Virus record (IMG/VR): IMGVR_UViG_3300032334_001259
Location: 274,436 to 338,435 of that record
Direction: 5' to 3' (one strand)
Length of the DNA stretch: 64,000 bases
How positions within the stretch are numbered: the stretch's first letter is position 1; every line of letters begins with the position of its first letter. The translations under genes were made by a program, and so were the position numbers. Below the pieces are notes generated by a model. That model searched no databases, was not told where the DNA came from, and saw nothing but the letters and a program-made list of their open reading frames with translations. Below are positions 1 to 64,000 of the stretch, one piece after another.

Positions 1-8
1 ACACGTTA

Positions 9-107
9 TAAGCTAGTTATTACATCTTATATTTTGTAAGTTTTTTAATTTTTAAGCTAGTTATTTTTCTAAAGTTAGTTTTCTACTGTTTCTATTTTAA
101 GCTAGTT
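9..107. repeat. Three direct copies of TAAGCTAGTT at about 45-bp period
   Basis: Copies at 9-18, 53-62 and 98-107, plus variant AAGTTAGTT at 72-80, in an AT-rich intergenic stretch. Confidence 0.55.
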
Positions 108-140
108 GTAGGGGAGTTCCGCACTCGCCTACATTTTTAT

Positions 141-353
141 TTAGCACTTAATACCGATATCACTCAACATTTCTTTCGCTTCACTACATTCTTGTTCTGT
201 CAGTTCATCACTCATTGCACTTAAAAACAACAATTCAAGTTCAGTTTCATCAAGATTTGTTGTCCAATCAACAGGTTCTTCTTTTTGTGGCCAAGTTTGT
301 TGAAAAGTAAACTTATAATTCCAAAAGTTTTGTTTATCGTTTTCCATTACCAT
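141..353 (-). CDS. hypothetical protein
   Basis: ORF packed head-to-tail with neighbours. Confidence 0.55.
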   Translation of the reverse strand: MVMENDKQNFWNYKFTFQQTWPQKEEPVDWTTNLDETELELLFLSAMSDELTEQECSEAKEMLSDIGIKC

Positions 354-613
354 GCCTCATAATCAGTTACATCTTTTTTAGCGATTTGTTGACCATCGTC
401 ATCAAAAGCGATAGCATTAATACTTTGACCAATGCCAGTAACATTTTCAGAAATAATCTTTACACTTCTGGCAGTCATCATTAAATCACCATCAAGCCAC
501 TCTTTAATTTTAAAGAGTTCGTTAGTGAGAATGTGAACGCCAGTAGTGTTACGTTTTCTTTTAGTCACGATCCATTGCAGCCGCTTCGTTGATAAGTTCA
601 ACAAGTTCTTCAA
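347..613 (-). CDS. hypothetical protein (true start probably near 568)
   Basis: ORF in minus-strand run; 5' part overlaps upstream gene. Confidence 0.5.
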   Translation of the reverse strand: MKNLLNLSTKRLQWIVTKRKRNTTGVHILTNELFKIKEWLDGDLMMTARSVKIISENVTGIGQSINAIAFDDDGQQIAKKDVTDYEAW

Positions 614-767
614 CTGAACTTACAAGAATCTTTGCACTCTTCCAATCTTCGTTACTATCACGACCACTAATTTCAAACATATAACCATTGTCATACATTC
701 TAATAGTAATATCTTCATTTACCTTTGCAAGTTTATCACCGATCTTCATAGTTTTTCCTTTTGCCAT
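561..767 (-). CDS. hypothetical phage protein
   Basis: MAKGK start with AAGGAGAG SD and sigma70-like promoter directly upstream. Confidence 0.75.
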   Translation of the reverse strand: MAKGKTMKIGDKLAKVNEDITIRMYDNGYMFEISGRDSNEDWKSAKILVSSVEELVELINEAAAMDRD

Positions 768-787
768 TTCTCTCTCCTTATAAACAT

Positions 788-816
788 AGTATAGCATTAA
801 ATTAGCATATGTCAAG
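788..816 (-). promoter_or_regulatory. sigma70-type early promoter
   Basis: CTTGACA-N16-TATACT with TG extension; similar elements at about 7011-7039, 14195-14222, 19012-19040, 20375-20403, 26560-26586, 43505-43533, 45058-45088, 48058-48086, 52395-52424, 55555-55582. Confidence 0.7.
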
Positions 817-818
817 TA

Positions 819-1181
819 TTATTTTAACGAATATTTTTCTAACATATACAGCATATAATGAAAGACTTTTGCACCATATCTTATTTTAAACGTATAAGTT
901 CCAGGTGTATCCATATATCCATAGTGATTATAAAGAATTTTGTTATCAGATGACCTATATACCCCAAATCTATCCAATAAAACTAAATGTGTATCATCAC
1001 ACATGATTTTTTTAATAATTACTTTACCATAATCTAATTTGACACAAATGTTTGTTATAGTTTTAGGATCATGTTCAAACACATATACTTTGACCCCATC
1101 ATCTGATTCTTCAATACAGTTAGGAGTTAAAGAATATTTTGAATTATCAAATGTTTCGAGATATAATTTTATTTTTTGCAT
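819..1181 (-). CDS. hypothetical protein
   Basis: 120-aa ORF overlapping end of radical SAM gene. Confidence 0.6.
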   Translation of the reverse strand: MQKIKLYLETFDNSKYSLTPNCIEESDDGVKVYVFEHDPKTITNICVKLDYGKVIIKKIMCDDTHLVLLDRFGVYRSSDNKILYNHYGYMDTPGTYTFKIRYGAKVFHYMLYMLEKYSLK

Positions 1182-2682
1182 TGGTTTCTTTATATATTTT
1201 CATCAAGTTATCAACTTCGGCAACCCATTTATTAATTACAAAAGCATCATGTCTTTCATAATTTAAACTATCTGCAAATTCAATTAGTCTATACCAACGG
1301 TCAATTCTTACATCAAAAGTATTTTCTGGGTTAACAGTGCTTGTCCAAAATTTTTGATATAAGTGTAAATCAACATTATGTGTTAACCCATGAGATTTCA
1401 TTATTTCTCGATTGGTAAAAAGAGGTGCATTTTCATTTAACATGAGTGTTGGACTTGCAACCCATGTTATCATCTTATTTGCAGCAAGATGTGAATGTCT
1501 TTTAAACATTTCTAAAGTTTGTTGAAAATCTTCTTCGGTTTCTGTTGGATAACCAACAATCATTAACCATATTTGTTTAATGCCAACCCTGTGCAAATTT
1601 TGAATACTATAATCAAGATCGTCATTATTGAATTTCTTTTTCATATCAAACCTTACACGTTCACTACCGCTCTCTACACCAATGCTCCACCGTTTGCAAC
1701 CTGCTCTTGCAGCCAAGTCAAAATCTTCTTCTGGCATTTGATGTTTTCCACGGAAAATAGCATAGCCTTGATAACTAATTTCATTGGGAATTTCTTTTGC
1801 TAAAATTTCATTGATGCGTCTATAATTGGTGACACTACCGTTTATTAAGTTATCTGTAAACTCTACATTACGAATACCAGTATTTCTATAATAAGAAATT
1901 ATTTCGTTTGCTACTTTTTCAGGATCTCTATATATAAATTTTGGCCAAAAACTTTCAACATCACAAAATGTGCATTTTCTTATACAACCTTTACTTCCTG
2001 TTACAACAAAATAAGGTTCTTGAACTATTCTCTCTAGGGTAGGATGGTTTTCAAGTTTTTTGTATTTAGTTAAATCATAATCACTATATTTTGGAAGTGG
2101 AACTAAATCTAAATCTTCTTTAGTTTGTTGTGGAGATTCATAAATTCCTGTAATATTTTCTTTTATTACTGTTATAATACTACTTTCCGCATCACCTACT
2201 ACAACAGTGTCAGCAATACCATTCTCAATAAAATTGACATAGTGTTTTTTAGAATTTGTAGTTAAACCACTTGTAACTTCTAAACCCTTACCACCAGCAA
2301 TAATTTTAATATGGGGGTAATATCTTCTTATCAAATAACTTATAATAAAAGAAAAATCTAAACTTTCACTTGTAAAAATACTTAAACCAATCCATTCTGG
2401 ATTATGTGTGATTACTAAATTGTTTAAAAATTTTTTAGTAAATTTTAATATATCTAAAAATAATCTACGTGGAAGTTTAAAGTCATACACATATCCAATG
2501 CAAAAAGTATTTTTTACCCCGATCCAATGGGGATTATCTATAAATTTTTCAAGAAAAAGTGTATTAAAATCAACAGCAGTTGCAGTTATGCCTGCATCAT
2601 TTAAGCAAGCACTTAATAAAATCGGCGCAACTTGAGGATGTGGGTGTATATAAGGAACACTTAATATTACTACTTTAGACAT
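1147..2682 (-). CDS. B12-binding radical SAM protein (class B methyltransferase-like)
   Basis: GCIRKCTFC CxxxCxxC; N-terminal B12-binding-like segment (IIAGG, VVGDAE); GVESGSERV; IVGYPTET. Confidence 0.9.
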   Translation of the reverse strand: MSKVVILSVPYIHPHPQVAPILLSACLNDAGITATAVDFNTLFLEKFIDNPHWIGVKNTFCIGYVYDFKLPRRLFLDILKFTKKFLNNLVITHNPEWIGLSIFTSESLDFSFIISYLIRRYYPHIKIIAGGKGLEVTSGLTTNSKKHYVNFIENGIADTVVVGDAESSIITVIKENITGIYESPQQTKEDLDLVPLPKYSDYDLTKYKKLENHPTLERIVQEPYFVVTGSKGCIRKCTFCDVESFWPKFIYRDPEKVANEIISYYRNTGIRNVEFTDNLINGSVTNYRRINEILAKEIPNEISYQGYAIFRGKHQMPEEDFDLAARAGCKRWSIGVESGSERVRFDMKKKFNNDDLDYSIQNLHRVGIKQIWLMIVGYPTETEEDFQQTLEMFKRHSHLAANKMITWVASPTLMLNENAPLFTNREIMKSHGLTHNVDLHLYQKFWTSTVNPENTFDVRIDRWYRLIEFADSLNYERHDAFVINKWVAEVDNLMKIYKETNAKNKIISRNI

Positions 2683-2687
2683 TGACC

Positions 2688-3005
2688 TTATTTAAACGCA
2701 CAAAATAATGGTTTAACATCTTTAGAACCATCACTCATTGTAAAAAATCCCCAAGCCTCTTTTGTTTTAACATTCCAAACAACCTTAAACATATTGCCAT
2801 TTGCATATTGTACAACTGTGAGATTAGGGTCATCCCAATAAGTTTTAGCGGGTTGAAAATCTCTATCACCCCACTGTATCATAGCAGTGCTTCCACCTTC
2901 AACGACAGTGAAATTTTCACCAGTTTGAAAAGCACATACAATACTATTTGTTTTAGCCACTGCAGGCGTAGCAAAAAGCAACGCTGCTAATAAAATCTTC
3001 TTCAT
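2688..3005 (-). CDS. secreted hypothetical protein
   Basis: Signal peptide MKKILLAALLFATPAVA. Confidence 0.7.
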   Translation of the reverse strand: MKKILLAALLFATPAVAKTNSIVCAFQTGENFTVVEGGSTAMIQWGDRDFQPAKTYWDDPNLTVVQYANGNMFKVVWNVKTKEAWGFFTMSDGSKDVKPLFCAFK

Positions 3006-3364
3006 GCTACGCTCCATGTATAATCATCAACTGTCATAACAGTTTCCATACCATCATATTCATCAATCCGATACTTTGTGCCAGATGGTAATTCACGGAT
3101 TTGCAAATCACTAAAACGGTCACTTGCCTTATCACCCAATTCTTCTACAACCTGCACAAGGTTAGGATCAGTGCGTGAAATATCATGGTCGGACCAGTAT
3201 TCGCCATCACGTTTCCAATGGCTAAAAAACTCGTTATCATTATCTTCACCAAGTGTCATTTTGGCACTTTCCAAAGTAAAGCCACTCAATTCAGCATACC
3301 GAAGAATTGCCTCTTTAGACAATCCAAATCCACCATAACATGCATTATATACAATTTTGGTCAT
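3002..3364 (-). CDS. conserved hypothetical phage protein
   Basis: CYGGFGLS...RTDPNLVQVVEELG...EYDGMETV pattern familiar from phage ORFs. Confidence 0.75.
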   Translation of the reverse strand: MTKIVYNACYGGFGLSKEAILRYAELSGFTLESAKMTLGEDNDNEFFSHWKRDGEYWSDHDISRTDPNLVQVVEELGDKASDRFSDLQIRELPSGTKYRIDEYDGMETVMTVDDYTWSVA

Positions 3365-3633
3365 ATGCCTACTGCCTCTGCTCTTTCACGATCTATACTC
3401 ATAATAACACTGTTACCAATATCTGTCAAGTCATTATTTGGGAAGAAAATGTAAGCATTTGGGTCATTTACCTTGGTGCCGTTTAGCCGTATGCCGCCGC
3501 TATCTACCAAACGGTTGAACTCACCTTTACTTTTAGCAAGTTTAGCATCTACGCCAATCTGTGCCAAGTCAATAGCACGAGCATATTCTGCCAGTGGAAT
3601 ATATTGCCAAGTTGTCAAGATTTCTTCTAACAC
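3361..3633 (-). CDS. stand-alone S4 RNA-binding domain (TyrRS C-terminal-like)
   Basis: LAKSKGEFNRLVDSGGIRLNGTKVND matches S4 consensus S(K/R)xEARRLIxxGGVxxNG. Confidence 0.7.
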   Translation of the reverse strand: MLEEILTTWQYIPLAEYARAIDLAQIGVDAKLAKSKGEFNRLVDSGGIRLNGTKVNDPNAYIFFPNNDLTDIGNSVIMSIDRERAEAVGI

Positions 3634-3914
3634 TATACGTAATCCTCACTACATGTTGGACACAACAGTGTGCGTGTCATTTCTTTTATATCTGGGTTAT
3701 CAAATCTTGAAAATGCATCCCATACTGGTTCCATCTTGTAATAAGAATAGTTCCAACCACGCAACTGTTCTTTGCGCTTTGCTGCACGGTTTTCAATATT
3801 ATCAGCAAGGTTATCCCGCTCGCTTTCCTCATGTGCGTGTTCTTCTGTATGGCTACACGCATCACACGTAAGCGTAAGATGATATGTTTTAACTGTGAAG
3901 GTATCTAAACCCAT
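3633..3914 (-). CDS. hypothetical protein with two CxxC motifs
   Basis: CDAC and CPTC; ATG overlaps stop of upstream ORF. Confidence 0.6.
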   Translation of the reverse strand: MGLDTFTVKTYHLTLTCDACSHTEEHAHEESERDNLADNIENRAAKRKEQLRGWNYSYYKMEPVWDAFSRFDNPDIKEMTRTLLCPTCSEDYV

Positions 3915-4090
3915 CAGTAAGTCTCTACTTCTTTCAACAACCGCTGACAGCGTTTGCGCCAATCATCACGCTGCTGTTGTGCCTTTTCATAACTCAATTC
4001 ATGCGAGTCATTAGCAATAAACCATACCAAATCACGATACTTCTCTAACTTGGCAATCTTTTCACGGATTGCGGTAATTTCCGCTTCCAT
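3914..4090 (-). CDS. 58-aa hypothetical protein (absent from ORF track)
   Basis: MEAEITAIREKIAKLEKYRDLVWFIANDSHELSYEKAQQQRDDWRKRCQRLLKEVETY; stop/start overlaps on both sides. Confidence 0.7.
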   Translation of the reverse strand: MEAEITAIREKIAKLEKYRDLVWFIANDSHELSYEKAQQQRDDWRKRCQRLLKEVETY

Positions 4091-4539
4091 TACCGATACA
4101 CTCCTGATCCAGCAATATCTTTTAAGGTATGACCATGCAAGTCCTTGCGGAAGTTATCACGACCTTCTGCACTCATTTCAGCATAATCTAATTTGTATGC
4201 CAACCGACCACATCCAAAATACACGCAAATGTGGGTTTCGTGCCTGACCACTACCGTGTAGGCACCCGAAATTGCAGCACCACCCATGCCACCATAACCA
4301 AGTGCAGTGCTGCCCCAAGTCTGTGGGAACATTACTACTTCAACTTCATCTGCCTGAACACGGCGAGTTTTAGTAACTCTTGGTACGGTGTCGGTCTTCA
4401 TTGCCGCACCTTGTTGTTCCTTGCTCAAAGCACGGTAAGCATCCCAATCTCGGTCTTGGTAGGTAATTTCAGGCAAGTCACGATGCACAGCAGCGGCTAC
4501 GGCTTCATGCAGTGCATCAAATGGTGTTCCTAATCTCAT
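4090..4539 (-). CDS. hypothetical phage protein
   Basis: Gly-rich PQTWGSTALGYGGMGG motif; coupled to neighbours. Confidence 0.7.
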   Translation of the reverse strand: MRLGTPFDALHEAVAAAVHRDLPEITYQDRDWDAYRALSKEQQGAAMKTDTVPRVTKTRRVQADEVEVVMFPQTWGSTALGYGGMGGAAISGAYTVVVRHETHICVYFGCGRLAYKLDYAEMSAEGRDNFRKDLHGHTLKDIAGSGVYR

Positions 4540-4772
4540 TATTCAACTCCAAAATATTTCTTTATATCATCACGAATCTTTTGAGCAGTGCCATCAATTG
4601 TAGCATGAACATCACACCATTCCATACATTCACGCACAATCAACTGCGCAAACTTCTCAACATCTTCTTGTTCGGCATGTCCATTAATAAAGTAGTGTCT
4701 AGGTGTTTCATGATCTACATAGTTCAACAGACCAGCATCTAACGCAAGTTCTTTAATTCGCTCGTTCATCAT
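4539..4772 (-). CDS. hypothetical phage protein
   Basis: MNERIKELA...EKFAQLIVREC pattern of small phage ORFs. Confidence 0.7.
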   Translation of the reverse strand: MMNERIKELALDAGLLNYVDHETPRHYFINGHAEQEDVEKFAQLIVRECMEWCDVHATIDGTAQKIRDDIKKYFGVE

Positions 4773-5061
4773 CCCAATTTTCCCAACACTCATACTCATC
4801 GTCCCAATGACGATTATCATATAATTTAATACTAACATAGAACCATAGTATTGTCAAGTCAAATTCTGGACCAGCATGATCACGACCAAACCACCAAGTG
4901 TCAAGATTGATGCTAAAAAATTCATCTAAACCGCTCCAAAATGAAACTTGTATTTCAAAATGTTTATGTCTGGTAATGCGGTAATTTCGTAAAAAAACAT
5001 TACGAGTTGATACCCAAGACTTGGCAAATGGATTGCCTATTCTCAAATGAAATCCTATCAT
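4753..5061 (-). CDS. hypothetical protein
   Basis: Aromatic-rich ORF (DHAGPEF...YDNRHWD). Confidence 0.65.
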   Translation of the reverse strand: MIGFHLRIGNPFAKSWVSTRNVFLRNYRITRHKHFEIQVSFWSGLDEFFSINLDTWWFGRDHAGPEFDLTILWFYVSIKLYDNRHWDDEYECWENWDDERAN

Positions 5062-5303
5062 TCTGCCCACCTCATTGCAAATAGTGTTGCATGTTCTGGA
5101 TTATTAAACCTTATCTTTGTTTGTTTATACGTTGGTTTAGTTCTACTATCTGTATGCCACATTTCCCAACCATATGCTTTTAATCGTCGTTCATACGTTT
5201 TAACTTGACCTACATTTTCAACAAGCCAAATTACAATCTGCGACCACTCTTCGCCACCACGCCCATACAAACCAGGTATTGTAATTGTTTTGCTCATGAC
5301 CAA
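5058..5303 (-). CDS. small protein, C-terminal 'F..RW' family
   Basis: Ends FNNPEHATLFAMRWAE. Confidence 0.65.
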   Translation of the reverse strand: MVMSKTITIPGLYGRGGEEWSQIVIWLVENVGQVKTYERRLKAYGWEMWHTDSRTKPTYKQTKIRFNNPEHATLFAMRWAE

Positions 5304-5494
5304 CGAACCAAAAATAAAATATACGCCTCTTTATCAAAAAAGTCAATAGTTTCCCAACCACGATAGCCAAATGAATTGTTTGGTAAGTTATCCAAGCACC
5401 ATTTTAGTATTTCTTCAAAAGAAGCAATACCATTATATTGCCATTCATTATACCATTGCCAATTCTCTGCTTTTATGCCCATCGTACTGCCCAC
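5294..5494 (-). CDS. small protein, C-terminal 'F..RW' family
   Basis: Ends FFDKEAYILFLVRWS. Confidence 0.65.
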   Translation of the reverse strand: MGSTMGIKAENWQWYNEWQYNGIASFEEILKWCLDNLPNNSFGYRGWETIDFFDKEAYILFLVRWS

Positions 5495-5697
5495 AATAAA
5501 AAATCTTCCTCACTGGCAAATTCAAGTGATACAAATCTTCCTTGGTCTCTGCCTATCGTTATACCTTGATCCTCATGCCACACTTCTGCTAATTGAATTA
5601 AGTGTTTTGGGTATTTTAGTTTACCATTATATTTTTTTACAATATAGGTATTACAACGATCAAACTGCCGTGAAACTTGGTTTATATCAATTATCAT
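5473..5697 (-). CDS. small protein, C-terminal 'F..RW' family
   Basis: Ends FASEEDFLLWAVRWA; GAGGT SD before MIIDIN. Confidence 0.65.
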   Translation of the reverse strand: MIIDINQVSRQFDRCNTYIVKKYNGKLKYPKHLIQLAEVWHEDQGITIGRDQGRFVSLEFASEEDFLLWAVRWA

Positions 5698-5725
5698 ACC
5701 TACCTCAAAAAAGTAGTGGGCAACA

Positions 5726-6997
5726 TCAGTCGCCCACTGCACCATCATAGTTCCACTTAAATGAACCCCATAGTGAACGGGCTTCATCTACTTTGGTCTG
5801 GCTACCAAGATGCTTGCGGATCAAATCCATAACCATCTTACGAGTATTCTTACCATCAAACTTACCAAACACAATACCAGGTGCAAACTGGTCTTGTGCC
5901 TTGATAGTAGGCATCCACTCTAACGCATAACGCTTGCGGTCAAGACCATGAGCAACAACCGTGTCAAAATAGTGATCATATGACTTCACGGTTTGGTTTA
6001 CACCAATCCAAAAATCGGTTTCAAAATCTTCAACACGCTTGCGGTCATCATCCAACATAAACGCCTTTGCATCATCCATCTTTTCTTCAACAAGAAGTTC
6101 AATGATGTTCTTCTCGTGAAGCAGATGATCCTTGGTCTTATGAATACGCAAATACCACTCACCCTTGCACTTGACCATGTGACCATCGTCAAAGCGTATG
6201 ATATAACCTTCAATGCCTTCTGCATCTTTGGTTTCATCCATAAGGTGTGACATAGATTGTGCAGAACCTTGGTAAGTCTGCACCACTTCTATGTCAAACA
6301 TATCACCGTATTCTTGCAACCATTGTAGGCTTGCATACACGCCGCTATCCTTACGACGAGCAGCAATCAACACAAGACGATCTACAGGATAGTCCACAAC
6401 AATACGTTGCTTACGTGAACACCATTCAAAGATAGGAGTGTAACCTGTCTTGTTTTCACACCAACGAGCAAATTGCTCATACTGTGGATGACGAGCAACA
6501 AACTCTTCTGCTTGCATAGAGACTTCGGTCAAACCCATCTTGGTTCCCCAACGGATGCTACCATCAGGCATGTAGACAGGCGTGATCATAGAGCCGTCTA
6601 ACTTCTCCAAGATAACATGTGGCTGCGTGAAGTCAATCACACCAAACTGCGTTTCATCACGTTCACCAATGTTGAAGAACTTGTGCAGACGGCGTGACAT
6701 GATAGAGCCGTCCTTGTGGAACAGCATACCACGACACTCACGACGAATAGCCGCAAGGTTGACAGATTCAGGGCAACGCTGTGAACCACAGTGATCAATA
6801 TCCTTGATCAATTGCTTGCAACCAGGACACCAGTATTCATCTTCCGTAACAGGAGGAAAGGTATCGGTCATGGATACCATGTAGTTGACTACATAGCCCC
6901 AATCACGTTCTGCAATGATAAACTCATCACGACCTTCAATCGCAGGACGAACCTGATCAAGGTGGGTGATGCGTGGGAAATCATACTTCATAGCCAT
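5726..6997 (-). CDS. rnl1: RNA ligase, T4 Rnl1 family
   Basis: RECRG, HKFFN, motif I EKLDGS, FEW, EGYII, KCKGEWY. Confidence 0.9.
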   Translation of the reverse strand: MAMKYDFPRITHLDQVRPAIEGRDEFIIAERDWGYVVNYMVSMTDTFPPVTEDEYWCPGCKQLIKDIDHCGSQRCPESVNLAAIRRECRGMLFHKDGSIMSRRLHKFFNIGERDETQFGVIDFTQPHVILEKLDGSMITPVYMPDGSIRWGTKMGLTEVSMQAEEFVARHPQYEQFARWCENKTGYTPIFEWCSRKQRIVVDYPVDRLVLIAARRKDSGVYASLQWLQEYGDMFDIEVVQTYQGSAQSMSHLMDETKDAEGIEGYIIRFDDGHMVKCKGEWYLRIHKTKDHLLHEKNIIELLVEEKMDDAKAFMLDDDRKRVEDFETDFWIGVNQTVKSYDHYFDTVVAHGLDRKRYALEWMPTIKAQDQFAPGIVFGKFDGKNTRKMVMDLIRKHLGSQTKVDEARSLWGSFKWNYDGAVGD

Positions 6998-7023
6998 TCT
7001 CCATTAGGCTATAATACCACAAT

Positions 7024-7236
7024 TTAGCGGTTTGTCAAGAGATCAATTCGGGTCTTAAGTACTTCTAATTCAAAGAGTTTTCCAAAGGCTTTACGGGCTT
7101 CCCGTTCACATTGGTCCTCTAACCTGTCAAAATGGTCTACTAACAGGTAGGCTTGATAGGAATAAAATACTAAAATAGCACATATTCCCATGCCCAATAA
7201 CCAAGCCAAAAATAGCGACAAATAATATAATATCAT
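7024..7236 (-). CDS. small membrane protein
   Basis: Hydrophobic N-terminal helix; ATG overlaps upstream stop. Confidence 0.5.
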   Translation of the reverse strand: MILYYLSLFLAWLLGMGICAILVFYSYQAYLLVDHFDRLEDQCEREARKAFGKLFELEVLKTRIDLLTNR

Positions 7237-9215
7237 GCTGCTATCATAGCATGATCTTGGGGTTTGTCAACCTTTAAATTTTCGGTTTTAATATGGGCAA
7301 TACCAAAGTTTTCACGGCGTTTCCAGTAGATATATTCCAAATACTGTGCTTCGGTAAGATTAACATCGCCATTATACTTGAATGTTACATGAACTGGTGT
7401 TTCAAGTTTAGTATTGTGCAGTAGATAATTGTAGAAATCGTAGTTGTATGTTCCAGTTACAGGATAGTTTTTAAGTGTATGATAATCAATTACACTCTTG
7501 CGTTGGAAGTCAATCAATTCATCAATAAACTTCTTGTCAACTTTGTATGTCTTACGCACAAATGCTTCAACCAAATTAAGAACATGTTCGATCTTATTAT
7601 TAGCAACAATACTAATAATAATCTTCCACATCAAACTCATGCGACGAATAGTAAAGTTATTAACCATCATCTTTTCATTACCACCAGTCCAACTATCATA
7701 GAAGTCAGCGATAGATTGGAACTCATTGCGCATAAACTCATCGCCTTGAAAATATTCATACAAGTTTTCATAGAAGTCAGCATAACTTACGCCAAACTTT
7801 TTGTTCAATACACGTGCAACATAACTTGTAATACCATTGGTATGCAGACCCATAAGATAACAACTGAATATAAGTGACTTCTTAAAATCTTCTGGTGGCA
7901 TATCTTTTGTTGCAACAGTGATTTCCACGCTCTCTTGCAAATCATCAAAGTTGTTTACACCATGGAAATAATCTGGTGCAAGGATTGTTTTAATTTGGAA
8001 CTCATCACGTTGCGCCAAGTTAAGTTCAGCATTTTCAAGCAACATACTGATCCATACTTCAATACCGTTGTGATTACCTGCTTCAAAGATGCGATAGAAG
8101 TTCTTGCGCCAAGTATCATATGTTTCACCTGGCAAACCAAGAATGAGTTCACTATAAACAGGAATATTTGCTTCTTCACAAAGTTTATAAATTTCACCTA
8201 CACGGTTGATTTCAAGGTTCTTACGCTTAATATTAGCCAACACATCTTCATCAAGACTTTGGAATGATACTGTTAAACCATAATTTGGGAAGTTACTGTT
8301 GATAAACTTGCTTACGATCTCAACAACTTCTTTCTTCTGGTTCTTGGCATAGTTAATAACATAGTTACGTGGATAACCATACTTGTAATTGGTTTCAATA
8401 AGTTTATCCGCAATCAACAAATCACGTTCTGGAAAAATACCAAAGTTAGCATCACAAATTGTAAAATGGTCTAACTTGTTTTGTCCCATCCATTCAATTT
8501 CAGCAAATACACGTTCTAAATCAAACTGCTTAATCTTGCTTTGTGTGATACTACCCCAATCACAGAATGTGCACATATATGGGCAACCACGATTGGTTTC
8601 TAACATACCATTCCAAGTAACAAGTGGATTGTCTGCCATAATCTTTTGGAATAATCCGCTTGTATATGGACTTGGAATTTCATCAAGTTTATCAATACGT
8701 TTGCTTACACCAGTATCAACACGTTTACCATTATCGTTTACAAGAATACCCTTGACACTTTTTAAATCGTCACGGTTAAGTAACATGTTTTTAAAACTGA
8801 TTTCACCTTCATTCTTAATGACTACATCCATAAATGGATAACGTTCAAAGATGTCCATCTTTTCAATCTGTGGTTCTGGACCACCAAATACAATCAATAT
8901 ATGCGGATATAATTTCTTAATAGTTTTAGCCAGTTTGTAATTATAATTACGATTCCAAATATATGTAGAGAAACCTACAATATCTGCATCTTTAAGTTTT
9001 TCAACAGCGACATCAATATCGTCTCGTCTCCATAACATTTCACCAAGTTCATATTGGTCAGTTACTTCACTAAACTGACTTACATAACTCCACAGCAGTC
9101 CTACGCTGTAGGGTAGATAAAATGCGTTAAGGTGTGTTGGACCTTGTTGGAAGTTGACACTTACGAAGCTGATTTTCTTTTTCATGATAAAATATTTATT
9201 GTCCTGTGATTTCAC
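7233..9215 (-). CDS. B12-binding radical SAM protein
   Basis: GFSTYIWN and VFGGPE (B12 domain); ETNRGCPYMCTFCDWG; ILGLPGET. Confidence 0.9.
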   Translation of the reverse strand: MKSQDNKYFIMKKKISFVSVNFQQGPTHLNAFYLPYSVGLLWSYVSQFSEVTDQYELGEMLWRRDDIDVAVEKLKDADIVGFSTYIWNRNYNYKLAKTIKKLYPHILIVFGGPEPQIEKMDIFERYPFMDVVIKNEGEISFKNMLLNRDDLKSVKGILVNDNGKRVDTGVSKRIDKLDEIPSPYTSGLFQKIMADNPLVTWNGMLETNRGCPYMCTFCDWGSITQSKIKQFDLERVFAEIEWMGQNKLDHFTICDANFGIFPERDLLIADKLIETNYKYGYPRNYVINYAKNQKKEVVEIVSKFINSNFPNYGLTVSFQSLDEDVLANIKRKNLEINRVGEIYKLCEEANIPVYSELILGLPGETYDTWRKNFYRIFEAGNHNGIEVWISMLLENAELNLAQRDEFQIKTILAPDYFHGVNNFDDLQESVEITVATKDMPPEDFKKSLIFSCYLMGLHTNGITSYVARVLNKKFGVSYADFYENLYEYFQGDEFMRNEFQSIADFYDSWTGGNEKMMVNNFTIRRMSLMWKIIISIVANNKIEHVLNLVEAFVRKTYKVDKKFIDELIDFQRKSVIDYHTLKNYPVTGTYNYDFYNYLLHNTKLETPVHVTFKYNGDVNLTEAQYLEYIYWKRRENFGIAHIKTENLKVDKPQDHAMIAA

Positions 9216-9867
9216 ATAATTGTTTTATTGTAGTTATTTTACTATCTTGATTACATAAGTCAATATACTTTTGTGTATCACGACTCCATTCAGCACCTGT
9301 CCACCATTCAAAACCTGATAACTTTGCTTTGTAAATAGAACCTTTTTCATATCCACTACCTATATAGAGATAATTTAATCCTAATTGTGCTGCGCAGTTT
9401 ACTTCAAAGTTTAACATATCTAATCCAAACTTATTTTTTGGATGCGGTATGTAGGCATTAAATTGACTTTCTAATCCACCCGTATATTTTGCAAACTTTG
9501 TGAAACCAACTAATTCATCATTTACATAATACTCCATCCAACGATCACGTTCATTTGTTACAAATGGGTCATAGATTGGTGGATATTTTTTGCTTGTAAT
9601 ATAAGTTTGCCAGATTTGTTTGTATAATTCTATATTTGGATTATTTTCTATAAAAAATATACGGCAGTTTTGTTGTTGATAATTTAGTTTCCAATTCGCA
9701 ATACAAATACGTGTGCTACGTGACTGATACCATAGGTCATTATATAGCAACCAACCATTCGCTAATGCTTCACCTTCTTCATGTGGTTCACATTGCAGAT
9801 TTACATTATATAATTGTATACTGTTGTTTTCTTGTTGACCGTAATAGTGGTCATAAGTAATCTTCAT
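9196..9867 (-). CDS. aminoacyl-tRNA--protein transferase, ATE1/Bpt-like
   Basis: LANGW..WYQSRSTRI N-part; YLYIGSGY..GSIYKA..GFEWW C-part resembles ATE_C (YYYLGYYI..xMxYK). Confidence 0.65.
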   Translation of the reverse strand: MKITYDHYYGQQENNSIQLYNVNLQCEPHEEGEALANGWLLYNDLWYQSRSTRICIANWKLNYQQQNCRIFFIENNPNIELYKQIWQTYITSKKYPPIYDPFVTNERDRWMEYYVNDELVGFTKFAKYTGGLESQFNAYIPHPKNKFGLDMLNFEVNCAAQLGLNYLYIGSGYEKGSIYKAKLSGFEWWTGAEWSRDTQKYIDLCNQDSKITTIKQLCEITGQ

Positions 9868-9881
9868 ACAGGTAATTATAG

Positions 9882-10376
9882 ATGGTTGACATAGATATCG
9901 CAAAAAGTAAAATCAGCGATTGGATAATTAATTTTTTAGATGTTCCGCAAGAAACACTTAATAACATTGCTCCTTGTCCTTATGCTAAAAATGCATTATT
10001 GGGTAATAAAATAAAGTTTGTTGCTGGTGGTGAAAACATAATAGATGATATGTTATATTTTCATTATCGTTGGGATTTTAATTATGACGGTGTAGTTATA
10101 GTATATCCAAAAACAATTGATGCTGACCGTTTTGTAAACAGTGTGGCAGAAGTCAATACTGGGTATTATACTTTTAGTGGATTGCTTGCACTTGAAGATC
10201 ATCCACAAATAGATGAAACTATTGCTGGTGTTAATTTAAATAATGGCGATTATGCATTGGTCATTATTCAACCAGCAGTTAAGCTACAAAAAGCTATGAA
10301 AATTTTACAAACCAAAGGTTATTATAAAAACTGGACACAGCAAGATTTAGACAATGTTGTTAATTGGAGATGGTAA
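9882..10376 (+). CDS. hypothetical protein, DUF1415-like
   Basis: W..FL......LNNIAPCPYAK and EDHP motifs. Confidence 0.5.
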   Translation: MVDIDIAKSKISDWIINFLDVPQETLNNIAPCPYAKNALLGNKIKFVAGGENIIDDMLYFHYRWDFNYDGVVIVYPKTIDADRFVNSVAEVNTGYYTFSGLLALEDHPQIDETIAGVNLNNGDYALVIIQPAVKLQKAMKILQTKGYYKNWTQQDLDNVVNWRW

Positions 10377-11429
10377 TTGTATAGCGTTTACCAACATTGG
10401 GACAAACTTAAAACGTGTGTAGTTGGTCAAAGTTATCCACCAGAATTTTATAGTTATATTACTAATCCCCGTGTTCGCAACGTTATGGAACGTATTGCCA
10501 TTGAGACAGAAGAAGACTATCAAAAATTAATTACATTATTAAAAAGTTTTGATGTTAAAATATTACGTCCTGAATTGAAAGATTCAATTGAATTTTATAA
10601 AATTGAAAATAAAAAATACTCACCTCCACCAATGAATCCACGTGATGATTCTGGCATGTTTGGAAATACTTTTTACATCAACAACCATTTTGATTTTTAT
10701 ACTAACATTATTAAAGATATACAAAATACTAATACAGTAATACAAGGTAAAAATATTAACACAGCCTCAATAACAAGAATAGGCAAAGATTTGTATTTTG
10801 GAACACCATCTGAAAAAGATTTATACAAATTTATTGAACCTAAGTTTGCACATAAAGAAAAATTTTTAAAACAAAAAGAAAAAATTTTAAAACAACATAT
10901 GGTAAAACAAACAGAGAATTTTCCATCTTATAGATGTCATGTTGTTAAAAGTGAAGGACACATTGATGGATGTTTTTGTCCAGTTGTTCCAGGTCTTATT
11001 GTAAGTTTATATAATGTTCAAACTTACAGTAAATCATTTCCTAAATGGGAAGTTATATATTTGCCAAATCAAAGTTTTAATGTAATTGAGTCTTTTAGAA
11101 AACTAAAAAATAAAAATAATGGTAAATGGTGGATACCAGGTGAAGAATTAAATGATGATTTAACTGATTTTATTGAATCATGGTTAAATCATTGGGTAGG
11201 ATATGTTGAAGAAACAGTTTTTGATGTTAATATGTTGGTAATTGATAAAAAAAATGTAGTTTGTAACAACTACAACAAAACTGTGTTTGATGCTTTTGAT
11301 AGGCATGGTATAACACCTCATGTAATCAATTTTAGACATCGTTATTTTTGGGATGGTGGTCTACATTGTATTACAAGCGATTTAGACCGTGATGGTGTTA
11401 TGGAAGATTATTTTCCAGAAAGACTTTGA
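10377..11429 (+). CDS. amidinotransferase (glycine/inosamine-phosphate family)
   Basis: WDKLKTCVVG, PRD, GHIDGCF, DVNML, GGLHCIT catalytic Cys. Confidence 0.85.
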   Translation: MYSVYQHWDKLKTCVVGQSYPPEFYSYITNPRVRNVMERIAIETEEDYQKLITLLKSFDVKILRPELKDSIEFYKIENKKYSPPPMNPRDDSGMFGNTFYINNHFDFYTNIIKDIQNTNTVIQGKNINTASITRIGKDLYFGTPSEKDLYKFIEPKFAHKEKFLKQKEKILKQHMVKQTENFPSYRCHVVKSEGHIDGCFCPVVPGLIVSLYNVQTYSKSFPKWEVIYLPNQSFNVIESFRKLKNKNNGKWWIPGEELNDDLTDFIESWLNHWVGYVEETVFDVNMLVIDKKNVVCNNYNKTVFDAFDRHGITPHVINFRHRYFWDGGLHCITSDLDRDGVMEDYFPERL

Positions 11430-11887
11430 TATTCATTATATAAATCATAATAAGCATCGCTTACTTGTTGCGGTGTAATACCAGCATGACGAAATCCATT
11501 TAAGATAGACCTTACATAACTCATACTTGGTAAATCACCATCTAAACTTTCACGTGCTACAGGTGTCATATAATATACCCATGCTTCATAACGTTTTCCA
11601 CCACTTATAACTGGAACAGTTTTACGACCATAAAAACGTGGGTAACCTTCAACTGCATCTAACTCACGAATATAATCAGTTGGCAATTCCCAAAGAACAC
11701 CATCTACACTGCTACCACCACGTTCATAAACATTTGCAAATCTTGCAAATTCATAAGCATAATTTTGTAGCACTGCAGGTCCAATAAATTTAGCACCAGG
11801 CATCATTTGTGGATCAGTAAGCATACCATAAGCGAAGTAATAAATTGGTTCACCACCTGCTTCTGTAATAATATCTTTTACTTGCAT
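11408..11887 (-). CDS. gamma-glutamylcyclotransferase (GGCT/AIG2-like)
   Basis: YYFAYG, VDGVLW, LDAVEGYP, AWVYYM. Confidence 0.85.
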   Translation of the reverse strand: MQVKDIITEAGGEPIYYFAYGMLTDPQMMPGAKFIGPAVLQNYAYEFARFANVYERGGSSVDGVLWELPTDYIRELDAVEGYPRFYGRKTVPVISGGKRYEAWVYYMTPVARESLDGDLPSMSYVRSILNGFRHAGITPQQVSDAYYDLYNEYQSLSGK

Positions 11888-11890
11888 ATG

Positions 11891-12289
11891 TTATTTATTG
11901 CGGTCTTTCCAGACTTCATCATTGGCAATGGGTTGCAAAAAATGTATTAGTGCACCTTCCATTGCACTTAACTCAGTTTCTTTTTGCAGTGGAATATAAT
12001 ATGTTTTCCAAAATTCAGTAGGATAATTAGAATTTTCCAATAAAGTTTTCCAACCTTCTGGCATGTAGATATTTTTATTACCAATAGTTTTTTGATAGTG
12101 CATATCTTGACGGGTTCTAATATTACCTTTGCCTATATAGACAATATCAGTATTATTATGAACAATAATATAAACACCACGCATTTTTTGTCTTGGTATT
12201 TTACGCCAATCTAAAAAAGATATTTCTTTTATTTCACAATCAATATTAAAAAAATCAGAGCATTTTTTTACTGTATCTAATATTTTCAT
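11891..12289 (-). CDS. GIY-YIG domain protein
   Basis: GVYII...VYIGKG..R and E..LI..LQP..N. Confidence 0.7.
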   Translation of the reverse strand: MKILDTVKKCSDFFNIDCEIKEISFLDWRKIPRQKMRGVYIIVHNNTDIVYIGKGNIRTRQDMHYQKTIGNKNIYMPEGWKTLLENSNYPTEFWKTYYIPLQKETELSAMEGALIHFLQPIANDEVWKDRNK

Positions 12290-12303
12290 AAATCACCTGT
12301 TAA

Positions 12304-12380
12304 TGGCGATCTCACGTGGACTCGAACCACGACTCTGCCGCTTAGAAGGCGGCCGCTTTGTCCAGTTAAGCTATGAGACC
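12304..12380 (-). tRNA. tRNA-Arg(TCT)
   Basis: Cloverleaf GGTCTCA...GCCGC-CTTCTAA-GCGGC...GGTTCGAGTCC...TGAGATCGCCA. Confidence 0.93.
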
Positions 12381-12737
12381 ATCTAAATTAAATTCATCTT
12401 CCAAATATATTTTATCTACTTTTTGTATAAAGCTATTTGATAATCTTTTTGGTATAATTGTTTTACATATTCTTATACTAACATCATGTGTTATTTTGTC
12501 AACTGCATTATTATGTCTTTGATCAATTACTAAACATAAAGTTTTACTAGCCTTATATATTTTACTAAAAGTTGCCACACGGTTAGTAATGTATTCACTA
12601 TAACCTACTTGAATTACTCCACCTTTGTAGGGTGTGTCTTGTGATACTTCAAACTCATCAATAACTTTTAGATTTGTATCTTGACGAAGTAATTGTGAAA
12701 TTTTTTCTATATCTTCAACAAGAAATAAAATTTTCAT
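12366..12737 (-). CDS. hypothetical protein; stop codon inside tRNA-Arg
   Basis: Start overlaps mtnN stop; last codons GLIA* are the tRNA 5' end. Confidence 0.6.
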   Translation of the reverse strand: MKILFLVEDIEKISQLLRQDTNLKVIDEFEVSQDTPYKGGVIQVGYSEYITNRVATFSKIYKASKTLCLVIDQRHNNAVDKITHDVSIRICKTIIPKRLSNSFIQKVDKIYLEDEFNLDGLIA

Positions 12738-13267
12738 ACTAATATTTCTAAAAATTTTTCCGCACCCTTGTGCATATTTTCTTTCCAGTGTGCACTTGCA
12801 TCTTCATCTGCAAAATCAGTCATGTATTTGTAGCATTCAAATTGTTTATTAAATCTTTTACATACTTTTGCAATAGCATATGCTTCCATATCAACAGCGT
12901 CAGTTAATAATTCAGGTTTAGATTTTACAAAGTTATCACCAGTGCTCAATGTGAACACACTATCATTCAGAACAATAGGACCACCATCATCTTCAAATGG
13001 TGTATAACCTAACTGTGTAAGTGGTCTTGTATCCATATCACGTTGATAAACAGTTCCAATATTGATTAACCGTCCAATAATATCTTTATTAAGTGCACCC
13101 GCTGTTCCATAGTTTATAATTTTAGAACAATTAGGATCTAATGCACAAATCTTCGTTGCGGCAATAGTTGCATTTATTTTTCCAACACCAGTATAAACTA
13201 TGCTTATACCAAGTGAATCAAACTTAATTGGAAATTCTGGTTCAAGTGCAACTAATATGTAAATCAT
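12734..13267 (-). CDS. mtnN: MTA/SAH nucleosidase (PNP_UDP_1 family)
   Basis: GVGKINAT, GTAGAL, STGDNFV, VDMEAYAIA, TDFAD. Confidence 0.85.
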   Translation of the reverse strand: MIYILVALEPEFPIKFDSLGISIVYTGVGKINATIAATKICALDPNCSKIINYGTAGALNKDIIGRLINIGTVYQRDMDTRPLTQLGYTPFEDDGGPIVLNDSVFTLSTGDNFVKSKPELLTDAVDMEAYAIAKVCKRFNKQFECYKYMTDFADEDASAHWKENMHKGAEKFLEILV

Positions 13268-13281
13268 AATAAAAAAAATAA

Positions 13282-13367
13282 TGGCGGAGCGTATAGGAAT
13301 CGAACCTATTCAACCTTTCGGTTGTACACATTAGCAGTGTGCTGCATTACCGGCCTGCCCACGCTCC
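13282..13367 (-). tRNA. tRNA-Ser(GCT)
   Basis: GGAGCGT acceptor, CTGCTAA loop, long variable arm CAACCGAAAGGTTG, GGTTCGATTCC, GCCA end. Confidence 0.93.
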
Positions 13368-14062
13368 ATTATTTTACTTATATCATCCTTTTTCCATACT
13401 GTCAACTTATTTTTAAACTGTTGCCATTTACAACGGTCTAAATCTGTTTCATAACCCTTAACTTCTAAATACCCACCCAATTCTTCAACATAAAAGTCTG
13501 GAGTATAGTGACTTATTTTACCAGATAAATTTACATAAGCAAATCTTTCAGTGTTTCTTTTCCAATTCCAATTTTGGGAATCCATATATTGTGCAGCTTT
13601 AAGTTCCCAAGTTCCATCTAACAAAACTTCACCAGCAATAGGACTAATGTATTTTATTTTTTTGCATCTACCCGCTTTTGGCATCCATCCAGTTTCATAT
13701 CTTGATAAAATAATTTCTCTATGCCTGTCTCTAAATTTTTGTTTTTTTTCTTCGCTAAAAGTATGCCAATTTGTTTTTCCTAAATTTGCATTACGTAATT
13801 TTTCTTTTTGAATTATAGCACCTTGCGGTCCAAATATTTCATCGTATGTTTTTCCTTTAAGACTTGTTCCATTCGATGAACCTTTAGGATGTCCATTTTT
13901 CCAATAATTATTGCCTAAATCTTTTCTTAAATTTTTTATTTTTGAACGATTTATTTCTTTCATTCCATTACAGGAACTTGTAGATTTACAACAACAATTT
14001 TTTCCATTTTTTAATTTGTATTTTGCTTCTGTTCCGCAACCATAATCACATAAATCTGTCAT
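13331..14062 (-). CDS. putative homing endonuclease, PD-(D/E)XK with basic DNA-binding N-terminus
   Basis: CDYGCG N-terminus, KGKTYDEIFG, GTWELK, YTPDFYV..YLEVKGY. Confidence 0.75.
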   Translation of the reverse strand: MTDLCDYGCGTEAKYKLKNGKNCCCKSTSSCNGMKEINRSKIKNLRKDLGNNYWKNGHPKGSSNGTSLKGKTYDEIFGPQGAIIQKEKLRNANLGKTNWHTFSEEKKQKFRDRHREIILSRYETGWMPKAGRCKKIKYISPIAGEVLLDGTWELKAAQYMDSQNWNWKRNTERFAYVNLSGKISHYTPDFYVEELGGYLEVKGYETDLDRCKWQQFKNKLTVWKKDDISKIMERGQAGNAAHC

Positions 14063-14110
14063 ATAATTATTTATACAAAATAATTAAAAAGGTGCTTTTA
14101 ACCTCTAAAT

Positions 14111-14184
14111 TGGTAGGCGATGACAGAATCGAACTGCCGTAGCCGCCGTGTAAAAGCGGAGTTTTACCATTAAACTAATCGCCC
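14111..14184 (-). tRNA. tRNA-Val(TAC)
   Basis: CCGCT-TTTACAC-GGCGG anticodon arm, AGTTCGATTCT T-arm, ACCA end. Confidence 0.9.
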
Positions 14185-14205
14185 CAATAGTTTATATATA
14201 TCATA

Positions 14206-14793
14206 TTATCCAATTTTGTCAACTATTATTTTAAATAATTTTTCTGCCATTATTTCATGTGCAATTTCATCAGGATGACCATCAGGCAGTTTATGTGGAT
14301 ATGTTATGCTACACATGTTTTCACTATTAAACCAAATATAATTGTTGTCAATATTTTGACAGTAATGGTTAATAGGCATTACATCAAAGAATACATAAGG
14401 AACTTTATTGTGATTAAGATATGCAGAAAAAAGTTTTACTTGATTTATGAACTTTTCATAATAATATAATTCATCATAATAATCATGCCAGAATATATTT
14501 TCAAACTCTGTTAAACCACGGCGATTTGGAATGGTTGTAAATTTTTTACCAGTTTTATTATCTTTAAATTCTACACGACTTGGCTGTGTAAATCCGCAGA
14601 CAACAAAGCTATTATGTAAATCTTTTTCAATTATACTTTGTATAATATGTTCATTACCCATGCCCTCTCGTGCAAGATTAATGACACTTAAGTTTAATTT
14701 TTCAGCCAGCAAATACGGCCAAGAATTAATTGCGTTCTTTAATCCATATCCACTGGTAAAACTACAACCACTACATATTAATTTTGAAAACAT
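14206..14793 (-). CDS. SGNH/GDSL-like protein
   Basis: GCSFTSG, NLAREGMGN, DGHPDEIAH. Confidence 0.7.
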   Translation of the reverse strand: MFSKLICSGCSFTSGYGLKNAINSWPYLLAEKLNLSVINLAREGMGNEHIIQSIIEKDLHNSFVVCGFTQPSRVEFKDNKTGKKFTTIPNRRGLTEFENIFWHDYYDELYYYEKFINQVKLFSAYLNHNKVPYVFFDVMPINHYCQNIDNNYIWFNSENMCSITYPHKLPDGHPDEIAHEIMAEKLFKIIVDKIG

Positions 14794-15587
14794 TCAACAA
14801 TCTTTGGTAATATAAGTTGTAACCAATCAATATGTGCATTGTGACCAGGATGATTACCACATTTTGGATAATCTTTTGCCCATTCGTTAAATGCTGCATC
14901 ACGATACCAATGAGTCCAGTCTAGATCATATAATCCACTATTGATAATATCATTTGGCTGTGGTTTAAAAAGTTCGTCACTAGCACTGCAAAAGAAATAC
15001 GGTATGTTTCTTTGTTTACAAAACATTTCTAGAAACATCATTTCTTTTAATGAATTATAATTATGATAGCTGTAATCACCAGTTACTTTATAAAAACTGT
15101 CACTTGCATGTACAATTCCAATTTCATTTAATTTATTATGTTGTTCAAGAAAAAATTTTCTTTGTTTTTCATCTAATCCGTTTGGGAAAAATTCCATCTT
15201 TTCATCAAAAGATAAACCATGCCATGCGTTAAAATTTATCCAATAATCGTCAATATCAAAACGTGCTGCAACAATTGGATTTTTAACTATAGTATTGTAT
15301 GGGTGCATGTTGCGAATTCGTATTTCACTGCGATGAGTGTATGTCCACATAACCGCAACACATAATTCTTTATCTTTATTATCATTAATTGCTTTTATAA
15401 TACGGCGGCTAATAGTATTATTTGCACCACCTGGTTTAGCAACACAAATATATTCCATATTATACTGCCTTGCTAAAAGAGCACTCCAAGTTTGTTGACT
15501 TGGAGTGTGTTCTGTGCTACTAAATTTATCATCACCTAGTTCACTTCCCCAAGTGAAACTATCACCGCCTGCAATAAGGGTTGGCAT
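14778..15587 (-). CDS. SGNH/GDSL-like protein
   Basis: GDSFTWG, AKPGGAN, NHPGHNAH. Confidence 0.7.
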   Translation of the reverse strand: MPTLIAGGDSFTWGSELGDDKFSSTEHTPSQQTWSALLARQYNMEYICVAKPGGANNTISRRIIKAINDNKDKELCVAVMWTYTHRSEIRIRNMHPYNTIVKNPIVAARFDIDDYWINFNAWHGLSFDEKMEFFPNGLDEKQRKFFLEQHNKLNEIGIVHASDSFYKVTGDYSYHNYNSLKEMMFLEMFCKQRNIPYFFCSASDELFKPQPNDIINSGLYDLDWTHWYRDAAFNEWAKDYPKCGNHPGHNAHIDWLQLILPKIVECFQN

Positions 15588-16201
15588 TAGTCACCTAATA
15601 CTGAACGTGCTTTTTCCCAAAGATGTGTACGTTCTTCAAGACCAATGGTTCCACCATTAATAATCTTTGTGCACTTTACAATGTCACCAGTATCAGCTAC
15701 TTCATTGCAACCATTTTGTTGAAAGAACCAACCAGCACTACGTGCTGCACCTTCTGGTGTAGCAAGATAATCACTGTTTTCTACAAGGTCCATGCCTAAT
15801 GCTTCACCACATGCAGTGTAGTTATTCTTACCAGTTAACTGAATTAAACCACGACCACGAAAACGGAAACCATCGCCGCTGTGTTCATCACCATTACCCA
15901 TACGTGAAGCATAAACACGATTAGCAATCTTTTCTGGTTGCTTTGCAAAATCATTTGGATCTACATCACGGAAATATTTTGGAAATATCTTTGTAAGTGT
16001 TTCTGCTTTGTAGTTTAAATTTTCACTTACAGCACTGAACATACCACTTTCATGTGCACACTGTGCAAGAAACATAGCACAACGAGCGGGTGTATTAATT
16101 TCAAATTCATGCATTGCTTCATTAAGTGCATCACAATATTTCTCTAAATTCTCACCTTTTGCTTGTGGAAAAATTTCTTGTAGTTGTTCAAAAGTTGCCA
16201 T
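15587..16201 (-). CDS. GH19 chitinase-like endolysin
   Basis: FLAQCAHESG, FRGRGLIQLTGKNNY, TKIINGG..GLEER. Confidence 0.92.
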   Translation of the reverse strand: MATFEQLQEIFPQAKGENLEKYCDALNEAMHEFEINTPARCAMFLAQCAHESGMFSAVSENLNYKAETLTKIFPKYFRDVDPNDFAKQPEKIANRVYASRMGNGDEHSGDGFRFRGRGLIQLTGKNNYTACGEALGMDLVENSDYLATPEGAARSAGWFFQQNGCNEVADTGDIVKCTKIINGGTIGLEERTHLWEKARSVLGD

Positions 16202-16254
16202 TTTATATTTCCTTTTTGATTGTTATCAGTATTTACCATTCACCAACCTTCATA

Positions 16255-16260
16255 TAAATA
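16255..16260 (+). promoter_or_regulatory. T4-late-like promoter box (TA)TAAATA, 5 nt before ATG
   Basis: TATAAATA-TCATT-ATG; same spacing at 22622, 23540, 31681(-), 14068(-). Confidence 0.65.
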
Positions 16261-16265
16261 TCATT

Positions 16266-17147
16266 ATGTGTGTTATAGTTGCAAAATATTTTGATAATGT
16301 AGGTTGGGTTGGTGTAAAAAATCGTGATCGCAACTATGTTCCTGATTTAAGTTTTCGTAAAAAGAAAAATAAAAATACAGAAGTATTATATTTTTGGGAT
16401 GATATTACACAATACTGTGAAGGCATGAATGACAGCGGAGTTTGTGTGTTATCTGCAAGCCTTATGGTGCTAGATGATGAAAAAGAAATCACTGTTCGCA
16501 CCAAGACACCAAGCAAAGATGGCGTAAAGATTCAAAAGGCATTGCGACTAACTGATATTAAAGCAGTAGCAATGAGTTTAATTAAACAAAAGCTACCAGG
16601 ATGCACAATTATATTTGATCGTGAAACTTGTTATCTACTTGAAGGTGCATGGGCACCTGGTGGATATGAAGATAAAGATTACAAATATAAGATAGAAGAA
16701 ATACCACATGACGAAACTGTTGCAAGAACTAATCACGGCGTATGGTTAAAGTGGGCAGGATATCAATATAGCAGTGATGACAGTGAAACTGCCAGTGCTA
16801 TAAGCAGTCGCAGTCGTTTAATCATTGCAGAACATATTGCAAAAAATGCTGAAACACCTGCACAACTTATTGATTGGTTAACTAAAAAATATGTTGATAA
16901 CTGGCAATTAAATGCACTACGTCTTACAGATGAAAAGAAAATGATGCGAACAACAGCACAACTTATGTTAGTTCCAAAAGAAAATACAATGTTTGTTCGT
17001 CCAATTCAAAGTAATATTACTTTTAATTTTTGGAAACTTAATGGTAGTGATAGTAAACTTTGGGTAGAATTATTAAGTAATCGTGTGCTACGCAGTGGTG
17101 AAGATGATCCAAGTATTCCTACTAATTTAGGTCATATCACAGACTAA
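16266..17147 (+). CDS. Ntn-hydrolase-like protein (N-terminal Cys)
   Basis: MCVIV...KNRDRNY, EGMNDSG, RTNHG, SRSR. Confidence 0.65.
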   Translation: MCVIVAKYFDNVGWVGVKNRDRNYVPDLSFRKKKNKNTEVLYFWDDITQYCEGMNDSGVCVLSASLMVLDDEKEITVRTKTPSKDGVKIQKALRLTDIKAVAMSLIKQKLPGCTIIFDRETCYLLEGAWAPGGYEDKDYKYKIEEIPHDETVARTNHGVWLKWAGYQYSSDDSETASAISSRSRLIIAEHIAKNAETPAQLIDWLTKKYVDNWQLNALRLTDEKKMMRTTAQLMLVPKENTMFVRPIQSNITFNFWKLNGSDSKLWVELLSNRVLRSGEDDPSIPTNLGHITD

Positions 17148-17392
17148 ACTGGATGCCACATCATACCCCAATCACTATCTACCCAACGTAGGGTAAAGTG
17201 AGTTGCATCTTCTGCTTTATCAAATTCAAAAACGACTTGAAATTTTCCTACAAGCGTTCCATCTTCAAAATATGAAAGTTCTGGATACTTAAAAACATAA
17301 TTATTTTCAAGACAAAATCGTATCATTTCATCAATCCAATAATCTTTAGCTAAAACATGTTGATGTGGAATGTGAACTTTTACTTCTGTCAT
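17144..17392 (-). CDS. small protein, C-terminal 'F..RW' family
   Basis: FEFDKAEDATHFTLRW. Confidence 0.6.
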   Translation of the reverse strand: MTEVKVHIPHQHVLAKDYWIDEMIRFCLENNYVFKYPELSYFEDGTLVGKFQVVFEFDKAEDATHFTLRWVDSDWGMMWHPV

Positions 17393-17408
17393 TTTAAAAC
17401 TTTTTAAT

Positions 17409-17485
17409 TGGTGCCCACGGTCGGATTTGAACCGACACTGTGGCGATTTTAAGTCGCCTTTCTCTACCTGTTGGAATACGTGGGC
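17409..17485 (-). tRNA. tRNA-Leu(TAA) with short variable loop
   Basis: GCCCACG acceptor, GGCGA-CTTAAAA-TCGCC, 5-nt variable region ACAGT, GGTTCAAATCC, ACCA. Confidence 0.88.
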
Positions 17486-17491
17486 ATTAAC

Positions 17492-17908
17492 TTAATCTAC
17501 CACATCCATAGTGGCTTTACCTAATTCTTTATAACCTTTTGCAGTAGGATGGATTTTATCTTTACTCAACCAATCTTTATGTAGTTTAATTGTGCCATCA
17601 TTAAAATCTCTGGCAAGTGCTTCAATATATTCTATGGTTTCAGCACGAGTATCATTAGGTAGTATCCAAATAACATATTGTGCGTCGATACGTTGACGGA
17701 TCAACCAAAGATTTTCATGTGTGTGCATATCTTTAGAATCATTGGTGCTTAAACTTATAATAACAATATTACTTGTCGGAAGTTTTGTGCTGTATGTCCC
17801 AAGAAAATCTTGTGAATTGATACCAACTTTAGCAATAGTCATGCAGTCACGACGAACATCACCAAGACCCTTTGCAATACTGTCACCTATAATCAAACAA
17901 TCTATCAT
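17492..17908 (-). CDS. SGNH/GDSL hydrolase
   Basis: IGDSIA, SLSTND, DKIHPTAKGY. Confidence 0.8.
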   Translation of the reverse strand: MIDCLIIGDSIAKGLGDVRRDCMTIAKVGINSQDFLGTYSTKLPTSNIVIISLSTNDSKDMHTHENLWLIRQRIDAQYVIWILPNDTRAETIEYIEALARDFNDGTIKLHKDWLSKDKIHPTAKGYKELGKATMDVVD

Positions 17909-17925
17909 AATACTTCCTTAATTTA

Positions 17926-18001
17926 TGGTAGGCGTGGCCCGACTCGAACGGACACTAGTGCTCTTATGAGGAGCAGGTACTAACCATTATACGACACGCC
18001 C
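17926..18001 (-). tRNA. tRNA with CAT anticodon (elongator Met or Ile2)
   Basis: TGCTC-CTCATAA-GAGCA; G1-U72; no initiator GGG/CCC stem. Confidence 0.88.
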
Positions 18002-18469
18002 ATGTTTTTTTAACCAAGATTCCCTTAATGCCTTTTTATGTTCTTCACTTTTTGGTTTACCCTTCAATGCAATTCCACCTTTACGACCATTTTCCTTAAG
18101 TTGTTCTGTTGTGAATTTTTTGACATTTTGCCTTCCATTTTCTGCCAATAATTCTTTAGACCAATTTGCTGCATCGTAACCTTTTTTTGCATTTTCTTTT
18201 GTAAAACCACCAACACCACCAAGTTTCATATTATAGTTGTTTCTATTATAAAAGTCAAGTGTTAATTCTTTTTCTTTATTGAACGCTTCATTTTTATTTT
18301 CAGTAGTGAAAAGAATTTCTTTTTTAAAATTTTCCTTACCATAATTTTTAATTGCATTTTTAATAGCAATGCCACTTCCCATATATGAATCATTTACATT
18401 TTCAGTTTTATGAACCCCAATATAATATTTTTCATTAATAGTATTAGTTATTTTATATACAATATACAT
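17987..18469 (-). CDS. Seg-like GIY-YIG homing endonuclease with NUMOD3-like tail
   Basis: YIVYKITN..KYYIGVH..YMGSG..YGKENFKKEIL..YNMKLGG; KPKSEEHKKAL. Confidence 0.85.
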   Translation of the reverse strand: MYIVYKITNTINEKYYIGVHKTENVNDSYMGSGIAIKNAIKNYGKENFKKEILFTTENKNEAFNKEKELTLDFYNRNNYNMKLGGVGGFTKENAKKGYDAANWSKELLAENGRQNVKKFTTEQLKENGRKGGIALKGKPKSEEHKKALRESWLKKHGRVV

Positions 18470-18527
18470 ATGAAACTCTCCATATGTATTTATATAGCGG
18501 CTGGCTTTACTGTCCATTAACTATATA

Positions 18528-18986
18528 TTAACTTTTTTTGACCGTTTTGTCAACTATATTTTTATTTTCTATGAACATTCTATATAATCCAAGTTCACGA
18601 CCAAATGCTTCAATTTCCCAAGGCATGTCCCAATAATTCATATTTGCTTCTTTATAAACTTGCCCCTTATACCGACTTACTTTTTTTCTTTCGTTATATG
18701 ACAATTCACGCTTAACATATTGCTTAACATGAACCATTTCATGTGCAAGAGCAATCAAAATTTTACGTTTGCTAAATGAGGAGTCAACAGTAATAGTATA
18801 TTTTCCACCACCCTCGTTGACACAATATGCTTCGTCACCATGTTTTTTCTGTAGATTGCGTTCAAAGTCAAGCCATAGGTCAACTTTATTTTTTGTTATA
18901 TTAAGATAATCGGCGTAGAACGCCACTGCCCTCTTAATAATATCACGGTTAACATTTTTACATTTACCAGTAATAGTAAGTTGCAT
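18528..18986 (-). CDS. zinc metallopeptidase-like protein (HExxH)
   Basis: LAHEMVHVKQY...PWEIEAFGRE. Confidence 0.75.
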   Translation of the reverse strand: MQLTITGKCKNVNRDIIKRAVAFYADYLNITKNKVDLWLDFERNLQKKHGDEAYCVNEGGGKYTITVDSSFSKRKILIALAHEMVHVKQYVKRELSYNERKKVSRYKGQVYKEANMNYWDMPWEIEAFGRELGLYRMFIENKNIVDKTVKKS

Positions 18987-19035
18987 AGTGAACTCCCCAG
19001 ACACTAACAAAATATAAACATAAATTTGGGCTTTG

Positions 19036-19497
19036 TCAAGCCCAAATTATCTCATCCCAACCTTCTTTCAAATCAGGAACTTCCAAGTTGTCAATCATAG
19101 ACTTCATAACATCCTTTGGAATGCTCTTGCCTACACGACTATCAAGACGGCGTTGCAATTCCTCTGGTTCAGGAGTTGCAAAGAATACACAAATCTTACG
19201 CCATTCTTTTGGAATACGACCAAGTTTAACCTTACGACCTTTGGCAGTCGTGTTGGTTTGATCCCATATAAGGGTCTTGTCCAAGTTGATAGCACTTTGC
19301 ACTTGACCATCCACAAACTTTTGTGCATAGCCAATAGCACGGCTGAAAATCTCGTTATAGGTCTTGTTGCTTTGTGCTGCAACACGGTCAATATAATCAT
19401 CGCTTGATGCAATAATTACATCATCAAAGTCTTGGTTCTTTATCCATGTTGACTTACCAGAACCTGGTACACCAACTAACATATAAAGCGTGGTCAT
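19036..19497 (-). CDS. polynucleotide kinase-like P-loop protein (PseT kinase half)
   Basis: GVPGSGKST, SSDD, WDQTN...R, RRLDSR..K.IP. Confidence 0.8.
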   Translation of the reverse strand: MTTLYMLVGVPGSGKSTWIKNQDFDDVIIASSDDYIDRVAAQSNKTYNEIFSRAIGYAQKFVDGQVQSAINLDKTLIWDQTNTTAKGRKVKLGRIPKEWRKICVFFATPEPEELQRRLDSRVGKSIPKDVMKSMIDNLEVPDLKEGWDEIIWA

Positions 19498-19736
19498 TTT
19501 AACACCTTGATTTCACCAATAAATTCTACTTCACTTTCAGTTTCAATCCAAACCTTTGCACCACAACTTAATGGTTTATCTGGACTGTAAACAACCTTGC
19601 TTGGTCCATGAATAGCAACCTCGTGAGCGTAAGTATTCTTACGACCTTGTTTGACCGTAAGAGTAGGCTCACGCTCACCAGTTTTACTATTGCGTTTAAT
19701 CACATGTTGATTTACATGTATAATAGATTTAGTCAT
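19494..19736 (-). CDS. conserved hypothetical phage protein
   Basis: IHVNQHVIKRN...YSPDKPLSCGAKVWIET. Confidence 0.7.
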   Translation of the reverse strand: MTKSIIHVNQHVIKRNSKTGEREPTLTVKQGRKNTYAHEVAIHGPSKVVYSPDKPLSCGAKVWIETESEVEFIGEIKVLK

Positions 19737-19888
19737 ATTGTATTCCACTTATCTATAATTGCTGTTACAATCAAATAGATAAAAGAAGTAATTCCAAGAA
19801 TAAAGAACGCTTCAACCGTATTATATTTTAATGCAGTAAGAATACCATCTGCAATAAAAACTGCCAACACACTTGTCCAAAAGTTCAT
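19733..19888 (-). CDS. small membrane protein
   Basis: Two hydrophobic segments; 4-nt overlaps with neighbours. Confidence 0.55.
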   Translation of the reverse strand: MNFWTSVLAVFIADGILTALKYNTVEAFFILGITSFIYLIVTAIIDKWNTI

Positions 19889-20355
19889 ATGAAATTTCCT
19901 TCTGCTACTTGTAACACACGAACACCACACGCACGGATTGCATCAACAACCTGCTGACGATCATCAAACCATAGATAAGGCTCGCCATAATCCTTGCGGA
20001 TTTGTTCAAGCAATTCTACCTTGACGATGCTATCCTTGCGATAGTCTTTCTCTGCTCGCATATACAGTTTGTCCCAATAGAAATCGTTATCACGCAACCA
20101 CTTTTCAGTAACTTCACGATTTTCTTCACCACGTCCACTACAAAATAAACGAATAATTTTATCTTCATACTTAGGGTGGTTCACATTCAAAAATGTCAGT
20201 GCATCCCAGATAAACTTAATATCAGCATGGACTGTATCGTTAGCCATGCCAGCGTTCCAAGCTGCCCAATTTTTAGGCTTACTTGCAACATACTGACGAC
20301 GATGGTCAACGTTAGCCATAGTGCCATCAATGTCAAAAACGATAACTTTGTTCAT
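19885..20355 (-). CDS. HAD polynucleotide 3'-phosphatase (PseT phosphatase half)
   Basis: FDIDGT, SGR, LYMR..D.RKDSIVK, FDDRQQVV, LQVAEGNF. Confidence 0.85.
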   Translation of the reverse strand: MNKVIVFDIDGTMANVDHRRQYVASKPKNWAAWNAGMANDTVHADIKFIWDALTFLNVNHPKYEDKIIRLFCSGRGEENREVTEKWLRDNDFYWDKLYMRAEKDYRKDSIVKVELLEQIRKDYGEPYLWFDDRQQVVDAIRACGVRVLQVAEGNFI

Positions 20356-20465
20356 AATTGCCTCCATCTAACCCAATATAACACAAAAATAGTGATTGTC
20401 AAGGGTTATTTTTCACTTGACAAAGCCTAAAAATGTGTTATTTTACAGGTATATAGGAGAACCAT

Positions 20466-20681
20466 ATGAATCAACGTGCTGGTAAAACCCATAAAGCTGC
20501 CCTTGTGGACAGTGATAAAATCCGTTATACTGACCTCGTAGAGTTTTGTAAACGTGCAAGGACTGATCTTGAAAGCGAAGGTGACGGTGATGCCGCCCTA
20601 CGTTTTGAAATCCTTGAAGACTGGCTACGTAATGAGTTTCGTGGTAATTTCAAGTATAATTCAAAAATGATTGGGTTATGA
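20466..20681 (+). CDS. hypothetical protein
   Basis: AGGAGA SD and upstream TTGACA promoter. Confidence 0.7.
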   Translation: MNQRAGKTHKAALVDSDKIRYTDLVEFCKRARTDLESEGDGDAALRFEILEDWLRNEFRGNFKYNSKMIGL

Positions 20682-21355
20682 TGAAAAATATATTAGTTTG
20701 TGGTGATAGTTTTTGCGCAAATTATGATAAAAAATATTCTTGGACTAACATTTTAGCTGAATTGCTAAATGTTAATGTAAAATCAGTAGGAATACGTGGA
20801 TGTAGCAATTATTTAATTTATAATCAATTTTTAAAATTTAATTCTGATGAATATGATTATGTGATCGTAATAAAGACTGCAGAAAGCAGAATTCCAATAG
20901 TAAACAAACATCCTCATATGTGCGCCACTCTTGATTGGAAAAAAATAAATTTTGATAGAATCAAATTTAAAAATTATGAAAAAGCCTTAGAATATTATTA
21001 CTATTACTATTATGATTTAGATTTTGTAAAATGGACAAGCTATAATGCGTTTAGAAGTATTGAAAATTTACAATTAAAAAATCAAAAAATTATTTGGATT
21101 AATGCCTTTGAAAGTTCGTATGTTCATGAAAAAAAAGCAAATAATATAATTGTAAATGGTTACTTATCTTATGTAAGCACAATGTCTATTGATAATAAAC
21201 ATATCACAAATTATCATGGTGATCACGACATAAATGGAAGTGCAAATCATCTCTCACCAATAGACAATCATAATTTGGCAATTTTTTTAAAAGAACTTAT
21301 AAATGATAATAATGGGAATAATGATTTAAATAAACATAATTGGTCTTGGATGTAA
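20678..21355 (+). CDS. SGNH/GDSL-like protein
   Basis: CGDSF, GCSN, ANHLS. Confidence 0.65.
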   Translation: MMKNILVCGDSFCANYDKKYSWTNILAELLNVNVKSVGIRGCSNYLIYNQFLKFNSDEYDYVIVIKTAESRIPIVNKHPHMCATLDWKKINFDRIKFKNYEKALEYYYYYYYDLDFVKWTSYNAFRSIENLQLKNQKIIWINAFESSYVHEKKANNIIVNGYLSYVSTMSIDNKHITNYHGDHDINGSANHLSPIDNHNLAIFLKELINDNNGNNDLNKHNWSWM

Positions 21356-21409
21356 AAATAAAAAAATTAAAACTTTTATTTACAGTTACAATATTATATA
21401 ATTACCTTT

Positions 21410-22624
21410 ATGAATAATTGCAAACCACTTCGTAAATGTCTTTGCTGTGATAGTAATGACCTCAAACTTACATTAGATTTAGGTTCTCAACCTCTTGCCA
21501 ATAGTTTCAAGGCAACAGCAATAGAACGTGAAGAAACATATCCACTTGCTGTAAATTACTGTCCACATTGCCATCATCTGCAATTAACCCATGCAGTTGA
21601 TGCTAATATAATTTTTAAAGATTATGTATATGTAAGTGGAACATCACTTACTATGCAAGAATATTTTAAGTGGTTTGCTGCATTTGTTATGGAATATTTT
21701 CAAGATGTTCCGCCAAAGCGTGTGCTTGAAATTGGCTGTAATGATGGCACACAGTTAAACTATTTTAAGAAATATGGATTAGAAACGTGGGGCATTGATC
21801 CTGCGGAAAACATTTATCCAATCAGCAGCAAAAATCATAACATTATTTGTGACTTTTTATCTCAACATGCTTTGGATAAACTCAAGCGTCCAGTAGATAT
21901 TATATACGCACAAAATGTTTTTGCGCATCAAGACAATCCACAACAATTCCTTGAACTTTGCAAATCTGTGATGAACCCTAACACACTGTTGTTCATACAG
22001 AATAGTCAAAGTGATATGATTCAAAATAATGAATTTGATACAATCTATCATGAACATAGAAATTTCTTTAGCATTAGTAGCCTTAATACCCTTGCTAACC
22101 ATGTTGGACTACACCTTATTGATGTAGTAAAGGGTACAATTCACGGTGGTAGTAATATCTTTGTGTTCAGCATAGATGATGAATGTCCTGCACGTGTCAA
22201 GGGTTATATGGATTGGGAACGTATCCAAGGATTATATAATTACAAAACCTATCAGAATTGGGCAGATGGTGCTAAACGTACAGTTAATGATTTAAGCATT
22301 GTGTTAGATGCACAGCGCAAAGCACACAATCGTGTGATTGTAGGTTATGGTGCGCCAGCCAAAGGTAATACGCTATTGAACTTTGGTAATATATCACTTG
22401 ATTTTATTATAGATGATAATCCATTAAAGCAACACAAATATACACCTGGTATGAGTATTCCTGTTGTTCCTATTGAACACTTACAGAAGTATGTTGGTGT
22501 AGACATTTGTTTTGTGCCGCTTGCATGGAACTTTTTTGATGAAATTGTAGATCGTCTTAAAAAGGTTCGTAATAATAGTGGTGATGTATTTGTAAGATAC
22601 TTTCCAAGTATCCAGATACAATAA
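21410..22624 (+). CDS. NDP-sugar C-methyltransferase (TcaB9/NovU-like)
   Basis: CxxC...LDLGSQPLAN...CxxC, EIGCNDG, FDTIYHEH, HGGS, GYGAPAKGNTLL, LAWNF. Confidence 0.9.
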   Translation: MNNCKPLRKCLCCDSNDLKLTLDLGSQPLANSFKATAIEREETYPLAVNYCPHCHHLQLTHAVDANIIFKDYVYVSGTSLTMQEYFKWFAAFVMEYFQDVPPKRVLEIGCNDGTQLNYFKKYGLETWGIDPAENIYPISSKNHNIICDFLSQHALDKLKRPVDIIYAQNVFAHQDNPQQFLELCKSVMNPNTLLFIQNSQSDMIQNNEFDTIYHEHRNFFSISSLNTLANHVGLHLIDVVKGTIHGGSNIFVFSIDDECPARVKGYMDWERIQGLYNYKTYQNWADGAKRTVNDLSIVLDAQRKAHNRVIVGYGAPAKGNTLLNFGNISLDFIIDDNPLKQHKYTPGMSIPVVPIEHLQKYVGVDICFVPLAWNFFDEIVDRLKKVRNNSGDVFVRYFPSIQIQ

Positions 22625-22632
22625 ATATCTAC

Positions 22633-23529
22633 ATGCGAATTAGTGAAATTATTGTTGAAGCACCAACTGATGTAAGTCGTCGTGGATTTCTTAAAGGATT
22701 AGCAAGCATTGCTGCATCTACTGCAATGCCACAAAATGCTGTTGCAAAAATATTAAAGGCAGTTCCTAAATCACAAATTGAAATATTAGACGATCTTTTT
22801 AAAAATGTACATCCAATTGTACTAGACACCGTAGGCAGTGAATATGGCAGGGTGGGAGTACACGGAGAACACGCTATAAGTGCTTTTACTAACTCAGAAT
22901 ATGATGCTTTACATAGATTGGTAAGACCTCTTTATAAAGAACAAGGTTTTGCAACTGAACGTGATGCAGTAAATGCATTAAAAAAAATAGCAACTATGAG
23001 CAGCAAAACTACTAATGAATATTACAAGGTATTTGAATACCTACTTGGAAGACCACTTGAAGTAAGAAAATTAGAAAACATACTGGCATCACATGGCACC
23101 AATGTAGACAGTTTTTTTGGTCAAATGATGAAGAATGAACCATTTGAAGAAGCGTTTATGCAATTATCAAATGAGGCTTATATGAATATTGGTGGCACAC
23201 GTTATTTTGAACCTATCGCAAATTTAAAACCGCTACCACCAAATTGGGCAACGGCACTTGGACAGTCAGTAAAACGATTTGCAAATAATGCAGGACAAGT
23301 AGCAAGATTTACAGGTAAAAACTATCTTGATAAAAAACTTCCTGATTTATCCCCTCAACAACTTGACCAGAGAAACGCAACTCAAGACAGGGTAGATAAA
23401 GAAAAAAAAGAACCACAAAAACCAAAAGAACTTGAAAAACCAAAAGATGATGAAAAGAAAATTACATCATATGGCGGTAGTGCAACTGGTAAGTTTGTAA
23501 AACCAATTGCTGCAAAAGTTAACGCTTAA
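22633..23529 (+). CDS. hypothetical late protein with Tat-like motif
   Basis: MRISEIIVEA then SRRGFLKGLASIAA; TAAATA box. Confidence 0.7.
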   Translation: MRISEIIVEAPTDVSRRGFLKGLASIAASTAMPQNAVAKILKAVPKSQIEILDDLFKNVHPIVLDTVGSEYGRVGVHGEHAISAFTNSEYDALHRLVRPLYKEQGFATERDAVNALKKIATMSSKTTNEYYKVFEYLLGRPLEVRKLENILASHGTNVDSFFGQMMKNEPFEEAFMQLSNEAYMNIGGTRYFEPIANLKPLPPNWATALGQSVKRFANNAGQVARFTGKNYLDKKLPDLSPQQLDQRNATQDRVDKEKKEPQKPKELEKPKDDEKKITSYGGSATGKFVKPIAAKVNA

Positions 23530-23550
23530 TAATATTCCATAAATATCTGT

Positions 23551-24264
23551 ATGCGTTTTACACAATTCAAACCAATAATTCTCGAAGGTGGAAATATGTT
23601 TAAGGGAACAACATCCTATGATCAGGCTGTTGTTCCACAAGTATTAAAGATAATTAATGATGCGCTAAGTGGTGCAAGACTTAAAGTTACGCCAGTTGGT
23701 AGTGGTGCAAATCCTGTCAAGGGTAAAATCAGTAACGATTTTGATGTTATGACAGATGAAGATGCTGTTAAGGCTTTCTTTAAAACCAATGATGCCAAGG
23801 AAGCACGTAAGAAATTAGCAGAATATCTTAAGAATCTTGGATTTCAAACTGCACAAAGTGGAATAATTGTGCATGTGTTGGTTCCTGTAGCCAATATGGG
23901 TGTGCAAGCTGATATTATGGTAACACCACAAGCAGATGCAATTGCCAAGTTTCATACTCATAATATTCCACAAAATAGCCCATTCAAAGGTAAGAACAAA
24001 GTTCTGACCATGGGAGCAATCGCTAAGGCCAAAGGTTATATGTTTAGCCCATGGCAAGGGTTGTTTAAACGCACACCAGATGGTAAAAAAGGTGAACTTG
24101 TAAGTAATGATATTGAAACAGTTGCTAAAGTATTACTTGGCAATTCCGCAACTGCCGCTGACTTGGGTAGTGTAGAAAGCATTCTTAAAAAACTTCCACG
24201 TGCAGATGCAGATAAACTTCTCGCAACTCTACGTGCTGATCCAAATTGGGAAGAACTTAAATGA
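23551..24264 (+). CDS. hypothetical late protein, possible Pol-beta-type nucleotidyltransferase fold
   Basis: VGSG...SNDFDVM and QADIM (GS, DxD, third D). Confidence 0.5.
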   Translation: MRFTQFKPIILEGGNMFKGTTSYDQAVVPQVLKIINDALSGARLKVTPVGSGANPVKGKISNDFDVMTDEDAVKAFFKTNDAKEARKKLAEYLKNLGFQTAQSGIIVHVLVPVANMGVQADIMVTPQADAIAKFHTHNIPQNSPFKGKNKVLTMGAIAKAKGYMFSPWQGLFKRTPDGKKGELVSNDIETVAKVLLGNSATAADLGSVESILKKLPRADADKLLATLRADPNWEELK

Positions 24265-25613
24265 GAGCCTCGCAGTTTATTTCAGAGTCTAGAGGCATGT
24301 TTGGTCGTAAAAAGGGCGATCTGTATATAAATGACAATGGTCAAACAGCAACGTTTAATCATGCTGAAATGTTTCCAAATACTAAAACAAATGATGCTTA
24401 TAAAGATCATCCTACTGCTTTAATAGAAATAAATCGTATTGAAGCAAGAGAAGGTTCAAAAATTAGTTGGGTTAATGCTGAAAAACAAAATACCAATGCT
24501 TTTGCTATAGTTTATATGGATAGTGATGATGGCAGTAAAATGCTATGGGGTAGATGGTATAACGTTGTGCCAGCAAATGTAGATTCTACTTGGAAAAATG
24601 ATCAATTACCACAAGGTTGGGTATGGAGTAGTAAAACTGCTACAAAAGCAAAAAGTGGTATGACCCCACAAGATTTGATTAAAACTGAAAAAACATTTAA
24701 TAGTTCCGAAGAACTGCTACAAACTATTTCAAATAATGGTGCAAGTCCTGAAATTATGGAAGGATTGCAGATGGTTAGTGCAGGTTCAAAAGTTGTTGTA
24801 TTTAAAGGATTAGGTGATAAACTAACTAGTGTTCGTGATCATCTTGGTGAAATTATAACACCCCTTGCCCTCATTAGTGAAGTTATCAATGATACAAATG
24901 CAATTAATGCTAAAAAAGATATTTTAAAAACAGAATATAGTAGTTGTGCTATAAGATTTCCACAAAATAAAAATAATAATCTTGTTGATAGTGAATTTAT
25001 TGCTCCAAGTGGTGAAATTTTAGGAATAAGCACTAAAGGTAATAAAGGTGCAGATGCAAGTATTATTAATATATGGAATGCAATGAACAAACAAGAAAAT
25101 GTTTCTCTTGCAAAAAAATACAAGTATGCAGTAGACGTTGTTAGAATTATTGCAGATAACGGTCAAAAATTAGGTCCGCTTGTTCTTGGTGAACAATTAG
25201 GCATCATTGACAAATATTTAAAAGATGAAATATTACATCATATTGATAATAAAACAAATAAACCAGAAGAAATGAGTGAAAATGCTCAAAGATTGTTTAT
25301 TGCTTATAAAAGTGAAAGCGATACACCTGGTTTCAATATTGGATATGTATTATTAGCAAATTGCGCAAAAAAAGTTGCAGAAGAAATTAATAAAGATAAA
25401 AGATTTGAAGAAGCGTGTCGTGCTTTCTTAAATCAAGCAAGTATCATACAAGTTTATACTGATGCTAAAGCATCTGGCAATGATGTTCAAATTACAGGAT
25501 TTAGAAGTGTATATCCACCAAAATTTGAAGGTTCAATTAAACTTGAGGCCGGTAAAACTTATATGAGTACCGGCATCAAGGGTAAATTTGTTTTTAAAAT
25601 TGGTAAAGGTTAA
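24261..25613 (+). CDS. hypothetical late protein, possible PD-(D/E)XK nuclease fold
   Basis: LVDS...ISTKG; MRASQFISE N-terminus. Confidence 0.45.
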   Translation: MRASQFISESRGMFGRKKGDLYINDNGQTATFNHAEMFPNTKTNDAYKDHPTALIEINRIEAREGSKISWVNAEKQNTNAFAIVYMDSDDGSKMLWGRWYNVVPANVDSTWKNDQLPQGWVWSSKTATKAKSGMTPQDLIKTEKTFNSSEELLQTISNNGASPEIMEGLQMVSAGSKVVVFKGLGDKLTSVRDHLGEIITPLALISEVINDTNAINAKKDILKTEYSSCAIRFPQNKNNNLVDSEFIAPSGEILGISTKGNKGADASIINIWNAMNKQENVSLAKKYKYAVDVVRIIADNGQKLGPLVLGEQLGIIDKYLKDEILHHIDNKTNKPEEMSENAQRLFIAYKSESDTPGFNIGYVLLANCAKKVAEEINKDKRFEEACRAFLNQASIIQVYTDAKASGNDVQITGFRSVYPPKFEGSIKLEAGKTYMSTGIKGKFVFKIGKG

Positions 25614-25972
25614 GCATCACGACTGATGTAATGCATACGAACCTTTTGTGGTTTAAAGTATTTGTCAACAGTTTCAATTACTGTTTCATTAACAAATGGC
25701 TTGCATGAAAATACATCAATATAGAAGTTACCATCATTATCACAGAAATGTCCAGTGATGTTTGATGTCTCAATCATCTGGCAAAATGAAATACCAGCTT
25801 TATCTGCTGAATGAGTAGCAAAACGTTCAATCCATGGTTCACCAAATGCAACCATATCAATTGCTATAACCAATTCCTTGATGAAATTGTAGATGTTTTC
25901 TTTTGAACCAATAAGTTCTTTGTCACCCGCAGTGCAGTCAAGCAACAAATGATAACCCCATGTCTTGTTCAT
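25610..25972 (-). CDS. speD: pyruvoyl-dependent S-adenosylmethionine decarboxylase homologue
   Basis: WGYHLLLD, QMIETSNITGH cleavage region, YIDVFSCK. Confidence 0.85.
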   Translation of the reverse strand: MNKTWGYHLLLDCTAGDKELIGSKENIYNFIKELVIAIDMVAFGEPWIERFATHSADKAGISFCQMIETSNITGHFCDNDGNFYIDVFSCKPFVNETVIETVDKYFKPQKVRMHYISRDA

Positions 25973-26002
25973 TCTTTTCTCCTATAAAGACAATTTAAGA
26001 AA

Positions 26003-26551
26003 TTATTTATTAGGATATCTTCCTAATTTTTCAAAACATTCAGTCAATCTTTGGATTTGATTAAGACAATCCCAAAGCGCATGATGTTTACTATTACCAG
26101 GTATAAAATGTTCTGGAACCATCTTATAAATGGTTCTTGCATCTAAAACTTGCCAGAACTTCCATGGACTTTGTAATCCAAGTTCACGATTACAATCTTC
26201 TAAAATTACATAATCAAAGCCAGCACCATTTGCCCAATAACGGTCTGTTCCACTTGCCCAACTATTCAATGCAATCATTGCATCACGAAGTGGCAATCTA
26301 TCATCAGGATGAAATGCTTCATCACGGGTTTCTTTTGCTTGTTCAGCCCACCATTGAACTGTATCATCGTTTATTTCACGATTTTGATTATCTACTTCAA
26401 CACGACAATAAAAATAGTCTAAATCTCTTGGGTCAGCAATAGTTCTGTAATCAGCATAGCGGTCAAAAGTTACGCCAGCAATGGTTAACACCGTGGCTTT
26501 TGGAGTATTACCAAGTGTTTCAATATCAATCATAATGTCACGATGTTTCAT
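26003..26551 (-). CDS. DEDDh 3'-5' exonuclease (Rv2179c/DexA-like)
   Basis: DIETLG, WANGAGFD, DARTI, HHALWDC. Confidence 0.85.
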   Translation of the reverse strand: MKHRDIMIDIETLGNTPKATVLTIAGVTFDRYADYRTIADPRDLDYFYCRVEVDNQNREINDDTVQWWAEQAKETRDEAFHPDDRLPLRDAMIALNSWASGTDRYWANGAGFDYVILEDCNRELGLQSPWKFWQVLDARTIYKMVPEHFIPGNSKHHALWDCLNQIQRLTECFEKLGRYPNK

Positions 26552-26637
26552 AGTCCAAATATACCATAGTTCAGGTATTTGTCAAGCTATTTTTTACATA
26601 TTTTTGGTAAATATATACAGGTATTCTTGGAGCCAAC

Positions 26638-26778
26638 ATGACCACGCAAGAGTGGCAACTTATTAGAAAGTATATGCCAAATTATTTTAGTTGTGTTTAT
26701 ACTTGGTCAGGAGTAGTTCTTGGCTCACTTGTTGGTGTGATATTATTAGAATCAATTATAAGAATGATAGGTCAATGA
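26638..26778 (+). CDS. 46-aa membrane peptide (absent from ORF track)
   Basis: GGAG SD; MTTQEWQLIRKYMPNYFSCVYTWSGVVLGSLVGVILLESIIRMIGQ. Confidence 0.55.
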   Translation: MTTQEWQLIRKYMPNYFSCVYTWSGVVLGSLVGVILLESIIRMIGQ

Positions 26779-26779
26779 A

Positions 26780-27058
26780 ATGGATTTTTTCAAATTAGTT
26801 GGTGAAGTTGGATTTCCTATTGCAGCCGCCTGTGCAGGCGGTTATTTTGTTTTTTTAACCTTAAAATTTATATTAGCTGGTGTTACTGGCAGTGTTAATG
26901 GTATCAAGGGTATCATTATGGCACTTGATAATCGTGTAAAAACAATGAACCACGATGTTATAAGAATTGATACACTTATGAGTAATGCTCTTGGTGTTCG
27001 TCCCGATCTTGACCGTATTGCACGTGCAGACGGTAAAAATGATGCAAGGAGAGATTAA
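26780..27058 (+). CDS. small membrane protein (paralogue of 28992..29363)
   Basis: VGFPIAAA TM segment; RVKTMNHDVIRI. Confidence 0.7.
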   Translation: MDFFKLVGEVGFPIAAACAGGYFVFLTLKFILAGVTGSVNGIKGIIMALDNRVKTMNHDVIRIDTLMSNALGVRPDLDRIARADGKNDARRD

Positions 27059-27537
27059 TGAAAAAGACAACTATATTACTTCTAACACTATTTTCTACTT
27101 CTGCATTTGCAGGTAATAATATAATGAATTTATCACCACATAATGTTTATAATTTAACACCATCAGGAGCAAATAATATAGCATTTGAAAGTGTTGCTGT
27201 TTTATCAGACCATAATAAAGTAAAAGAACACAAGCCAAATATTGATAAAGTAGCAAAAGGTAAACTAACTGGTAAAATTATTGGTAAACCAATTAATAAA
27301 TTAGAAGCCATTGATGAGTTTCCTATAGATGAACCAGGTGATGGTGTAATTATTGATGATAATGATGAAGTGGTAGTAATTACTACTGATCCTAGAGAGT
27401 GGAAAGGTATTGAAGAGGGTGGATGGGTACCAGAACTAGAACCAAGATGTGCTTGTATTGGTATTGATCATATACCTTTTGATGATCTACAACACGAATT
27501 ACCTGTTGATGACTCAAGTAATAATATAATTTATTAA
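27058..27537 (+). CDS. secreted hypothetical protein
   Basis: Signal peptide ending SAFA. Confidence 0.65.
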   Translation: MKKTTILLLTLFSTSAFAGNNIMNLSPHNVYNLTPSGANNIAFESVAVLSDHNKVKEHKPNIDKVAKGKLTGKIIGKPINKLEAIDEFPIDEPGDGVIIDDNDEVVVITTDPREWKGIEEGGWVPELEPRCACIGIDHIPFDDLQHELPVDDSSNNIIY

Positions 27538-27553
27538 AGTTTCGGAGAAAAAA

Positions 27554-27790
27554 ATGAAGAAGATTATTTTAGTAGCAACAATGTTAGCATTTAGCACAAG
27601 TGCATTTGCTGCAGAAAAACCAAAAGCAAAAGCAAAAGAACCATATAAGCCAAAGACAGAATTTTCAAAGTGTGATCCTGTAAATCATCCAGAACTTTGC
27701 AAGTCAAAAGTTCATAAGAAAGCACCAAAGAAACCTAAAGTTGAAGCGTGTGATCCAAAGAAAACTCCAAAAACTTGTAAAAAGAAATAA
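27554..27790 (+). CDS. secreted Lys/Cys-rich small protein
   Basis: Signal peptide SAFAA; two CDP...C units. Confidence 0.65.
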   Translation: MKKIILVATMLAFSTSAFAAEKPKAKAKEPYKPKTEFSKCDPVNHPELCKSKVHKKAPKKPKVEACDPKKTPKTCKKK

Positions 27791-27828
27791 TTAACTATTT
27801 GTTAAGTATTTGGTGGTAGAATAATGAA

Positions 27829-27996
27829 GTGGAAAATAAACAGTATCCTTACCTGATTCAAGAATACCGTGGTTTCAACGGTAATAGGTATTTTTCTGTT
27901 TATTGTGGTGGTAGATTAGTAGCAAGATTAAGAACAAAACGGGCAGCAGAAGAATATATAATTTTAAACGAAAAGTATAAAAATGAAAATGGATAA
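27829..27996 (+). CDS. 55-aa hypothetical protein (absent from ORF track)
   Basis: GTG start; MENKQYPYLIQEYRGFNGNRYFSVYCGGRLVARLRTKRAAEEYI... fills the gap. Confidence 0.5.
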   Translation: MENKQYPYLIQEYRGFNGNRYFSVYCGGRLVARLRTKRAAEEYIILNEKYKNENG

Positions 27997-28005
27997 GGAT
28001 TTGAT

Positions 28006-28989
28006 ATGCCCTTTTATGTATGGAACGGAACAGAGTTTACTAAAGATATCAAGTGGGTACCGAGTCAAGATGGTTCAGTGTTTCAAGCCGTTCCTCATGG
28101 TGACTATCAGAATATAGAGGAAGAAATTGTGAATCAGGAAACTATATTAAACTATTATGAAACACTGAATATAAGTGAACGTTCGGCGTTGATTGCAGCA
28201 CTACGCACAGATGAAGTGGCTATATTAGCACGTGAACGTGCTGAACTTATAGCACGTAATCTAGCACTTGGTGTACCTAATGGCAAGACTAGAGAAGAAT
28301 ATAGCACCAGTGCTTGGCAAATAAAACAAGACTATCCAGACAGCGAAGATGGTGTATACTGGATTCGTAATGATAACTTTAACAACGGCAACCCAGTACA
28401 AGTCTATTGCGATATGACTACATTAGGTGGTGGTTGGACATTGGTTGTTCAAAATACTTATTGTAATTGGACAGAAGAACAAGTGTTTAGTCGCAACGCT
28501 ACTACTTGTCCTACTCAACTAGCCACCTATGAAAATAGATCTAGTGAACAGAATTACAGTATTCTATCTTGGGCAGACAAGATCAAACGTGCAGAGTCAG
28601 GATTTGATTTTATGATTTGTGCTCGTGAACATGGATCAGCTGGTGGTGCATGGACTGCTAACGAATCATATTCATTTGTGCAAACTCTTGAAGAAGGTAG
28701 TTTGGGCGATCCAGATTTAGGAACAGCAGGTTGGCGTAAGAACATTACAGAATTGGCACGTTGGGGCTACAATGGTAACACATGGAACTATACGTCAGAA
28801 GCCATGGAAGCACGTATGCCTTGGGTAGGTATTGGTATTAACTATGGTTGGCTAACTACAGATGGATTCCGTGGCGGATGGTGGGGCACAATAATCAGCA
28901 ATCCCAATGGTGGGTTTGATCCAGCACCTTGGTTAAGCAATCTCCAAGACTGTGGAAGTCCAGGTGTCATCTGGTATTGGGTAAGGTAA
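28006..28989 (+). CDS. fibrinogen C-terminal-like domain protein
   Basis: SAWQIK..YPDSEDGVYWI...VYCDMTTLGGGWTLV. Confidence 0.8.
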   Translation: MPFYVWNGTEFTKDIKWVPSQDGSVFQAVPHGDYQNIEEEIVNQETILNYYETLNISERSALIAALRTDEVAILARERAELIARNLALGVPNGKTREEYSTSAWQIKQDYPDSEDGVYWIRNDNFNNGNPVQVYCDMTTLGGGWTLVVQNTYCNWTEEQVFSRNATTCPTQLATYENRSSEQNYSILSWADKIKRAESGFDFMICAREHGSAGGAWTANESYSFVQTLEEGSLGDPDLGTAGWRKNITELARWGYNGNTWNYTSEAMEARMPWVGIGINYGWLTTDGFRGGWWGTIISNPNGGFDPAPWLSNLQDCGSPGVIWYWVR

Positions 28990-28991
28990 GA

Positions 28992-29363
28992 ATGGAAATG
29001 GATTTAGTAGCAAACATCAACAAATATGGGTTTCCTATTGTAGCAGCAGGTGGAGTAGGTTATATGATCTACTTCGTATGGAAATGGGCAACCACAGAAG
29101 TTAAACCTGTATTAAGTGAAGCAAACACAGTTCTTATTGCACTTATAGATCGTATCCGTATGCTTGACAATGACTTAATACGCCTAAATCAAAAACTTAA
29201 TATTGTCCTCATGTTACGTGGCAAAGAGATTGAAAGTCAACGTCATCTTGATGATGCAAAAGCCGCAGTAGCTGCACAACAAGTAGAGTTGGAAGCAGAA
29301 AAAACTCTTAAAGAAGCTGCTGACAAGTTAAGTGAAGCAAATCAACAAAAGGATAAAAAATAA
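28992..29363 (+). CDS. membrane protein with coiled-coil tail
   Basis: YGFPIVAAGG TM segment; RIRMLDNDLIRL. Confidence 0.7.
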   Translation: MEMDLVANINKYGFPIVAAGGVGYMIYFVWKWATTEVKPVLSEANTVLIALIDRIRMLDNDLIRLNQKLNIVLMLRGKEIESQRHLDDAKAAVAAQQVELEAEKTLKEAADKLSEANQQKDKK

Positions 29364-29629
29364 TGGCTATAGATGCAATACAAAAACAAGATTTAACAGA
29401 AGCACGTAATCGTGAAGTAGAACTACTTAAAAGTGGTGATAAAACAGCAAGTCACTTCTTATATTGGTATGCTTGGTTTTGGGCTGTAACCAGTGCGGCA
29501 TACTTCTTTACAGTTACTCTTGTTCCAATTACTGATAATGGTCAGCACTTTGCAGATATTATTCTTGGATTCTTGCTTGGAACAGCAGTAGCAACTATAA
29601 TTGGTTACTTCTACGGTAGTAGTAAGTAA
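29363..29629 (+). CDS. small 2-TM membrane protein (holin-like)
   Basis: ILGFLLGTAVATIIGYFYGSS. Confidence 0.55.
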   Translation: MAIDAIQKQDLTEARNREVELLKSGDKTASHFLYWYAWFWAVTSAAYFFTVTLVPITDNGQHFADIILGFLLGTAVATIIGYFYGSSK

Positions 29630-31675
29630 TTACTTGGTGCTGGTTCTGTAAACAGTATCCCAACCAGCGCCTGGTGGGTTTGCAGCCATTTCTTCACAAC
29701 GTTCAATCCACATATCATAATATCCATCCATTTGCCCGTCAAATTGACCTTTAATTTTTTTACAAATTTCTATTGCACTTGTAAATCTTTGAGCACGATA
29801 GTCATCCATCATGTGTTTATGATTAGTTTTAGCAGCAAGATATGCAATTCTATCACTGCGTTGTTCTAATACTGTAAAGATATCAACACCTTCTTTTTTA
29901 CCTTTAACCGCAATGCAGTCTAATTCAAGTGTAAAGTAATCATCTTTTACATATTCATTTGTCTTTGGTCCAATAACCATAGCAACATGATATGGTTTAC
30001 TTTGCCCTTCTAAACGTGAAGCAAGATTAACGCCATCACCAAGACAAGTATAATCAAATCGCTGGCTACTACCCATGTTACCAACGACGACAGTAGCAGT
30101 GTTGATACCAAGTCCCATTCCAAAAGGTGGGACTCCCTCTTTGGCAACTTCTTCATTAAACGCATTTAAACTTCCTAACATTTGTAGTGCTGTCTTTACA
30201 GCGTTCTTGGCATGATCTGCATCATCAAGTGGTGCGTTCCAAAATGCCATTTGTGCATCACCGATATATTTGTCAAGTGTGCCTTCATTCTCTAATATCT
30301 TAGCAGTCATCGCTGTCATATAGCGGTTCATTATTTTGGTAAGACCTTGAACGTCACTACCGTAATGCTCAGAAATGCTAGTAAAACCCCTAACATCGGT
30401 AAATATAATTGATAACTCACGTGACTCTCCTCCCAATGCTAATAGTTCTGGATTCTTTTGAAGTTTTTCAACCATTGCAGGTGAAAGATAAGTTCCAAAT
30501 TGTTTCTTTATTTGTTGCTTTTGTAAGAACTCACTGACGAACTTAACACCGTAGGCATGCAAAGCGACCAAGATGATTCCAGCAACAGGAGCGGTTGCGT
30601 CCCATAACTGTAAAGCGTGATTAAACTGATAGAAAGAAAAAGCAATACTGCCGCCGACCAATACAATAACCGAACCAAGCCCAACATATACCCACCTCGT
30701 CAAGAATAATAATAACAGTCCACCAATTACGAGTGCAATAAGTTCTGCACCTTCTGCATAACTTGGACGTTCAATGTTAACCTTATTTGCCAACGTAGCA
30801 ATAATCTTTGCTTGTATATCTTGTGGATATACTGCACCAACAGCAGTAGGAACAGGGTTTGCAATACCAGCAGCACTAACACCAACAATAACAATTGCGC
30901 CATCAAACTTTTCTGGCATATTTGTAACGCTTACTTGTTTGTGTTGTTGACTTAAATCAATCCATACACGACCTAAACTATCAGTTGTGAATATATTTTT
31001 ACCAATACCAAGTTTATCAATTCCAAGTTCATTTAACTTAACTTTCATATTCTTTTCATTATAAAGAACACGAAGTGTTTCAAGACCGATTGTAGGATAA
31101 AGTTTACCACCACTGCCAACAAGCAGCGGAATACGACGATTAACACCATCTATTTCAGGAAATACGTTTGTTGTTCCAACACCAATTGCACTATTTTCTA
31201 AATCTGGAATGTTGGCAATAACACCAGGATAATTGTAAATTCTATCAATAAAATTACTGTTGACAATGGCGGCACCATTTGGGCGTGGTGTGTTCTTGCC
31301 TACGCTACTTGGAATATTACTTAAAATTACTGGATGATTTTTAAGAGTTTCAGCAAGTGCAGCGTCACCACCTTGGCGGTCTGCTTCTGGCATTAACACT
31401 GTCCAAACAACAATGCTTGCACCACGTGCATAAATGTCGTTAATTATATCCGCATATATCTGTCTATTAAACGGCCATTGTCCATACTTGTTAAGTGCGG
31501 CTTCATCAATATTAACTGTATAAATTGGGTTTTCAGTTTGTGTTTTATTTGTGATAAGTTGGTCAAAGTATTTTAACTTGACGCTTTCAACAAATGTAGG
31601 TGATGAAACTTTTATGGCAACTACGATTGCCAATGTTATGAGTGCAGTCCATGGGCTTAATAGAATTTTTTTCAT
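29630..31675 (-). CDS. CHASE2-domain class III adenylate/guanylate cyclase
   Basis: IDEAAL..GQWPFNR and DGVNRRIPL (CHASE2); 3 TM; FTDVRGFT, DKYIGDAQMAFWNAP, GNMGS..RFDYT..GDGVNLASRLEG, VKGK. Confidence 0.93.
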   Translation of the reverse strand: MKKILLSPWTALITLAIVVAIKVSSPTFVESVKLKYFDQLITNKTQTENPIYTVNIDEAALNKYGQWPFNRQIYADIINDIYARGASIVVWTVLMPEADRQGGDAALAETLKNHPVILSNIPSSVGKNTPRPNGAAIVNSNFIDRIYNYPGVIANIPDLENSAIGVGTTNVFPEIDGVNRRIPLLVGSGGKLYPTIGLETLRVLYNEKNMKVKLNELGIDKLGIGKNIFTTDSLGRVWIDLSQQHKQVSVTNMPEKFDGAIVIVGVSAAGIANPVPTAVGAVYPQDIQAKIIATLANKVNIERPSYAEGAELIALVIGGLLLLFLTRWVYVGLGSVIVLVGGSIAFSFYQFNHALQLWDATAPVAGIILVALHAYGVKFVSEFLQKQQIKKQFGTYLSPAMVEKLQKNPELLALGGESRELSIIFTDVRGFTSISEHYGSDVQGLTKIMNRYMTAMTAKILENEGTLDKYIGDAQMAFWNAPLDDADHAKNAVKTALQMLGSLNAFNEEVAKEGVPPFGMGLGINTATVVVGNMGSSQRFDYTCLGDGVNLASRLEGQSKPYHVAMVIGPKTNEYVKDDYFTLELDCIAVKGKKEGVDIFTVLEQRSDRIAYLAAKTNHKHMMDDYRAQRFTSAIEICKKIKGQFDGQMDGYYDMWIERCEEMAANPPGAGWDTVYRTSTK

Positions 31676-31698
31676 GGTAATATTTACCCAAGAAAAAA

Positions 31699-31722
31699 CC
31701 CCGTAAATTTCTTTACGGGGTC
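31699..31722. terminator. intrinsic terminator-like hairpin
   Basis: ACCCCGTAAA-TTTC-TTTACGGGGT with U-tract on minus strand. Confidence 0.7.
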
Positions 31723-31730
31723 TTATTAAA

Positions 31731-33608
31731 TTAAAATTCAAAGACTTTTTCTAAATTATCAGAAATTAAAATACCATCTTCAATTTCTTTAACTTTTACT
31801 TTAAGTTGCTTTGTGCAGTCAGTTAAATCATAAATTAAACTATCCGCATGAGTAGTAAGTGAAACTGGGTGCAATGCCTTTTCAATTTCTTCTTGATCAT
31901 ACCCAATTCGTTTCTTTTTTGCCATTGAGTAAACCACCGCACGAGTAACTAACCATGCCATTTCATTAGATGCAATTTCTTTTGCTGCATCTTTTATTTT
32001 TTCAAATATTTCTTCTTCTCTGGTTTGATATTCTGCAACTAGTTCTTCTACTGCCTTATCTACAACTTCATACATGCAATTTACATAAATTGCCTGATCT
32101 TCAATATATTCTGCAGCACGATGTTCTAAACTTGTAGCACTTGCTTTTTCTAAATCATCTTCTGTTCTAATAAATTGAATTGCAGGCACTGTGGCGGCAA
32201 TTTGAAAATTACTGCCTGGCACATATGGAATTTGTTTTGTTTTAGGACTTTTTACAGCGTTGAAACTATTGCCAGCACCTTTTTTCTTACTAGGTGCCAA
32301 GAATCCTGTTTGCCCTTTATCTCTTGTTACGGTAACCATAAGTTCATCAAGTAATTGTTGTGCACGTTTAGTAATATCTTCACTACTGACATTTGATGGT
32401 GCATATTCTCTAATTTTTTCTTTAAACCATTCAGGCATATTTTCACGAATTTCACGTGCATATTCTAACATTTGAATTTCAGTTTTTTCAGCATTTGGTT
32501 TTAATATTTTTTGACGATACTGATCTGGTTGTACATTGCTTTCGTCTGGCAACTCAACAAAAATGCGAAAATATCTAGCACTGTATAAAACACCTAATGC
32601 ACCTGCAATCTTTTTCCATTTACTATCAGTTGCAACATCATAAATTTCATTTTTATAAACAAGACCACTAAAGGAAGCAACAGTAGCATAACCTAATGCA
32701 GTAGTAGTTGGTTTATCTTGGTTAGCATATCCTGAAAAACCACTTGGACCATCATAAACATACCAAATTTTTATACCACTTCCATTTTTGTCATTAACAA
32801 ATTCTTGAATAACCTTATCGGGTTTTGACATAGAAGTATGTGTAATATGTTCTAAAATTGTTAAGAATCGTATATTAAGATGTTTATGTTTTGAAAAACC
32901 AACTTCTAATCGCAAACTGACGGTATTTGGAATTCGGAAAAAACGACGATACATTTGATTGATTAACCATGCACTAGGTTTCTGTTCTTCACCATCATAG
33001 GGACGTTCAACCGTATTTTGATTAGGATTATTACCACAAAGCACAATTGCTGTCCAATCTTCATTGGTATCCCATGGTATTGTTGCAAGTCCAGTAATAT
33101 CCCAAACATCCTTATACCCAGTTGGACTTTCACCATCTGTTTCTACAAAATCATAACGGCAATAATTTGCTTGTCCTTTGCTATTAATTTCTTTTCGTAA
33201 AAGTGAAATGGAAACTTTCTTATTCTTACATGAAATCCAAATCATTCCTTCTTGATTTACACCCATTGCTGTAACTTTTGCGCCGATACCAAAATTTTGA
33301 TCAAGGCGTTGAATTTTGTTGAGTGATGATGATAAATTAGTAACTTCTCGCAATTCTTTGGCAGACATACCAGTGCCATTATTCCAGAAAGTAAGTTTTT
33401 TTATATTAAAACCAAAATCACCAAAAACATTTTCGTTAAATCCAAAAACAGAAGGATCAGTTTCTAGTATTTGAATTTTTGGTTCTTTTGCTGTGATAGA
33501 TGCTTCAATGGAATTTTGAATTAATTCTCGTATCATCATTTCACTTGGGGCTTGTTCAATTGTACGAGTAATAAGATAAGACGTATTTGTAACGTTTAAT
33601 GCAGTCAT
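31731..33608 (-). CDS. GHKL (Hsp90/MORC-like) ATPase domain protein
   Basis: IRELIQNSIEA, NNGTGMS, FGIGAK, WTAIVL. Confidence 0.8.
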   Translation of the reverse strand: MTALNVTNTSYLITRTIEQAPSEMMIRELIQNSIEASITAKEPKIQILETDPSVFGFNENVFGDFGFNIKKLTFWNNGTGMSAKELREVTNLSSSLNKIQRLDQNFGIGAKVTAMGVNQEGMIWISCKNKKVSISLLRKEINSKGQANYCRYDFVETDGESPTGYKDVWDITGLATIPWDTNEDWTAIVLCGNNPNQNTVERPYDGEEQKPSAWLINQMYRRFFRIPNTVSLRLEVGFSKHKHLNIRFLTILEHITHTSMSKPDKVIQEFVNDKNGSGIKIWYVYDGPSGFSGYANQDKPTTTALGYATVASFSGLVYKNEIYDVATDSKWKKIAGALGVLYSARYFRIFVELPDESNVQPDQYRQKILKPNAEKTEIQMLEYAREIRENMPEWFKEKIREYAPSNVSSEDITKRAQQLLDELMVTVTRDKGQTGFLAPSKKKGAGNSFNAVKSPKTKQIPYVPGSNFQIAATVPAIQFIRTEDDLEKASATSLEHRAAEYIEDQAIYVNCMYEVVDKAVEELVAEYQTREEEIFEKIKDAAKEIASNEMAWLVTRAVVYSMAKKKRIGYDQEEIEKALHPVSLTTHADSLIYDLTDCTKQLKVKVKEIEDGILISDNLEKVFEF

Positions 33609-33723
33609 AATGTTTTCCTTTTATAAGTTCTTAAAACTAACCAACTATGTGGTAACTATGTTTTAGGTAATAATACTTATTATACACACTCTGCATAAAA
33701 AAATAAAATTAATTTTTTTAAAA

Positions 33724-33857
33724 AAGTGCGGGTAGGATTTATACCTACAATTTGATGGTATTAACAAGCTACAGATTTAACAGACCCTTGCTTTCTAGTT
33801 CCTTTATTTCCATCATGCCGATACTCCAATACGTGTCCTGCCCACGCCGCCGCACTT
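33724..33857 (-). ncRNA. tRNA-like structured ncRNA A (134 nt, no anticodon arm)
   Basis: Terminal stem AAGTGCGG/CCGCACTT, D-like arm CGTG-GGCAGGA-CACG, T-like arm GTAGG-TATAAAT-CCTAC; own TTGACA-N17-TATAAA promoter; T-tract after. Confidence 0.7.
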
Positions 33858-33887
33858 ATCTCTTTATATATTATTGTATTAGTGCTG

Positions 33888-34889
33888 TCAATGTATTTGT
33901 TGTAAGTTTTTTAAAAAACTATTTGTGCATTTTTCCCAAGTATAATCTTTGCTTATTTTATGTACATTTTTGCGATTACAGTCTAGTGCATATTCAATGG
34001 CAATTTGTAAATTGTCATCCATAGCACCATTTACACCATTTATTATAATATCAGTTGGACCTGTAACTGGATATGCTGCAATTGGTGTTCCACATGCCAT
34101 TGCTTCTAACATTACCACACCAAAGGTATCAGTCTTACTTGGAAATACAAATACATCTGAGTTAGCATAATATTCAGCAAGTGCATCACCATGTTTATAA
34201 CCTGTAAAAATTACGTCGTTATATTTCTTTTTTAATTCTGCCAAGTATGGACCATCACCAACTAATATTTTTGTTCCGTCAGTTTTTAGACTGCAAAAAT
34301 CATCTAAACCTTTTTCTATGCTTGCACGACTTACGCAAAGTAATATAGGTTTAGTTGCTTGATTTGACTTACGTTTTTTGGGATTAAATATTTTAGTATC
34401 AACTCCACGATTCCATACAGCAAGACGTTCAAATCCACGTCCTTGTAATTCTTGTCGCATAGTTTCATTTGTAACTAAAACCCGTGTGCTAAACTTATGA
34501 AACCAACGAATAAACCAATAACCCCAATCTACGGGTATATTAAAATATTTGTTAAAGTATTCTGGAAATTTTGTATGATAACTTGTGTTATGTGGAATAC
34601 TGCGCTTATCTACTTTGCAATACCAACGTGCGGCAAATCCTAATGGACCCTCTGTAGCAATATGAATAGCATCTGGCTTAAACGATTCAATCATGGGACC
34701 AACACGCCAAATATTAAGTGTAAGTTTTATTTCTGGATAACCTGGCGCTGGCACAGTCTTAAATTGACTAGGTTCAATAACCTGAACTATATGTCCAAGT
34801 CGTTCTAACTCTGCAACAGTGTTTATAAGAGTTGTAACAACACCATTTACACTTGGTGCGTATGTATCAGTTACCAGTGAGATTCGCAT
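33888..34889 (-). CDS. GT4 glycosyltransferase
   Basis: TDTYAPSVNGVV, HIATEGPLG, RGVD, VFPSKTDTFGVVMLEAMACG. Confidence 0.92.
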   Translation of the reverse strand: MRISLVTDTYAPSVNGVVTTLINTVAELERLGHIVQVIEPSQFKTVPAPGYPEIKLTLNIWRVGPMIESFKPDAIHIATEGPLGFAARWYCKVDKRSIPHNTSYHTKFPEYFNKYFNIPVDWGYWFIRWFHKFSTRVLVTNETMRQELQGRGFERLAVWNRGVDTKIFNPKKRKSNQATKPILLCVSRASIEKGLDDFCSLKTDGTKILVGDGPYLAELKKKYNDVIFTGYKHGDALAEYYANSDVFVFPSKTDTFGVVMLEAMACGTPIAAYPVTGPTDIIINGVNGAMDDNLQIAIEYALDCNRKNVHKISKDYTWEKCTNSFLKNLQQIH

Positions 34890-35616
34890 TTTTATATTTA
34901 ATTATAAACCAATGACCATTATAATCTTCAACTAATGCTGTGCAACTTTCAACCCAATCACCGCAATTCATATATTTTATATCACCTATTTCACGTATAT
35001 TTGCGTGATGTATATGTCCGCATATAATTCCATTTGCACCACGTGTTCTCGCAAAACTAGCAAGATTATCTTCAAAATCACCAATAAAGTTTACTGCCTT
35101 TTTAACTTTATATTTTGCCCAAGCACTTAAACTCCAATATGGTAACTTAAATAAATTTCTAATTCTTGCTATAACAACATTTAATGCAATTGTTAAATCA
35201 TATGCCCAACTACCAATATGACTTAACCATTTCATATTTTTAATAACAACATCAAACTGGTCTCCATGCATAACAATATATTTTTTACCATCTAAGCTGG
35301 CATGTGTAATATTATCCACGAGACAAATATTACCAAAGCTATACTCTCCAAATGTTCGTAAAAATTCATCGTGATTTCCTGGCAAATAATAGACTTGAAC
35401 GCCTTTTCTTGCCAAACGCATAAGTTTTTGGATTACATCATTATGATGTTGCGGCCAGTAAAAACTTTTAGCCATTGCCCAACCATCAATTATGTCACCA
35501 ACAAGATACAGACGTTCACACTCAAAAGTTTTAATAAATTCAAGCAAATCATTTGCTTGACTCATACGAGTGCCTAAATGCACATCGCTTATAAAGACAC
35601 TACGATAATAATTCAT
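34867..35616 (-). CDS. LpxH-like (UDP-2,3-diacylglucosamine hydrolase family) metallophosphoesterase
   Basis: SDVHLG, GDIIDGW, PGNHD, HGDQFD, CGHIH, NCGDWVES. Confidence 0.88.
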   Translation of the reverse strand: MNYYRSVFISDVHLGTRMSQANDLLEFIKTFECERLYLVGDIIDGWAMAKSFYWPQHHNDVIQKLMRLARKGVQVYYLPGNHDEFLRTFGEYSFGNICLVDNITHASLDGKKYIVMHGDQFDVVIKNMKWLSHIGSWAYDLTIALNVVIARIRNLFKLPYWSLSAWAKYKVKKAVNFIGDFEDNLASFARTRGANGIICGHIHHANIREIGDIKYMNCGDWVESCTALVEDYNGHWFIIKYKNANLTGN

Positions 35617-35660
35617 ATAAAATATTTACCTGACCATTTATGTAAGTTTTATGATGCTTT

Positions 35661-36191
35661 TTAGTGTTTAGTATAAGAATAACCACTACAAGGAGGAGTT
35701 AAACATTGTATATTCATATTGCTACTATCTGGTGTATTAAGGTTATCTTGCACAACAGTTGCACCAATATCACTACCACTCAAATTAAGAACAAAACTTT
35801 TATTAGCATCGCCAGTTTGGGTAATACTTGCATTATTATTGTTGTTTTGTGTTGTAGCATCCAAATTAATGGCGGCAGTATGATTACCGCTACCATTTTG
35901 TAAAATAGTAAGTGTGTTGTTATTGTTATTTGAAGCATTTGTATTAGTATTGTAAGTCCCATCATAATTTTTTCCTACTGGTGGTGTTCCAATAAAAGCA
36001 AGATGATCTCCGCTTCCTTCTTGAACTATTGTATGATTATTACTATCGCCTTTGTTTAGTAGAATTGCTTCACTATTTCCACTTGAACTTTGGTCTAGGT
36101 AAAAAATATTTCCATTTCCAACTTGATCAATATAAACACTGCCTGCGTAACAAGGTGTGGTAATCATTAGTAAGAATAATAATTTTTTCAT
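35661..36191 (-). CDS. secreted curlin-like repeat protein
   Basis: Signal peptide; VYIDQVGNGN, QEGSGDH, QNGSGNH, QTGDAN repeats. Confidence 0.7.
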   Translation of the reverse strand: MKKLLFLLMITTPCYAGSVYIDQVGNGNIFYLDQSSSGNSEAILLNKGDSNNHTIVQEGSGDHLAFIGTPPVGKNYDGTYNTNTNASNNNNNTLTILQNGSGNHTAAINLDATTQNNNNNASITQTGDANKSFVLNLSGSDIGATVVQDNLNTPDSSNMNIQCLTPPCSGYSYTKH

Positions 36192-37306
36192 TGTGATTGT
36201 GCAATCCTTATCAAGCTACCGCCAGCATGTTGAACATTTTGAATAAGTGTAGTTCCATCTTGTGTTAATTGTATAGTTGTTGCACTATCCTTATCAACTC
36301 CAATTTGGCTAAAACTATTTGCGCCAACACGATATAGCACAACGGTTTGGTCTTGTTTATAATATAATAAACCAGCAGCTTTATTAGGTTTATAATTTGG
36401 CAACATTTGATTTTCACCACCCAACATACTTTCAAGTAGTGCAGCATTTAGCAAGTCAAGTTGATTTACCAATAATACAGAATCAAGTTGGTTAATATCA
36501 AGTTTGTTGAATCCCATAAGATAATTCATATCAAGTTCATCAAACTTTAGAAAATCTTTATCAAGAAAATTAATATCAAGTGCAGTTTTTTGTGTTGTTT
36601 CATTTTCTGCTGATTTCTTTGGTGGGGTTAAAATTAACATATTATTAATTTGTTCTTGATTTAACACAAGTATAACGGGTTTAGTTGGATTCTGTTCTTT
36701 TGCACTTGTAGTTGTTGCTTGAAATGGTTTATCAAGATGAACTGTACCCATATCAGTAGTGACATCAATCTTTCCAGTAACACAATCTTTTTCAATATTT
36801 TTGTAACCTACAGGACAGCTTGGCAACAGAACTACAAGACTGCGACCTAATTCATCAACTGTCATACTAAAGTCAGTTCCACGAACACCAATGACAGCAG
36901 TTGGTGTTTCAATTTTAACTTGCTGTGGATTTTCTTTTGCTATTTGTCCACTGGCATAGGTTGCAGTTCCAATAGCAACTTTAATACCAAGTTTGCTTGC
37001 ACTTGCATTATTTGGATCATATACAAAGTCATCAATTACAAGTTTACTTTGTTCAGTGATTTGCACTTTGGTATCATCTTCGAAAGTAATACCTACACGT
37101 GCACGAGCGGTGACAACGGCATCATTCATTTCAACGCCGCTGTTCACCGCACTTGGTATACTTTCTTTATCTCGTTGAATTTCAGTTGGTCCAGTTTGTT
37201 CAGTTACTTTACCAACAGCCGCCCAACAATCAGTTACTGCTGTTAACAGTAATACTGTTGTTAGAACCGTTGCTCTTGATATCAACTTTACTATCGATTG
37301 TGCCAC
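36188..37306 (-). CDS. FecR-domain periplasmic protein
   Basis: FEDDTKVQI..QSKLVIDDFVYDP, IETPTAVIGVRGTDF. Confidence 0.85.
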   Translation of the reverse strand: MAQSIVKLISRATVLTTVLLLTAVTDCWAAVGKVTEQTGPTEIQRDKESIPSAVNSGVEMNDAVVTARARVGITFEDDTKVQITEQSKLVIDDFVYDPNNASASKLGIKVAIGTATYASGQIAKENPQQVKIETPTAVIGVRGTDFSMTVDELGRSLVVLLPSCPVGYKNIEKDCVTGKIDVTTDMGTVHLDKPFQATTTSAKEQNPTKPVILVLNQEQINNMLILTPPKKSAENETTQKTALDINFLDKDFLKFDELDMNYLMGFNKLDINQLDSVLLVNQLDLLNAALLESMLGGENQMLPNYKPNKAAGLLYYKQDQTVVLYRVGANSFSQIGVDKDSATTIQLTQDGTTLIQNVQHAGGSLIRIAQSQ

Positions 37307-37916
37307 CTTGTGTCACTCCAACGTTATTTGAACTACCTGTTACATCAACTTTTGCATCAAAACCAGTAGCGCCAGCAGGACCACTTTGTTGAACGCTTAC
37401 TACATTACTGTCACCAGTTGCTTTAATATCAGCCTTTGCACCTAACATATTAGTAGTGCTACTGTTGATACTTGCATTATTATTGTCACCAGTTACAGCA
37501 ATACCCATAGTGCTTTTTGCACTTGCAGTCACACTTAATGTATTTCCACTACCAGTTGCGTTTGCAGTAATGCTTGTATCAGTACAAGTTGTTGTTGGTG
37601 CGGCACCGCAAGCAACATTCACAGTGTTGCTATCACCAGTTACAGTGCTGTTTAAACTACTACTTGCACCTTGCATATTAACATTATGTGTATTTTGGCT
37701 TCCTACTTGATCAATGCTTACAGTTTGCGTATTACCATTAAAAGTGGCACGAGTCGTGTCATTACCGACTTCATTACCACTACCTGTTTGAGTGATGCCG
37801 ATAGTGCTTCCACTACCAACTTGGTCGATATACACGTTATTGGTTGTACCTGCAAACACATTGCTTGCATACAGCAACCCAACAGCCATTAATGCTGTTC
37901 TTAATACCTTATTCAA
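37230..37916 (-). CDS. secreted curlin-like repeat protein (CsgA/B-like)
   Basis: Signal peptide; repeated (Q/T)xGxxN units; AGGAG SD. Confidence 0.75.
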   Translation of the reverse strand: MNKVLRTALMAVGLLYASNVFAGTTNNVYIDQVGSGSTIGITQTGSGNEVGNDTTRATFNGNTQTVSIDQVGSQNTHNVNMQGASSSLNSTVTGDSNTVNVACGAAPTTTCTDTSITANATGSGNTLSVTASAKSTMGIAVTGDNNNASINSSTTNMLGAKADIKATGDSNVVSVQQSGPAGATGFDAKVDVTGSSNNVGVTQGGTIDSKVDIKSNGSNNSITVNSSN

Positions 37917-37941
37917 ATGCCTACTCCTTTAGGAGTATTGC

Positions 37942-38751
37942 TTACTTTTTATCGGAAGCAAAACCCCATAAACCTTTATTTGCACCCTGTTTGATCATAT
38001 CCACAACGGCTGCTTCTGTTGCCAGACGCACAGCATATGTGGTGGGTTCGTTGACATTTGCACCTGCTTCTAATTGAATACTCATAGTTCCTTGGTCAAG
38101 AAATGTTAGTGCATTTCCATTTCCACCAGTGCTTAAAATAGTTTTTGTGGCACCAGCACTTACAAGGACTTCACCTGTATGAACACTGATTAATCGTAAA
38201 ACAACTGTGACTACATCAGTTCTATATTGTTGACTTATTCCAATACCTAACATGGCAGCTCCTGCACCACCACTTTGAACATTCGTATCGTAACCTACGA
38301 TACCACCTTCTACCATTACACCAGCAATAAGCATTGGTGATAATGGTTTTGCATCTTTACCTTCATAAGTTTCACGTTGATTACGAATAAGTTGACGTTC
38401 TTTAATAAGATCATCTAAACCCACACGTTCTACAACTTGAAACCATTTACCACGACCAGCATCTTGCAATGCTTTAATTAAAAATACTTCACCACCTTGT
38501 GTTACTGCACTGCTTAATACACTAAATTTGTCATTTTCTTTACGTTGTCCAGTCTTATCATTAAAACCATACATGGCAATAGTGATAGGTGGACCCGCTG
38601 GTGGTGGCATACTTGATAATTCATTATATGTACTTTTTTTAATTATTTGTGGCATGGGCGTAGCCTTTTCAGGAACCTTTGCCTCATATGGTATGGTTGT
38701 ATTACAACCAGCTAACATCATTGCCATAATTGAAAATACTATCTTACGCAT
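37942..38751 (-). CDS. csgG: curli secretion channel CsgG
   Basis: Lipobox LAGC; F.DKTGQRK, AVTQGG, WFQVVERVGL..L.KERQLIR, GGIVGYDTN..SGG.GA. Confidence 0.93.
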   Translation of the reverse strand: MRKIVFSIMAMMLAGCNTTIPYEAKVPEKATPMPQIIKKSTYNELSSMPPPAGPPITIAMYGFNDKTGQRKENDKFSVLSSAVTQGGEVFLIKALQDAGRGKWFQVVERVGLDDLIKERQLIRNQRETYEGKDAKPLSPMLIAGVMVEGGIVGYDTNVQSGGAGAAMLGIGISQQYRTDVVTVVLRLISVHTGEVLVSAGATKTILSTGGNGNALTFLDQGTMSIQLEAGANVNEPTTYAVRLATEAAVVDMIKQGANKGLWGFASDKK

Positions 38752-39200
38752 TAGAACTTGAAACTCCCTATTGGAACTGTGACATCAGTCCGATTACCAG
38801 TAGCATCAATGACAGTAAGAGTAATAGTTTGGTTAACAGTATCTTTTAACCATGTTAAAGTGCTACCCTCAAACTGCATTGTACCAGTGGTTGCCCCATC
38901 AGCAAACATAGCATTGCTTAATTGCAAACTTAATTGTGCATAGATACGGCTTTCCAGATTGTTGAGAAACTTATTTAAATTTGTGTTATTTGCCTTTGAT
39001 TCAGCTGCTTCTTTTGCAGCTTTTTCTTCTGCTTCACGTGCTTTACGACGAGTGTATTCTTCATTTTCAATAGTCAGTGCATGACTACTGTAACCATCGC
39101 CGCTAAACTCTGGATTTTTAAAACCAAAAACCATTCCACTTGCAAAGACAGGTGTAGAAAACATCATTCCAGTGATGAAAAAAGGCACAATTTTACGCAT
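38751..39200 (-). CDS. csgF: curli assembly protein CsgF
   Basis: Signal peptide then MVFGFKNPEFSG; LESRIYAQLS; adjacent to csgG. Confidence 0.8.
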   Translation of the reverse strand: MRKIVPFFITGMMFSTPVFASGMVFGFKNPEFSGDGYSSHALTIENEEYTRRKAREAEEKAAKEAAESKANNTNLNKFLNNLESRIYAQLSLQLSNAMFADGATTGTMQFEGSTLTWLKDTVNQTITLTVIDATGNRTDVTVPIGSFKF

Positions 39201-39243
39201 ATTAATCCTCTTTTTTATTTATTATGAGGATTTTTTAATAATA

Positions 39244-39774
39244 TTAAGACAATTTCTTTATAGGTCTGCGAAATTCAACTATTGATGCTACAGGATATGC
39301 GCTTATGTTAACACTGTCGTCTTGGTTTCCACCAAGAAGTTGAACATACTTTATACCATTATCAAATGTCCAACCATAAAAGAAAGCGACATGGCGACCA
39401 CTTCCACCGCTACGGCGCATTAAGACAATATCGCCTGGTTGGGGGTCTGTAACTTTTATTCCGTAGTTATGATAACTTGCTGCACTTAAATTACCAGTGG
39501 AATCATAACCAGCACGTTCTAATACATAGTTTATAAAACCAGCACACCAAGGAATTTTTACAGGATCAATATCTAATATGGCTTGTAATTCTTTACGATT
39601 CTTTTTTGCATCATAACCATTATAATTCATGGCTATTTGCATTATATCACCACGTGTTTCACCAAATGTTAAACCATTGGAGTCCCAATTAAATGGAATC
39701 GTTAATTCAAATGCGCTTGCACTATTGAAAGGTATTAGACAAATACCAATTATTGCTAATAATCTTTTCATCAT
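39244..39774 (-). CDS. NlpC/P60-CHAP (TIGR02594-like) peptidoglycan hydrolase
   Basis: PWCAGF, PGDIV, HVAF, LGGNQ. Confidence 0.85.
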   Translation of the reverse strand: MMKRLLAIIGICLIPFNSASAFELTIPFNWDSNGLTFGETRGDIMQIAMNYNGYDAKKNRKELQAILDIDPVKIPWCAGFINYVLERAGYDSTGNLSAASYHNYGIKVTDPQPGDIVLMRRSGGSGRHVAFFYGWTFDNGIKYVQLLGGNQDDSVNISAYPVASIVEFRRPIKKLS

Positions 39775-39793
39775 ATATTTATTTTAGGCTGGC

Positions 39794-39869
39794 TGGCTGG
39801 GGAGCCAGGGATCGAACCTGGAATCTCTTGAGTCAAAGTCAAGCGTGTTGCCAATTCCACCACTCCCCA
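39794..39869 (-). tRNA. tRNA-Gln(TTG)
   Basis: TGGGGAG acceptor (U1-A72), CTTGA-CTTTGAC-TCAAG, GGTTCGATCCC, GCCA. Confidence 0.93.
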
Positions 39870-39947
39870 ATCGTTTTTATAATTTAGCATTAAATTATTG
39901 ACCTGTCAAGAAATATCCTATATATTATTAAAATACACGGAGAAAAT

Positions 39948-40982
39948 ATGTCAAAGAACGTTCTTATTACTGGCGGCGCAGGATTTATTGCACACCATGT
40001 TATTGATCATATCCTTAAAACTACAGATTGGAATATTGTCAGTCTTGACCGCTTGGACTTTAGCGGTAACCTAAATCGTCTGCATGATATGATGCAAGAT
40101 CATGATCCACAAACACAAAAACGTGTAAAGGTAATATTTCATGATCTCAAAGCAGAAATTAACCCTCTTACTAAAACTCGTATCGGTCCTGTTGATATTA
40201 TTCTTCACTTGGCCGCTGGTTCTCACGTTGATCGTAGTATTGATTACCCTATGGAGTTCGTTCTTGATAATGTTGTTGGAACTTGTAATATTCTTGAATT
40301 TGCTCGTAAATGTGATAATTTAGAACGTTTTGTATATTTCTCAACTGATGAAGTATTTGGTCCTGCACCGCATGGCGTAAACTATGGTGAGTATGATCGC
40401 TATAACAGCGGTAATCCATATAGTGCTACCAAGGCTGGCGGTGAAGAATTAGCAGTATGTTATGAAAACACTTATGGTCTTCCAGTTTATGTGACACATA
40501 CCATGAACGTATTTGGTGAGCGTCAGCATCCAGAGAAGTTTATTCCTATGTGTATCCGCAAAGCTCGTGATGGTGAAACTATTACAGTTCATAGTGATAG
40601 AACTCGCACTATTCCTGGTTCACGTCACTATATTCATGCCAAGGATGTTGCCAGTGCACTTATGTTTATTCTTGGTCTTAAGGATTTTGTAATGCCACCA
40701 GAGTTTGGTGGTGCAAAATGTCCAAAGTTCAACATTGTAGGTAAACAGGAAATCAATAACCTAGAACTAGCACAGATTATTGCCGATAGTCAAGGCAAAC
40801 CCCTTAACTATGAAATGGTTGACTTCCATAGCAGCCGTCCTGGTCATGATCTTCGTTACGCACTTAGCGGTGAGTTTATGAAGAACCTTGGTTGGGAACC
40901 TACTATTGAACTTACAGAACGTATTAAACAAGTTGTAGATTGGACCCTTGCTCGTCCAGATTGGTTGAACTTAGATGTCTAA
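39948..40982 (+). CDS. rfbB: dTDP-glucose 4,6-dehydratase
   Basis: TGGAGFI, AAGSHVDRSI, STDEVFG, PYSATK, QHPEKFIP, RPGHDLRY. Confidence 0.9.
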   Translation: MSKNVLITGGAGFIAHHVIDHILKTTDWNIVSLDRLDFSGNLNRLHDMMQDHDPQTQKRVKVIFHDLKAEINPLTKTRIGPVDIILHLAAGSHVDRSIDYPMEFVLDNVVGTCNILEFARKCDNLERFVYFSTDEVFGPAPHGVNYGEYDRYNSGNPYSATKAGGEELAVCYENTYGLPVYVTHTMNVFGERQHPEKFIPMCIRKARDGETITVHSDRTRTIPGSRHYIHAKDVASALMFILGLKDFVMPPEFGGAKCPKFNIVGKQEINNLELAQIIADSQGKPLNYEMVDFHSSRPGHDLRYALSGEFMKNLGWEPTIELTERIKQVVDWTLARPDWLNLDV

Positions 40983-41709
40983 GAAAAAAGAAAAGAAATA
41001 TGGTGTTTTTATCACCAGTGCAATTAATGCAAAGTTTTCACTTTATAGTCCAGCAGAGCGACTAGAACAAACACTTGAAACTATTGCAAGTGTTCGTGAA
41101 CGTATTCCAAATGCTGTTATTTGTTTAACAGATTGTGGTATTCCTGGCTTGACTGATGAACAAATTGAAACATTAACAAAAGATGTAGATCATTTTATTG
41201 ATTTTAGTCTTGATGATAATGTTGTTGAAATTCATAAAAATATTCAAGTTCAGGATATTGTAAAAAATCTTACTGAAATGTGTGTAGTTCGTAGCTTTTT
41301 CACATATGCACTTGAAGAAGGTTGGTTTGATGGTTGCGACCGCATTTTTAAAGTAAGTGGTCGTTACACACTCACTGACCGCTTTAATACTAAAGATTAT
41401 GAAAATGATATAATTGGTGACAAATATGTTGTAAGCAAACGCTTGTTAAGTCAGTTTGCTCACGGTATCACTGGTATTGACCAACAATATATGTTACGTG
41501 TTTATAGCTTTGGTGCAAACCGTCAACGTGAATTTTTAATGCTTCTTGAAGATATGATTAACCATATGCAAGAACGTGTAAGCGTTGGTGGATATATTGA
41601 TATAGAACATCTTTGGCATAAGTTTTTACCTCGTGATGCAATCATTGAATTTGATCGCACAGGTGTTCGTGGACACGTAGCACCAAACGGAACCTTTATT
41701 GAGAATTAA
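40975..41709 (+). CDS. hypothetical protein, possibly glycosyltransferase-related
   Basis: ITSAIN..RLEQT..TI.SVR, FKVSGRY, DIEH; next to rfbB. Confidence 0.5.
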   Translation: MSKKKEKKYGVFITSAINAKFSLYSPAERLEQTLETIASVRERIPNAVICLTDCGIPGLTDEQIETLTKDVDHFIDFSLDDNVVEIHKNIQVQDIVKNLTEMCVVRSFFTYALEEGWFDGCDRIFKVSGRYTLTDRFNTKDYENDIIGDKYVVSKRLLSQFAHGITGIDQQYMLRVYSFGANRQREFLMLLEDMINHMQERVSVGGYIDIEHLWHKFLPRDAIIEFDRTGVRGHVAPNGTFIEN

Positions 41710-42652
41710 TAACTTTTTCTATTTCTGGAAAAAACACATTTTCTGAATATTGATTTATTTGTTTTTTTTGATAGAAATTATTATAATTTAATTCTAGTTT
41801 TTCTTTTGTTATAGAATCATATGGTGAATAATTAAAGTTTTCAATATTATCTTGTATAATTTTAACTTTTTTAATAAAATCTTCTTCTTCATCATATGAT
41901 TCATCAAATAAATTTTCAAAGGTTTGGAAGCCCCAATCCTTCATAAGTTTAAGAGAATTTTTCGAACCCATAACCATGTATGGATGAAAATATTGTATTG
42001 GTTTAAATGTTTTTTCCGTTATAAAAATTGAGTTATTGTTTATATTTGTTTCAAGAACTAACGAAAAAAATGTAGAATCATACCAACTTGGATTAAAAAA
42101 TCTATCATTAAAACTATTATTAGATCCATCATTGGGAAGATATATTTTTTTGTATACTTGACTATAAATTGCATCTTTTAAATAAAATGTCATATAGTGG
42201 ATAAATCTTTCTCTCCATTTTTTATATTGTGCAACTGGCATTAAAAACTTTTTCTCGTAGTTTTTTTGAGGTATATAAGTTTTTTTACAAATTGACTCAA
42301 TCAACCACCAGTAAAAAGGAAAATAAAAATAATTTTGTTTTTTGATTGATGGGTAATTTCCATAAAGAAAATACAAATTACTATGTTCAATCTTAATATT
42401 AAAATCTTCTTCACCAATTAAATCATAAAAAATAAAATTATTTGGATATTTTTCTATAATTTTTTGAATACGGTAAGGTTCGTTTTTTAAATCTAAAGAA
42501 AAATTTTTAGAGTTAAGAGTTAATACTAAAATATCTTCATCTTTAATTTTATATTCTTCACTAAAATTAACAAATTGATAATTTTTATTAGAGTAAAAAC
42601 ATACAGTTTCAAAAGATGAAATTTTTGAATCAAATTTTATAAATTTTTTCAT
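41696..42652 (-). CDS. hypothetical protein, GT10-like C-terminus
   Basis: FSLVLET...FITEKTFKPI..HPYMV.G...GFQTFENLFDESYD. Confidence 0.55.
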   Translation of the reverse strand: MKKFIKFDSKISSFETVCFYSNKNYQFVNFSEEYKIKDEDILVLTLNSKNFSLDLKNEPYRIQKIIEKYPNNFIFYDLIGEEDFNIKIEHSNLYFLYGNYPSIKKQNYFYFPFYWWLIESICKKTYIPQKNYEKKFLMPVAQYKKWRERFIHYMTFYLKDAIYSQVYKKIYLPNDGSNNSFNDRFFNPSWYDSTFFSLVLETNINNNSIFITEKTFKPIQYFHPYMVMGSKNSLKLMKDWGFQTFENLFDESYDEEEDFIKKVKIIQDNIENFNYSPYDSITKEKLELNYNNFYQKKQINQYSENVFFPEIEKVINSQ

Positions 42653-42656
42653 TTTT

Positions 42657-42884
42657 TTATTTAATATTATAAATTTTTTCAATATCATATTCACGCAAAT
42701 CAAGCAGTTTTGATGTACCATCAGTGGTAACAATAGCAACGCCAAGACCACTTTCTTGGCGTTCATCAGGATAAGTCACTGCACTTACATAATCAGCATA
42801 ATCAGTATTAGCAATAATACGCTTAATATGATTAAGAATTTTAAGATGTTTGAATTTATTTGAACAATCGATAACTTCGGACAT
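42657..42884 (-). CDS. hypothetical protein
   Basis: MSEVID start overlaps upstream stop. Confidence 0.55.
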   Translation of the reverse strand: MSEVIDCSNKFKHLKILNHIKRIIANTDYADYVSAVTYPDERQESGLGVAIVTTDGTSKLLDLREYDIEKIYNIK

Positions 42885-43228
42885 TATGCAGCCTCTACGA
42901 CATGACGACAGTTGCGACGAAATTGAAAACCACTGCAAGTGCAAGATTTATACTTACCATCAATGGTTACAAGATATGTGTTACCTTTGCTACCACTAAC
43001 TTTAATCGTGCGTTTTGCAACAGGTTCAGCAACAAACTTTTGTTCAACAAGTTCATTGTCAATTTTAGTAATATGCTCACGTGCGATGATACGAACAGGA
43101 AATTGGCGATCACCCGTTGATAATGCGATGGCAGGATAATCTACCCATTTAGGAAGTGGCATTTCCTCACCACTATACACAATTTTGGTTTTACGACCAT
43201 AAAGGGTGTTTTGGACTGTAACGTTCAT
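42884..43228 (-). CDS. SWIM zinc-finger protein
   Basis: GSKGNTY.V...SCTCSGFQFRRNCRH. Confidence 0.8.
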   Translation of the reverse strand: MNVTVQNTLYGRKTKIVYSGEEMPLPKWVDYPAIALSTGDRQFPVRIIAREHITKIDNELVEQKFVAEPVAKRTIKVSGSKGNTYLVTIDGKYKSCTCSGFQFRRNCRHVVEAA

Positions 43229-43238
43229 ATCGCACCTA

Positions 43239-43475
43239 TCAAGCCGCTTGACGTTTTTCTTGCATCATTTCGGCAAGAATAAACTTGGCGATATTCATCT
43301 GTTTGCGGATGCGTTCTTTGGTATCGACGCCGTAGTTCTGCATTTCTTGGCAATCGCTCAAAATACCCATAACAACCATTTCCAAACCTGACAACTTGGC
43401 GGTAATATTATTGATATATTGGTCACGGATATCGGCTTTGGACATACCAAACATGGCAAAATCAGTGTCAGTCAT
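43239..43475 (-). CDS. hypothetical early protein
   Basis: GGAGA SD and sigma70-like promoter. Confidence 0.7.
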   Translation of the reverse strand: MTDTDFAMFGMSKADIRDQYINNITAKLSGLEMVVMGILSDCQEMQNYGVDTKERIRKQMNIAKFILAEMMQEKRQAA

Positions 43476-43535
43476 ATTGTTTCTCCATCAACAATCTATG
43501 ACTTATAATATCATATATTTGGGGTCTGTCAAGCA

Positions 43536-43566
43536 AAAAAAGCACCGTAAAAAACGGTGCTTTTTC
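43536..43566. terminator. bidirectional terminator-like hairpin
   Basis: AAAAAGCACCGT-AAAAA-ACGGTGCTTTTT. Confidence 0.75.
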
Positions 43567-43591
43567 AATGGGTTAGCAATTATATAATATA

Positions 43592-44527
43592 TTATTTCTT
43601 ATAAGTTGCCTTGGTAGCTTCAAAATACTGCTTAACTTCCTCTACGGTCAAGGCTCTGTTATAGACAGTTACCATACCAACAGAACCAGTTAAACTTTCG
43701 TTAAACTTTGCTTCTGTATTAGTAGTTACTGGTTGACGACCAATATAGAATAAGTCTGGTATTGTATTAAGTTGTGTTCTTGGAACCCATGACTGTTTAG
43801 TTTCACCATCGTCAATATAAATTGTGTTGGTTGTGCCATCAAATGTAGCAACCATCAATATCCATTGATCAACAAATGCTGTTGACATTTCTTGTTTTTG
43901 GTAATTATTAGTTCCTACTTGAGGATCTGTAAATGAAGTCCAGCCATCATAGTTACCATTGTATAGCATTGGACGAGCATCCCAAGTACTACCTAATGAG
44001 TATAGATAACCTGATTCATTACGGCCAAAACCGAGAACATACTGACTAACAATTTTACCGTATCCAGGAATAACTGATTGTCCAAATGGTTTAAACTTTA
44101 CCCATGTTGCAAAGGTACGAGGCTTCTTAGCATTTAACTGATAACCTAATTGTTGTGTTCCGTTAGGATCACTCATTTTAGCAAAGTCAGCTGCACTCAT
44201 ACCAGGTATACTGGTAACATGCTTCTTTGTATCAATTTTAAATGCGTTATGATTAACAACGTCAAAATTGAAACATTTATTTACTGCATCATAAGTTGGA
44301 GTGTTTGTCGCTGCTACGGGAACAGCATCTAAACCACGACCTGTTTGATCAATCCAATTACCAGTGCCATTATATTTTGAACCATCAAGATGTAAAAATG
44401 GGTCTTTTGGTATTTCTACTTTAGGAACAAATGTGCAATAATCACTTAAAATTGTTCCAACTGCACATAATTTTGCTTTTATATCGTTTATTTCAGCTTG
44501 TAATGAATCTAATGTAGGTGCTGCCAT
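43592..44527 (-). CDS. LamG/concanavalin-A-like domain protein
   Basis: LHLDG..W.DQTG.G, TFATWVK, W..MVATFDG...IYIDD, VYNRALT.EEVKQ.F. Confidence 0.8.
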   Translation of the reverse strand: MAAPTLDSLQAEINDIKAKLCAVGTILSDYCTFVPKVEIPKDPFLHLDGSKYNGTGNWIDQTGRGLDAVPVAATNTPTYDAVNKCFNFDVVNHNAFKIDTKKHVTSIPGMSAADFAKMSDPNGTQQLGYQLNAKKPRTFATWVKFKPFGQSVIPGYGKIVSQYVLGFGRNESGYLYSLGSTWDARPMLYNGNYDGWTSFTDPQVGTNNYQKQEMSTAFVDQWILMVATFDGTTNTIYIDDGETKQSWVPRTQLNTIPDLFYIGRQPVTTNTEAKFNESLTGSVGMVTVYNRALTVEEVKQYFEATKATYKK

Positions 44528-44601
44528 CTATGTCTCCTTTTGAGTGTGAAATACGCTGCACCAATATTTACCTAAAGGACGCTTCATAAAAACGTCAAAG
44601 A

Positions 44602-44625
44602 AAAAGACCGCCGAAGCGGTCTTTT
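44602..44625. terminator. terminator hairpin
   Basis: AAAAGACCGC-CGAA-GCGGTCTTTT (UUCG loop on minus strand). Confidence 0.8.
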
Positions 44626-44627
44626 AA

Positions 44628-45023
44628 TTACTTTGCTTTTTTAGCCTTGGGCTTTTTAGGCTTTTCAGCGGCTTCTGTCGCTTTTTTTGGCTTTGCGGCA
44701 CGTGCCTTCTTTGGGGCAGATGCGGCTTCGGTGGTGGTGCTTGGTGTATCGGCAGTTACAACTACTGGTGCAACTTCAACACGGTTTGGGTTCTTATCGC
44801 TTATAGCCCATTCAGCATCACTCAACTTATGCAATCCAACACAATAACCAGTTGAACTGCGACCACAACCACACTTTGGTGGTTCCTTCTTTGCTGCTTG
44901 CTCAACAATTTCATCAACTTTTAAAGTTTCAGATTGTTCAGAAGCATCATCTTTGTGACTTAAGAGTTTGTAAATTAATGCAACTCCAGCGGCCACTACT
45001 AGTAGAACGAGAATAGTTCCCAT
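44628..45023 (-). CDS. membrane-anchored CDGSH-type [2Fe-2S] protein
   Basis: N-terminal TM; CGCGRSSTGYCVGLH; Lys/Ala-rich tail. Confidence 0.65.
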   Translation of the reverse strand: MGTILVLLVVAAGVALIYKLLSHKDDASEQSETLKVDEIVEQAAKKEPPKCGCGRSSTGYCVGLHKLSDAEWAISDKNPNRVEVAPVVVTADTPSTTTEAASAPKKARAAKPKKATEAAEKPKKPKAKKAK

Positions 45024-45089
45024 TGATATCTCCTTGGTATTACTATTTACGTTCTATAGTATGCCATAAAACAAAATACTTGTCAAGTA

Positions 45090-45461
45090 TTATTTGTAGC
45101 TTGGAGTATAATATTTAAATGCTTCTTTCCAGAAAGTGCTGTAAAGGTCATTACTAACCTGTTCTTGCATCTTCTTGAAATGCTTGCCACTGTAAATCTG
45201 ATCAGCAGTCTTTTGGATTTCGCTTGCAATTGTACCAGCTGCGGCTGATGTTGCCTTTACTGCTTCTTTTGTATAAGTTGTTTGAGCATCAATAAATTCA
45301 TTCATAGTCTTTGAAACATTATCACTATAAACAAACATCTTTACCCAATCTTTCTTTGCTTTTTGTACTGTATCAATAAATTCATCCGCATTGTTAAACA
45401 TTTCTTTATCCTTTTCTATGTTGTAAAGCGTATCCGCTTCTTCGTTTGTGTAAGGCCACAT
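45090..45461 (-). CDS. helical protein, possibly phasin-like
   Basis: Ala/Gln/Lys-rich amphipathic sequence; alternative start 45401. Confidence 0.5.
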   Translation of the reverse strand: MWPYTNEEADTLYNIEKDKEMFNNADEFIDTVQKAKKDWVKMFVYSDNVSKTMNEFIDAQTTYTKEAVKATSAAAGTIASEIQKTADQIYSGKHFKKMQEQVSNDLYSTFWKEAFKYYTPSYK

Positions 45462-45526
45462 TTTTACTTCCTTATTGCACTGCATATATTTATACCGCAG
45501 TGCAACAATTATGTCAATATATTATT

Positions 45527-46618
45527 TTAGAAAAGATCAACAGTTTCCCATGGCAATCCATCCTTACCAAAGTGACCATAGTTTGTAGTAGAACTATAGA
45601 TAGGACGGAACAGGTCAAACTTATTGATAATACCAAGTGGTGTTAGATCAACATTATCACGTATCCATTTTGTCAAACCACGACTATCGCCATTGCTTTC
45701 AACATAGAAACTCATTGGTTGTTCAAGACCAATAGCATAAGATACCTGAACTGTTGCCCAATCTGCACGACCACTTGCTACAATATTCTTGGCAAGATAA
45801 CGCATCATATAAGCTGCAGAACGGTCAACCTTTGTAGGGTCTTTACCACTAAATGCACCACCACCATGTGGAGCATAACCACCATAAGTATCAACAATAA
45901 TCTTACGACCAGTTAGACCAGTATCACCATCTGGACCACCAATAACAAAGCGTCCAGTAGGATTGATATGAAACTCTGTGCGAGTATCAACTAAGCGGTC
46001 AGGAAGAACACTACGAATAAGTTGTTCTACTCGTGTGCGAACCGCATACATATCAGTATCTTCACTGTGTTGCGTGGAACAAACTACCTTGTCAATACGA
46101 TAAGGAAGATTATCATCATTGTATTCAACAGTAATTTGGCTTTTGGCATCTGGACCAAGCCAATCACGACCGCTTTTACGATGTTCAGCAAGTGCCTTTA
46201 CAACTTCATGGCTGTAATGAATAGCACTTGGCATGAAGTTTGGTGTTTCATTAGAAGCATAACCAAACATTAAGCCTTGGTCACCAGCACCAAATGTATC
46301 AGTGCCAAGTGCAATATCAGCACTTTGTCCATGCATTAGATTAAGAATATTGACCGTGCGCCAATTAAATCCATTTTGCTCGTAACCAATATCTTTAATA
46401 GTATTGATAACAGCGGCATCAACTAATTGTGGATCAAGTTCGCCTTTATATTCACCTGCGATTACCACTTGATTAGTAGTAACAAGTGTTTCACACGCAC
46501 ACCGATAAGATTTATCCTGTGGTGCCATCATCAAATCCAGAATCGCATCACTGATTGCATCAGCGACCTTATCTGGATGTCCTTCACTTACGCTTTCACT
46601 AGTAAACAGATAACTCAT
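45527..46618 (-). CDS. metK: S-adenosylmethionine synthetase
   Basis: FTSESVSEGHPDK, GAGDQG, GGGAFSGKDPTKVDRS, YGHFG. Confidence 0.97.
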   Translation of the reverse strand: MSYLFTSESVSEGHPDKVADAISDAILDLMMAPQDKSYRCACETLVTTNQVVIAGEYKGELDPQLVDAAVINTIKDIGYEQNGFNWRTVNILNLMHGQSADIALGTDTFGAGDQGLMFGYASNETPNFMPSAIHYSHEVVKALAEHRKSGRDWLGPDAKSQITVEYNDDNLPYRIDKVVCSTQHSEDTDMYAVRTRVEQLIRSVLPDRLVDTRTEFHINPTGRFVIGGPDGDTGLTGRKIIVDTYGGYAPHGGGAFSGKDPTKVDRSAAYMMRYLAKNIVASGRADWATVQVSYAIGLEQPMSFYVESNGDSRGLTKWIRDNVDLTPLGIINKFDLFRPIYSSTTNYGHFGKDGLPWETVDLF

Positions 46619-46640
46619 TATGTATTTTTCCTTTTTAATA

Positions 46641-47030
46641 CTATTTTCCGTATTTGTAGTCTAATTTTTTATAAAAACTTTTTCGTAATCTAACGATAGG
46701 TTCTGGTTCTTTTATATTTCTTTTATTAGCAGAACCTTTTCCACCATCTGTGTAATTTTCTAATATTCCTGTATTGTTGTCTAATCTACCATAATGTTTT
46801 ATCAAACCTTTTTCAATTTCATATGCTTCATCTTCTGATAAATCATCAATGATAATATTAATTCTATCGTTATAGCGAGGAACTAAAATGTCATCATGCT
46901 TACGAAAAGCACGACTTCCTTTTCCTTTCCCAATGTAATAAGGAGTTCCATCTTCACGAAGATATTCGTAAACATAATATCTCCTATATACATTTCCTGT
47001 TGCTGTGTGTGTTCTAAAAGATTTATGCAT
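46641..47030 (-). CDS. GIY-YIG-like endonuclease (short)
   Basis: YYVYEYLREDGTPYYIGKGKG.R; E..LI..YGR...G.L.N.TDGG. Confidence 0.75.
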   Translation of the reverse strand: MHKSFRTHTATGNVYRRYYVYEYLREDGTPYYIGKGKGSRAFRKHDDILVPRYNDRINIIIDDLSEDEAYEIEKGLIKHYGRLDNNTGILENYTDGGKGSANKRNIKEPEPIVRLRKSFYKKLDYKYGK

Positions 47031-48051
47031 TTGTCAGATATTTGTATAATTCAGTGCTTGCAAGGTTCTTGGCTTTACTTTCTACTTGAATATCAAAGTT
47101 TTCCCAAAACTCTGCAACATATTGGTTGACAGCAGTATTCCACATGAAATCACTGTGAGCACGAAGTTTTTGTTTTTTATGTCCACTTTCAAGTAGTGTT
47201 GTCATGGTAGGACGAACGCTATTGTCATGATTAATAAGAATAGACTCACTGCTGACGCTATAATGCATAGTTGGGCGCACACCACGCCAACTGTCAATAA
47301 CACGCTTGATTTTGTCATCAGTAGGTTCAATATACTCTCCCGTTTTAACCCAATGATGGTGACAATCAAAAACAGTAGGAATGATATCTGCAAGAGATAA
47401 AGTGTCATCCAAACCATAACTATTCTCCTCGTTTTCTATTGTGACGAGGTTTCTGGCTTCTGTTGAAAGTTGGTTCCAAATGGCTCTAATACCGTCTGGA
47501 CCTTTACGACCCGATATATGGACATTAATTTTAAAACCATGGTCGTGAAAGCTATTCCCATAACCCATCCATCTAGCCAAATCAGTGTGATACTCAAATT
47601 CACGGATTGAGTTGGTAACAATAGTTTCGTTATCACTAGCCAAAACGCAAAACTGACCAGGATGAAAACTAACCCGTACATCAAGCATACGAGCGGTCTC
47701 GCCAATAATAGCGCATTTTTTGGCAATGGCTTCTTTAACATCTGGTAACTGATAAAAATAAGAGTAAGTTGACTCAGTATAAACTGGAAACATATCGCTA
47801 GATAGCCTAACCATGCGTTGTCGTGGTTCCAAAGTTCCAACACGTTTGACCAATTCAAGTGTAGCATTTGTATTGTGCTCCATAATATCCCACAACCGTT
47901 GTTCGGCAACGGCACGTTCTTGGCGGTTAAGCCAAGCTACTGTGGTTGTTTTATTGTTAAGTTTCAGTGCTTCATCCTTGGGTTTAAACCCATCCACTTG
48001 GCGTGGAAGATCAAGCCATTTGCAGCAAAAACCGATACGTTTGTGTGTCAT
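47023..48051 (-). CDS. uvsE: UV damage endonuclease
   Basis: RIGFCCK, RLSSDMFP, SFHPGQF, NVHISG, IENEE, FDCHHH, AHSD, VESKAK. Confidence 0.92.
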   Translation of the reverse strand: MTHKRIGFCCKWLDLPRQVDGFKPKDEALKLNNKTTTVAWLNRQERAVAEQRLWDIMEHNTNATLELVKRVGTLEPRQRMVRLSSDMFPVYTESTYSYFYQLPDVKEAIAKKCAIIGETARMLDVRVSFHPGQFCVLASDNETIVTNSIREFEYHTDLARWMGYGNSFHDHGFKINVHISGRKGPDGIRAIWNQLSTEARNLVTIENEENSYGLDDTLSLADIIPTVFDCHHHWVKTGEYIEPTDDKIKRVIDSWRGVRPTMHYSVSSESILINHDNSVRPTMTTLLESGHKKQKLRAHSDFMWNTAVNQYVAEFWENFDIQVESKAKNLASTELYKYLTNA

Positions 48052-48081
48052 ATTACCACTATAACATAGTTTTTTACAGTG

Positions 48082-48648
48082 TCAAGAGAAAATTTCAGGG
48101 TATAAACTAGCAATATGGAATTGTTGGTCAGAATTAATATAATTTCTTATATGAGGAATTATATTGTTTGCCATTATTTCGTGCCCACGAGGACTAAAGT
48201 GATTTAGTCTTTTATCATTGTTTTTGTAATCCCATGTAGGATCATCAGCTTTACTGCAAATCATTAATCCACCAGGTGCAAGAAACCACAGACCATAATC
48301 TTTATCTAAAAAACCATGTTCAAAACAAGGAATATTAATCATTTTAATATTTCTTATTTTACATTGTTCTTGCATATCTTTGATTAGTAATCGTTGAATA
48401 GTTTTAGCAAATTCAATATCAGCCAATCCTTCATTATACAATCTTGTAAATTCAGTATGGCATACTATTATAACATCTGGTTGTGGGACTAAAGTTTTAA
48501 TAAAATTATCATAAATTTTATACTGACTTTGTCCTCTAAATCCATAACAACTTATCATTTCAAGATTAAGTTCATTACATACTCGTTCTATCCAAGTGTT
48601 TTTGTAACTGTATGTAAAACTATCACCTGTAATTAATATACGCATCAA
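48082..48648 (-). CDS. SGNH/GDSL-like protein
   Basis: TGDSF, GQSQ, NHFSPRGH. Confidence 0.65.
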   Translation of the reverse strand: MMRILITGDSFTYSYKNTWIERVCNELNLEMISCYGFRGQSQYKIYDNFIKTLVPQPDVIIVCHTEFTRLYNEGLADIEFAKTIQRLLIKDMQEQCKIRNIKMINIPCFEHGFLDKDYGLWFLAPGGLMICSKADDPTWDYKNNDKRLNHFSPRGHEIMANNIIPHIRNYINSDQQFHIASLYPEIFS

Positions 48649-50108
48649 AATATCCGCACATTATTCAACTGACTAAATCTTTGGGCATCTTCCCATGTAT
48701 TCACCAATGGTTCACCCTTGATATTCAAGCTAGTGTTTAGCAACATTGGACAACGAGTTCTACTATACCATGCTTCCAATATTTTATACATAATACTTGG
48801 AGTAGGTTGGTCAATAGTTTGAACACGTGAAGTGCCATCAACATGACAGATTGCTGGAAAAGATTGTGGGTCTATACACGCATCTGCCCATTGCATATAA
48901 TCGTGATTAACTTGCATCTTACTATAAAAGTATTCACTAAACCAAGATTTCAATATGATTGGAGCGAATGGACGAAATGGCTCACGTTTCTTAATTTGGT
49001 TTACACGGTCTTTTACATCTGGTCCACGAGGATCAGCAATCAGCGAACGATTGCCTAGCGCACGTGGTCCAAACTCTGCACGACCATTGGCGATACCAAC
49101 AACTTGACCTGCTTCTAATGCATCAACTACATCACGCACATTTATTGTGCGATTAATATCGTGACCAAGAAACGCATGTTCTAAATGCACATGTTTTTTA
49201 GTATGATAGGTAACTGCGCCTAAACTTAAACCAGCATCACCAGGATTTGGTGGCACCCATATTTTACTAAATCCAGTAAATGTTTTTAATCGGCTATTTG
49301 CTACACAGTTGAGAGCGCAACCACCAACCAATACAAGATTATCACTGCCAATTACTTCACGAGTATAACGACAAATTGCCATTAGGTATTGTTCATATAA
49401 TGCTTGTGCAGAAGCGGCAATATCTTCTGGTTTCCAATTTTCATCTTTAGGTTTAGTCCACCAACGCATACCACGATGTAGGTTATGCTTAAACTCTATA
49501 TCAGGTGGTGACCACTGCCCAAAAAACTCGTTAAGCATTTCTTTAAGATGTCTTGGTTCACCACATGCTGCCATACCCATGACAATATATTCTTCTTCAT
49601 TAGGTTTAAACCCAAGATAATCTGTTACCGCACTATAAAAAAGTCCGATACTTTGCGGATAAACATTGTGCCAAACTCTGCTAATTTTATCACCATGTCC
49701 ACGACATATACTAGTGCACTCTAACTCACCAATCGCATCAATAACCACAACTGCTGCATCACTAAACCCACTACTATAATAACCCATAGCAGCATGTGCA
49801 CCATGATGTGGCGTTGTCACAACTGAAATATTGCCTAACCCATTGTTTTTTAAGTATTTTTTTAAGTTATAGTGTAGTGGACGCTGACCACTTATAAGGT
49901 TACGTATTGTGCGCTTCCATGGTTGTTCATACCATACTATTTTATCTGGTATACCATATTGTAACGCATCGTCAATCAATGATTCATTTAGATGTGGATC
50001 ATTCTTTACTCTGCTATACCGTTCAGCGTGACCAGCAAACAGAATGTTAGAGCCATCAACAAGAGCGATACTTGCATCGTGATTATTAGCATTGATTCCA
50101 AGAAACAT
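48645..50108 (-). CDS. carbamoyltransferase (NodU/CmcH family)
   Basis: HDAS, ERYSRVK, HHGAHA, DAIGE, EYIVMGMA, GGCALN, EFGPRALGNRS, NTSLN. Confidence 0.93.
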   Translation of the reverse strand: MFLGINANNHDASIALVDGSNILFAGHAERYSRVKNDPHLNESLIDDALQYGIPDKIVWYEQPWKRTIRNLISGQRPLHYNLKKYLKNNGLGNISVVTTPHHGAHAAMGYYSSGFSDAAVVVIDAIGELECTSICRGHGDKISRVWHNVYPQSIGLFYSAVTDYLGFKPNEEEYIVMGMAACGEPRHLKEMLNEFFGQWSPPDIEFKHNLHRGMRWWTKPKDENWKPEDIAASAQALYEQYLMAICRYTREVIGSDNLVLVGGCALNCVANSRLKTFTGFSKIWVPPNPGDAGLSLGAVTYHTKKHVHLEHAFLGHDINRTINVRDVVDALEAGQVVGIANGRAEFGPRALGNRSLIADPRGPDVKDRVNQIKKREPFRPFAPIILKSWFSEYFYSKMQVNHDYMQWADACIDPQSFPAICHVDGTSRVQTIDQPTPSIMYKILEAWYSRTRCPMLLNTSLNIKGEPLVNTWEDAQRFSQLNNVRIF

Positions 50109-50116
50109 GTTTACCC

Positions 50117-50224
50117 TTAATAAATGAAAGGGTCACGTTTTTTAAGTTCTTTTAATAGTTGACGGCGTTTATGTTTGTAAACTAAATCATCAAAGAAGTT
50201 ATAAATCCAACGAAAAATACGCAT
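50117..50224 (-). CDS. 35-aa peptide ending KKRDPFIY (absent from ORF track)
   Basis: MRIFRWIYNFFDDLVYKHKRRQLLKELKKRDPFIY; TAATG-coupled. Confidence 0.7.
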   Translation of the reverse strand: MRIFRWIYNFFDDLVYKHKRRQLLKELKKRDPFIY

Positions 50225-51411
50225 TATAGAATCTTCCCCCAAATATTTTGACCACGGCAACTGTATATAGCACTACCATCACGCAATATGGCGATTTCAT
50301 TTGGCTCACCGATGCGTTCTGGTATACGATCTACTATGTCTAACAATAAACCATTCCAACGTATTTTTCCATTTAATTCTATAATATTATCAGTTTTAAG
50401 TACAATTTGATTTTGATTGTTACTGCCTAACGTAATATCATTACTACGAGTGCTACCAACAAACATATTTTTTTGTGCATATTTTACTATGCTTAATTCA
50501 CTGTCTTGATCCCAAATACTTAAAACACCAGCAGTTTCTTCTGTATTAATTCCAACTCTACCCATGTTAACTGTAAGAGTCTCACCTATAAGTGCTTGAC
50601 CACTTACAACTAATTCTTGTAGATTTCCTACCTTACGTAAGTTACTGTTAATAATATGTGGACCAAGTGAATTGTTACCTAATACGTGCTTGTCGCCATC
50701 AACAATATTACGGTTAGCAATATTGATATCTTGACTATTAACGTTTTCTATATTCTGTGTACTCGTAGTATGACTTACTTGTTGGATATAACGTTGTAAA
50801 CCTGGACTTTCTAAAATATTACCATTAACAGTTATATCACCATCTATTGTTACATTTTTTAAAAATGTATTATCTTCAATTAACAAGTTTTCAGCAGTGA
50901 TACTATTTGTAGTAATAATACCATCATCAGTAATTTCTAATTGTAACTTGCTTGCGCTATCTTTGATACCGCTGCTTGTAAAGTTTCTATAGATACCATT
51001 ATTAATCCAACCAGCATTAAATTCATTGCCATCCATACGAATACTTTCAAATGAAATACTTTGTGGCGGAAAATTGTAATTGCTTGCGGCACGATTAACT
51101 TCATTTTGAACACTGCTTACAATGACACGATTTAAATCACTGCCTTGAATATATTCATTAATTTGTTTACTACCAATTTCTATAAGTTGTTCAAGGACAA
51201 TACCTTTTACAAGTTGTGTGACTTCATCTGCAAAATCACGTTTAGTCGTGATTTCATTATAAACTCTACCAGTAAGATTAATAACAACATTGTTAATCTG
51301 TTTTTGCAGCGTATCAGCAATTACTGCTGACAAATCAGTGTTTTGTAGATATGTTTCTACGTTATTACGCACACTCTGTGCGATTGCTTCTTGAATATTA
51401 ATATCAACCAA
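50224..51411 (-). CDS. hypothetical protein, possibly virion fibre-related
   Basis: Helical N-half; SNLRKVGNL..L.V.G and RVGINT repeats. Confidence 0.55.
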   Translation of the reverse strand: MVDINIQEAIAQSVRNNVETYLQNTDLSAVIADTLQKQINNVVINLTGRVYNEITTKRDFADEVTQLVKGIVLEQLIEIGSKQINEYIQGSDLNRVIVSSVQNEVNRAASNYNFPPQSISFESIRMDGNEFNAGWINNGIYRNFTSSGIKDSASKLQLEITDDGIITTNSITAENLLIEDNTFLKNVTIDGDITVNGNILESPGLQRYIQQVSHTTSTQNIENVNSQDINIANRNIVDGDKHVLGNNSLGPHIINSNLRKVGNLQELVVSGQALIGETLTVNMGRVGINTEETAGVLSIWDQDSELSIVKYAQKNMFVGSTRSNDITLGSNNQNQIVLKTDNIIELNGKIRWNGLLLDIVDRIPERIGEPNEIAILRDGSAIYSCRGQNIWGKIL

Positions 51412-51420
51412 TTGGCGTCC

Positions 51421-52119
51421 TCAAAATTGCACGGTTATAATATGTTCATAATTTCTTTTAAAAAACCCACGATATAACATGTTCTTTTGTATAACATAAT
51501 CGCTTCCACCAAGGTCGCTGCTGTATTTTGCAAGTTGCTTGAAATACATTGTGCGGCGTTCTACTGGACCGATAACTGTTAAATCACGGTTATTTTCTAT
51601 AAAGTATATATGATTTTGCCAATTCTGTTTATTATTTTTATCTACTTGACTTTGTTCAAGTATGATTGTATCACCATAAACACCACTTTCAACATGGTTG
51701 CGTTTATGTGGTGCACTATTTTTGTAATCTTGTAGGCTTGTAACAAGATAACCACGAGTTACACTTTTAATTTCACTTAATAATTGTCGCTGGTCATTTT
51801 CACTTGTAGCAAATGTAAAATATTCATCAAGTGCGATAGTAACATCTACTATATTTTTAACTTGTGTAATGTTATCAATAAATGTGCTACTGCTTTGATA
51901 AGCATATTTTACACTTTGGTCACCAACAACAATGCAATTATAGTGTTGTTCTAAAAGCAATACAATAGGATTAAAATGGGTAAAGAGTAGGGTTTTTGGT
52001 TGAATTTGTAATCCACCAAATAGTTTTTGTAATATTTCAACTTTTGCTTGTGCTTGTTCTAACCAACGGGTTGGATCTGCTACTGGTTGCAATTTTAACC
52101 AATAATCACCTAAAATCAT
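51421..52119 (-). CDS. hypothetical protein
   Basis: 232-aa ORF behind late box and hairpin. Confidence 0.65.
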   Translation of the reverse strand: MILGDYWLKLQPVADPTRWLEQAQAKVEILQKLFGGLQIQPKTLLFTHFNPIVLLLEQHYNCIVVGDQSVKYAYQSSSTFIDNITQVKNIVDVTIALDEYFTFATSENDQRQLLSEIKSVTRGYLVTSLQDYKNSAPHKRNHVESGVYGDTIILEQSQVDKNNKQNWQNHIYFIENNRDLTVIGPVERRTMYFKQLAKYSSDLGGSDYVIQKNMLYRGFFKRNYEHIITVQF

Positions 52120-52169
52120 TAAAGCCCACCTTTACCTAACATAATATTTAGGAAAAAGTGGGCTATTTC

Positions 52170-52367
52170 TTACTTGATAAGCAAACCAAGTTCCTTTAAG
52201 TCTTCATAAAGGATATGATCGTTAGGAATGGTTTCGGTTTTACCATCCTTGACATTCTTGACAATCTTCTCAATATCGGTTGCAGTCATTTCTGTGCAAC
52301 GCTTGATAGCTGCACGAACCTTACCCCACTCTACAGTTCCACGATAACCCATGATCAACATTGTCAT
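52170..52367 (-). CDS. small hypothetical protein
   Basis: Purine-rich SD, sigma70-like promoter. Confidence 0.65.
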   Translation of the reverse strand: MTMLIMGYRGTVEWGKVRAAIKRCTEMTATDIEKIVKNVKDGKTETIPNDHILYEDLKELGLLIK

Positions 52368-52428
52368 ATACTCTCTCTGTTATATTATTTTACCAATATA
52401 CTATATATGTTTTATTTTGTCAAGTAGT

Positions 52429-52624
52429 TTTTAACGGGTGGGACGCTACTCCCACGATGGTTTTAGGATGGCCAAATTTTGGGGTTTCAATTGCCTGACG
52501 CAATCACCATTACCTTCACAGGTCTCTCACCTGTCCAGCCCACTGATATAGGTCTGCAGCCCGCACAAATGGATTCTAGTTATACTCGCTCCAACCTTTA
52601 CGCACAGCCGTGCCGCCGTTAAAA
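52429..52624 (-). ncRNA. tRNA-like structured ncRNA B (196 nt)
   Basis: Terminal stem TTTTAACGG/CCGTTAAAA, arm GCAC-GGCT-GTGC, ACAGG-TGAGAGA-CCTGT, GTGGG-AGTAGCGT-CCCAC; GC-rich, no ORF. Confidence 0.7.
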
Positions 52625-52628
52625 TCTT

Positions 52629-53411
52629 TTACGTCCATAATGATTTACGAAGTTTAACAATGCGTGTCAGCATTTCTGTTTCTTCTTCATCATACTGTTT
52701 TTCAATTTCTATTAAACGCTTATGTGCAATTTTACCACGCTCACGTTCTTCATCTGTTTTTTCTTTGGAAAAAAATCCATCACCATTTGCATGTAACAAG
52801 TCGCAATGTTCACTCCAACCACTAACATCCATAGCATCTGGACGGCTAGGGAAATTCTTGCACCAATTATATAATTCTTCAATTTCTATTGCACTAATTG
52901 CTTGATGTGTTAGTTGTCCATGCTTTTCATCGGTTTTATCAACACCCCAACTTTCATCATAAGTTAAACCTTTTTCCCATGCAATATAATCTAAACCTGC
53001 TTCTGGACAACGCCCATTAACAAACTTCCATTTCTTTTTCCAAGTATTTTTCCAAGCAAGTTCAATTTCAACATGATCAATAATAAGTTGACGCATGCCA
53101 CTTACAAGACGACTATCACTGTCCCACCACTGACCAGGTTTTAAATCCGTTGGCATGATATGTGTGCGATCAATAAAACGATTACGAACATAACGTTTTG
53201 GTTTATTCCAAATTTCAGTTATGCTATAAACAACATCATCTAAAAAATTAGGAACTGTTTCAGTTAAAAAGAATCCAAGTGGTTTTGATTTTTTCAATTC
53301 ATCATCCCACTTTTTCCAACCACCCCATTCAAGAGCAGTTGGTTTTTCAATACCAAACTTTTTACGAAGCCAACGATTTGCTGCACAGTCCATAAAATAA
53401 TAGTTTTTCAT
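52629..53411 (-). CDS. hypothetical phage protein
   Basis: 260 aa, Trp-rich; GAGG SD. Confidence 0.75.
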   Translation of the reverse strand: MKNYYFMDCAANRWLRKKFGIEKPTALEWGGWKKWDDELKKSKPLGFFLTETVPNFLDDVVYSITEIWNKPKRYVRNRFIDRTHIMPTDLKPGQWWDSDSRLVSGMRQLIIDHVEIELAWKNTWKKKWKFVNGRCPEAGLDYIAWEKGLTYDESWGVDKTDEKHGQLTHQAISAIEIEELYNWCKNFPSRPDAMDVSGWSEHCDLLHANGDGFFSKEKTDEERERGKIAHKRLIEIEKQYDEEETEMLTRIVKLRKSLWT

Positions 53412-53427
53412 ATCTGCCTCTAAAAAA

Positions 53428-53502
53428 TGGTGCCCAAAGAGAGGATTGAACTCCCGACCTACGCATTACAAGTGCGTTGCACTACCGCTGTGCTATTTGG
53501 GC
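53428..53502 (-). tRNA. tRNA-Thr(TGT)
   Basis: ACGCA-CTTGTAA-TGCGT, AGTTCAATCCT, ACCA. Confidence 0.93.
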
Positions 53503-53503
53503 T

Positions 53504-53863
53504 TTATTGTTTAGGAACAGTATGTCTAATACCGTCCCACTTATTTCCTACTATATCATTTTTCTGGCAGAAGTCAATAATATTTTCATAAAAACTATCA
53601 AGTTCACCATTAAATTGTCCCATCAATCCACTGGTGAGTTCCATAGCACGTTGCCAGTTACCACTTTTATATTCACGAATCATATCAATATGCATTTCTC
53701 TAAAGAATGGTAGTGTAGCCAATTCATTTACATTGCTTACTTCAACCAATGCGTGTAGTATAACTGGTTCTGGTAAACCAGGTTGCATAACTGTATCAAG
53801 TTCAAGTATGGTATATTTGTCTGCCATGCTTTTAGCAGTTGCCGCATCAAAAATAATATTCAT
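53504..53863 (-). CDS. stand-alone homologue of the adenylate cyclase C-terminal region
   Basis: Aligns by eye to the last ~110 aa of 29630..31675. Confidence 0.7.
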   Translation of the reverse strand: MNIIFDAATAKSMADKYTILELDTVMQPGLPEPVILHALVEVSNVNELATLPFFREMHIDMIREYKSGNWQRAMELTSGLMGQFNGELDSFYENIIDFCQKNDIVGNKWDGIRHTVPKQ

Positions 53864-53904
53864 AACACAATTATATATAATTATTATTGGAAAACAATAA
53901 AAAA

Positions 53905-54681
53905 ATGCACTTTGATTTAGTTAGTGATCTACATGAAAATTTCTGGCCACCTGAAAAAAACTTGAAATGGGAAGGTCTTGGAACAAGTTTAGTATGCGTT
54001 GTTGCTGGTGATATCAGCAATGATTGGGATTATTCATATAATAAACTTGTAGAAATCGGTGAACATTACCGTCATGTTATATTTGTTGATGGCAATCATG
54101 AACATGGTCATAAGCCTGATTTACACCACCATAATAATGAATTTCAATTACGTATTGCTGAACATAATCATATTACATATTTGCATAAAAGTGTAATTGT
54201 ATTAGATGATGTTGCATTTGTTGGCTGTAACGGTTGGTGGACATATGATTTTTGTATGCCAGAAGTCACTAACTTTGAATGTTGGGATCACCTTATCAGT
54301 GAAGGTTGGAGTGATGATAAGTTAGCAGAAATTATGGCAGTTGCTAAAGTTGAAGCTAAAATGCTGTATACTCAAATAGAAACTTTTAATAATGACCCAA
54401 GAATAAATCATATTGTAGTTGTAACGCATACCTCACCAAAACGTAAATTTAGATACATTACTCCTGAAATGCATGTTGCACACTATGGTCGTGCTGGTAG
54501 TAGTATGATGCAAACAGTTCTATTAGCCAACATCAATAAGAAAATTAAAGCATGGTGTTTTGGTCATTGTCATCACGAAATAGATGAAACAATAGATGGT
54601 ATAAGATATATTTGCCATCCACGTGGTCGTAGTGATGAAGGTATTGGAAATATCTATTTTCCAAAATTAGTTCAATTTTAA
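53905..54681 (+). CDS. calcineurin-like metallophosphoesterase
   Basis: SDLH, AGDI, GNHEH, TH, FGHCH. Confidence 0.88.
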   Translation: MHFDLVSDLHENFWPPEKNLKWEGLGTSLVCVVAGDISNDWDYSYNKLVEIGEHYRHVIFVDGNHEHGHKPDLHHHNNEFQLRIAEHNHITYLHKSVIVLDDVAFVGCNGWWTYDFCMPEVTNFECWDHLISEGWSDDKLAEIMAVAKVEAKMLYTQIETFNNDPRINHIVVVTHTSPKRKFRYITPEMHVAHYGRAGSSMMQTVLLANINKKIKAWCFGHCHHEIDETIDGIRYICHPRGRSDEGIGNIYFPKLVQF

Positions 54682-55004
54682 GATTCTGGTTCTATCTTAA
54701 CAGCAAGAGGAAAGTTGTTTGTTCTTGCAAGTAGTGTTGTTTCTACTGCTTTACTTTCAGCAATCTCAAATGGTAATACAGCAACCATTGCACTACCTTC
54801 TTCATGAATCTTAACTGTTAATTCTTGTGCGCTATCAAAGTTATGATCAAAGATTTCTTGTAATACTGCGATAACAAAATCAACAGTAGTTACATTATCA
54901 TTCATAAAAATAACCTTAAACTTTGGTGGTGGAGTAAGGTCTTTTTTAGGTGTAATTTTAATTTTTGTGCGTGTTTGAACGTCTGCTGTCATTTTGCCCA
55001 TCAT
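54678..55004 (-). CDS. clpS: ClpS N-degron adaptor
   Basis: PPKFKVIFMNDNVTTVDFVI..L..IF, IHEEG, EIAESK, FPL. Confidence 0.92.
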   Translation of the reverse strand: MMGKMTADVQTRTKIKITPKKDLTPPPKFKVIFMNDNVTTVDFVIAVLQEIFDHNFDSAQELTVKIHEEGSAMVAVLPFEIAESKAVETTLLARTNNFPLAVKIEPES

Positions 55005-55014
55005 TTATATTTAC

Positions 55015-55038
55015 CACAGTGGGCTTTCGCCCACTGTG
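55015..55038. terminator. GNRA-capped hairpin after hsp20
   Basis: CACAGTGGGC-GAAA-GCCCACTGTG on minus strand. Confidence 0.55.
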
Positions 55039-55058
55039 ATTTTATATTACCATAACTA

Positions 55059-55493
55059 TTAAGATTTTGCAATAGCTATTTTCTTTGGCTTTTGTGACTC
55101 TGGAATATGAAATTCCAATTTAATCACAAGCAATCCATTCTGCATCTTGGCAGTTTTGACTTCCATATTGTCAGCCAAGTTAAATGTACGGACAAACTTG
55201 CGACTTGCAATACCACGGAAAATATAATCCGTAGGATTTTCATTCTTGATTTCACCAGTAATTACAAGTTGATTGTCCTTTAACGTGATGTCAATATCAT
55301 CATCGCTAAATCCACTTGCCGCAATTTCAATTTCGTAGTCAGTATCACTATTGCGGATAATGTTATATGGTGGATAACTTTGCTGAACTTGCACTGAATT
55401 TACACGAAGCATATCATCAAATAGGCGTTCAAAACCAATTGCAGTGCGATTAAAATGGTCAAAACCATCAAATACTTTAAGTAGATTACTCAT
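55059..55493 (-). CDS. ibpA: small heat-shock protein Hsp20 (IbpA-like)
   Basis: IGFERLFD, YPPYNI, AASGF, RGIASRKF.R.F.L, NGLL.I. Confidence 0.93.
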   Translation of the reverse strand: MSNLLKVFDGFDHFNRTAIGFERLFDDMLRVNSVQVQQSYPPYNIIRNSDTDYEIEIAASGFSDDDIDITLKDNQLVITGEIKNENPTDYIFRGIASRKFVRTFNLADNMEVKTAKMQNGLLVIKLEFHIPESQKPKKIAIAKS

Positions 55494-55552
55494 TTTGTTT
55501 CTCCTTCTAAAAGCGAGTAAGTTAGACGACCCAACTTTGGCATCGTCTAACC
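55494..55552 (-). promoter_or_regulatory. ROSE-like RNA thermometer in hsp20 5' UTR
   Basis: 5' hairpin, then CUCGCUU-UUAG-AAGGAG: U(U/C)GCU pairs SD with bulged G. Confidence 0.7.
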
Positions 55553-55577
55553 TTATATAGCATTTATTTTAAATTTG

Positions 55578-56678
55578 TCAAGGGGTTTTAGAAAAAATAT
55601 TATTAACTTGATTATTAACACTTATAAAAGTGCAACGCTTGCTTAATTCCTTAAGACGGCGGGCACCAACATAAGTTAATGTGCTACGAACACCACCAAG
55701 AACGTCTTGAATAACATCATTTACATCACCACGATAAGGAACTAATACTTCCTTGCCTTCTGCGGCACGGTATGTTTTAAGACCACCGCTATGCTTATCA
55801 TTAGCGGCACGACTGCTCATACCATAGAATTGAACAAACTTACGTTCTTCAATTACATGATTATGTCCATCCTGACTTATTTCATTTGTTTTATAATATT
55901 TGGTAATAACATCGCCGCCACCTTGATCACAGCCAGCTAACATTCCACCAAGCATTACGAAGTCAGCACCACCAGCAAAGGCTTTAGCAACATCACCAGG
56001 ACAAGTGCAACCACCATCACTAATAATATGTCCACCAAGACCGTGAGCAGCATCTGCACATTCAATAACCGCTGATAGTTGCGGATACCCCACTCCAGTT
56101 TTGATACGAGTAGTGCATACACTACCAGGACCAATACCAACTTTAACAATATCAACGCCACTTAAAATAAGTTCCTCTGTCATTTCTGGAGTAACAACAT
56201 TACCTGCAATAATGGTAACCCCTTGATTTTCTTGACGAAATTTACGAACAAATCCAATAAATCGTTCAGTATAACCATTGGCTACGTCAATGCATACAAT
56301 TTTAATATTACCTTCGGGTAACTTACTTTTTACAAGTTTATATTTTTCATAATCTTCATCTTTGATACCAAGACCATATGCCCAAAGGTCATTGATCTTG
56401 TATCCAGTGCGACCAATCCATAGGATAATTTCTTCTACAGTATAATTCTTGCGAAGTGCTGTCATCAAACCATGTTCAGCAAGTGCTTCTGCCATTGTAA
56501 ACGTACCAACACCATCCATATTCGCCGCAATAATTGGTTTGTTTGACCATTGCATACCACTATTACGAAAGATAAATTTACGGTCAAGACTAACTTCATC
56601 ACGACTTACCAGTGTGCTACGTTTTGGCACAATTAGAACATCACTAAAATCAAGTTTAGTGTCATTAATAATACGCAT
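55578..56678 (-). CDS. guaC: GMP reductase
   Basis: [53 protein letters not shown]. Confidence 0.95.
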
Positions 56679-56692
56679 TTTTCACCTATTGT

Positions 56693-56941
56693 TTAACGTG
56701 CAATACCAAGATTGCGAAGTTCTTTCAACTTTTTCTGCCAACGTTTTTGTGCACGTGCCTTGGCTTTCTTACGTTTCATGCTTGGTTGTTCAAAACGTTC
56801 ACGTTCACGAAGTGTTTGGAAGATACCATCTTGTTGTAGCATCTTCTTCATCTTGCGAAGTGCTTTATTAACATCATTATTGTGAACTTCTACAAAAAAT
56901 CCACGTTGTTTAACATTTTCAAGTTCTGGTCTGCTAGACAT
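56693..56941 (-). CDS. rpsU: ribosomal protein bS21
   Basis: VEVHNNDVNKALRKMKK....GIF..LRERERFEQPS.KRKK; GAGG SD. Confidence 0.88.
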   Translation of the reverse strand: MSSRPELENVKQRGFFVEVHNNDVNKALRKMKKMLQQDGIFQTLRERERFEQPSMKRKKAKARAQKRWQKKLKELRNLGIAR

Positions 56942-57323
56942 TATTTTCCTCTTTGATATAATTAGCATGTAGTTGAATAAGCCAAGAATATATATCAAAC
57001 GTTTCACGATGATTATATTTGGCAATATCATTGGAGCCATATCCCCAACAATTCTTTTGTGCAAGCAAATAACCTTTTAATAATTCTTTATTGCCGCTAA
57101 AACGTGTATTAACAAGTGTAGCATAACTGTGTTTGTGTGCATTTAAACACCAAACATCATCAGTTTCATTGCTACCATATAAGAATAATGTAATATCAAT
57201 GTCAAGATTGTTGATAGTATTTGACAGACGTTCTATGTCGCCCCATTCAACATCTACAAGTAGCACCTTGAATCGGTGATCTAAATCAAGATCAGGTGCG
57301 GTTACAATTCTACTTTGGTTCAT
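56934..57323 (-). CDS. hypothetical protein
   Basis: Coupled ORF (VTAPD N-terminus). Confidence 0.65.
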   Translation of the reverse strand: MNQSRIVTAPDLDLDHRFKVLLVDVEWGDIERLSNTINNLDIDITLFLYGSNETDDVWCLNAHKHSYATLVNTRFSGNKELLKGYLLAQKNCWGYGSNDIAKYNHRETFDIYSWLIQLHANYIKEENNV

Positions 57324-58960
57324 TTACTTAAATTATCTATAGCAACTTGTTCAGTTGGTGTCATATCGTCATATTCAACTTCACGACGACCTAATCTACC
57401 TAACTGCCAATTCTGCCAATTCACGTTATCAGTATAGCCAGTATTTTGGTTTCTGTCAACTAAAATCCACTCTGAACCATTCCATTTATACAAATTATTT
57501 GGTTCACGAACAAGTATAAAAAGTTGACCCATATATGGTTGTGTTGGTAAATTATGTCCAACAATATCATTATCTACATCAAGTAGATATGCTTTGTCAC
57601 CAATATCATCGCTTTCTGCAAGACGTTTATCTAGTTCACGTTCTGCTTTAAGTTGATTTATTTCATTATTTTTTGCATCAACTTCTTTAATAAGATGATC
57701 AAGTGCAACAGTCAAGTCCATAAGTGTTTTGTTATCTGTTTTATCAACTTCTACAATTCTATCAACAGGAACTTCAACTATCTTTTCAACAATAGTTTCA
57801 ACAGGGACTTCCACAATTTTTTCTACAATCTTTTCAACTTGAACTTCCTTGATAACTTCAACAGGAACTTCAATTCTATCTACTGTAGTGATGTAAACAG
57901 GTTTTTCAATCTCAACAATCTTTTCAATAGTTTCAACTGTAGGAACTTCTATAATTTTCTCCACAATTTTGTCACGGAATATTGGAACCGCCTGAACAAC
58001 TTCACGTTCAATTATTTCTGGTTCACGATTACGAAATGCTTCTAATTCTTCTTCCAATTCATTTACACGTAATATAGCTTCATTATTATAAACTGTTACT
58101 ACTTTTTCAATAGGCTTTTCAACAACAACTTCTTTAACAATTTCTTTTACAATTTCTTCTGTTTGCGCATCACGTTCTTTGCGACGATTACTGATACCCA
58201 TTGTCGCACCCAAAACCAAGCTGACTGCAAGGGGATCAAACACAGCAACAATAAAAATAATAACCCAACGGACTGCTCGTTCAAGTAATGACTTATCAAC
58301 ATTATCTCCATATATTAATTGTGCGATATACTTAATTGGTCCAACTTCTGCTTCTACCTTAAGTTGTGCTTGTTGAAGTTTTAACTTCTGTGAATTAAGG
58401 TCAGCAATACGCTTATTGGTTTCATCAATAGTTTGGTTTGCCGCAAGACGTTCTTTCTTTTGACTTTCACGTAGTTTAGTTGCTTGTGTAGTTAAAGTAG
58501 CTGTGCGGTTATTATCACGTGTTGCATTGCTTGCACCACTATTCAACAATCCATTTACAGCATCATCCATTTGCTTGATAAGTGCTTGATTATCCTTGAT
58601 TCTTTGCTGTTCTACGCCAAGATTTTGGTCAATCTGCTCAATGAGTAGAGTATTATCACCTACGCTACTTGTAGTTTCAATATGCGCACGTGATAGGAAT
58701 CCAAAGATACCCATACTTGTTACAAACATAAGAACAATAACGGCAAGTGCAAGATACCATTTTACAATGAAGTTTACACGGTTCCAGTTTTGGTGTAGCC
58801 AGACAGTGGTGATGATTTTACCAAACTCTAAGACACCGCCCATAATGATAATAGGGATTACAGCACCACTGAATATTGCTGTAAGACCAGCAATACTGTA
58901 ATATGCCGCCACGCCACTGATGCTGACTGCACTTAAAAGTGCTAAAATATTAAGAAACAT
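57320..58960 (-). CDS. membrane protein with coiled coil and V/E/K/I/P repeats
   Basis: 3 N-terminal TMs, coiled coil, EVGPIKYIA..VFDPLAV TM, EKIVEVP repeats. Confidence 0.8.
   Translation of the reverse strand: MFLNILALLSAVSISGVAAYYSIAGLTAIFSGAVIPIIIMGGVLEFGKIITTVWLHQNWNRVNFIVKWYLALAVIVLMFVTSMGIFGFLSRAHIETTSSVGDNTLLIEQIDQNLGVEQQRIKDNQALIKQMDDAVNGLLNSGASNATRDNNRTATLTTQATKLRESQKKERLAANQTIDETNKRIADLNSQKLKLQQAQLKVEAEVGPIKYIAQLIYGDNVDKSLLERAVRWVIIFIVAVFDPLAVSLVLGATMGISNRRKERDAQTEEIVKEIVKEVVVEKPIEKVVTVYNNEAILRVNELEEELEAFRNREPEIIEREVVQAVPIFRDKIVEKIIEVPTVETIEKIVEIEKPVYITTVDRIEVPVEVIKEVQVEKIVEKIVEVPVETIVEKIVEVPVDRIVEVDKTDNKTLMDLTVALDHLIKEVDAKNNEINQLKAERELDKRLAESDDIGDKAYLLDVDNDIVGHNLPTQPYMGQLFILVREPNNLYKWNGSEWILVDRNQNTGYTDNVNWQNWQLGRLGRREVEYDDMTPTEQVAIDNLSK
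57745..58160 (-). repeat. coding repeats (V/I)EKIVEVP-type
   Basis: e.g. VEKIVEKIVEVPVETIVEKIVEVPVDRIVEV. Confidence 0.7.
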
Positions 58961-58961
58961 A

Positions 58962-59324
58962 TCAAACTTCCACCGTATTTTCTACAACATACCAACCAAG
59001 TTTCTTGAAATCTTCACGTATTTCTTCTGTAATTGTGGCTTCACTAACATAAGAAGAATTATCTTCCATGTTACTTACATAATAACGCATGTAATCGCCA
59101 CTGAAACTACCATCATACAAACTAGCACCAATACCGCCAGCATGTCGCCAACTGCAAGACCAATGTTCTGCCGCTAAAATTGTAAGAACCTCTGCCTTGA
59201 TAAACTCATTGTTGCATAATGCCGCATAAAGATGTTGGCAATATGCATCATTGCCACGTGCTTTATTGCGTATATAATCACTATTATACAAATCTTTTTC
59301 CAAGTCTGGCGCAGTATTGTCCAT
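58962..59324 (-). CDS. conserved hypothetical phage protein
   Basis: LYAALCNNEF, WSCSWR.AGG, EIREDF..LGW. Confidence 0.75.
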   Translation of the reverse strand: MDNTAPDLEKDLYNSDYIRNKARGNDAYCQHLYAALCNNEFIKAEVLTILAAEHWSCSWRHAGGIGASLYDGSFSGDYMRYYVSNMEDNSSYVSEATITEEIREDFKKLGWYVVENTVEV

Positions 59325-59375
59325 TAAAAAGGCTCCGTGATATTTAATTTACCACGGAGCCACTATATTGTCAAT

Positions 59376-62231
59376 TTAGAAATTAATAGTTAAACCAGCC
59401 ATAATTGTGCCATTATTATAATTATTGCCAACATCAACACCAGCACTTATAAACATACTGGTATTGTCAGTAATTTTTTGTTTTACTATAGCCTTGCCAC
59501 TTACAACAGTGCCATAAATTGGGCTTTCACTTACTTTTGCTTGTAGTGCAACATTATCATTTACTTTATATTGTGCACCTGCATAAGGAGTTGCTGTTGT
59601 TTTACTGCCTGTGTCTGGAGTTTGAGCCAATAATGCGGTGCCACTGCTGCCTTTATCTTCTACATTACTGTTGTTTACAGTAACACCAGCAAATGGTGTC
59701 CATCCACCAATATCTACTGGTAGATAGTAAGCAACATCAGCATAAACATTAGTTTGGTGAAGTTTTTGTGCGTTACTTAAACCAAACTCTGGTATGCTTG
59801 TAACACTGGTATGATCTGTGCTTGCTATACCGCCAGCTACTTTCACTTTACCATTGCCTGTTTCTATTACTGCGTAAGTTGTGCCTGCCAATGTTTTACT
59901 ATCACTACTGCTATTGTTGTATCCACTTGTGCCTGTAGAGCCATAGTAACCTGCTACACCAAATGTGTTACCGTTTGCCTGTGTTTGGAAGCCAAAAGCA
60001 TAACCACTACTGCCAATATTGCCATTACCATTACTGCCTGCACTGTATGATGGTGTTGACCAAGTTCCATTTGGTGTGAAAGCAGGATCTACCATAAACA
60101 AGTTTTGGTTTGCATAGTTTACACTATCTTGTGCGCCTGTCACATTTGCAGTTTTTACTGTATTTGTACTGCTTGCGCTATAATTGTCAGTATAAACATC
60201 ACTACTTACAACTTGGTTAATTGTTGAATCAGTTGCAGTAGGTGCGCCAGTAGAAGTTCCAATTGCATTACCATTAGCATCTACAGTAGTGGTTGTAGGT
60301 GTTACAGTAGTAGTTGTAGTAATCGGTGTTGTTACTGTTGTAGTTGTTGTAGTTGGAGTATCAACTACTGTCACAACGTTTTTATTAATGCTTACAGTAT
60401 TACCACTCTTTGTGCCAGTAAATGTAACAGTATCTAAACTTGTTGAAGGCCAAGTAATAACGCTTGTAGTTGTAGTAGCTGTTCCAGATGATGTAGAAGT
60501 AGTTGTCACTGGTTCAGTAGTCGCTACACTTTGCACAGCAGGATCAGTTATAGATGTAGCAACGCTGTTTGTTACTACAGAAGTTGTTACTGGAGTTCCG
60601 TTAGTAGTAGTTGTGGAACCATCACTATAAGTTGTTACAGTAACAGGTGTTGTTACAGTTGTAGTAGTTGTTGGAGTAGTAGTTGTAGTTGTCACTGTGA
60701 AGTAAGTTGTTACTACAGGATTACCATTTCCATCAGTTGAGTTAACAAGATTTGTATTAGTTACAGTAGTTGTAACTGGTGTTCCATTAACACTGCTACT
60801 TGACACAATTGGTGTACCAGGCGCTGTGCTTACAACAGTTGGTGCGCTTGGTGTTGAATTATTGGGAGCACTTGAACCAGCATTAGGAGCAATAGGACCA
60901 AATGGTGTAGTAAAGTTAAGTGTTGTTCCAACTTCTTTAGTAACAAAAAGAATCGGACTCAATGCAGTATCACTTAAGTTAAATGCACCAAAACCAAGTC
61001 TATATGTGCCAGCTTCATTTGCTGTATATTCTGCTAACTGCCAACCTGTTGCACCATATGAACCAACTGAATAGTTACCTGTGCCTGGATTTGTAAATCC
61101 AAGTAGAGCATATTCTTTACTTTCACCGTTAACAGTTGCAATAATTGTGCCTGTCTTATTAACAAGTGTAGTTACACTACCATCATTAAATGGAACATAG
61201 TCAGTAGAAATATATTGCCATGCCATATGGAATGTTTGACCATTTGTTAGTGTAATGTCTTGGCGAATCCAAGCTGCATTAGTTGGTTGACCATTGCCAC
61301 TTGCTACCATAGCTGCAATAATTTCATTCTTGCTTGCGGTGCTGATACCAAGATCAGTAGCCATATCATCAAATGTATTAACACCTGATGTTTGCATAGC
61401 ATTTGGTTGAATACTTACCATATATGTTCCAGTTGGTGGTCTAACAGTCCATTGATATGGACTACCATTTGCAGTATAACTTGTCATTTCTTGAACAACA
61501 GCAACACCAACACCTACATCACCATATGCAGTTGTTGATTGTGTACCTGTTCCGCCACCTGCTGTCCATGGACCTAATGAACCTGTTGCAAAGTTTGCAT
61601 TTGAACCGCTATCAGTAATGTTATAAATTGTAGGTGTGCTTCCTCCACCACTACCACCACTACTTTGGGTTGCTGTTTGACCAGCAGTAAGAACTGTGGT
61701 GCTTGGTGGAGTATAACTTGCAATTGCAGTTGCATTTGGTGTTCCAGTTCCAACATTTAATGTTGCACTACTACCATACGCATAACCTGTGCTTGGTGTA
61801 ATAACTGTTCCGAAGAAACCACCACCAACATAAAAGATACCGTCTCCAGAAAGTTTGTAGAGATCACCAGTATCGTGAATTACATATGCTTGTGTGCCAT
61901 TGGCATTAAAAACTGCCATACCATATGTGCCAGGCACTGTTGTGCTATTAATAAATCCATAATATTGACCACTGGTAAGATTTGGGTGTTGAAAACTACC
62001 ACCTGGTCCAGTAGATTGATATGGTGCGATTAATCCACTTACATTAAGTGTATCGCAAGAACCTTCATTACCCCAACCGCAACTGGAATCATTTGTGGAA
62101 CTGCTCCAATAATATTGTACATCAAATATTTGTGCTGAACCAACTTTAAGGTCTAAAAGACCAGCATAAGCCGCAGAAGCAAAAGTTATACCTACCATCG
62201 CAGCGATGGTTTTCATAATATTCTTAAACAT
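59376..62231 (-). CDS. autotransporter-like outer-membrane protein with Thr-rich stalk
   Basis: Signal peptide, beta-rich passenger, ~200-aa Thr/Val/Pro linker, alternating beta-strands, terminal Phe (AGLTINF). Confidence 0.7.
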   Translation of the reverse strand: MFKNIMKTIAAMVGITFASAAYAGLLDLKVGSAQIFDVQYYWSSSTNDSSCGWGNEGSCDTLNVSGLIAPYQSTGPGGSFQHPNLTSGQYYGFINSTTVPGTYGMAVFNANGTQAYVIHDTGDLYKLSGDGIFYVGGGFFGTVITPSTGYAYGSSATLNVGTGTPNATAIASYTPPSTTVLTAGQTATQSSGGSGGGSTPTIYNITDSGSNANFATGSLGPWTAGGGTGTQSTTAYGDVGVGVAVVQEMTSYTANGSPYQWTVRPPTGTYMVSIQPNAMQTSGVNTFDDMATDLGISTASKNEIIAAMVASGNGQPTNAAWIRQDITLTNGQTFHMAWQYISTDYVPFNDGSVTTLVNKTGTIIATVNGESKEYALLGFTNPGTGNYSVGSYGATGWQLAEYTANEAGTYRLGFGAFNLSDTALSPILFVTKEVGTTLNFTTPFGPIAPNAGSSAPNNSTPSAPTVVSTAPGTPIVSSSSVNGTPVTTTVTNTNLVNSTDGNGNPVVTTYFTVTTTTTTPTTTTTVTTPVTVTTYSDGSTTTTNGTPVTTSVVTNSVATSITDPAVQSVATTEPVTTTSTSSGTATTTTSVITWPSTSLDTVTFTGTKSGNTVSINKNVVTVVDTPTTTTTTVTTPITTTTTVTPTTTTVDANGNAIGTSTGAPTATDSTINQVVSSDVYTDNYSASSTNTVKTANVTGAQDSVNYANQNLFMVDPAFTPNGTWSTPSYSAGSNGNGNIGSSGYAFGFQTQANGNTFGVAGYYGSTGTSGYNNSSSDSKTLAGTTYAVIETGNGKVKVAGGIASTDHTSVTSIPEFGLSNAQKLHQTNVYADVAYYLPVDIGGWTPFAGVTVNNSNVEDKGSSGTALLAQTPDTGSKTTATPYAGAQYKVNDNVALQAKVSESPIYGTVVSGKAIVKQKITDNTSMFISAGVDVGNNYNNGTIMAGLTINF

Positions 62232-62398
62232 AATTTTTCCTTGATTTGATTATTTTTTGAAATGCTTTTTTAAATCGAATCGTTGAAAAATAATGTTATT
62301 GAATAGTTGAAAATACTATTGCTGATAGATTGCATGATATTTAGGCGACTATTTCTGTAATAATGTTCCTATAAATATGTTTAAAAGGGAGTTCAACT

Positions 62399-63157
62399 AT
62401 GCTTGGTGATAAAACAATACAAGAATTAGCGGTAATATTTGCTGAAATTGCAAGTGCTGCTTATATTGATAATGATGATACTGTTTACAAAAATCTTGGT
62501 TTTACAAAAACAAAATTTATAGACCATGAAGGTGCGCAAGCATATGTTGCCGCAAGCAAAGATGAAGTAATTGTTGCTTGCCGTGGTACTCAACCAACAC
62601 AACCAAATGATTTGTTAGCAGACCTGAATACTATTCCAAAGCGTCATGGTAATGGTTGGGTTCACAGTGGATTTCGCACAGAAGCACGTAAAATTATTGA
62701 TGATGTTTTAGATTGGGCAAAGAAGAACAAAGGCAAAGACATTTACGTAACTGGTCATAGTCTTGGTGCTGCAATGGCACTTTATGTTACACAAGAGTTG
62801 GAATATGCTGGTTTTCCACCAAAGTTACTAATGAGTTATGGTCAGCCACGTTTGGGTAATGCAGATTATGTAGATGGAATTAAAGCCGCACATTATCGTT
62901 TTGTAAATTGCAATGATCTTGTAACACACGTTCCACCACGTGCACTATTATTCAAGCATCATGGCAAACTTTGCTATATCAACTTCTATGGTAATATCCG
63001 TCCTGTAACAAGCTGGCAACGTTTTAAGGATCAGCTACGTGGTCGTATTCGTGCTTGGAAAAAGGGTGAGTTCTTTGATGGTATTCGTGACCATGGCATG
63101 GACAAATATATTGCAAAACTAACAAATATTCGTGATACTGGTCAAGACATTGCGTAA
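62399..63157 (+). CDS. class 3 lipase
   Basis: CRGT, VHSGF, TGHSLGAA, YGQPRLG, NDLVTHVP, DH. Confidence 0.92.
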   Translation: MLGDKTIQELAVIFAEIASAAYIDNDDTVYKNLGFTKTKFIDHEGAQAYVAASKDEVIVACRGTQPTQPNDLLADLNTIPKRHGNGWVHSGFRTEARKIIDDVLDWAKKNKGKDIYVTGHSLGAAMALYVTQELEYAGFPPKLLMSYGQPRLGNADYVDGIKAAHYRFVNCNDLVTHVPPRALLFKHHGKLCYINFYGNIRPVTSWQRFKDQLRGRIRAWKKGEFFDGIRDHGMDKYIAKLTNIRDTGQDIA

Positions 63158-63548
63158 GTTATTGATTTCATTGAGTTTTTTAAGTTTAACTGGCTGTGTA
63201 AGTGTGGATAGTATGTATAAGTTTATTCCAAGTTTTTGGGATGACAACCAAAGTGCAGCCATTACAAACGTTCGCAACGATATTACCTATATTGATTGTA
63301 GCAAGCCACAACTACAACAAGCACAAAATATTGAGCGTGATGCAAATTGGTTTATATTATACAGTGAAAGCAAAGGCATTACTCAAGGTGATGTTATTGC
63401 TGTTGTAAAACCATTACGTGATACTGCAGCTGAATGGGTAGAACGTGCAAAGACAAAAGAACCAAGCAAAGCATATTGTAAAATCAAGAAAGATATACTT
63501 GATAGTCAAGCAGAGGCTGCGGCTAAAGCAGTATTAGGGAGATATTAA
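63132..63548 (+). CDS. lipoprotein
   Basis: Lipobox LTGC. Confidence 0.7.
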   Translation: MILVKTLRKLLISLSFLSLTGCVSVDSMYKFIPSFWDDNQSAAITNVRNDITYIDCSKPQLQQAQNIERDANWFILYSESKGITQGDVIAVVKPLRDTAAEWVERAKTKEPSKAYCKIKKDILDSQAEAAAKAVLGRY

Positions 63549-63778
63549 TGTTAGAAGATTTACAGAAACTACTAAATTGTGGTAAACCTTGGGCTGTCAA
63601 ACGTGCAAGTATTGCTAATGACTTGATTGACCAATATAAAAGTGGTGAACTTGCAGAAGATGAATATAAAGAATTAATGAGTGATTTAGTTGCAACTGAT
63701 AAGTTAAATGCAGAAGCAGATGACCTTAATGTTAAGTCTATGCTTATTGGTTGCATTAAAGCCGCAATGAAACTTTAA
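63548..63778 (+). CDS. hypothetical protein
   Basis: TAATG-coupled. Confidence 0.65.
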   Translation: MLEDLQKLLNCGKPWAVKRASIANDLIDQYKSGELAEDEYKELMSDLVATDKLNAEADDLNVKSMLIGCIKAAMKL

Positions 63779-64000
63779 TTAGCATCCGTATAAAACCAGT
63801 GGTTGCCTATCTTTTTAATAAATTTAAACCCTTTATTCTTGAATGGTTTGTTATTAAAATATAGTGCACCATCAGTTGGGTCATGCATATAAGCATCATA
63901 TAAAATATGACTTGCTAAAAGATATAATTCCATATATTTTTCACTTGTAATTTTTTCATATGGATAACATATAAATGTAAACTGACAGTCTTCTTTGCTA
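63775..64000 (-). CDS. cell-wall hydrolase, SleB/Hydrolase_2 family (3' part; truncated by window)
   Basis: CQFTF...DPTDGALYF...KIGNHWFY*. Confidence 0.8.
   Translation of the reverse strand, partial: SKEDCQFTFICYPYEKITSEKYMELYLLASHILYDAYMHDPTDGALYFNNKPFKNKGFKFIKKIGNHWFYTDAN

What the first reader, a model, noticed from the sequence alone, without database searches (positions are those of the whole stretch)
11408..25613. T4-style capsid-targeting N-termini on enzymes: candidate injected proteins
Seen: MQVKDIITE/A (GGCT), MRISEIIVE/A, MRFTQFKPIILE/G and MRASQFISE/S, all behind or co-transcribed with TAAATA boxes. Established: T4 internal proteins carry a ~10-aa capsid-targeting sequence (MKTYQEFIAE-type) cut after Glu by the prohead protease. 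Inference: a GGCT, a putative nucleotidyltransferase and a putative nuclease are packaged and injected with the DNA.
Basis: partly seen in the sequence, partly recalled or inferred. Interest (0 to 1): 0.6.

Follow-up and report, generated by a model that had tools for sequence, protein, structure and literature searches.

The report
Capsid-targeting tags on jumbo-phage enzymes
An uncultured 338-kb freshwater phage distantly related to T4 puts a short T4-like "pack me into the head" peptide on at least a dozen late proteins, including enzymes, so it probably ships them into the next host cell with its DNA; one of them also carries a bacterial export signal behind the tag.

Summary
All four ORFs exist with the quoted N-termini. 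The strict motif M-[RK]-x-x-[EDQ]-[FI]-[IL]-x-E starts 7 of 379 genes, against 0 of 1960 internal Met and 0.007 expected by shuffling. The genome is a complete 338-kb PA5oct/Rak2-like jumbo phage. It encodes a T4 gp21-type prohead protease, a gp23-type capsid protein and a gp55-like late sigma factor. TAAATA behaves as a late -10 box.

The tag is portable. Distant homologues of the GGCT, the 237-aa enzyme and a DUF6267 protein start directly at the enzyme core, and close ones carry the tag. T4's own tag shares the E-F-I-x-E core.

The 237-aa protein is a minimal family-X (Pol beta-like) nucleotidyltransferase. The 450-aa protein is only weakly restriction-endonuclease-like.

New points:
- At least 13 proteins in the genome are tagged.
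- The proposed cut site in the 237-aa protein lies in its conserved core.
- The 298-aa protein has a twin-arginine (Tat) export signal right behind the tag. Across its family this leader is the most conserved part.
- The 298-aa gene is a 902-bp cassette inserted at the promoter/start junction.

Packaging, cleavage and injection remain inferred. There is no virion proteome.

The parts
11408..11887 (-). GGCT/AIG2-like enzyme, 159 aa. The tag MQVKDIITE is encoded at 11861-11887, followed by linker AGGEP and then the core IYYFAYGM.
   Evidence: PF06094 at 54 bits and phrog_2520. About 30 related loci keep M-[KR]-x-x-[ED]-[IV]-[IL]-x-E-A-G. Distant ones start MIYYFAYGM. GenBank phage homologues align only from residue 16-17.
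11892..11897 (-). TAAATA late-promoter-like box, 4 nt upstream of the GGCT ATG.
22622..22627 (+). TAAATA box, 5 nt upstream of the 298-aa gene. It overlaps the stop codon of the upstream C-methyltransferase gene.
22633..23529 (+). 298-aa protein with a two-part leader. The tag MRISEIIVE is encoded at 22633-22659. The twin-arginine (Tat) signal covers residues 14-38 (nt 22672-22746). The C-terminal motif is SYGGSATGKFVKP.
   Evidence: TIGR01409 scores 18.3 bits, above its 16.7 cut-off. PF10518 scores 19.8, below its cut-off. This is the only Tat consensus in the proteome. R16 and R17 are invariant and E9 is at least 90% conserved across 11 family members of 23-89% identity.
22638..23538 (+). 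About 902-bp cassette carrying the 298-aa gene. It is absent from syntenic relatives and flanked by duplicated ATAAATATCTnnATGCG junctions.
   Evidence: blastn against L007, L004 and L005 shows the methyltransferase gene abutting the 237-aa gene, with a 17-nt overlap that maps to both junctions. The junctions are aligned.
23540..23545 (+). TAAATA box, 5 nt upstream of the 237-aa gene.
23551..24264 (+). 237-aa minimal family-X-like nucleotidyltransferase (palm plus thumb). The shortened tag MRFTQFKP is fused to the core IILEGGN.
   Evidence: AF2 pLDDT is 91.8, with residues 1-13 below 50. Foldseek finds Pol lambda/beta at E 2e-7. VIA gives Z 12.2 for Pol beta, 11.0 for TdT and 11.0 for ASFV Pol X. 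G50, S51, D63, D65 and D121 are invariant. Homologues either carry a full tag such as MRSREFITESK or start at MILLEGGN.
24261..25613 (+). 450-aa protein. The tag MRASQFISE is encoded at 24261-24287. Residues 11-123 form a small beta-barrel. Residues about 170-450 form a possible PD-(D/E)xK nuclease domain. The start overlaps the stop of the 237-aa gene.
   Evidence: AF2 pLDDT is 89.4, with residues 1-8 below 50. VIA gives Z 5.2 for HhaI and 5.0 for MspI, followed by SwaI, HincII and EcoRV. Foldseek finds nothing below 1e-3. E197, D243, S257 and K259 are invariant. About 110 homologues of 26-99% identity nearly all carry the tag, and two start at the core.

Best explanation
The short N-terminal peptide (consensus M-R-x-x-[E/D/Q]-[F/I]-[I/L]-x-E) is the capsid-targeting propeptide of a PA5oct/Rak2-like jumbo phage of the T4 superfamily.

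Proposed mechanism:
1. The proteins are made late, from TAAATA promoters.
2. The tag binds them to the scaffolding core of the assembling prohead.
3. The gp21-type prohead protease removes the tag after the Glu.
4. The mature proteins stay in the head with the DNA and are ejected into the next host.

The cargo in the window is a GGCT-like enzyme, a minimal Pol X-like nucleotidyltransferase, a possible PD-(D/E)xK nuclease and a Tat-signal protein. Elsewhere in the genome at least nine more proteins carry the tag: a GNAT, a DUF6267 protein and several small basic proteins. A 2845-aa multi-domain protein may carry a variant of it.

Shown here: the motif, its enrichment, its portability, the protease and the other head genes, the promoter context and the enzyme folds. 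Inferred: binding to the core, cleavage, retention in the head and ejection.
For: - Motif enrichment. It is also seen in five related genomes, with zero hits for the reversed control pattern.
- T4 carries MKTYQEFIAE twice and MKTFKEFIKE once, with the same core. The T4 literature reports that 10 residues suffice for targeting and that cleavage follows Glu at L/I-x-E (PMC9026906; PMC3012670).
- A Peptidase_S77 protease is 33% identical to T4 gp21, and the GEVDHP and GVSSRG stretches align with LGELNHP and GVSSRG of T4 gp21. Whether these hold the catalytic His and Ser is recalled from memory, not tested.
- The protease starts MNNLLIE, like T4 gp21's MNEPQLLIE. The capsid protein starts MSQELIE and has VLE/LAE sites where T4 gp23 is cut.
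- Portability: three enzyme families occur with and without the tag. The tag swaps between 89%-identical proteins (MRISEIIVE versus MRAHEFAIE) while the rest is unchanged. A cassette has inserted at the promoter/tag junction.
- The tag is disordered in the AF2 models.
- Selection acts on the protein, not the DNA: Arg is encoded by AGA, CGA and CGT, and Glu by GAA and GAG.
- TAAATA precedes structural-size genes and is 4-fold under-represented elsewhere. A gp55-like sigma factor is present.
- Most mature cargo proteins are basic, with pI 8-9.6.
- PA5oct gp150 starts MKINDIITE and is a mass-spectrometry-confirmed virion protein. Its homologue here sits next to the portal gene.
- Rak2-like heads hold radiation-sensitive internal protein (PMC7247149).
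Against: - There is no virion proteome and no RNA data for this uncultured phage. Cleavage and packaging are untested.
- The closest cultured relatives have few such tags: PA5oct 3 pattern hits and Vibrio phage 2.275.O 1 hit. Their proteomes therefore cannot be transferred.
- The GGCT tag scores only 4.0 in the independent PSSM, and the 237-aa tag scores below the noise level.
- Cutting the 237-aa protein after Glu12 would remove a residue that is invariant even in untagged homologues.
- The Tat signal on the 298-aa protein points to a periplasmic destination, which capsid targeting alone does not explain.
- The complex prediction of protease with substrate could not be run.
Confidence: 0.75

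Rival explanations
1. The shared N-terminus is a by-product of translation initiation. Many late mRNAs here appear leaderless (TAAATA, 5 nt, ATG), and the first codons are constrained at the RNA level for ribosome loading rather than as a protein signal.
For: 36 genes have TAAATA only 4-7 nt before the ATG. Six tagged genes are among them, and ATAAATATCTnnATG is conserved.
Against: About 30 of the 36 near-leaderless genes have unrelated N-termini, often starting MA. Seven tagged genes have no proximal box or have a Shine-Dalgarno spacing. The codons vary synonymously while the residues are kept. The motif ends in the protease's I/L-x-E site and matches T4's tag.
Confidence: 0.07
2. The tag is a protein signal for something other than the head. 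It could be a degradation or regulatory tag (an N-degron or protease adaptor site), or a tag for another late assembly or compartment.
For: No direct localisation data exist. The Tat-signal protein shows that at least one tagged protein has another destination encoded.
Against: The tag resembles the experimentally defined T4 head tag. A gp21-type protease is present whose own N-terminus, and those of the capsid and scaffold proteins, carry L-x-E sites. PA5oct gp150 carries the tag and is in virions.
Confidence: 0.1
3. The tag does target proteins to the prohead core, but the cargo acts only during assembly or is degraded and expelled like scaffold, so nothing functional is injected.
For: In T4 most core proteins are cut to pieces and leave the head (PMC9026906). 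The acidic 285-aa head-module protein here, which starts MRSQYEQLIE, looks like such a core protein.
Against: A GGCT, a Pol X-like enzyme, a GNAT and a nuclease-like protein have no obvious role in head assembly. In T4, proteins bearing the tag (the internal proteins, Alt and foreign fusions) are retained and delivered.
Confidence: 0.08

Closest known systems
[quoted passage not shown]
   Same: - An N-terminal tag of 9-10 residues with the core E-F-I-x-E, cut after Glu by a gp21-family protease.
- Late promoter directly upstream.
- Diverse, fast-evolving, mostly basic cargo.
- One enzyme among the T4 cargo (Alt).
- Tag plus promoter behaving as a recombination cassette. The T-even IP locus precedent is from my own knowledge (Repoila et al. 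1994).
   Different: - The tag is one residue shorter and usually starts MR rather than MK.
- There are at least 13 cargo genes, scattered in at least five loci.
- The cargo includes a GGCT, a Pol X-like nucleotidyltransferase, a GNAT, a DUF6267 protein and a nuclease-like protein.
- One cargo protein has a Tat signal behind the tag.
- The phage is a 338-kb PA5oct/Rak2-like jumbo phage whose capsid protein is only 29% identical to gp23.
Ejection and inner-body proteins of phiKZ-like phages (phiKZ, 201phi2-1, SPN3US)
   Same: A jumbo phage packs many proteins into the head. N-terminal propeptides are removed after Glu by a gp21-related protease (PMC9026906).
   Different: Those phages use a looser S/A/G-x-E site and long propeptides, not a short shared tag. 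This phage has no sign of that lineage. Its head genes are T4/PA5oct-type.
Phage P1 Dar (defence against restriction) proteins
   Same: Large enzymes packed into the head through N-terminal determinants and delivered with the DNA to act at time zero. This rests on my own knowledge and on the titles of PMC9024508 and PMC12810830.
   Different: P1 loading is hierarchical through DarA and Hdf. There is no common short tag and no gp21-type L/I-x-E logic. I did not examine these papers in detail.
ASFV Pol X and other minimal family-X polymerases (for the 237-aa protein)
   Same: A palm-plus-thumb architecture without the 8-kDa and fingers domains. VIA gives Z 11.0 over 161 of 176 residues of ASFV Pol X and 12.2 for the Pol beta palm-thumb. 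The G-S, D-x-D and D residues are invariant.
   Different: No Pfam or PDB sequence match. The conserved N-terminal I-L-L-E-G-G-N motif is unique to this family. Activity and substrate are unknown.
Bacterial twin-arginine (Tat) signal peptides (for the 298-aa protein)
   Same: S-R-R-x-F-L-K-G, a mildly hydrophobic Ala/Ser-rich stretch and an A-x-A-type end. The match is above the TIGR01409 cut-off.
   Different: The signal is preceded by a phage head-targeting tag and encoded by a lytic-type jumbo phage. I found no report of such a combination in the paper library.

Membership tests
T4-type CTS cargo (internal / injected head proteins) | N-terminal propeptide of about 10 residues resembling MKTYQEFIAE and ending in (L/I)-x-E | tested here: met
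   The T4 reference tags were read from NC_000866. The 237-aa protein has only the first half of the tag.
T4-type CTS cargo (internal / injected head proteins) | The genome encodes a gp21-family (Peptidase S77) prohead protease in a T4-like head gene cluster | tested here: met
   PF03420 at 90.3 bits. 33% identity to T4 gp21 at E 2e-19, with the GEVDHP and GVSSRG stretches conserved. The gene order is portal, small protein, acidic protein, protease, scaffold, capsid.
T4-type CTS cargo (internal / injected head proteins) | Late expression from a T4-type late promoter | tested here: inconclusive
   The TAAATA box lies 4-7 or 15-21 nt before many structural-size genes and is under-represented elsewhere. 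A gp55-like ORF is present at E 3.7e-5. No transcript data exist.
T4-type CTS cargo (internal / injected head proteins) | The tag is a portable module, independent of the cargo fold | tested here: met
   Tagged and untagged homologues exist in three families. The tag swaps between near-identical proteins. It is disordered in the models.
T4-type CTS cargo (internal / injected head proteins) | The protein is present in virions with an N-terminus starting after the Glu, and is ejected into the host | not testable with these tools
   The phage is uncultured. The only link is that the tagged PA5oct gp150 is annotated as an ESI-MS/MS virion protein.
GGCT / AIG2-like (PF06094) | Domain match above the curated cut-off, with the YGS/M-L and E-G-Y motifs | tested here: met
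   54 bits against a cut-off of 22.8, and phrog_2520 at E 3e-20. The motifs FAYGML and AVEGYP were read directly. Activity was not tested.
Family X (Pol beta-like) nucleotidyltransferase | Palm with G-S, D-x-D and D carboxylates, plus the Pol X thumb | tested here: met
   Sequence-profile membership was not met: there is no Pfam hit.
PD-(D/E)xK nuclease | Restriction-endonuclease-like core fold with a D...(D/E/S)-x-K motif | tested here: inconclusive
   The best Z is 5.2, below the level at which a match can be trusted. Foldseek gives E of 0.08 or worse. E197, D243, S257 and K259 are invariant and fit an MspI/HinP1I-like variant. That parallel is from my own knowledge.
Tat signal peptide | Twin-arginine consensus, h-region and A-x-A end near the N-terminus | tested here: met
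   TIGR01409 is above its cut-off. RR is invariant in the family. Pfam PF10518 is just below its cut-off. Export itself cannot be tested here.

The most novel reading that the evidence does not exclude
The 298-aa family has a two-stage address label: a head-targeting tag followed within 2-6 residues by a Tat signal. The protein would be packed into the capsid, lose the tag and be ejected into the next host's cytoplasm. The host's own Tat machinery would then export it to the periplasm. The phage would thereby deliver a ready-made periplasmic effector, for example for superinfection exclusion or envelope remodelling, before any phage gene is expressed. In addition, the tag plus TAAATA junction acts as a plug-in site for new cargo cassettes.
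Probability: 0.3. Interest if true: 0.85.

Novelty: new variant of a known kind. Interest (0 to 1): 0.62.

Why it matters
Proteins that travel inside the capsid act before any phage gene is expressed. In T4 and P1 they decide whether the infection survives host defences. If the tag is what it appears to be, the injected arsenal of a whole lineage of uncultured freshwater jumbo phages can be read from sequence alone.

The arsenal is unusual. It includes a GGCT, a minimal Pol X-like polymerase paired with a nuclease-like protein, a GNAT, and possibly a 2845-aa multi-enzyme protein. This gives concrete candidates for new anti-defence or DNA/RNA-repair functions.

It also offers a second natural tag for loading foreign proteins into T4-type heads. 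The tag-plus-Tat leader, if functional, would be a route for delivering proteins to the periplasm that has not been described.

Tried and rejected
- DNA and tblastn searches of the 298-, 237- and 450-aa genes against GenBank phages found nothing. Relatives exist only in metagenomes.
- Sequence searches of the PDB gave only noise for these three proteins.
- Foldseek gave no significant match for the 450-aa model.
- The ESM Atlas gave no usable hit for the 298-aa protein.
There is therefore no verdict on protease-tag docking.
- I tried to test whether untagged homologues sit in phages that lack a gp21 protease. This failed because those contigs are fragments only 9-29% complete.
- My first T4 pattern used a variable gap that broke the reading frame and was discarded.
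- The PA5oct, RaK2 and phAPEC6 papers contain no mention of a targeting tag or cleavage sites.
- No RNA runs hold the region, and read laying was not used.
- The exonuclease at 26003-26551, which starts MKHRDIMIDIE, was rejected as a tagged protein. That sequence is the exonuclease's own catalytic motif, and it scores below noise.
Full report
WHAT IS THERE

The window is the last 64 kb of a complete 338,435-bp virus record with direct terminal repeats and 35.5% G+C. Its major capsid protein is 69% identical to that of Pseudomonas phage PA5oct, 67% to Vibrio phage 2.275.O and 62% to Cronobacter phage GAP32. It is therefore a PA5oct/Rak2-like jumbo myovirus of the T4 superfamily. Near-identical DNA occurs in freshwater and aquatic metagenomes.

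TAAATA lies 4, 5 and 5 nt upstream of the first three start codons. The fourth gene overlaps the stop of the third.

IS IT MORE THAN CHANCE?

- The strict pattern M-[RK]-x-x-[EDQ]-[FI]-[IL]-x-E starts 7 of 379 predicted genes. It occurs at none of 1960 internal Met and on average 0.007 times in shuffled N-termini.
- A looser scan and a scoring matrix built only from 48 tags on other contigs find 11-14 tagged genes.
- Besides the four in the window, the tagged genes are (genome coordinates):
  - a 274-aa protein (20660-21484);
  - four adjacent small proteins, one of them a GNAT (59519-62367);
  - a 117-aa protein (227829-228182);
  - a 245-aa protein (232144-232881);
  - a 133-aa protein (243515-243916);
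  - a 379-aa DUF6267 protein (243942-245081).
- A 2845-aa multi-domain protein starts MMTIINSTLKE/A. This resembles a tag variant seen in distant homologues of the 450-aa protein (MRDLINILTES). I count it only as possible.
- The equivalent DNA pattern occurs 5-8 times in each of five related genomes and never when read backwards.

WHY IT IS READ AS A HEAD-TARGETING TAG

1. The genome has the machinery. It encodes a Peptidase_S77 protease that is 33% identical to T4 gp21, with the GEVDHP and GVSSRG stretches conserved. The protease sits in the T4 gene order: portal, small protein, acidic protein, protease, coiled-coil scaffold, gp23-type capsid protein.
2. The T4 genome itself has MKTYQEFIAE twice and MKTFKEFIKE once. 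The core E-F-I-x-E is the same, and the tag here is one residue shorter. According to the T4 literature, the first 10 residues of IPIII suffice for packaging. Residues 4 and 7 matter for targeting and residues 8 and 10 for cleavage. T4 gp21 has LIE-9 near its own N-terminus (PMC9026906; PMC3012670). Here the protease starts MNNLLIE and the capsid protein MSQELIE. The capsid protein has VLE and LAE where T4 gp23 has its LTE/A cut.
3. The tag is portable.
   - In the 237-aa family most homologues start MILLEGGN. One clade has MRSREFITESK in front of it. The window's clade has the shortened MRFTQF[KR]P.
   - GGCT homologues either start M-[KR]-x-x-[ED]-[IV]-[IL]-x-E-A-G ahead of IYYFAYGM or start directly at MIYYFAYGM. 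GenBank phage GGCTs align only from residue 16.
   - Cyanophage homologues of the DUF6267 protein lack the tag.
   - In the 450-aa family nearly all of about 110 homologues, down to 26% identity, keep a tag, with variable spacers. Two start at the core.
4. The tag lies outside the folds. Residues 1-13 and 1-8 are the only low-confidence parts of two otherwise confident models.
5. The conservation is at the protein level, because Arg and Glu codons vary.
6. The context is late. TAAATA occurs 193 times against about 750 expected. Half of the copies sit just upstream of an ORF, including structural-size genes. A gp55-like sigma factor is present.
7. In the cultured relative PA5oct, the small protein next to the portal starts MKINDIITE and is annotated as a mass-spectrometry-confirmed virion protein. 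Its homologue lies at the same place here.
8. Heads of Rak2-like coliphages show a radiation-sensitive internal protein body (PMC7247149).

WHAT THE CARGO IS

- The 159-aa protein is a GGCT/AIG2-like enzyme (PF06094, 54 bits).
- The 237-aa protein is a minimal family-X nucleotidyltransferase.
  - Foldseek finds Pol lambda/beta at E 2e-7. VIA gives Z 12.2 for the Pol beta palm-thumb, 11.0 for TdT and 11.0 for ASFV Pol X.
  - Other nucleotidyltransferases match only the palm. G50, S51, D63, D65 and D121 are invariant.
- The 450-aa protein has a small beta-barrel (residues 11-123) and a C-terminal part whose best matches are type II restriction enzymes.
  - These matches reach only Z about 5.
  - The invariant E197, D243, S257 and K259 fit a PD-(D/E)xK variant.
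  - I regard 'nuclease' as plausible, not shown.
- The Pol X-like and nuclease-like genes overlap and stay paired in a relative at 30-43% identity. This suggests that they work together.
- Most mature cargo proteins are basic.

CORRECTIONS AND ADDITIONS

- In the 237-aa protein the proposed cut after Glu12 falls in the I-L-L-E-G-G-N motif. This motif is invariant even in untagged homologues. Either the core's own L-L-E has been co-opted as the cut site, or this protein is targeted without being cut.
- The 298-aa protein was not an 'enzyme' call, and it is the most surprising of the four.
  - Behind the tag comes a textbook Tat signal (S-R-R-G-F-L-K-G, an Ala/Ser-rich stretch, then A-V-A). It scores above the TIGR01409 cut-off and is the only Tat consensus in the proteome.
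  - An exhaustive search of 1.84 billion representatives found nine family members at E 0.001 or better. In the alignment of 11 members (23-89% identity to the window's protein) the only invariant columns are the two arginines and one glycine. The tag's Glu is at least 90% conserved.
  - Both halves of the leader are therefore under selection.
  - The gene is a 902-bp cassette missing from three syntenic relatives. It is inserted exactly at the ATAAATATCTnnATGCG promoter/start junction, which is duplicated on both sides.

MECHANISM, RIVALS AND LIMITS

The best-supported model is this: late synthesis, tag-mediated capture by the prohead core, removal of the tag after Glu by the gp21-type protease, retention with the DNA, and ejection into the next cell. 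I give it a confidence of about 0.75.

- The motif, its enrichment and portability, the head machinery and the folds are shown.
- Capture, cleavage and ejection are inferred from T4.

The rivals are a translation-initiation artefact of leaderless mRNAs, a tag for some other fate, and targeting without delivery. Each explains less of the evidence (see the rival explanations). No virion proteome, transcript data or complex prediction could be obtained.

NOVELTY

The tag system itself is known from T4. The new points are:
- its presence and expansion in an uncultured PA5oct/Rak2-like lineage;
- the enzyme cargo;
- the cassette behaviour at the promoter/tag junction;
- the conserved tag-plus-Tat leader, for which I found no precedent in the paper library.

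Noticed in passing
whole genome; in the window e.g. 22622-22627, 23540-23545, 11892-11897: TAAATA is about 4-fold under-represented (193 copies against about 750 expected). Its distance to the next ATG is bimodal: 4-7 nt (36 genes, no room for a Shine-Dalgarno sequence, so leaderless or nearly so) or 15-21 nt (46 genes, with a GGAG-like element between). Many of the near-leaderless genes start with Met-Ala.
   Followed up: partly
genome 59519-62367 (locus L056 1519-4367, minus strand): Four adjacent tagged small proteins (117-166 aa), one of them a GNAT. Three share a basic C-terminal motif (S-P-V-x-x-N-S-G, then Arg/Lys). This looks like the T-even internal-protein locus.
   Followed up: partly
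genome 234949-243486 (L057 7949-16486, minus strand): A 2845-aa multi-domain protein with a cytidylyltransferase-like N-terminus, two Amidoligase_2 regions and a possible tag variant MMTIINSTLKE/A. It resembles the 'polyvalent proteins' proposed to be delivered with phage DNA (my own knowledge).
   Followed up: partly
genome 243942-245081 (L057 16942-18081, minus strand): A tagged DUF6267 protein (379 aa). Untagged homologues in T4-like cyanophages sit next to cytidylyltransferase genes. Here it sits next to the 2845-aa protein, whose N-terminus is cytidylyltransferase-like.
   Followed up: partly
window 19036-19497 and 19885-20367, minus strand: A P-loop kinase (AAA_33/KTI12) and a separate HAD_PNKP phosphatase. 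Together they would make a split polynucleotide kinase-phosphatase, i.e. an RNA/DNA end-repair function near the tagged genes.
   Followed up: no
window 14206-14793, 14778-15587, 17492-17908, 20678-21355: Four paralogous ORFs with an N-terminal G-D-S / C-S-G-C-S motif that looks SGNH/GDSL-hydrolase-like by eye. Only a weak DUF6071 hit was obtained for one of them. The last one (about 20683-21394) is an insertion relative to relative L007.
   Followed up: no
window 25610-25972 and 26003-26551, minus strand; 21410-22624, plus strand: An S-adenosylmethionine decarboxylase, an Rv2179c-like 3'-5' exoribonuclease and a sugar C-methyltransferase-type enzyme flank the tagged operon. The arrangement is conserved in a relative at 43% identity (L069).
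   Followed up: no
genome 228182-229135 (L057 1182-2135, minus strand): A TRAP-transporter solute-binding protein (DctP, PF03480) encoded by the phage, apparently without a signal peptide. It lies directly upstream of a tagged 117-aa gene.
   Followed up: no
298-aa family, C-terminus (window about 23460-23529): A conserved C-terminal motif S-Y-x-G-x-A-T-G-K-F-V-x-P-x-x-A is shared by most family members, although the rest of the protein diverges. Its function is unknown.
   Followed up: no

What the first reader, a model, noticed from the sequence alone, without database searches (positions are those of the whole stretch)
14062..35630. Late promoter box fixed about 5 nt before ATG: probable leaderless late mRNAs
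Seen: TAAATA-N5-ATG at 14062(-), 16266, 22633, 23551 and 31675(-); TAATTA-N5-ATG at 9867(-) and 21410; N4-6 variants at 11887, 35616, 39771 and 55001. None has an SD in the gap, whereas sigma70-driven genes have clear GGAG sites. T4 late transcripts start a few nt after TATAAATA (established), so initiation would fall at or next to the AUG. Inference: a switch to leaderless translation late in infection, possibly linked to phage bS21.
Basis: partly seen in the sequence, partly recalled or inferred. Interest (0 to 1): 0.62.

Follow-up and report, generated by a model that had tools for sequence, protein, structure and literature searches.

The report
Promoter boxes abutting start codons: leaderless genes
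In this 338-kb environmental jumbo phage, the T4-type late-promoter box TAAATA sits either exactly 5 bases before the ATG with no ribosome-binding site, or about 19 bases before it with one, so roughly 30 late genes are probably made from mRNAs that begin at the start codon; ordinary sigma70-type promoters show the same layout, so this is not a late-only switch.

Summary
Across the genome, TAAATA-N5-ATG occurs 19 times, and all 19 ATGs open ORFs of at least 60 aa (about 3.9 expected, p 2e-8). No spacing from N8 to N14 occurs before a called gene. A second mode at N15-24 carries a GGAG/AGGA site.

TAAATA behaves as a promoter:
- It is the rarest hexamer of its composition and is 6-7 fold depleted inside genes on both strands.
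- A gp55 late-sigma homolog is encoded.
- The box precedes terminase, portal, baseplate and tail-fibre genes.

In T4 the box ends at -6, so N5 puts the A of ATG at +1.

The layout recurs in relatives. It is found before TerL orthologs (37 of 72 at exactly N5, including a TAAGTA variant) and in two distant relative contigs. T4, PBECO4 and PA5oct lack it.

The "late switch" idea fails. TTGACA-N17-TAnnnT promoters also sit exactly 6 bases before ATG at 15 genes, again placing A at +1. These include gp44 and gp47 homologs.

The bS21 link is unsupported. The gene is SD-led, and published E. coli data tie leaderless translation to loss of bS21.

No RNA data could be obtained, so transcript 5' ends remain inferred.

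The parts
14060..14073 (-). Late box TAAATA (14068-14073), N5, ATG 14060-14062 of gene 13331-14062 (243 aa, endonuclease-like). Lies just downstream of tRNA-Val.
16255..16268 (+). TAAATA-N5-ATG of gene 16266-17147 (293 aa). The upstream neighbour is on the opposite strand, so the promoter must lie in the 64-nt gap.
22622..22635 (+). TAAATA-N5-ATG of gene 22633-23529 (298 aa). The TAA of the box is the stop codon of gene 21410-22624.
23540..23553 (+). TAAATA-N5-ATG of gene 23551-24264 (237 aa). One of only two class A genes with a possible SD-led in-frame start downstream (codon 15).
31673..31730 (-). Terminator-like hairpin with a T-run, ending about 9 nt before TAAATA (31681-31686). Then N5 and the ATG 31673-31675 of gene 29630-31675 (681 aa, phrog_35576). 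There is no room for a leader.
34887..34900 (-). TAAATA-N5-ATG of gene 33888-34889 (333 aa, glycosyltransferase-like).
35614..35628 (-). TAAATA-N6-ATG of gene 34867-35616 (249 aa, metallophosphoesterase-like).
11885..11897 (-). TAAATA-N4-ATG of gene 11408-11887 (159 aa).
39769..39781 (-). TAAATA-N4-ATG (second ATG of ATGATG) of gene 39244-39771. Lies directly after tRNA-Gln.
54999..55013 (-). TAAATA followed by ATGATG (N3 or N6) of gene 54678-55004. Preceded by a hairpin.
2680..2694 (-). TAAATA-N6-ATG of gene 1147-2682 (511 aa).
9183..9198 (-). TAAATA-N7-ATG of gene 7233-9185 (650 aa).
9865..9880 (-). TATAATTACCTGT-ATG. Reads as TAATTA-N5 or as sigma70-type TATAAT-N7 (TTGCGA lies 17 nt upstream). 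Promoter class is ambiguous.
21397..21412 (+). TATAATTACCTTT-ATG of gene 21410-22624 (404 aa, methyltransferase-like). Same ambiguity as the 9867 site.
59322..59346 (-). Leadered late promoter: TAAATA-N16 with GGAG, ATG 59322-59324. Head of the same-strand gene run that contains bS21.
45021..45049 (-). Leadered late promoter: TAAATA-N20 with AGGAG, gene 44628-45023.
39198..39221 (-). Leadered late promoter: TAAATA-N15 with GAGGA, gene 38751-39200.
62372..62401 (+). Leadered late promoter: TAAATA-N21 with GGGAG, gene 62399-63157 (esterase/lipase-like).
48049..48085 (-). Sigma70-type TTGACA-N17-TATAGT, N6, ATG of gene 47023-48051 (342 aa). Predicted leaderless.
26549..26585 (-). Sigma70-type TTGACA-N17-TATATT, N6, ATG of gene 26003-26551 (182 aa). 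Predicted leaderless.
7234..7270 (-). Sigma70-type TTGACA-N17-TATGAT, N6, ATG of gene 7024-7236 (70 aa).
20365..20402 (-). Sigma70-type TTGACA-N17-TATATT, N7, ATG of gene 19885-20367 (160 aa).
18515..18553 (-). Sigma70-type TTGACA-N18-TAATAT, N7, ATG 18515-18517 of gene 17987-18517.
56693..56941 (-). Phage bS21 gene (82 aa from the ATG at 56941). It has its own SD (AAGAGGAAAATAATG) and no adjacent promoter box.

Best explanation
TAAATA is the -10-type box of late promoters read by host RNA polymerase carrying the phage's gp55-like sigma. Transcription starts about 6 bases after the box.

The phage places this box in only two ways:
- Class A (27 genes at N4-6, 33 at N3-7): the box ends 5 (+/-1) bases before ATG, so the mRNA begins at the AUG. 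It would be translated as a leaderless message with no SD.
- Class B (44 genes at N15-24, mode N19): the mRNA starts at or 1-5 bases before a GGAG/AGGA site, giving a 10-19 nt leader.

Spacings N8-14 would give leaders too short for an SD yet no longer 5'-AUG. They are absent before called genes.

Sigma70-type promoters follow the same rule, with N6 for leaderless or N19-35 with an SD. Leaderless initiation is therefore a general expression mode of this phage, not a late switch. About 47-53 of roughly 385 genes use it.

Shown: motif statistics, depletion, the gp55 homolog, the gene classes driven, and conservation in relatives. Inferred: the exact 5' ends and the mode of translation.
For: Evidence that TAAATA is a promoter:
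- There are 193 copies against about 520-690 expected, the rarest of 15 same-composition hexamers.
- Inside CDS it is depleted on both strands against codon-shuffled genes: sense 44 vs 262+/-17, antisense 42 vs 318+/-17. That points to a DNA-level signal.
- 105 of 193 copies lie within 60 nt upstream of a called start, in sense orientation.
- A gp55 homolog lies at G000 160877-161725(-) (phrog_12791 E 1e-78, phrog_234 E 4e-23; phmmer to T4 gp55 2.5e-6), beside gp46/gp47 homologs.
- Driven genes include TerL, a head-tail adaptor, an endolysin-like gene, portal, baseplate wedge and tail fibres.
- TAAATA is also the rarest such hexamer in T4 and PBECO4.

Evidence on geometry:
- The T4 late box starts at -13, hence ends at -6 (PMC2988020). 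N5 therefore puts A of ATG at +1.
- Sigma70-type boxes (-12..-7 by established numbering) peak one base further out, at N6 (15 sites, p 8e-8). This is the shift expected if +1 is the A in both classes.
- Position -1 is a pyrimidine in 14 of 17 N5 genes (p 0.002). The predicted +1 of class B is a purine in 33 of 44 (p 6e-4).

Evidence that there is no leader option:
- The spacing histogram is bimodal, with zero called genes at N8-14.
- Six class A boxes directly follow terminator-like hairpins. Others sit in short divergent gaps.
- Only 2 of 27 have a downstream SD-led in-frame start, the same rate as background.
- N-termini agree with homologs. The gp44 and gp47 homologs align to T4 from residues 5 and 13. 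TerL relatives match from residue 1.

Evidence from conservation:
- In 72 distinct TerL upstream regions (TerL 60-91% identical), information content is confined to -11..-6 and -1.
- 22 have TAAATA and 15 have TAAGTA at exactly N5, and 16 more fall at N4-8. Only 4 have an SD-like word.
- In 719 kb of related loci, N5 gives 83 ORF-opening sites.
- Two distant relative contigs (GC 41% and 44%) repeat the N5 peak, 10 of 79 and 9 of 58 boxes, with an empty N10-14.

Controls: T4 peaks at N28 and PBECO4 at N25-37, while PA5oct is diffuse. None shows an N5 or sigma70-N6 peak.
Against: - No transcript 5' end was seen, because no RNA run was listed for this phage.
- The +1 position is borrowed from T4, whose gp55 is 185 aa against 282 aa here.
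- No gp45-type clamp was found, and gp33 was not tested. The initiation complex may therefore differ from T4's.
- The box at -11..-6 occupies the place an SD would, so an RNA-level role is not formally excluded.
- The first 40 nt of class A genes are not significantly less structured than in other genes (p 0.075).
- A at +4, proposed as a leaderless recognition base, is not enriched.
- The host is unknown, so its competence for leaderless translation is unknown.
- My gene calls are home-made. The main histograms, however, do not depend on them.
Confidence: 0.7

Rival explanations
1. One reading: leaderless translation is switched on late in infection, and phage bS21 adapts ribosomes to it.
For: - bS21 is encoded.
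- It lies in a same-strand gene run headed by a TAAATA promoter at window 59346-59322, so it is probably expressed late. Chen et al. report late expression for other bS21 phages (PMC9723584).
- In two distant relatives the leaderless layout is mainly at late boxes, with sigma70-N6 at only 2 sites each.
- The phage also encodes an IF1 homolog.
Against: - In this genome, 15-20 sigma70-type promoters are also leaderless-type. They include replication and recombination genes (gp44 and gp47 homologs).
- 44 late promoters keep an SD.
- bS21 itself uses an SD.
- In E. coli, leaderless cI mRNA is favoured on ribosomes that lack uS2 and bS21 (PMC10491246).
Confidence: 0.1
2. At N5, TAAATA acts in the RNA as a non-SD ribosome-binding or enhancer element on polycistronic messages. 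It sits where an SD would. Under this model it is not acting as a promoter.
For: - The box occupies -11..-6, the usual SD position.
- 13 of 33 class A boxes overlap the end of the upstream same-strand gene. In 7 of them the TAA is its stop codon, so read-through mRNA would contain the box.
Against: - The hexamer is equally depleted on the antisense strand of genes.
- The same hexamer sits at N15-24 in front of a true SD.
- Sigma70-type boxes show the parallel N6 peak.
- Several boxes follow terminators or lie in divergent gaps.
- The peak is sharp at a single spacing.
Confidence: 0.1
3. The boxes are real promoters, but the adjacent ATG is not the start used. Translation begins further downstream on a leadered message.
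For: - Start codons were assigned by sequence only.
- Gene 23551 has a possible SD-led ATG at codon 15.
- 42652(-) lies inside a longer ORF.
Against: - Only 2 of 27 have such an alternative, which is the background rate.
- All 19 N5 ATGs open long ORFs.
- TerL orthologs match from residue 1 and keep the ATG at N5.
Confidence: 0.07
4. A chance product of AT-rich intergenic sequence, or of TAA stop codons lying close to the next ATG.
For: - The genome is 35.5% GC.
- 7 class A boxes use their TAA as a stop codon.
Against: - p 2e-8, and same-composition hexamers show no peak.
- 20 of 33 boxes are fully intergenic.
- The peak recurs in relatives with 41-44% GC.
Confidence: 0.02

Closest known systems
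T4 late promoters (TATAAATA, gp55/gp33/gp45) and the ATAAATA late motif predicted in Rak2-like jumbo phages CBB and GAP32
   Same: - Same core box, with no -35 element.
- A gp55 homolog is present.
- The box precedes structural genes and is avoided elsewhere in the genome.
   Different: - In T4 the box sits about 28 nt before ATG, and in PBECO4 25-37 nt, giving ordinary leaders. Here the spacing is 5 or about 19 nt.
- gp55 is 282 aa here against 185 aa in T4.
- No gp45-type clamp was detected. The CBB authors reported the same for their phage.
Leaderless transcripts of Thermus phages (phiYS40, Lalka27a) and '-10 region adjacent to ORF' genes of Deinococcus-Thermus
   Same: The promoter -10 element abuts the start codon, so the A or G of the initiator codon is the 5' end of the mRNA. 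Many phage genes are expressed this way (bioRxiv 10.64898/2026.04.20.719267; PMC12340547).
   Different: - Those cases have mapped 5' ends and a host phylum known to use leaderless mRNAs. Here the 5' ends are inferred and the host is unknown.
- The promoter type here is T4/gp55-like.
- The phage lineage is related to PA5oct and Rak2-like phages of Proteobacteria.
Lambda cI mRNA from PRM
   Same: A phage mRNA that starts at its AUG and is translated without an SD (PMC10491246).
   Different: That is a single regulatory gene in a genome that otherwise uses leaders. Here about one gene in eight is involved, including virion and packaging genes.
bS21-encoding huge phages of freshwater Bacteroidetes (Chen et al. 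2022, PMC9723584)
   Same: A large environmental phage carrying bS21, probably in a late transcription unit.
   Different: - bS21 is not in the TerL/capsid/portal block here: bS21 lies at 331 kb, TerL at 58 kb and portal at 148 kb.
- About half of the genes carry an SD, unlike the SD-poor Bacteroidetes setting.
- That paper does not mention promoters, UTRs or leaderless mRNAs.

Membership tests
T4-type (gp55-dependent) late promoter | Phage encodes a gp55-family late sigma | tested here: met
   phrog_12791 E 1.3e-78 and phrog_234 E 3.5e-23. phmmer with T4 gp55 gives 2.5e-6. The gene sits beside gp46/47 homologs. It is 47% identical to the PA5oct late sigma.
T4-type (gp55-dependent) late promoter | TATAAATA-like box with no conserved -35 element | tested here: met
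   TAAATA is invariant by selection, with A favoured just before it (7 of 10 in class B). Columns -31..-14 are flat.
T4-type (gp55-dependent) late promoter | Precedes virion, packaging and lysis genes | tested here: met
   TerL, head-tail adaptor, endolysin-like, portal, baseplate wedge and tail fibres.
T4-type (gp55-dependent) late promoter | gp45 sliding clamp and gp33 co-activator present | tested here: not met
   gp45 gave no phmmer hit with T4 gp45 and no PF02916 or PF09116 hit. gp33 was not tested. Divergent analogues are not excluded.
T4-type (gp55-dependent) late promoter | Transcripts start about 6 nt after the box, late in infection | not testable with these tools
   No RNA run was listed.
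Leaderless genes (-10 box abutting the start codon) | -10 element ends 5-7 nt before the start codon | tested here: met
   Late box at N5 (19 sites) and sigma70-type box at N6 (15 sites).
Leaderless genes (-10 box abutting the start codon) | No SD, and AUG as the start codon | tested here: met
   23 of 27 have no SD word. 19 of the 20 N5 sites use ATG, and the single GTG lies deep inside an open frame.
Leaderless genes (-10 box abutting the start codon) | mRNA 5' end mapped at the A of AUG, and translation from that AUG | not testable with these tools
   No RNA or ribosome data are available.
bS21-phage late translation takeover (Chen et al. 2022) | bS21 inside the conserved TerL/capsid/portal block | tested here: not met
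   bS21 is at G000 331 kb, TerL at 57-59 kb and portal at 148-150 kb.
bS21-phage late translation takeover (Chen et al. 2022) | SD-poor (Bacteroidetes-type) initiation context | tested here: not met
   G is enriched at -11..-8 (0.31-0.36). 186 of 385 genes have an SD word of at least 4 nt.

The most novel reading that the evidence does not exclude
This phage lineage has rebuilt T4-type late transcription so that many late mRNAs start at their AUG. It also carries its own initiation parts (bS21 and an IF1 homolog, whose own gene has a TAAGTA-N4-ATG layout). Under this reading those parts make host ribosomes accept 5'-AUG messages in a host that would otherwise translate them poorly. That would be a phage-imposed change in the mode of translation initiation.
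Probability: 0.1. Interest if true: 0.8.

Novelty: new variant of a known kind. Interest (0 to 1): 0.5.

Why it matters
T4-type late promoters and leaderless phage mRNAs are each well known. Full-text searches found no description of gp55-type promoters abutting start codons.

If the 5' ends are confirmed:
- A clade of widespread environmental jumbo phages would express terminase, adaptor, lysis and many other genes without a ribosome-binding site.
- That affects gene calling in such phages, because start codons can be fixed by the box.
- It bears on host inference.
- It bears on ideas about why large phages carry initiation factors and ribosomal proteins.

The strict either-0-or-at-least-10-nt leader rule is also a clean natural data set on what bacterial ribosomes tolerate at the 5' end of an mRNA.

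Tried and rejected
- RNA evidence: the look-up of sequencing runs listed no RNA run.
- Close DNA relatives among cultured phages: none found by megablast.
- A window gene as query in IMG/VR found only the same phage. TerL was used instead.
- Host inference failed:
  - bS21 found no bacterial relative in genome contigs.
  - Hsp20 found only a 22% identical archaeal match.
  - The protein atlas returned only viral bS21 clusters.
  - Among phage records, bS21 weakly matched Methylophilales phage Melnitz only.
- The variable-gap pattern search on PA5oct, PBECO4 and T4 was truncated. It was replaced by fetching the genomes.
- 5' structure of class A genes was not significantly lower.
- A(+4) was not enriched.
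- TAATTA as a second late box is not supported statistically.
- IF3 and S1 homologs were not found.
- The phiYS40 paper (PMC1885378) is not held. It is cited only through the Lalka preprint.
- A Markov-simulation control timed out. It was replaced by binomial, same-composition and codon-shuffle controls.

Full report
**What the sequence is.** The window is the last 64 kb of a 338,435-bp virus record with direct terminal repeats and 35.5% GC. It encodes homologs of T4 gp43, gp44, gp46, gp47 and gp55. The gp55 homolog (282 aa) matches the PHROG families for late sigma factors (E 1e-78 and 4e-23). Its nearest cultured relatives are PA5oct and MIJ3 (47% identity) and the Rak2-like phages (40%). 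bS21 is present at window 56693-56941(-). No near-identical cultured phage exists in the collection. The host could not be inferred.

Without using any gene calls, TAAATA-Nx-ATG across the genome shows a peak of 19 at N5. All 19 ATGs open ORFs of at least 60 aa. A second broad peak lies at N15-21, with 18 sites at N19. TAAATA has only 193 copies, so about 3.9 ATGs are expected at any one spacing, giving p 1.8e-8 for N5. None of the other 14 hexamers of the same composition shows such peaks, apart from frame-shifted readings of the same sites.

I made a simple gene call of 385 genes covering 95% of the genome. On that call the spacing histogram is strictly bimodal:
- 33 genes at N3-7, with 17 at N5.
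- None at N8-14.
- 44 genes at N15-24.

23 of the 27 N4-6 genes have no SD-like word. 32 of the 44 N15-24 genes have one, placed 4-10 nt after the box. TAAATA is the single commonest hexamer at -11..-6 of all gene starts. TAATTA is not enriched on its own. The two cited TAATTA sites share TATAATTACCT and may be sigma70-type TATAAT boxes at N7.

**The box is a promoter.** Four lines of evidence support this.
- TAAATA is three times rarer than Markov expectations, and it is the rarest hexamer of its composition.
- Against codon-shuffled versions of the genes it is depleted 6-fold in the sense strand and 7.5-fold in the antisense strand. A signal read in RNA would not be purged from the antisense strand, whereas a promoter would be.
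- 105 of the 193 copies lie within 60 nt upstream of a gene, in sense orientation.
- The genes behind it include the large terminase, a head-tail adaptor, an endolysin-like protein, portal, baseplate wedge and several tail fibres.

The same hexamer is the rarest of its class in T4 and PBECO4. An ATAAATA late motif has been predicted for the Rak2-like phages CBB and GAP32 (PMC5259590).

**Why N5 means leaderless.** The T4 review numbers the first T of the late box as -13 (PMC2988020). The 8-bp box therefore ends at -6, and five bases separate it from +1. TAAATA-N5-ATG then puts the A of the start codon at +1.

An internal check came from the sigma70-type promoters. TTGAC.-N17-19-TAnnnT sites are followed by ATG at exactly N6 in 15 ORF-opening cases, against 6 or fewer at any other spacing (p 8e-8). 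A second mode at N19-35 carries an SD. By established numbering the sigma70 -10 hexamer ends at -7, so N6 again puts A at +1. The one-base offset between the two promoter classes is what a shared requirement of '+1 = A of AUG' predicts. A ribosome-binding role for TAAATA would not predict it.

Further points:
- Position -1 is a pyrimidine in 14 of 17 N5 genes (p 0.002).
- The predicted +1 of the leadered class is a purine in 33 of 44 (p 6e-4).
- Six class A boxes follow terminator-like hairpins within about 10-40 nt, including window 31675(-).
- Others lie in short gaps between divergent genes.
- Only 2 of 27 have an alternative SD-led in-frame start.
- Start positions agree with homologs.

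**Conservation.** 80 IMG/VR loci carry TerL at 60-100% identity. Their upstream regions are otherwise unalignable. Of 72 distinct sequences:
- 22 have TAAATA and 15 have TAAGTA at exactly N5.
- 16 more have the box at N4-8.
- Only 4 contain an SD-like word.
- Information content is confined to -11..-6 and -1.

So the box changed (A to G) in one sub-clade while the spacing stayed the same. Across 719 kb of these loci, N5 gives 83 ORF-opening sites.

Two distant relatives were fetched as whole contigs, at 151 and 172 kb with GC 41% and 44%. They repeat the N5 peak (10 and 9 sites) and the empty N10-14 zone. Three other relatives show weaker excess.

T4 (mode N28), PBECO4 (N25-37) and PA5oct (diffuse) have no N5 peak and no sigma70-N6 peak. 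The compact layout is therefore a trait of this environmental lineage, not of gp55 phages in general. The sigma70-N6 class is strong in this genome (15 sites) but weak in the two distant relatives (2 each).

**What does not hold.**
- Leaderless layout is not confined to late promoters here. The sigma70-type leaderless set includes the gp44 and gp47 homologs.
- More late promoters keep an SD (44) than lack one (27-33).
- The probable major capsid gene (assigned by position only, not scanned against families) is SD-led inside an operon.
- bS21 has a standard SD and sits in a gene run headed by a leadered late promoter. Late expression is therefore plausible, as reported for other bS21 phages (PMC9723584).
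- Nothing ties bS21 to leaderless starts. The published cI work links better leaderless translation to ribosomes lacking uS2 and bS21 (PMC10491246).
- The phage also encodes an IF1 homolog whose own gene shows TAAGTA-N4-ATG. No IF3 or S1 homolog was found.

**Comparison with the known.** A promoter -10 abutting the start codon, giving 5'-AUG mRNAs, is established for Deinococcus-Thermus (PMC12340547) and for Thermus phages. In those phages most transcripts start at the initiator codon (Lalka27a, citing phiYS40). It is also established for lambda cI. The box itself is the T4 late promoter. What is new is the combination, its strict two-state spacing, and its conservation in a clade of environmental jumbo phages. 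Full-text searches for leaderless together with T4-like or late-promoter terms found no prior description. The PA5oct and CBB papers do not mention it.

**Limits.** No RNA data were available, so 5' ends and the mode of translation are inferred. The +1 distance is carried over from T4 to a longer gp55 homolog, in a genome where no gp45-type clamp was found. The gene calls are my own. The host is unknown.

Noticed in passing
G000 266710-266892 (-), outside the window: The phage encodes an IF1 homolog (PF01176, E 1e-21, 72 aa). Its gene has TAAGTA-N4-ATG with no SD. The TAA of the box is the stop codon of the upstream gene.
   Followed up: partly
window 55059-59346 (-): bS21 lies in a same-strand run headed by a leadered TAAATA promoter. 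The order is a 120-aa, a 546-aa and a 129-aa ORF (no family hits), then bS21, then a dehydrogenase-like gene (phrog_9582). Hsp20-like and ClpS/protease-adaptor-like genes follow.
   Followed up: partly
window 17987-18553 (-): One ORF has two candidate starts with different signals. ATG 18517 sits 7 nt after a sigma70-type promoter with no SD. In-frame ATG 18469 sits 17 nt after a TAAATA box and has a GGAGAG site. This may give early and late isoforms 16 residues apart.
   Followed up: no
L029, L040-L048, L054-L071 and others (upstream of TerL): A sub-clade of relatives uses ATAAGTA instead of ATAAATA at the same N5 position. This implies a shift in late-sigma specificity with the spacing kept.
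   Followed up: partly
G000 160877-161725 (-): The gp55 homolog is 282 aa against 185 aa in T4. Only residues 165-267 match the general late-sigma family, and no gp45-type clamp is detectable. The extra N-terminal part might replace the clamp/co-activator link.
   Followed up: no
window 12304-18001, 39794-39869, 53428-53502: Seven tRNA genes, all on the minus strand: Arg-tct, Ser-gct, Val-tac, Leu-taa, Met-cat, Gln-ttg and Thr-tgt. Two class A boxes directly follow a tRNA gene (14062 and 39771).
   Followed up: no
PBECO4 NC_027364.1 157828-167654 (+): The string TAAATATAGTATAATG (box-N7-ATG), with one-base variants, recurs about every 1.2 kb. It looks like a tandem family of paralogous genes, each with its own late box.
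   Followed up: no
genome-wide, e.g. G000 79644, 213985, 214278, 317967: Many leadered sigma70-type promoters share a near-identical leader ending in TGATGGAGAA-N5-7-ATG. They also carry an extended -10 (TGTGnTATAnT), which suggests a duplicated early promoter-leader cassette.
   Followed up: no

What the first reader, a model, noticed from the sequence alone, without database searches (positions are those of the whole stretch)
29630..39200. Phage-encoded trans-envelope system: CsgF/CsgG, curlin-like proteins, FecR and CHASE2 adenylate cyclase
Seen, on one strand: csgF-csgG-curlin-FecR-curlin, then LpxH-like and GT4, ncRNA A, GHKL ATPase and an intact CHASE2 cyclase (DKYIGD Lys suggests ATP). 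Established: CsgG/F form the curli pore; curli-type genes have been noted in some SAR11 myophages; FecR domains relay outer-membrane signals; CHASE2 cyclases sense periplasmic cues. No csgE was recognised. Inference: this is less a biofilm operon than an outer-membrane-to-cAMP relay, letting the infected cell sense outside events such as superinfection and adjust the lytic programme. The mechanism appears undescribed as far as I can tell.
Basis: partly seen in the sequence, partly recalled or inferred. Interest (0 to 1): 0.82.

Follow-up and report, generated by a model that had tools for sequence, protein, structure and literature searches.

The report
Phage curli pore plus cAMP sensor
A freshwater phage carries the already published phage "curli" secretion cluster joined to a FecR-type periplasmic protein and a membrane-sensor adenylate cyclase; the genes are real and tightly linked across phages, but what the cluster does in an infected cell is still untested.

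Summary
The order is csgF, csgG, curlin, FecR, curlin, LpxH-like, GT4, a structured RNA, a GHKL ATPase and a CHASE2 class III cyclase with all six catalytic residues (Lys/Thr, so ATP).

The core six-gene cassette is not new. It sits in Pelagibacter phage HTVC008M and Methylophilales phage Melnitz. Wittmers et al. 2022 described phage T8SS plus FecR plus adenylate cyclase.

In 104 viral loci surveyed here, FecR follows the first curlin in 74 of 74 informative loci. A cyclase lies within about 8 kb in 31 of 32 loci with full flanks.

What I add:
- FecR plus CHASE2-cyclase is a widespread bacterial module. It is adjacent in 51 of 75 loci retrieved through FecR alone, often with a Crp-like regulator and a TPR/barrel protein, and never with curli genes.
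- In Sinorhizobium meliloti the gene upstream of cyaK encodes a FecR-TPR-barrel protein that fits NsrA. NsrA is the outer-membrane receptor shown experimentally to signal to CHASE2 cyclases.

So an outer-membrane-to-cAMP relay has a real precedent. Its link to CsgG or the curlins, and to superinfection, remains inference. LpxH-like/GT4, GHKL and the RNA are variable cargo in an insertion hot spot. This is a new member of a known kind.

The parts
39794..39869 (-). tRNA-Gln(ttg). It lies just downstream of the best sigma-70-like match of the region (39909-39881) and upstream of the cassette.
   Evidence: ARAGORN; Rfam tRNA, 65.6 bits; promoter scan. The promoter count in that scan was not above shuffles.
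39244..39774 (-). Secreted CHAP / TIGR02594-family peptidoglycan hydrolase, 44 bp upstream of csgF. It may be an accessory that opens the cell wall, or a lysis enzyme.
   Evidence: Pfam CHAP E 9e-7; NCBIfam TIGR02594 at 92 bits against a cut-off of 70.6. N-terminal signal peptide. The only other distinct locus with a CHAP-model hit is L165, where it lies about 1.3 kb upstream of csgF.
38751..39200 (-). CsgF homologue with a signal peptide. The motif F-G-F-K-N-P-E-F follows directly after the predicted cleavage site.
   Evidence: PF10614 E 8e-13; phrog_35372 E 1e-48. The strict motif is kept in 5 of 12 CsgFs inspected, and relaxed variants (Y/Q/E-F-K/S-N/S-P-x-F) occur in the others.
37942..38751 (-). 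CsgG outer-membrane lipoprotein channel. It has a lipobox (L-A-G-C).
   Evidence: PF03783 E 5e-45. E. coli CsgG structures 3x2r/6l7a at E 6e-45 over residues 2-265. 52% identity to HTVC008M CsgG.
37230..37916 (-). Curlin-repeat protein 1: a secreted protein predicted to be an all-beta solenoid.
   Evidence: Curlin_rpt E 9e-7. Signal peptide and x-Q-x-G-x-x-N repeats. AlphaFold2 pLDDT 86, pTM 0.80, 17 regular strands.
36188..37306 (-). Periplasmic FecR-domain protein. It consists of a signal peptide, a FecR beta-domain (about residues 30-200), a low-confidence Leu/Asp-repeat linker (about 220-300) and a small C-terminal beta-domain. It has no anti-sigma domain.
   Evidence: PF04773 E 1e-9; phrog_37870 E 2e-90. 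AF2 pLDDT 78. Foldseek hits to PupR (6ovk) and BDI_1681 (4m0n) periplasmic domains at E 3e-4. Present in 74 of 74 informative viral loci.
35661..36191 (-). Curlin-repeat protein 2, a secreted protein. Its size varies widely between phages (about 90 to 480 aa).
   Evidence: Curlin_rpt E 4e-7. Signal peptide and five Q-x-G-x-x-N repeats. Size range.
34867..35616 (-). LpxH-like metallophosphoesterase: cargo, not core. It is not an LpxH orthologue by score. It may be a PlcP-type phospholipase C.
   Evidence: Metallophos E 7e-14. NCBIfam LpxH at 59 bits against a cut-off of 134. It overlaps the GT4 gene by 23 nt. It recurs in 9 of 71 viral loci, at different positions. It is absent beside bacterial FecR-CHASE2 modules.
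33888..34889 (-). GT4 glycosyltransferase: cargo. Its best named relatives are membrane glycolipid synthases.
   Evidence: Glycos_transf_1 E 3e-23 and Glyco_transf_4 E 2e-22. NCBIfam best hits are GlcNAc-phosphatidylglycerol synthase and monoglucosyl-diacylglycerol synthase, both below cut-off.
33723..33866 (-). It has an acceptor-type stem, a D-arm-like hairpin, a branched central arm and a T-arm-like hairpin, and is followed by a T run.
   Evidence: Conserved against unrelated flanks. The covariance model finds it in L014 and L119, which were not used to build it (E 3e-17 and 2e-21). Five pairs show compensatory change. No Rfam family matches. ARAGORN calls it only at a relaxed threshold.
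31731..33608 (-). GHKL (MORC/HATPase_c_3-type) protein of 625 aa: cargo, directly upstream of the cyclase. Asn replaces the adenine-binding Asp of the G1 box (W-N-N-G-x-G-M).
   Evidence: PF13589 E 6e-6. Atlas neighbours are HATPase_c_3 'ATP-binding proteins' of bacteria and phages. Its only relative in IMG/VR is L119 at 47% identity, where it is again next to the cyclase. Motif.
29630..31741 (-). CHASE2 class IIIb adenylate cyclase. Layout: TM1, periplasmic CHASE2 (about 48-330), three TM helices (about 330-405), catalytic domain (441-617) and an 80-aa tail. The likely true start is Met23, at 31675.
   Evidence: CHASE2 E 4e-37 and Guanylate_cyc E 2e-18. Hydropathy. D449, K491, D495, T565, N572 and R576 are conserved. 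The best PDB relatives are CyaB-type adenylate cyclases. 32% identity over 87% of its length to S. meliloti CyaK, E 1e-65.

Best explanation
The region is a phage-borne envelope cassette made of two joined modules, plus unrelated cargo.

Module 1 is a type VIII (curli) secretion set. It comprises the lipoprotein channel CsgG, its partner CsgF and two Sec-exported curlin-repeat proteins. In the infected cell it most likely puts amyloid-type fibres on the surface.

Module 2 is the viral copy of a widespread bacterial signalling pair. A periplasmic FecR-domain protein acts on the periplasmic CHASE2 domain of an inner-membrane class III adenylate cyclase. A cue from the periplasm or outer membrane is thereby turned into cAMP. 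The phage region encodes no cAMP receptor, so the cAMP would be read by a Crp-type protein of the host.

The FecR gene sits between the two curlin genes, and the whole set is inherited together. I therefore infer that the cue is the state of the secretion system or of its fibres, so that fibre export and cAMP are coupled.

Shown here: the genes, their export signals, an intact cyclase active site, the linkage across phages, and the bacterial FecR-CHASE2 pairing. Inferred: that FecR regulates the cyclase in the phage, what the cue is, which way the coupling runs, and what cAMP changes.

LpxH-like plus GT4, the tRNA-like RNA and the GHKL protein are cargo dropped into an insertion hot spot between curlin 2 and the cyclase.
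For: Domains and export signals.

Secretion module:
- CsgG matches solved E. coli CsgG at E 6e-45.
- CsgF keeps an N-terminal F-x-F-x-N-P-x-F-type motif directly after its signal peptide (strict form in 5 of 12 CsgFs inspected).
- Curlin 1 models as a regular all-beta solenoid, pLDDT 86.

Cyclase:
- All six class III catalytic residues are kept, with Lys/Thr specificity residues. They are conserved in 119 plus 20 homologues.
- The nearest solved relatives are adenylate cyclases.

Linkage in phages:
- The same gene order occurs in HTVC008M and Melnitz.
- Of 104 distinct viral loci, FecR is present in 74 of 74 informative ones and a cyclase in 31 of 32 with full flanks.
- Both genes are retained when the cassette is rearranged (L119) or interrupted by 0.2 to 5.6 kb of cargo.

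Bacterial pairing:
- 75 loci were retrieved through FecR similarity alone. In 51 a CHASE2-cyclase gene lies within 600 bp, and in 59 within 10 kb.
- None of the 75 has csgG, csgF or curlin.
- Recurrent neighbours are a Crp-like cNMP-binding regulator (35 loci) and a TPR/porin-like protein (36 loci).

Experimental precedent:
- S. meliloti cyaK is preceded by a 1190-aa FecR+TPR+barrel gene. This fits NsrA, the outer-membrane receptor required for activation of CyaK/CyaD1/D2 and Clr (PMC7529298, PMC13001267).
- The phage FecR domain folds like the periplasmic domain of PupR and related anti-sigma factors, which binds an outer-membrane protein's signalling domain.
Against: - There is no experiment on any phage copy.
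- The phage FecR protein lacks the TPR and barrel parts of NsrA, and is only about 26% identical to it over about 100 residues.
- In S. meliloti the stand-alone FecR protein SMc02177 was not needed for signal perception (PMC5498481).
- No Crp-like or other cNMP-binding ORF was found in the window or in the phage loci fetched up to that point, L001-L036. Whether the unknown host has one is untested.
- All the phage loci descend from one ancestral cassette, so conserved order partly reflects shared ancestry rather than independent selection.
- One locus (L016) has the T8SS, FecR and curlin 2 but no cyclase within 6 kb. Wittmers et al. report that the cyclase is often missing in podophages.
- Melnitz cultures showed no clumping (PMC9004378).
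Confidence: 0.45

Rival explanations
1. This is a plain curli operon used for aggregation or shielding: 'sibling capture' of neighbouring host cells, or a fibre coat that blocks competing phages. FecR and the cyclase act only as transcriptional regulators of that operon, through cAMP and a host regulator. This is the proposal of Zaragoza-Solas 2020 and Wittmers 2022.
For: CsgG, CsgF and two secreted curlin-repeat proteins are all present and look functional. Published interpretation: PMC7029224, PMC9599517.
Against: - No clumping was seen in Melnitz-infected cultures (PMC9004378).
- FecR here has no anti-sigma or DNA-binding part. Its bacterial relatives pair with CHASE2 sensors rather than with iron uptake or csgD.
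- The phage cassette encodes no transcription factor.
Confidence: 0.25
2. CsgG/CsgF serve as a pore rather than a fibre exporter. The pore would be either a gated channel that times lysis (pinholin or secretin-like; Buchholz 2022) or an uptake channel for larger molecules (Zaragoza-Solas 2020). The cyclase and FecR are bystanders.
For: - No csgE gate is present (PMC9599517).
- The residues aligned to the E. coli CsgG constriction loop differ (alignment).
- A secreted CHAP-type wall hydrolase lies directly upstream.
Against: - Two curlin-repeat substrates with signal peptides are conserved next to the pore in essentially every locus. A simple pore would not need them.
- An outer-membrane pore does not depolarise the inner membrane.
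- CsgF keeps the motif expected for the secretion complex.
Confidence: 0.1
3. The cassette is chiefly an outer-membrane-to-cAMP relay that lets the infected cell detect outside events such as superinfection, and retune the lytic programme.
For: - The NsrA to CHASE2-cyclase to cAMP precedent (PMC7529298).
- The strict FecR-cyclase linkage in phages.
- In S. meliloti the signal is a ribosomal protein released from cells (PMC7529298). This shows that such relays can report cell damage nearby.
Against: - No evidence ties CsgG, CsgF or the curlins to signal input.
- There is no phage-encoded cAMP receptor or cAMP-responsive lysis gene in the window.
- The curlins look like ordinary fibre subunits.
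- Nothing points to superinfection as the cue.
Confidence: 0.1
4. The cyclase is a host-takeover enzyme that floods the cell with cAMP to reprogram metabolism, independently of the secretion genes. The linkage only reflects joint transfer within a hypervariable island.
For: - The junction before the cyclase is an insertion hot spot with unrelated cargo.
- Some loci have the cyclase on the other strand, or have two copies (L146, L148, L152, L154).
- The island around the cassette holds other auxiliary genes: MetK, a carbamoyltransferase and a sugar epimerase.
Against: - A takeover enzyme would not need a periplasmic CHASE2 sensor, nor a FecR partner, which is present in 74 of 74 informative phage loci and adjacent to a CHASE2 cyclase in 51 of 75 bacterial loci.
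- The cyclase stays within about 6 kb of FecR in 31 of 32 loci, despite heavy turnover of everything in between.
Confidence: 0.15

Closest known systems
Pelagiphage / methylophage T8SS (curli) cluster with FecR and adenylate cyclase (Zaragoza-Solas 2020, PMC7029224; Buchholz 2022, PMC9004378; Wittmers 2022, PMC9599517)
   Same: It has the same six genes in the same order: csgF, csgG, curlin, FecR, curlin, cyclase. Proteins are 35-52% identical to those of HTVC008M and Melnitz. csgE and csgD are absent. It lies in a hypervariable island.
   Different: - It comes from lake metagenomes, on a 338-kb contig. The published freshwater pelagimyophages were reported to lack curli genes.
- About 4 kb of cargo (LpxH-like, GT4, tRNA-like RNA, GHKL) is inserted before the cyclase.
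- The published main texts do not mention the CHASE2 sensor (for Wittmers 2022; searches show 'cyclase' and 'FecR' absent from the other two). Wittmers 2022 reads FecR as an iron regulator.
Sinorhizobium meliloti NsrA - CyaK/CyaD1/CyaD2 - Clr cAMP cascade
   Same: - Both have a CHASE2 class III cyclase. The window protein is 32% identical to CyaK over 87% of its length.
- In both, a FecR-domain gene lies immediately upstream of the cyclase.
- The experimentally shown flow is outer membrane to CHASE2 cyclase to cAMP (PMC7529298, PMC13001267).
   Different: - NsrA carries its own TPR and outer-membrane barrel. The phage FecR protein has neither.
- The phage has no Clr/Crp gene nearby.
- The outer-membrane proteins encoded next to the phage module are CsgG/CsgF, which are unrelated to NsrA.
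Bacterial FecR + CHASE2 sensor gene pairs (Campylobacterota cAMP clusters, PMC9239204; Burkholderia LysM-FecR + CHASE2 histidine kinase 'BiofilmReg' operon, PMC5192318)
   Same: A secreted FecR-domain protein is encoded next to a CHASE2 transmembrane sensor. Here this holds in 51 of 75 loci, with Crp-like and TPR neighbours.
   Different: None of the 75 bacterial loci has csgG, csgF or curlins. Bacterial FecR partners are longer (about 450 aa or more) and have different C-terminal parts. Some bacterial pairs output through a kinase rather than a cyclase.
Escherichia coli curli system (csgBAC / csgDEFG)
   Same: It shares the CsgG lipoprotein channel (E 6e-45 to solved CsgG), CsgF, and secreted subunits with curlin repeats.
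   Different: There is no CsgE, CsgD or CsgC. Subunits are longer and divergent, scoring far below the CsgA/CsgB equivalog cut-offs. The residues aligned to the constriction loop differ. All genes lie on one strand, with the signalling genes interleaved.
FecA-FecR-FecI / PupB-PupR cell-surface signalling
   Same: The FecR-domain fold matches the periplasmic domain of PupR, which binds the signalling domain of an outer-membrane transducer.
   Different: No cytoplasmic anti-sigma domain, ECF sigma factor or TonB-dependent transducer was seen among the cassette and flank ORFs scanned. The output would be cAMP rather than sigma-factor release.

Membership tests
Curli / type VIII secretion system | CsgG outer-membrane lipoprotein channel | tested here: met
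   PF03783 E 5e-45. Lipobox present. Matches solved E. coli CsgG at E 6e-45.
Curli / type VIII secretion system | CsgF partner with an N-terminal segment that enters the CsgG barrel | tested here: met
   PF10614 E 8e-13. F-x-F-x-N-P-x-F-type motif after the signal peptide (strict form in 5 of 12 CsgFs inspected). The likeness of this motif to E. coli CsgF rests on my recollection, because phmmer found no PDB CsgF.
Curli / type VIII secretion system | Secreted subunits built of curlin repeats (CsgA/CsgB type) | tested here: met
   Curlin_rpt E 9e-7 and 4e-7, above Pfam cut-off. Signal peptides present. Beta-solenoid-type model. Scores are far below the NCBIfam CsgA/CsgB equivalog cut-offs, so these are not orthologues of CsgA/B.
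Curli / type VIII secretion system | CsgE periplasmic gate/adaptor and CsgD regulator | tested here: not met
   No cassette ORF matches CsgE or CsgD in Pfam or NCBIfam. Wittmers 2022 reports the same absence.
Phage T8SS-FecR-cyclase cassette (HTVC008M / Melnitz type) | Gene order csgF-csgG-curlin-FecR-(curlin)-cyclase, with homologous proteins | tested here: met
   tblastn and annotated records. HMM maps of 104 viral loci.
CHASE2 class III adenylate cyclase | Periplasmic CHASE2 domain between transmembrane helices | tested here: met
   PF05226 E 4e-37. Hydrophobic segments at about 25-47 and 330-405. Topology is predicted, not measured.
CHASE2 class III adenylate cyclase | Two metal Asp residues, Lys plus Thr/Asp substrate pair, and transition-state Asn and Arg | tested here: met
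   D449, D495, K491, T565, N572 and R576 are present and conserved.
CHASE2 class III adenylate cyclase | cAMP synthesis activity | not testable with these tools
   Needs an enzyme assay or cya complementation.
FecR-type anti-sigma cell-surface signalling | FecR periplasmic domain | tested here: met
   PF04773 E 1e-9. Fold match to PupR and BDI_1681 at E 3e-4.
FecR-type anti-sigma cell-surface signalling | Cytoplasmic anti-sigma domain, cognate ECF sigma factor and TonB-dependent transducer | tested here: not met
   The protein begins with a signal peptide or anchor and has no N-terminal cytoplasmic domain. No sigma factor or TonB-dependent receptor was seen among the cassette and flank ORFs scanned.
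Bacterial FecR / CHASE2-cyclase / Crp module (NsrA-CyaK-Clr type) | FecR-domain gene linked to a CHASE2 cyclase gene | tested here: met
   Phage. Bacteria: 51 of 75 adjacent. S. meliloti cyaK locus.
Bacterial FecR / CHASE2-cyclase / Crp module (NsrA-CyaK-Clr type) | Crp-like cNMP-binding regulator encoded nearby | tested here: not met
   A profile built from 36 bacterial neighbours finds nothing in the window or in the phage loci fetched up to that point (L001-L036), even at E of 10 or less.
Bacterial FecR / CHASE2-cyclase / Crp module (NsrA-CyaK-Clr type) | TPR / outer-membrane barrel partner, either as a separate gene or fused as in NsrA | tested here: not met
   No homologue of the TPR/porin-like family occurs in the window or in phage loci L001-L036. 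The phage FecR protein has no TPR or barrel.
LpxH (lipid A UDP-2,3-diacylglucosamine diphosphatase) | Score at or above the equivalog cut-off | tested here: not met
   59 bits against a cut-off of 134 (NF003743), and 51 against 190 (TIGR01854).
PlcP-Agt lipid-remodelling pair | Metallophosphoesterase phospholipase C followed by an Agt-type GT4 glycolipid synthase | tested here: inconclusive
   Adjacent, overlapping genes of the right families. Fusions of the two domains exist in Verrucomicrobiota. The plcP-agt operon is documented (PMC4796936). No verified PlcP or Agt sequence was available to compare.

The most novel reading that the evidence does not exclude
The phage has rebuilt the bacterial NsrA-type trans-envelope sensor by swapping its outer-membrane barrel for a curli secretion pore. 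CsgG/CsgF, or the fibres they export, act as the surface antenna. The stand-alone FecR protein couples them to the CHASE2 cyclase. The resulting cAMP lets the infected cell register events at its surface, such as neighbouring lysis, competing phage or contact with other cells, and alter the course of infection.
Probability: 0.15. Interest if true: 0.8.

Novelty: new member of a known kind. Interest (0 to 1): 0.4.

Why it matters
Phage curli clusters are abundant. Wittmers et al. put them at about 0.1% of assembled ocean viral proteins, and more than 600 stretches matched in IMG/VR here. Their hosts lack curli genes, yet no function has been shown.

Recognising the FecR and cyclase genes as a copy of the NsrA/CyaK-type envelope-to-cAMP module changes the reading. 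FecR stops being an 'iron regulator' and becomes a sensor partner. That reading is directly testable: measure cAMP with and without the partners.

If it is right, it would be a clear case of a virus giving its host a new surface-sensing pathway. If it is wrong, the cassette is still a widespread, ordinary-looking fibre secretion set. This window adds a freshwater, large-genome member with extra cargo.

Tried and rejected
- **GHKL, LpxH-like and GT4 as parts of the system: rejected.** HTVC008M, Melnitz and most of the 104 loci lack them. GHKL occurs only in the window phage and L119. LpxH-like occurs in 9 of 71 loci, at varying positions.
- **LpxH-like as the cAMP phosphodiesterase of the module: no support.** No homologue lies beside any of the 75 bacterial FecR-CHASE2 modules. 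A phosphodiesterase role is not excluded biochemically.
- **The cyclase as a Pycsar-type defence cyclase: rejected.** The PADLOC PycC hits cover only the shared catalytic fold. The protein has a CHASE2 sensor and Lys/Thr (ATP) residues.
- **A phage-encoded cAMP receptor: none found** in the window or in phage loci L001-L036.
- **Bacterial ancestor with curli plus FecR plus CHASE2 together: none** among 75 loci.
- **Promoter and terminator scan: not informative.** It gave 48 sites against 43 expected. The T4 late-promoter motif TATAAATA is absent from the cassette and is not enriched in the window.
- **Rfam:** no family matches the intergenic RNA. The whole 279-nt gap folds no better than shuffles (z 0.07), although the roughly 140-nt core is conserved.
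- **RNA sequencing runs:** none was listed.
- **PDB sequence searches:** nothing for CsgF or GHKL.
- **Foldseek with the curlin model:** no significant match.
- **Virion genes in the window:** none found in two PHROG scans.
I re-ran it without those rows.

Full report
**The observation**

Between 29630 and 39200 every long ORF lies on the minus strand.

| Gene | Coordinates | Evidence |
|---|---|---|
| CsgF | 38751-39200 | E 8e-13 |
| CsgG | 37942-38751 | E 5e-45 |
| curlin-repeat protein 1 | 37230-37916 | E 9e-7 |
| FecR-domain protein | 36188-37306 | E 1e-9 |
| curlin-repeat protein 2 | 35661-36191 | E 4e-7 |
| LpxH-like metallophosphoesterase | 34867-35616 | Metallophos E 7e-14 |
| GT4 glycosyltransferase | 33888-34889 | Glycos_transf_1 E 3e-23 |
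| non-coding gap | 33609-33887 | 279 nt |
| HATPase_c_3 (GHKL) protein | 31731-33608 | E 6e-6 |
| CHASE2 plus class III cyclase | 29630-31741 | E 4e-37 and 2e-18 |

- Translations show signal peptides on CsgF, both curlins and the FecR protein. CsgG has a lipobox.
- The cyclase has one N-terminal and three central hydrophobic helices around the CHASE2 domain.
- CsgG aligns with solved E. coli CsgG over its whole length (E 6e-45).
- An F-x-F-x-N-P-x-F-type motif follows the CsgF signal peptide. The strict form is kept in 5 of 12 CsgFs inspected and relaxed variants occur in the others.
- Curlin 1 gives a confident all-beta, regularly repeated model (pLDDT 86). It has no significant PDB fold match.
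- The cyclase has D449, K491, D495, T565, N572 and R576. These six residues define an active class III adenylate cyclase with ATP specificity. They are conserved in 119 database homologues and 20 phage loci.
- The cyclase's nearest solved relatives are CyaB-type adenylate cyclases. Homologues begin at residue 22-23, so the true start is probably the ATG at 31675.

**Is it a phage?**

- The window matches, at 100%, a 338-kb IMG/VR contig and a 90-kb one.
- It has seven scattered tRNAs, a T4-type RNA ligase, auxiliary genes such as a carbamoyltransferase and MetK, and many ORFs without family.
- No virion gene lies in these 64 kb.
- The strongest argument is homology. The cassette is present in the cultured Pelagibacter phage HTVC008M and Methylophilales phage Melnitz.
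- Public runs that hold parts of the cassette are lake and other freshwater metagenomes.
- Close cyclase homologues sit on contigs of 318-375 kb. This is therefore probably a large freshwater phage.

**What is already known**

- Zaragoza-Solas et al. 2020 reported csgF/csgG clusters in pelagimyophages (PMC7029224).
- Buchholz et al. 2022 found them in Melnitz and proposed a lysis-timing pore (PMC9004378).
- Wittmers et al. 2022 described the full set in podo- and myo-pelagiphages: CsgF, CsgG, curlin-repeat proteins, FecR, an adenylate cyclase and a 'histidine kinase'. They showed that it is global and transcribed (PMC9599517).
- The cluster is therefore not undescribed.
- The main text of Wittmers 2022 never mentions CHASE2, and it reads FecR as an iron regulator. 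'Cyclase' and 'FecR' do not occur in the main texts of the other two papers.

**Linkage across phages**

I mapped the cassette proteins, using profiles built from them, on loci fetched from IMG/VR with CsgG as bait.

- There are 104 distinct loci.
- All 74 loci with at least 2.6 kb after csgG have FecR after the first curlin.
- Of 32 loci with about 8 kb on both sides, 31 have a CHASE2 cyclase. The median distance from FecR is 1.6 kb and the range is 3 bp to 5.6 kb.
- The exception is L016.
- The pair survives rearrangement. In L119 the cyclase is divergent from csgF-FecR. In L146 and L148 it is on the other strand. L152 and L154 have two cyclases.
- These loci share ancestry, so they are not independent events. 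Even so, both genes persist through heavy turnover of everything between them.

**The insert**

The junction between curlin 2 and the cyclase is an insertion hot spot.

- The gap ranges from about 220 bp to 5.6 kb.
- Its contents vary: LpxH-like plus GT4; a RimK-type ATP-grasp protein that is 84% identical between L119 and L008; the GHKL protein; and unassigned ORFs.
- HTVC008M and Melnitz have none of these.
- GHKL has only one relative in IMG/VR (L119, 47% identity), where it is again directly upstream of the cyclase. It carries Asn in place of the adenine-binding Asp. It is a MORC-type protein, not a histidine kinase.
- LpxH-like scores far below the LpxH cut-offs and overlaps the GT4 gene. 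It recurs in 9 of 71 loci, at different places.
- I read all of these as cargo, not as parts of a relay.

**The new point: FecR plus CHASE2 cyclase is a bacterial module**

I scanned one genome per bacterial species with an alignment of phage FecR proteins.

- Five full-length hits lie on short MAG contigs that carry the whole phage cassette. These are probably phage DNA binned into MAGs.
- The other 75 hits match only the FecR domain, at about 30% identity, in Beta- and Gammaproteobacteria, Campylobacterota and others.
- These loci were selected only through FecR. Even so, 51 have a gene matching both the CHASE2 and cyclase parts of the phage profile within 600 bp, and 59 have one within 10 kb.
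- None has csgG, csgF or curlin.
- Clustering the neighbours shows three recurrent partners:
  - a Crp-like cNMP-binding regulator in 35 loci;
  - a TPR protein with a weak porin-like C-terminus after the cyclase in 36 loci;
  - often a type I secretion set with an RTX-like protein.
- Mo et al. 2022 had noted CHASE2 cyclase, FecR, TPR and phosphodiesterase clusters in Campylobacterota (PMC9239204). A LysM-FecR plus CHASE2 kinase operon is known in Burkholderia (PMC5192318).

**An experimental precedent**

- The window cyclase aligns with S. meliloti CyaK at 32% identity over 87% of its length (E 1e-65).
- On pSymB the gene immediately upstream of cyaK, abutting it with a one-base overlap, encodes a 1190-aa protein. 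It has a FecR domain (66-160), TPRs (417-587) and a weak outer-membrane barrel match at the C-terminus.
- NsrA is described as having its barrel at residues 600-1200 (PMC7529298). This gene therefore very probably is nsrA. I could not check the locus tag, because Garnerone 2018 is not held.
- NsrA is the outer-membrane receptor required for CyaK and CyaD1/D2 to raise cAMP and activate Clr (PMC7529298, PMC13001267).
- A FecR gene (smc02177) is also among the Clr targets studied together with smc02178, although it was not needed for signal perception (PMC5498481).
- The AlphaFold model of the phage FecR protein (pLDDT 78) matches the periplasmic domains of PupR and a Parabacteroides anti-sigma factor (E 3e-4). 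Those domains bind an outer-membrane protein's signalling domain.

**How it most likely works**

- The cassette combines a fibre-secretion module with a FecR/CHASE2 envelope sensor that makes cAMP.
- The interleaved gene order and joint inheritance suggest that the sensor reports on the secretion system or its fibres. That step is inference.
- The phage FecR protein lacks NsrA's TPR and barrel.
- No Crp-like protein is encoded in the window or in the phage loci fetched up to that point, L001-L036. The output must therefore use a host receptor, or one encoded elsewhere in the large genome.
- I put 0.45 on this composite.

**The RNA**

- The gap holds an element of about 140 nt (33723-33866, minus strand). 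It has an acceptor-type stem, a D-arm-like hairpin, a branched middle and a T-arm-like hairpin before a T run.
- It is conserved in L008-L012, where it sits elsewhere in the cassette amid unrelated flanks.
- A covariance model finds it in L014 and L119, which were not used to build the model.
- Rfam has no match.
- ARAGORN calls it only at a relaxed threshold, as an intron-bearing tRNA.
- No RNA run was listed.
- It is real and conserved, but its function is unknown.

**Verdict**

The relay idea has a good bacterial precedent, but its wiring to the curli parts and to superinfection is not shown. The claim that the cluster is undescribed does not hold.
- This is a new freshwater, cargo-bearing member of a published phage cassette.

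Noticed in passing
window 33723-33866 (-); also L008 14118-14262, L010 13866-14015, L014 14078-14234, L119 8121-8276: A conserved tRNA-like RNA of about 140 nt, with an acceptor-type stem, D- and T-arm-like hairpins and a branched middle. It matches no Rfam family. It always lies inside the variable part of the cassette, but at different positions.
   Followed up: partly
window 33888-35616 (-): The LpxH-like metallophosphoesterase overlaps a GT4 glycosyltransferase whose best named relatives are glycolipid synthases. The pair resembles the PlcP-Agt lipid-remodelling operon that replaces phospholipids with glycolipids under phosphate stress. It recurs in several phage cassettes, and fused versions exist in Verrucomicrobiota.
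   Followed up: partly
window 31731-33608 (-); L119 9499-11469: The GHKL/MORC-type protein has Asn in place of the adenine-binding Asp (W-N-N-G-x-G-M) in both known copies. In two differently arranged cassettes it sits directly upstream of the cyclase. It might be the 'histidine kinase' of the published podophage clusters; I did not test this.
   Followed up: partly
window 39244-39869 (-): A secreted CHAP/TIGR02594 wall hydrolase and a tRNA-Gln lie directly upstream of csgF, behind the best sigma-70-like match of the region (39909-39881).
   Followed up: no
L008 16655-17539, L010, L014, L119 8486-9370: A RimK-type ATP-grasp ligase (294 aa) occupies the slot before the cyclase in related phages. 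It is 84% identical between L119 and L008. The window lacks it.
   Followed up: partly
L037-L041 (MAG contigs labelled Pelagibacter, Flavobacteriaceae, Rhodobacteraceae, Pirellulales, Legionellales): Short contigs in bacterial MAGs carry the phage cassette: complete in L039 and L041, cut at a contig end or frame-broken in L037, L038 and L040. They are most likely phage DNA binned with bacterial genomes.
   Followed up: no
whole window; contig IMGVR_UViG_3300032334_001259: The window comes from a 338-kb viral contig. Its relatives sit on contigs of 286-375 kb and in lake metagenomes. This is a large freshwater phage lineage with curli genes, whereas published freshwater pelagimyophages were reported to lack them.
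   Followed up: partly
L152 and L154: Two loci carry two CHASE2 cyclase genes, one upstream of csgF and one downstream of FecR.
   Followed up: no
L197 3315-8836 (S. meliloti pSymB): The gene upstream of cyaK fuses, in one 1190-aa protein, the FecR domain and the TPR/barrel parts that are separate genes flanking the cyclase in many other bacteria.
   Followed up: partly
window 55488-55549 (-): An Rfam ROSE_3 thermoregulator match lies just at the gathering score (43.5 against 43), upstream of a small ORF. It may be chance.
   Followed up: no
window 45527-46618 (-), 48645-50108 (-), 39948-40982 (+): Auxiliary genes around the cassette: a SAM synthetase (MetK), a Nol-type carbamoyltransferase and an NAD-dependent sugar epimerase/dehydratase.
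   Followed up: no
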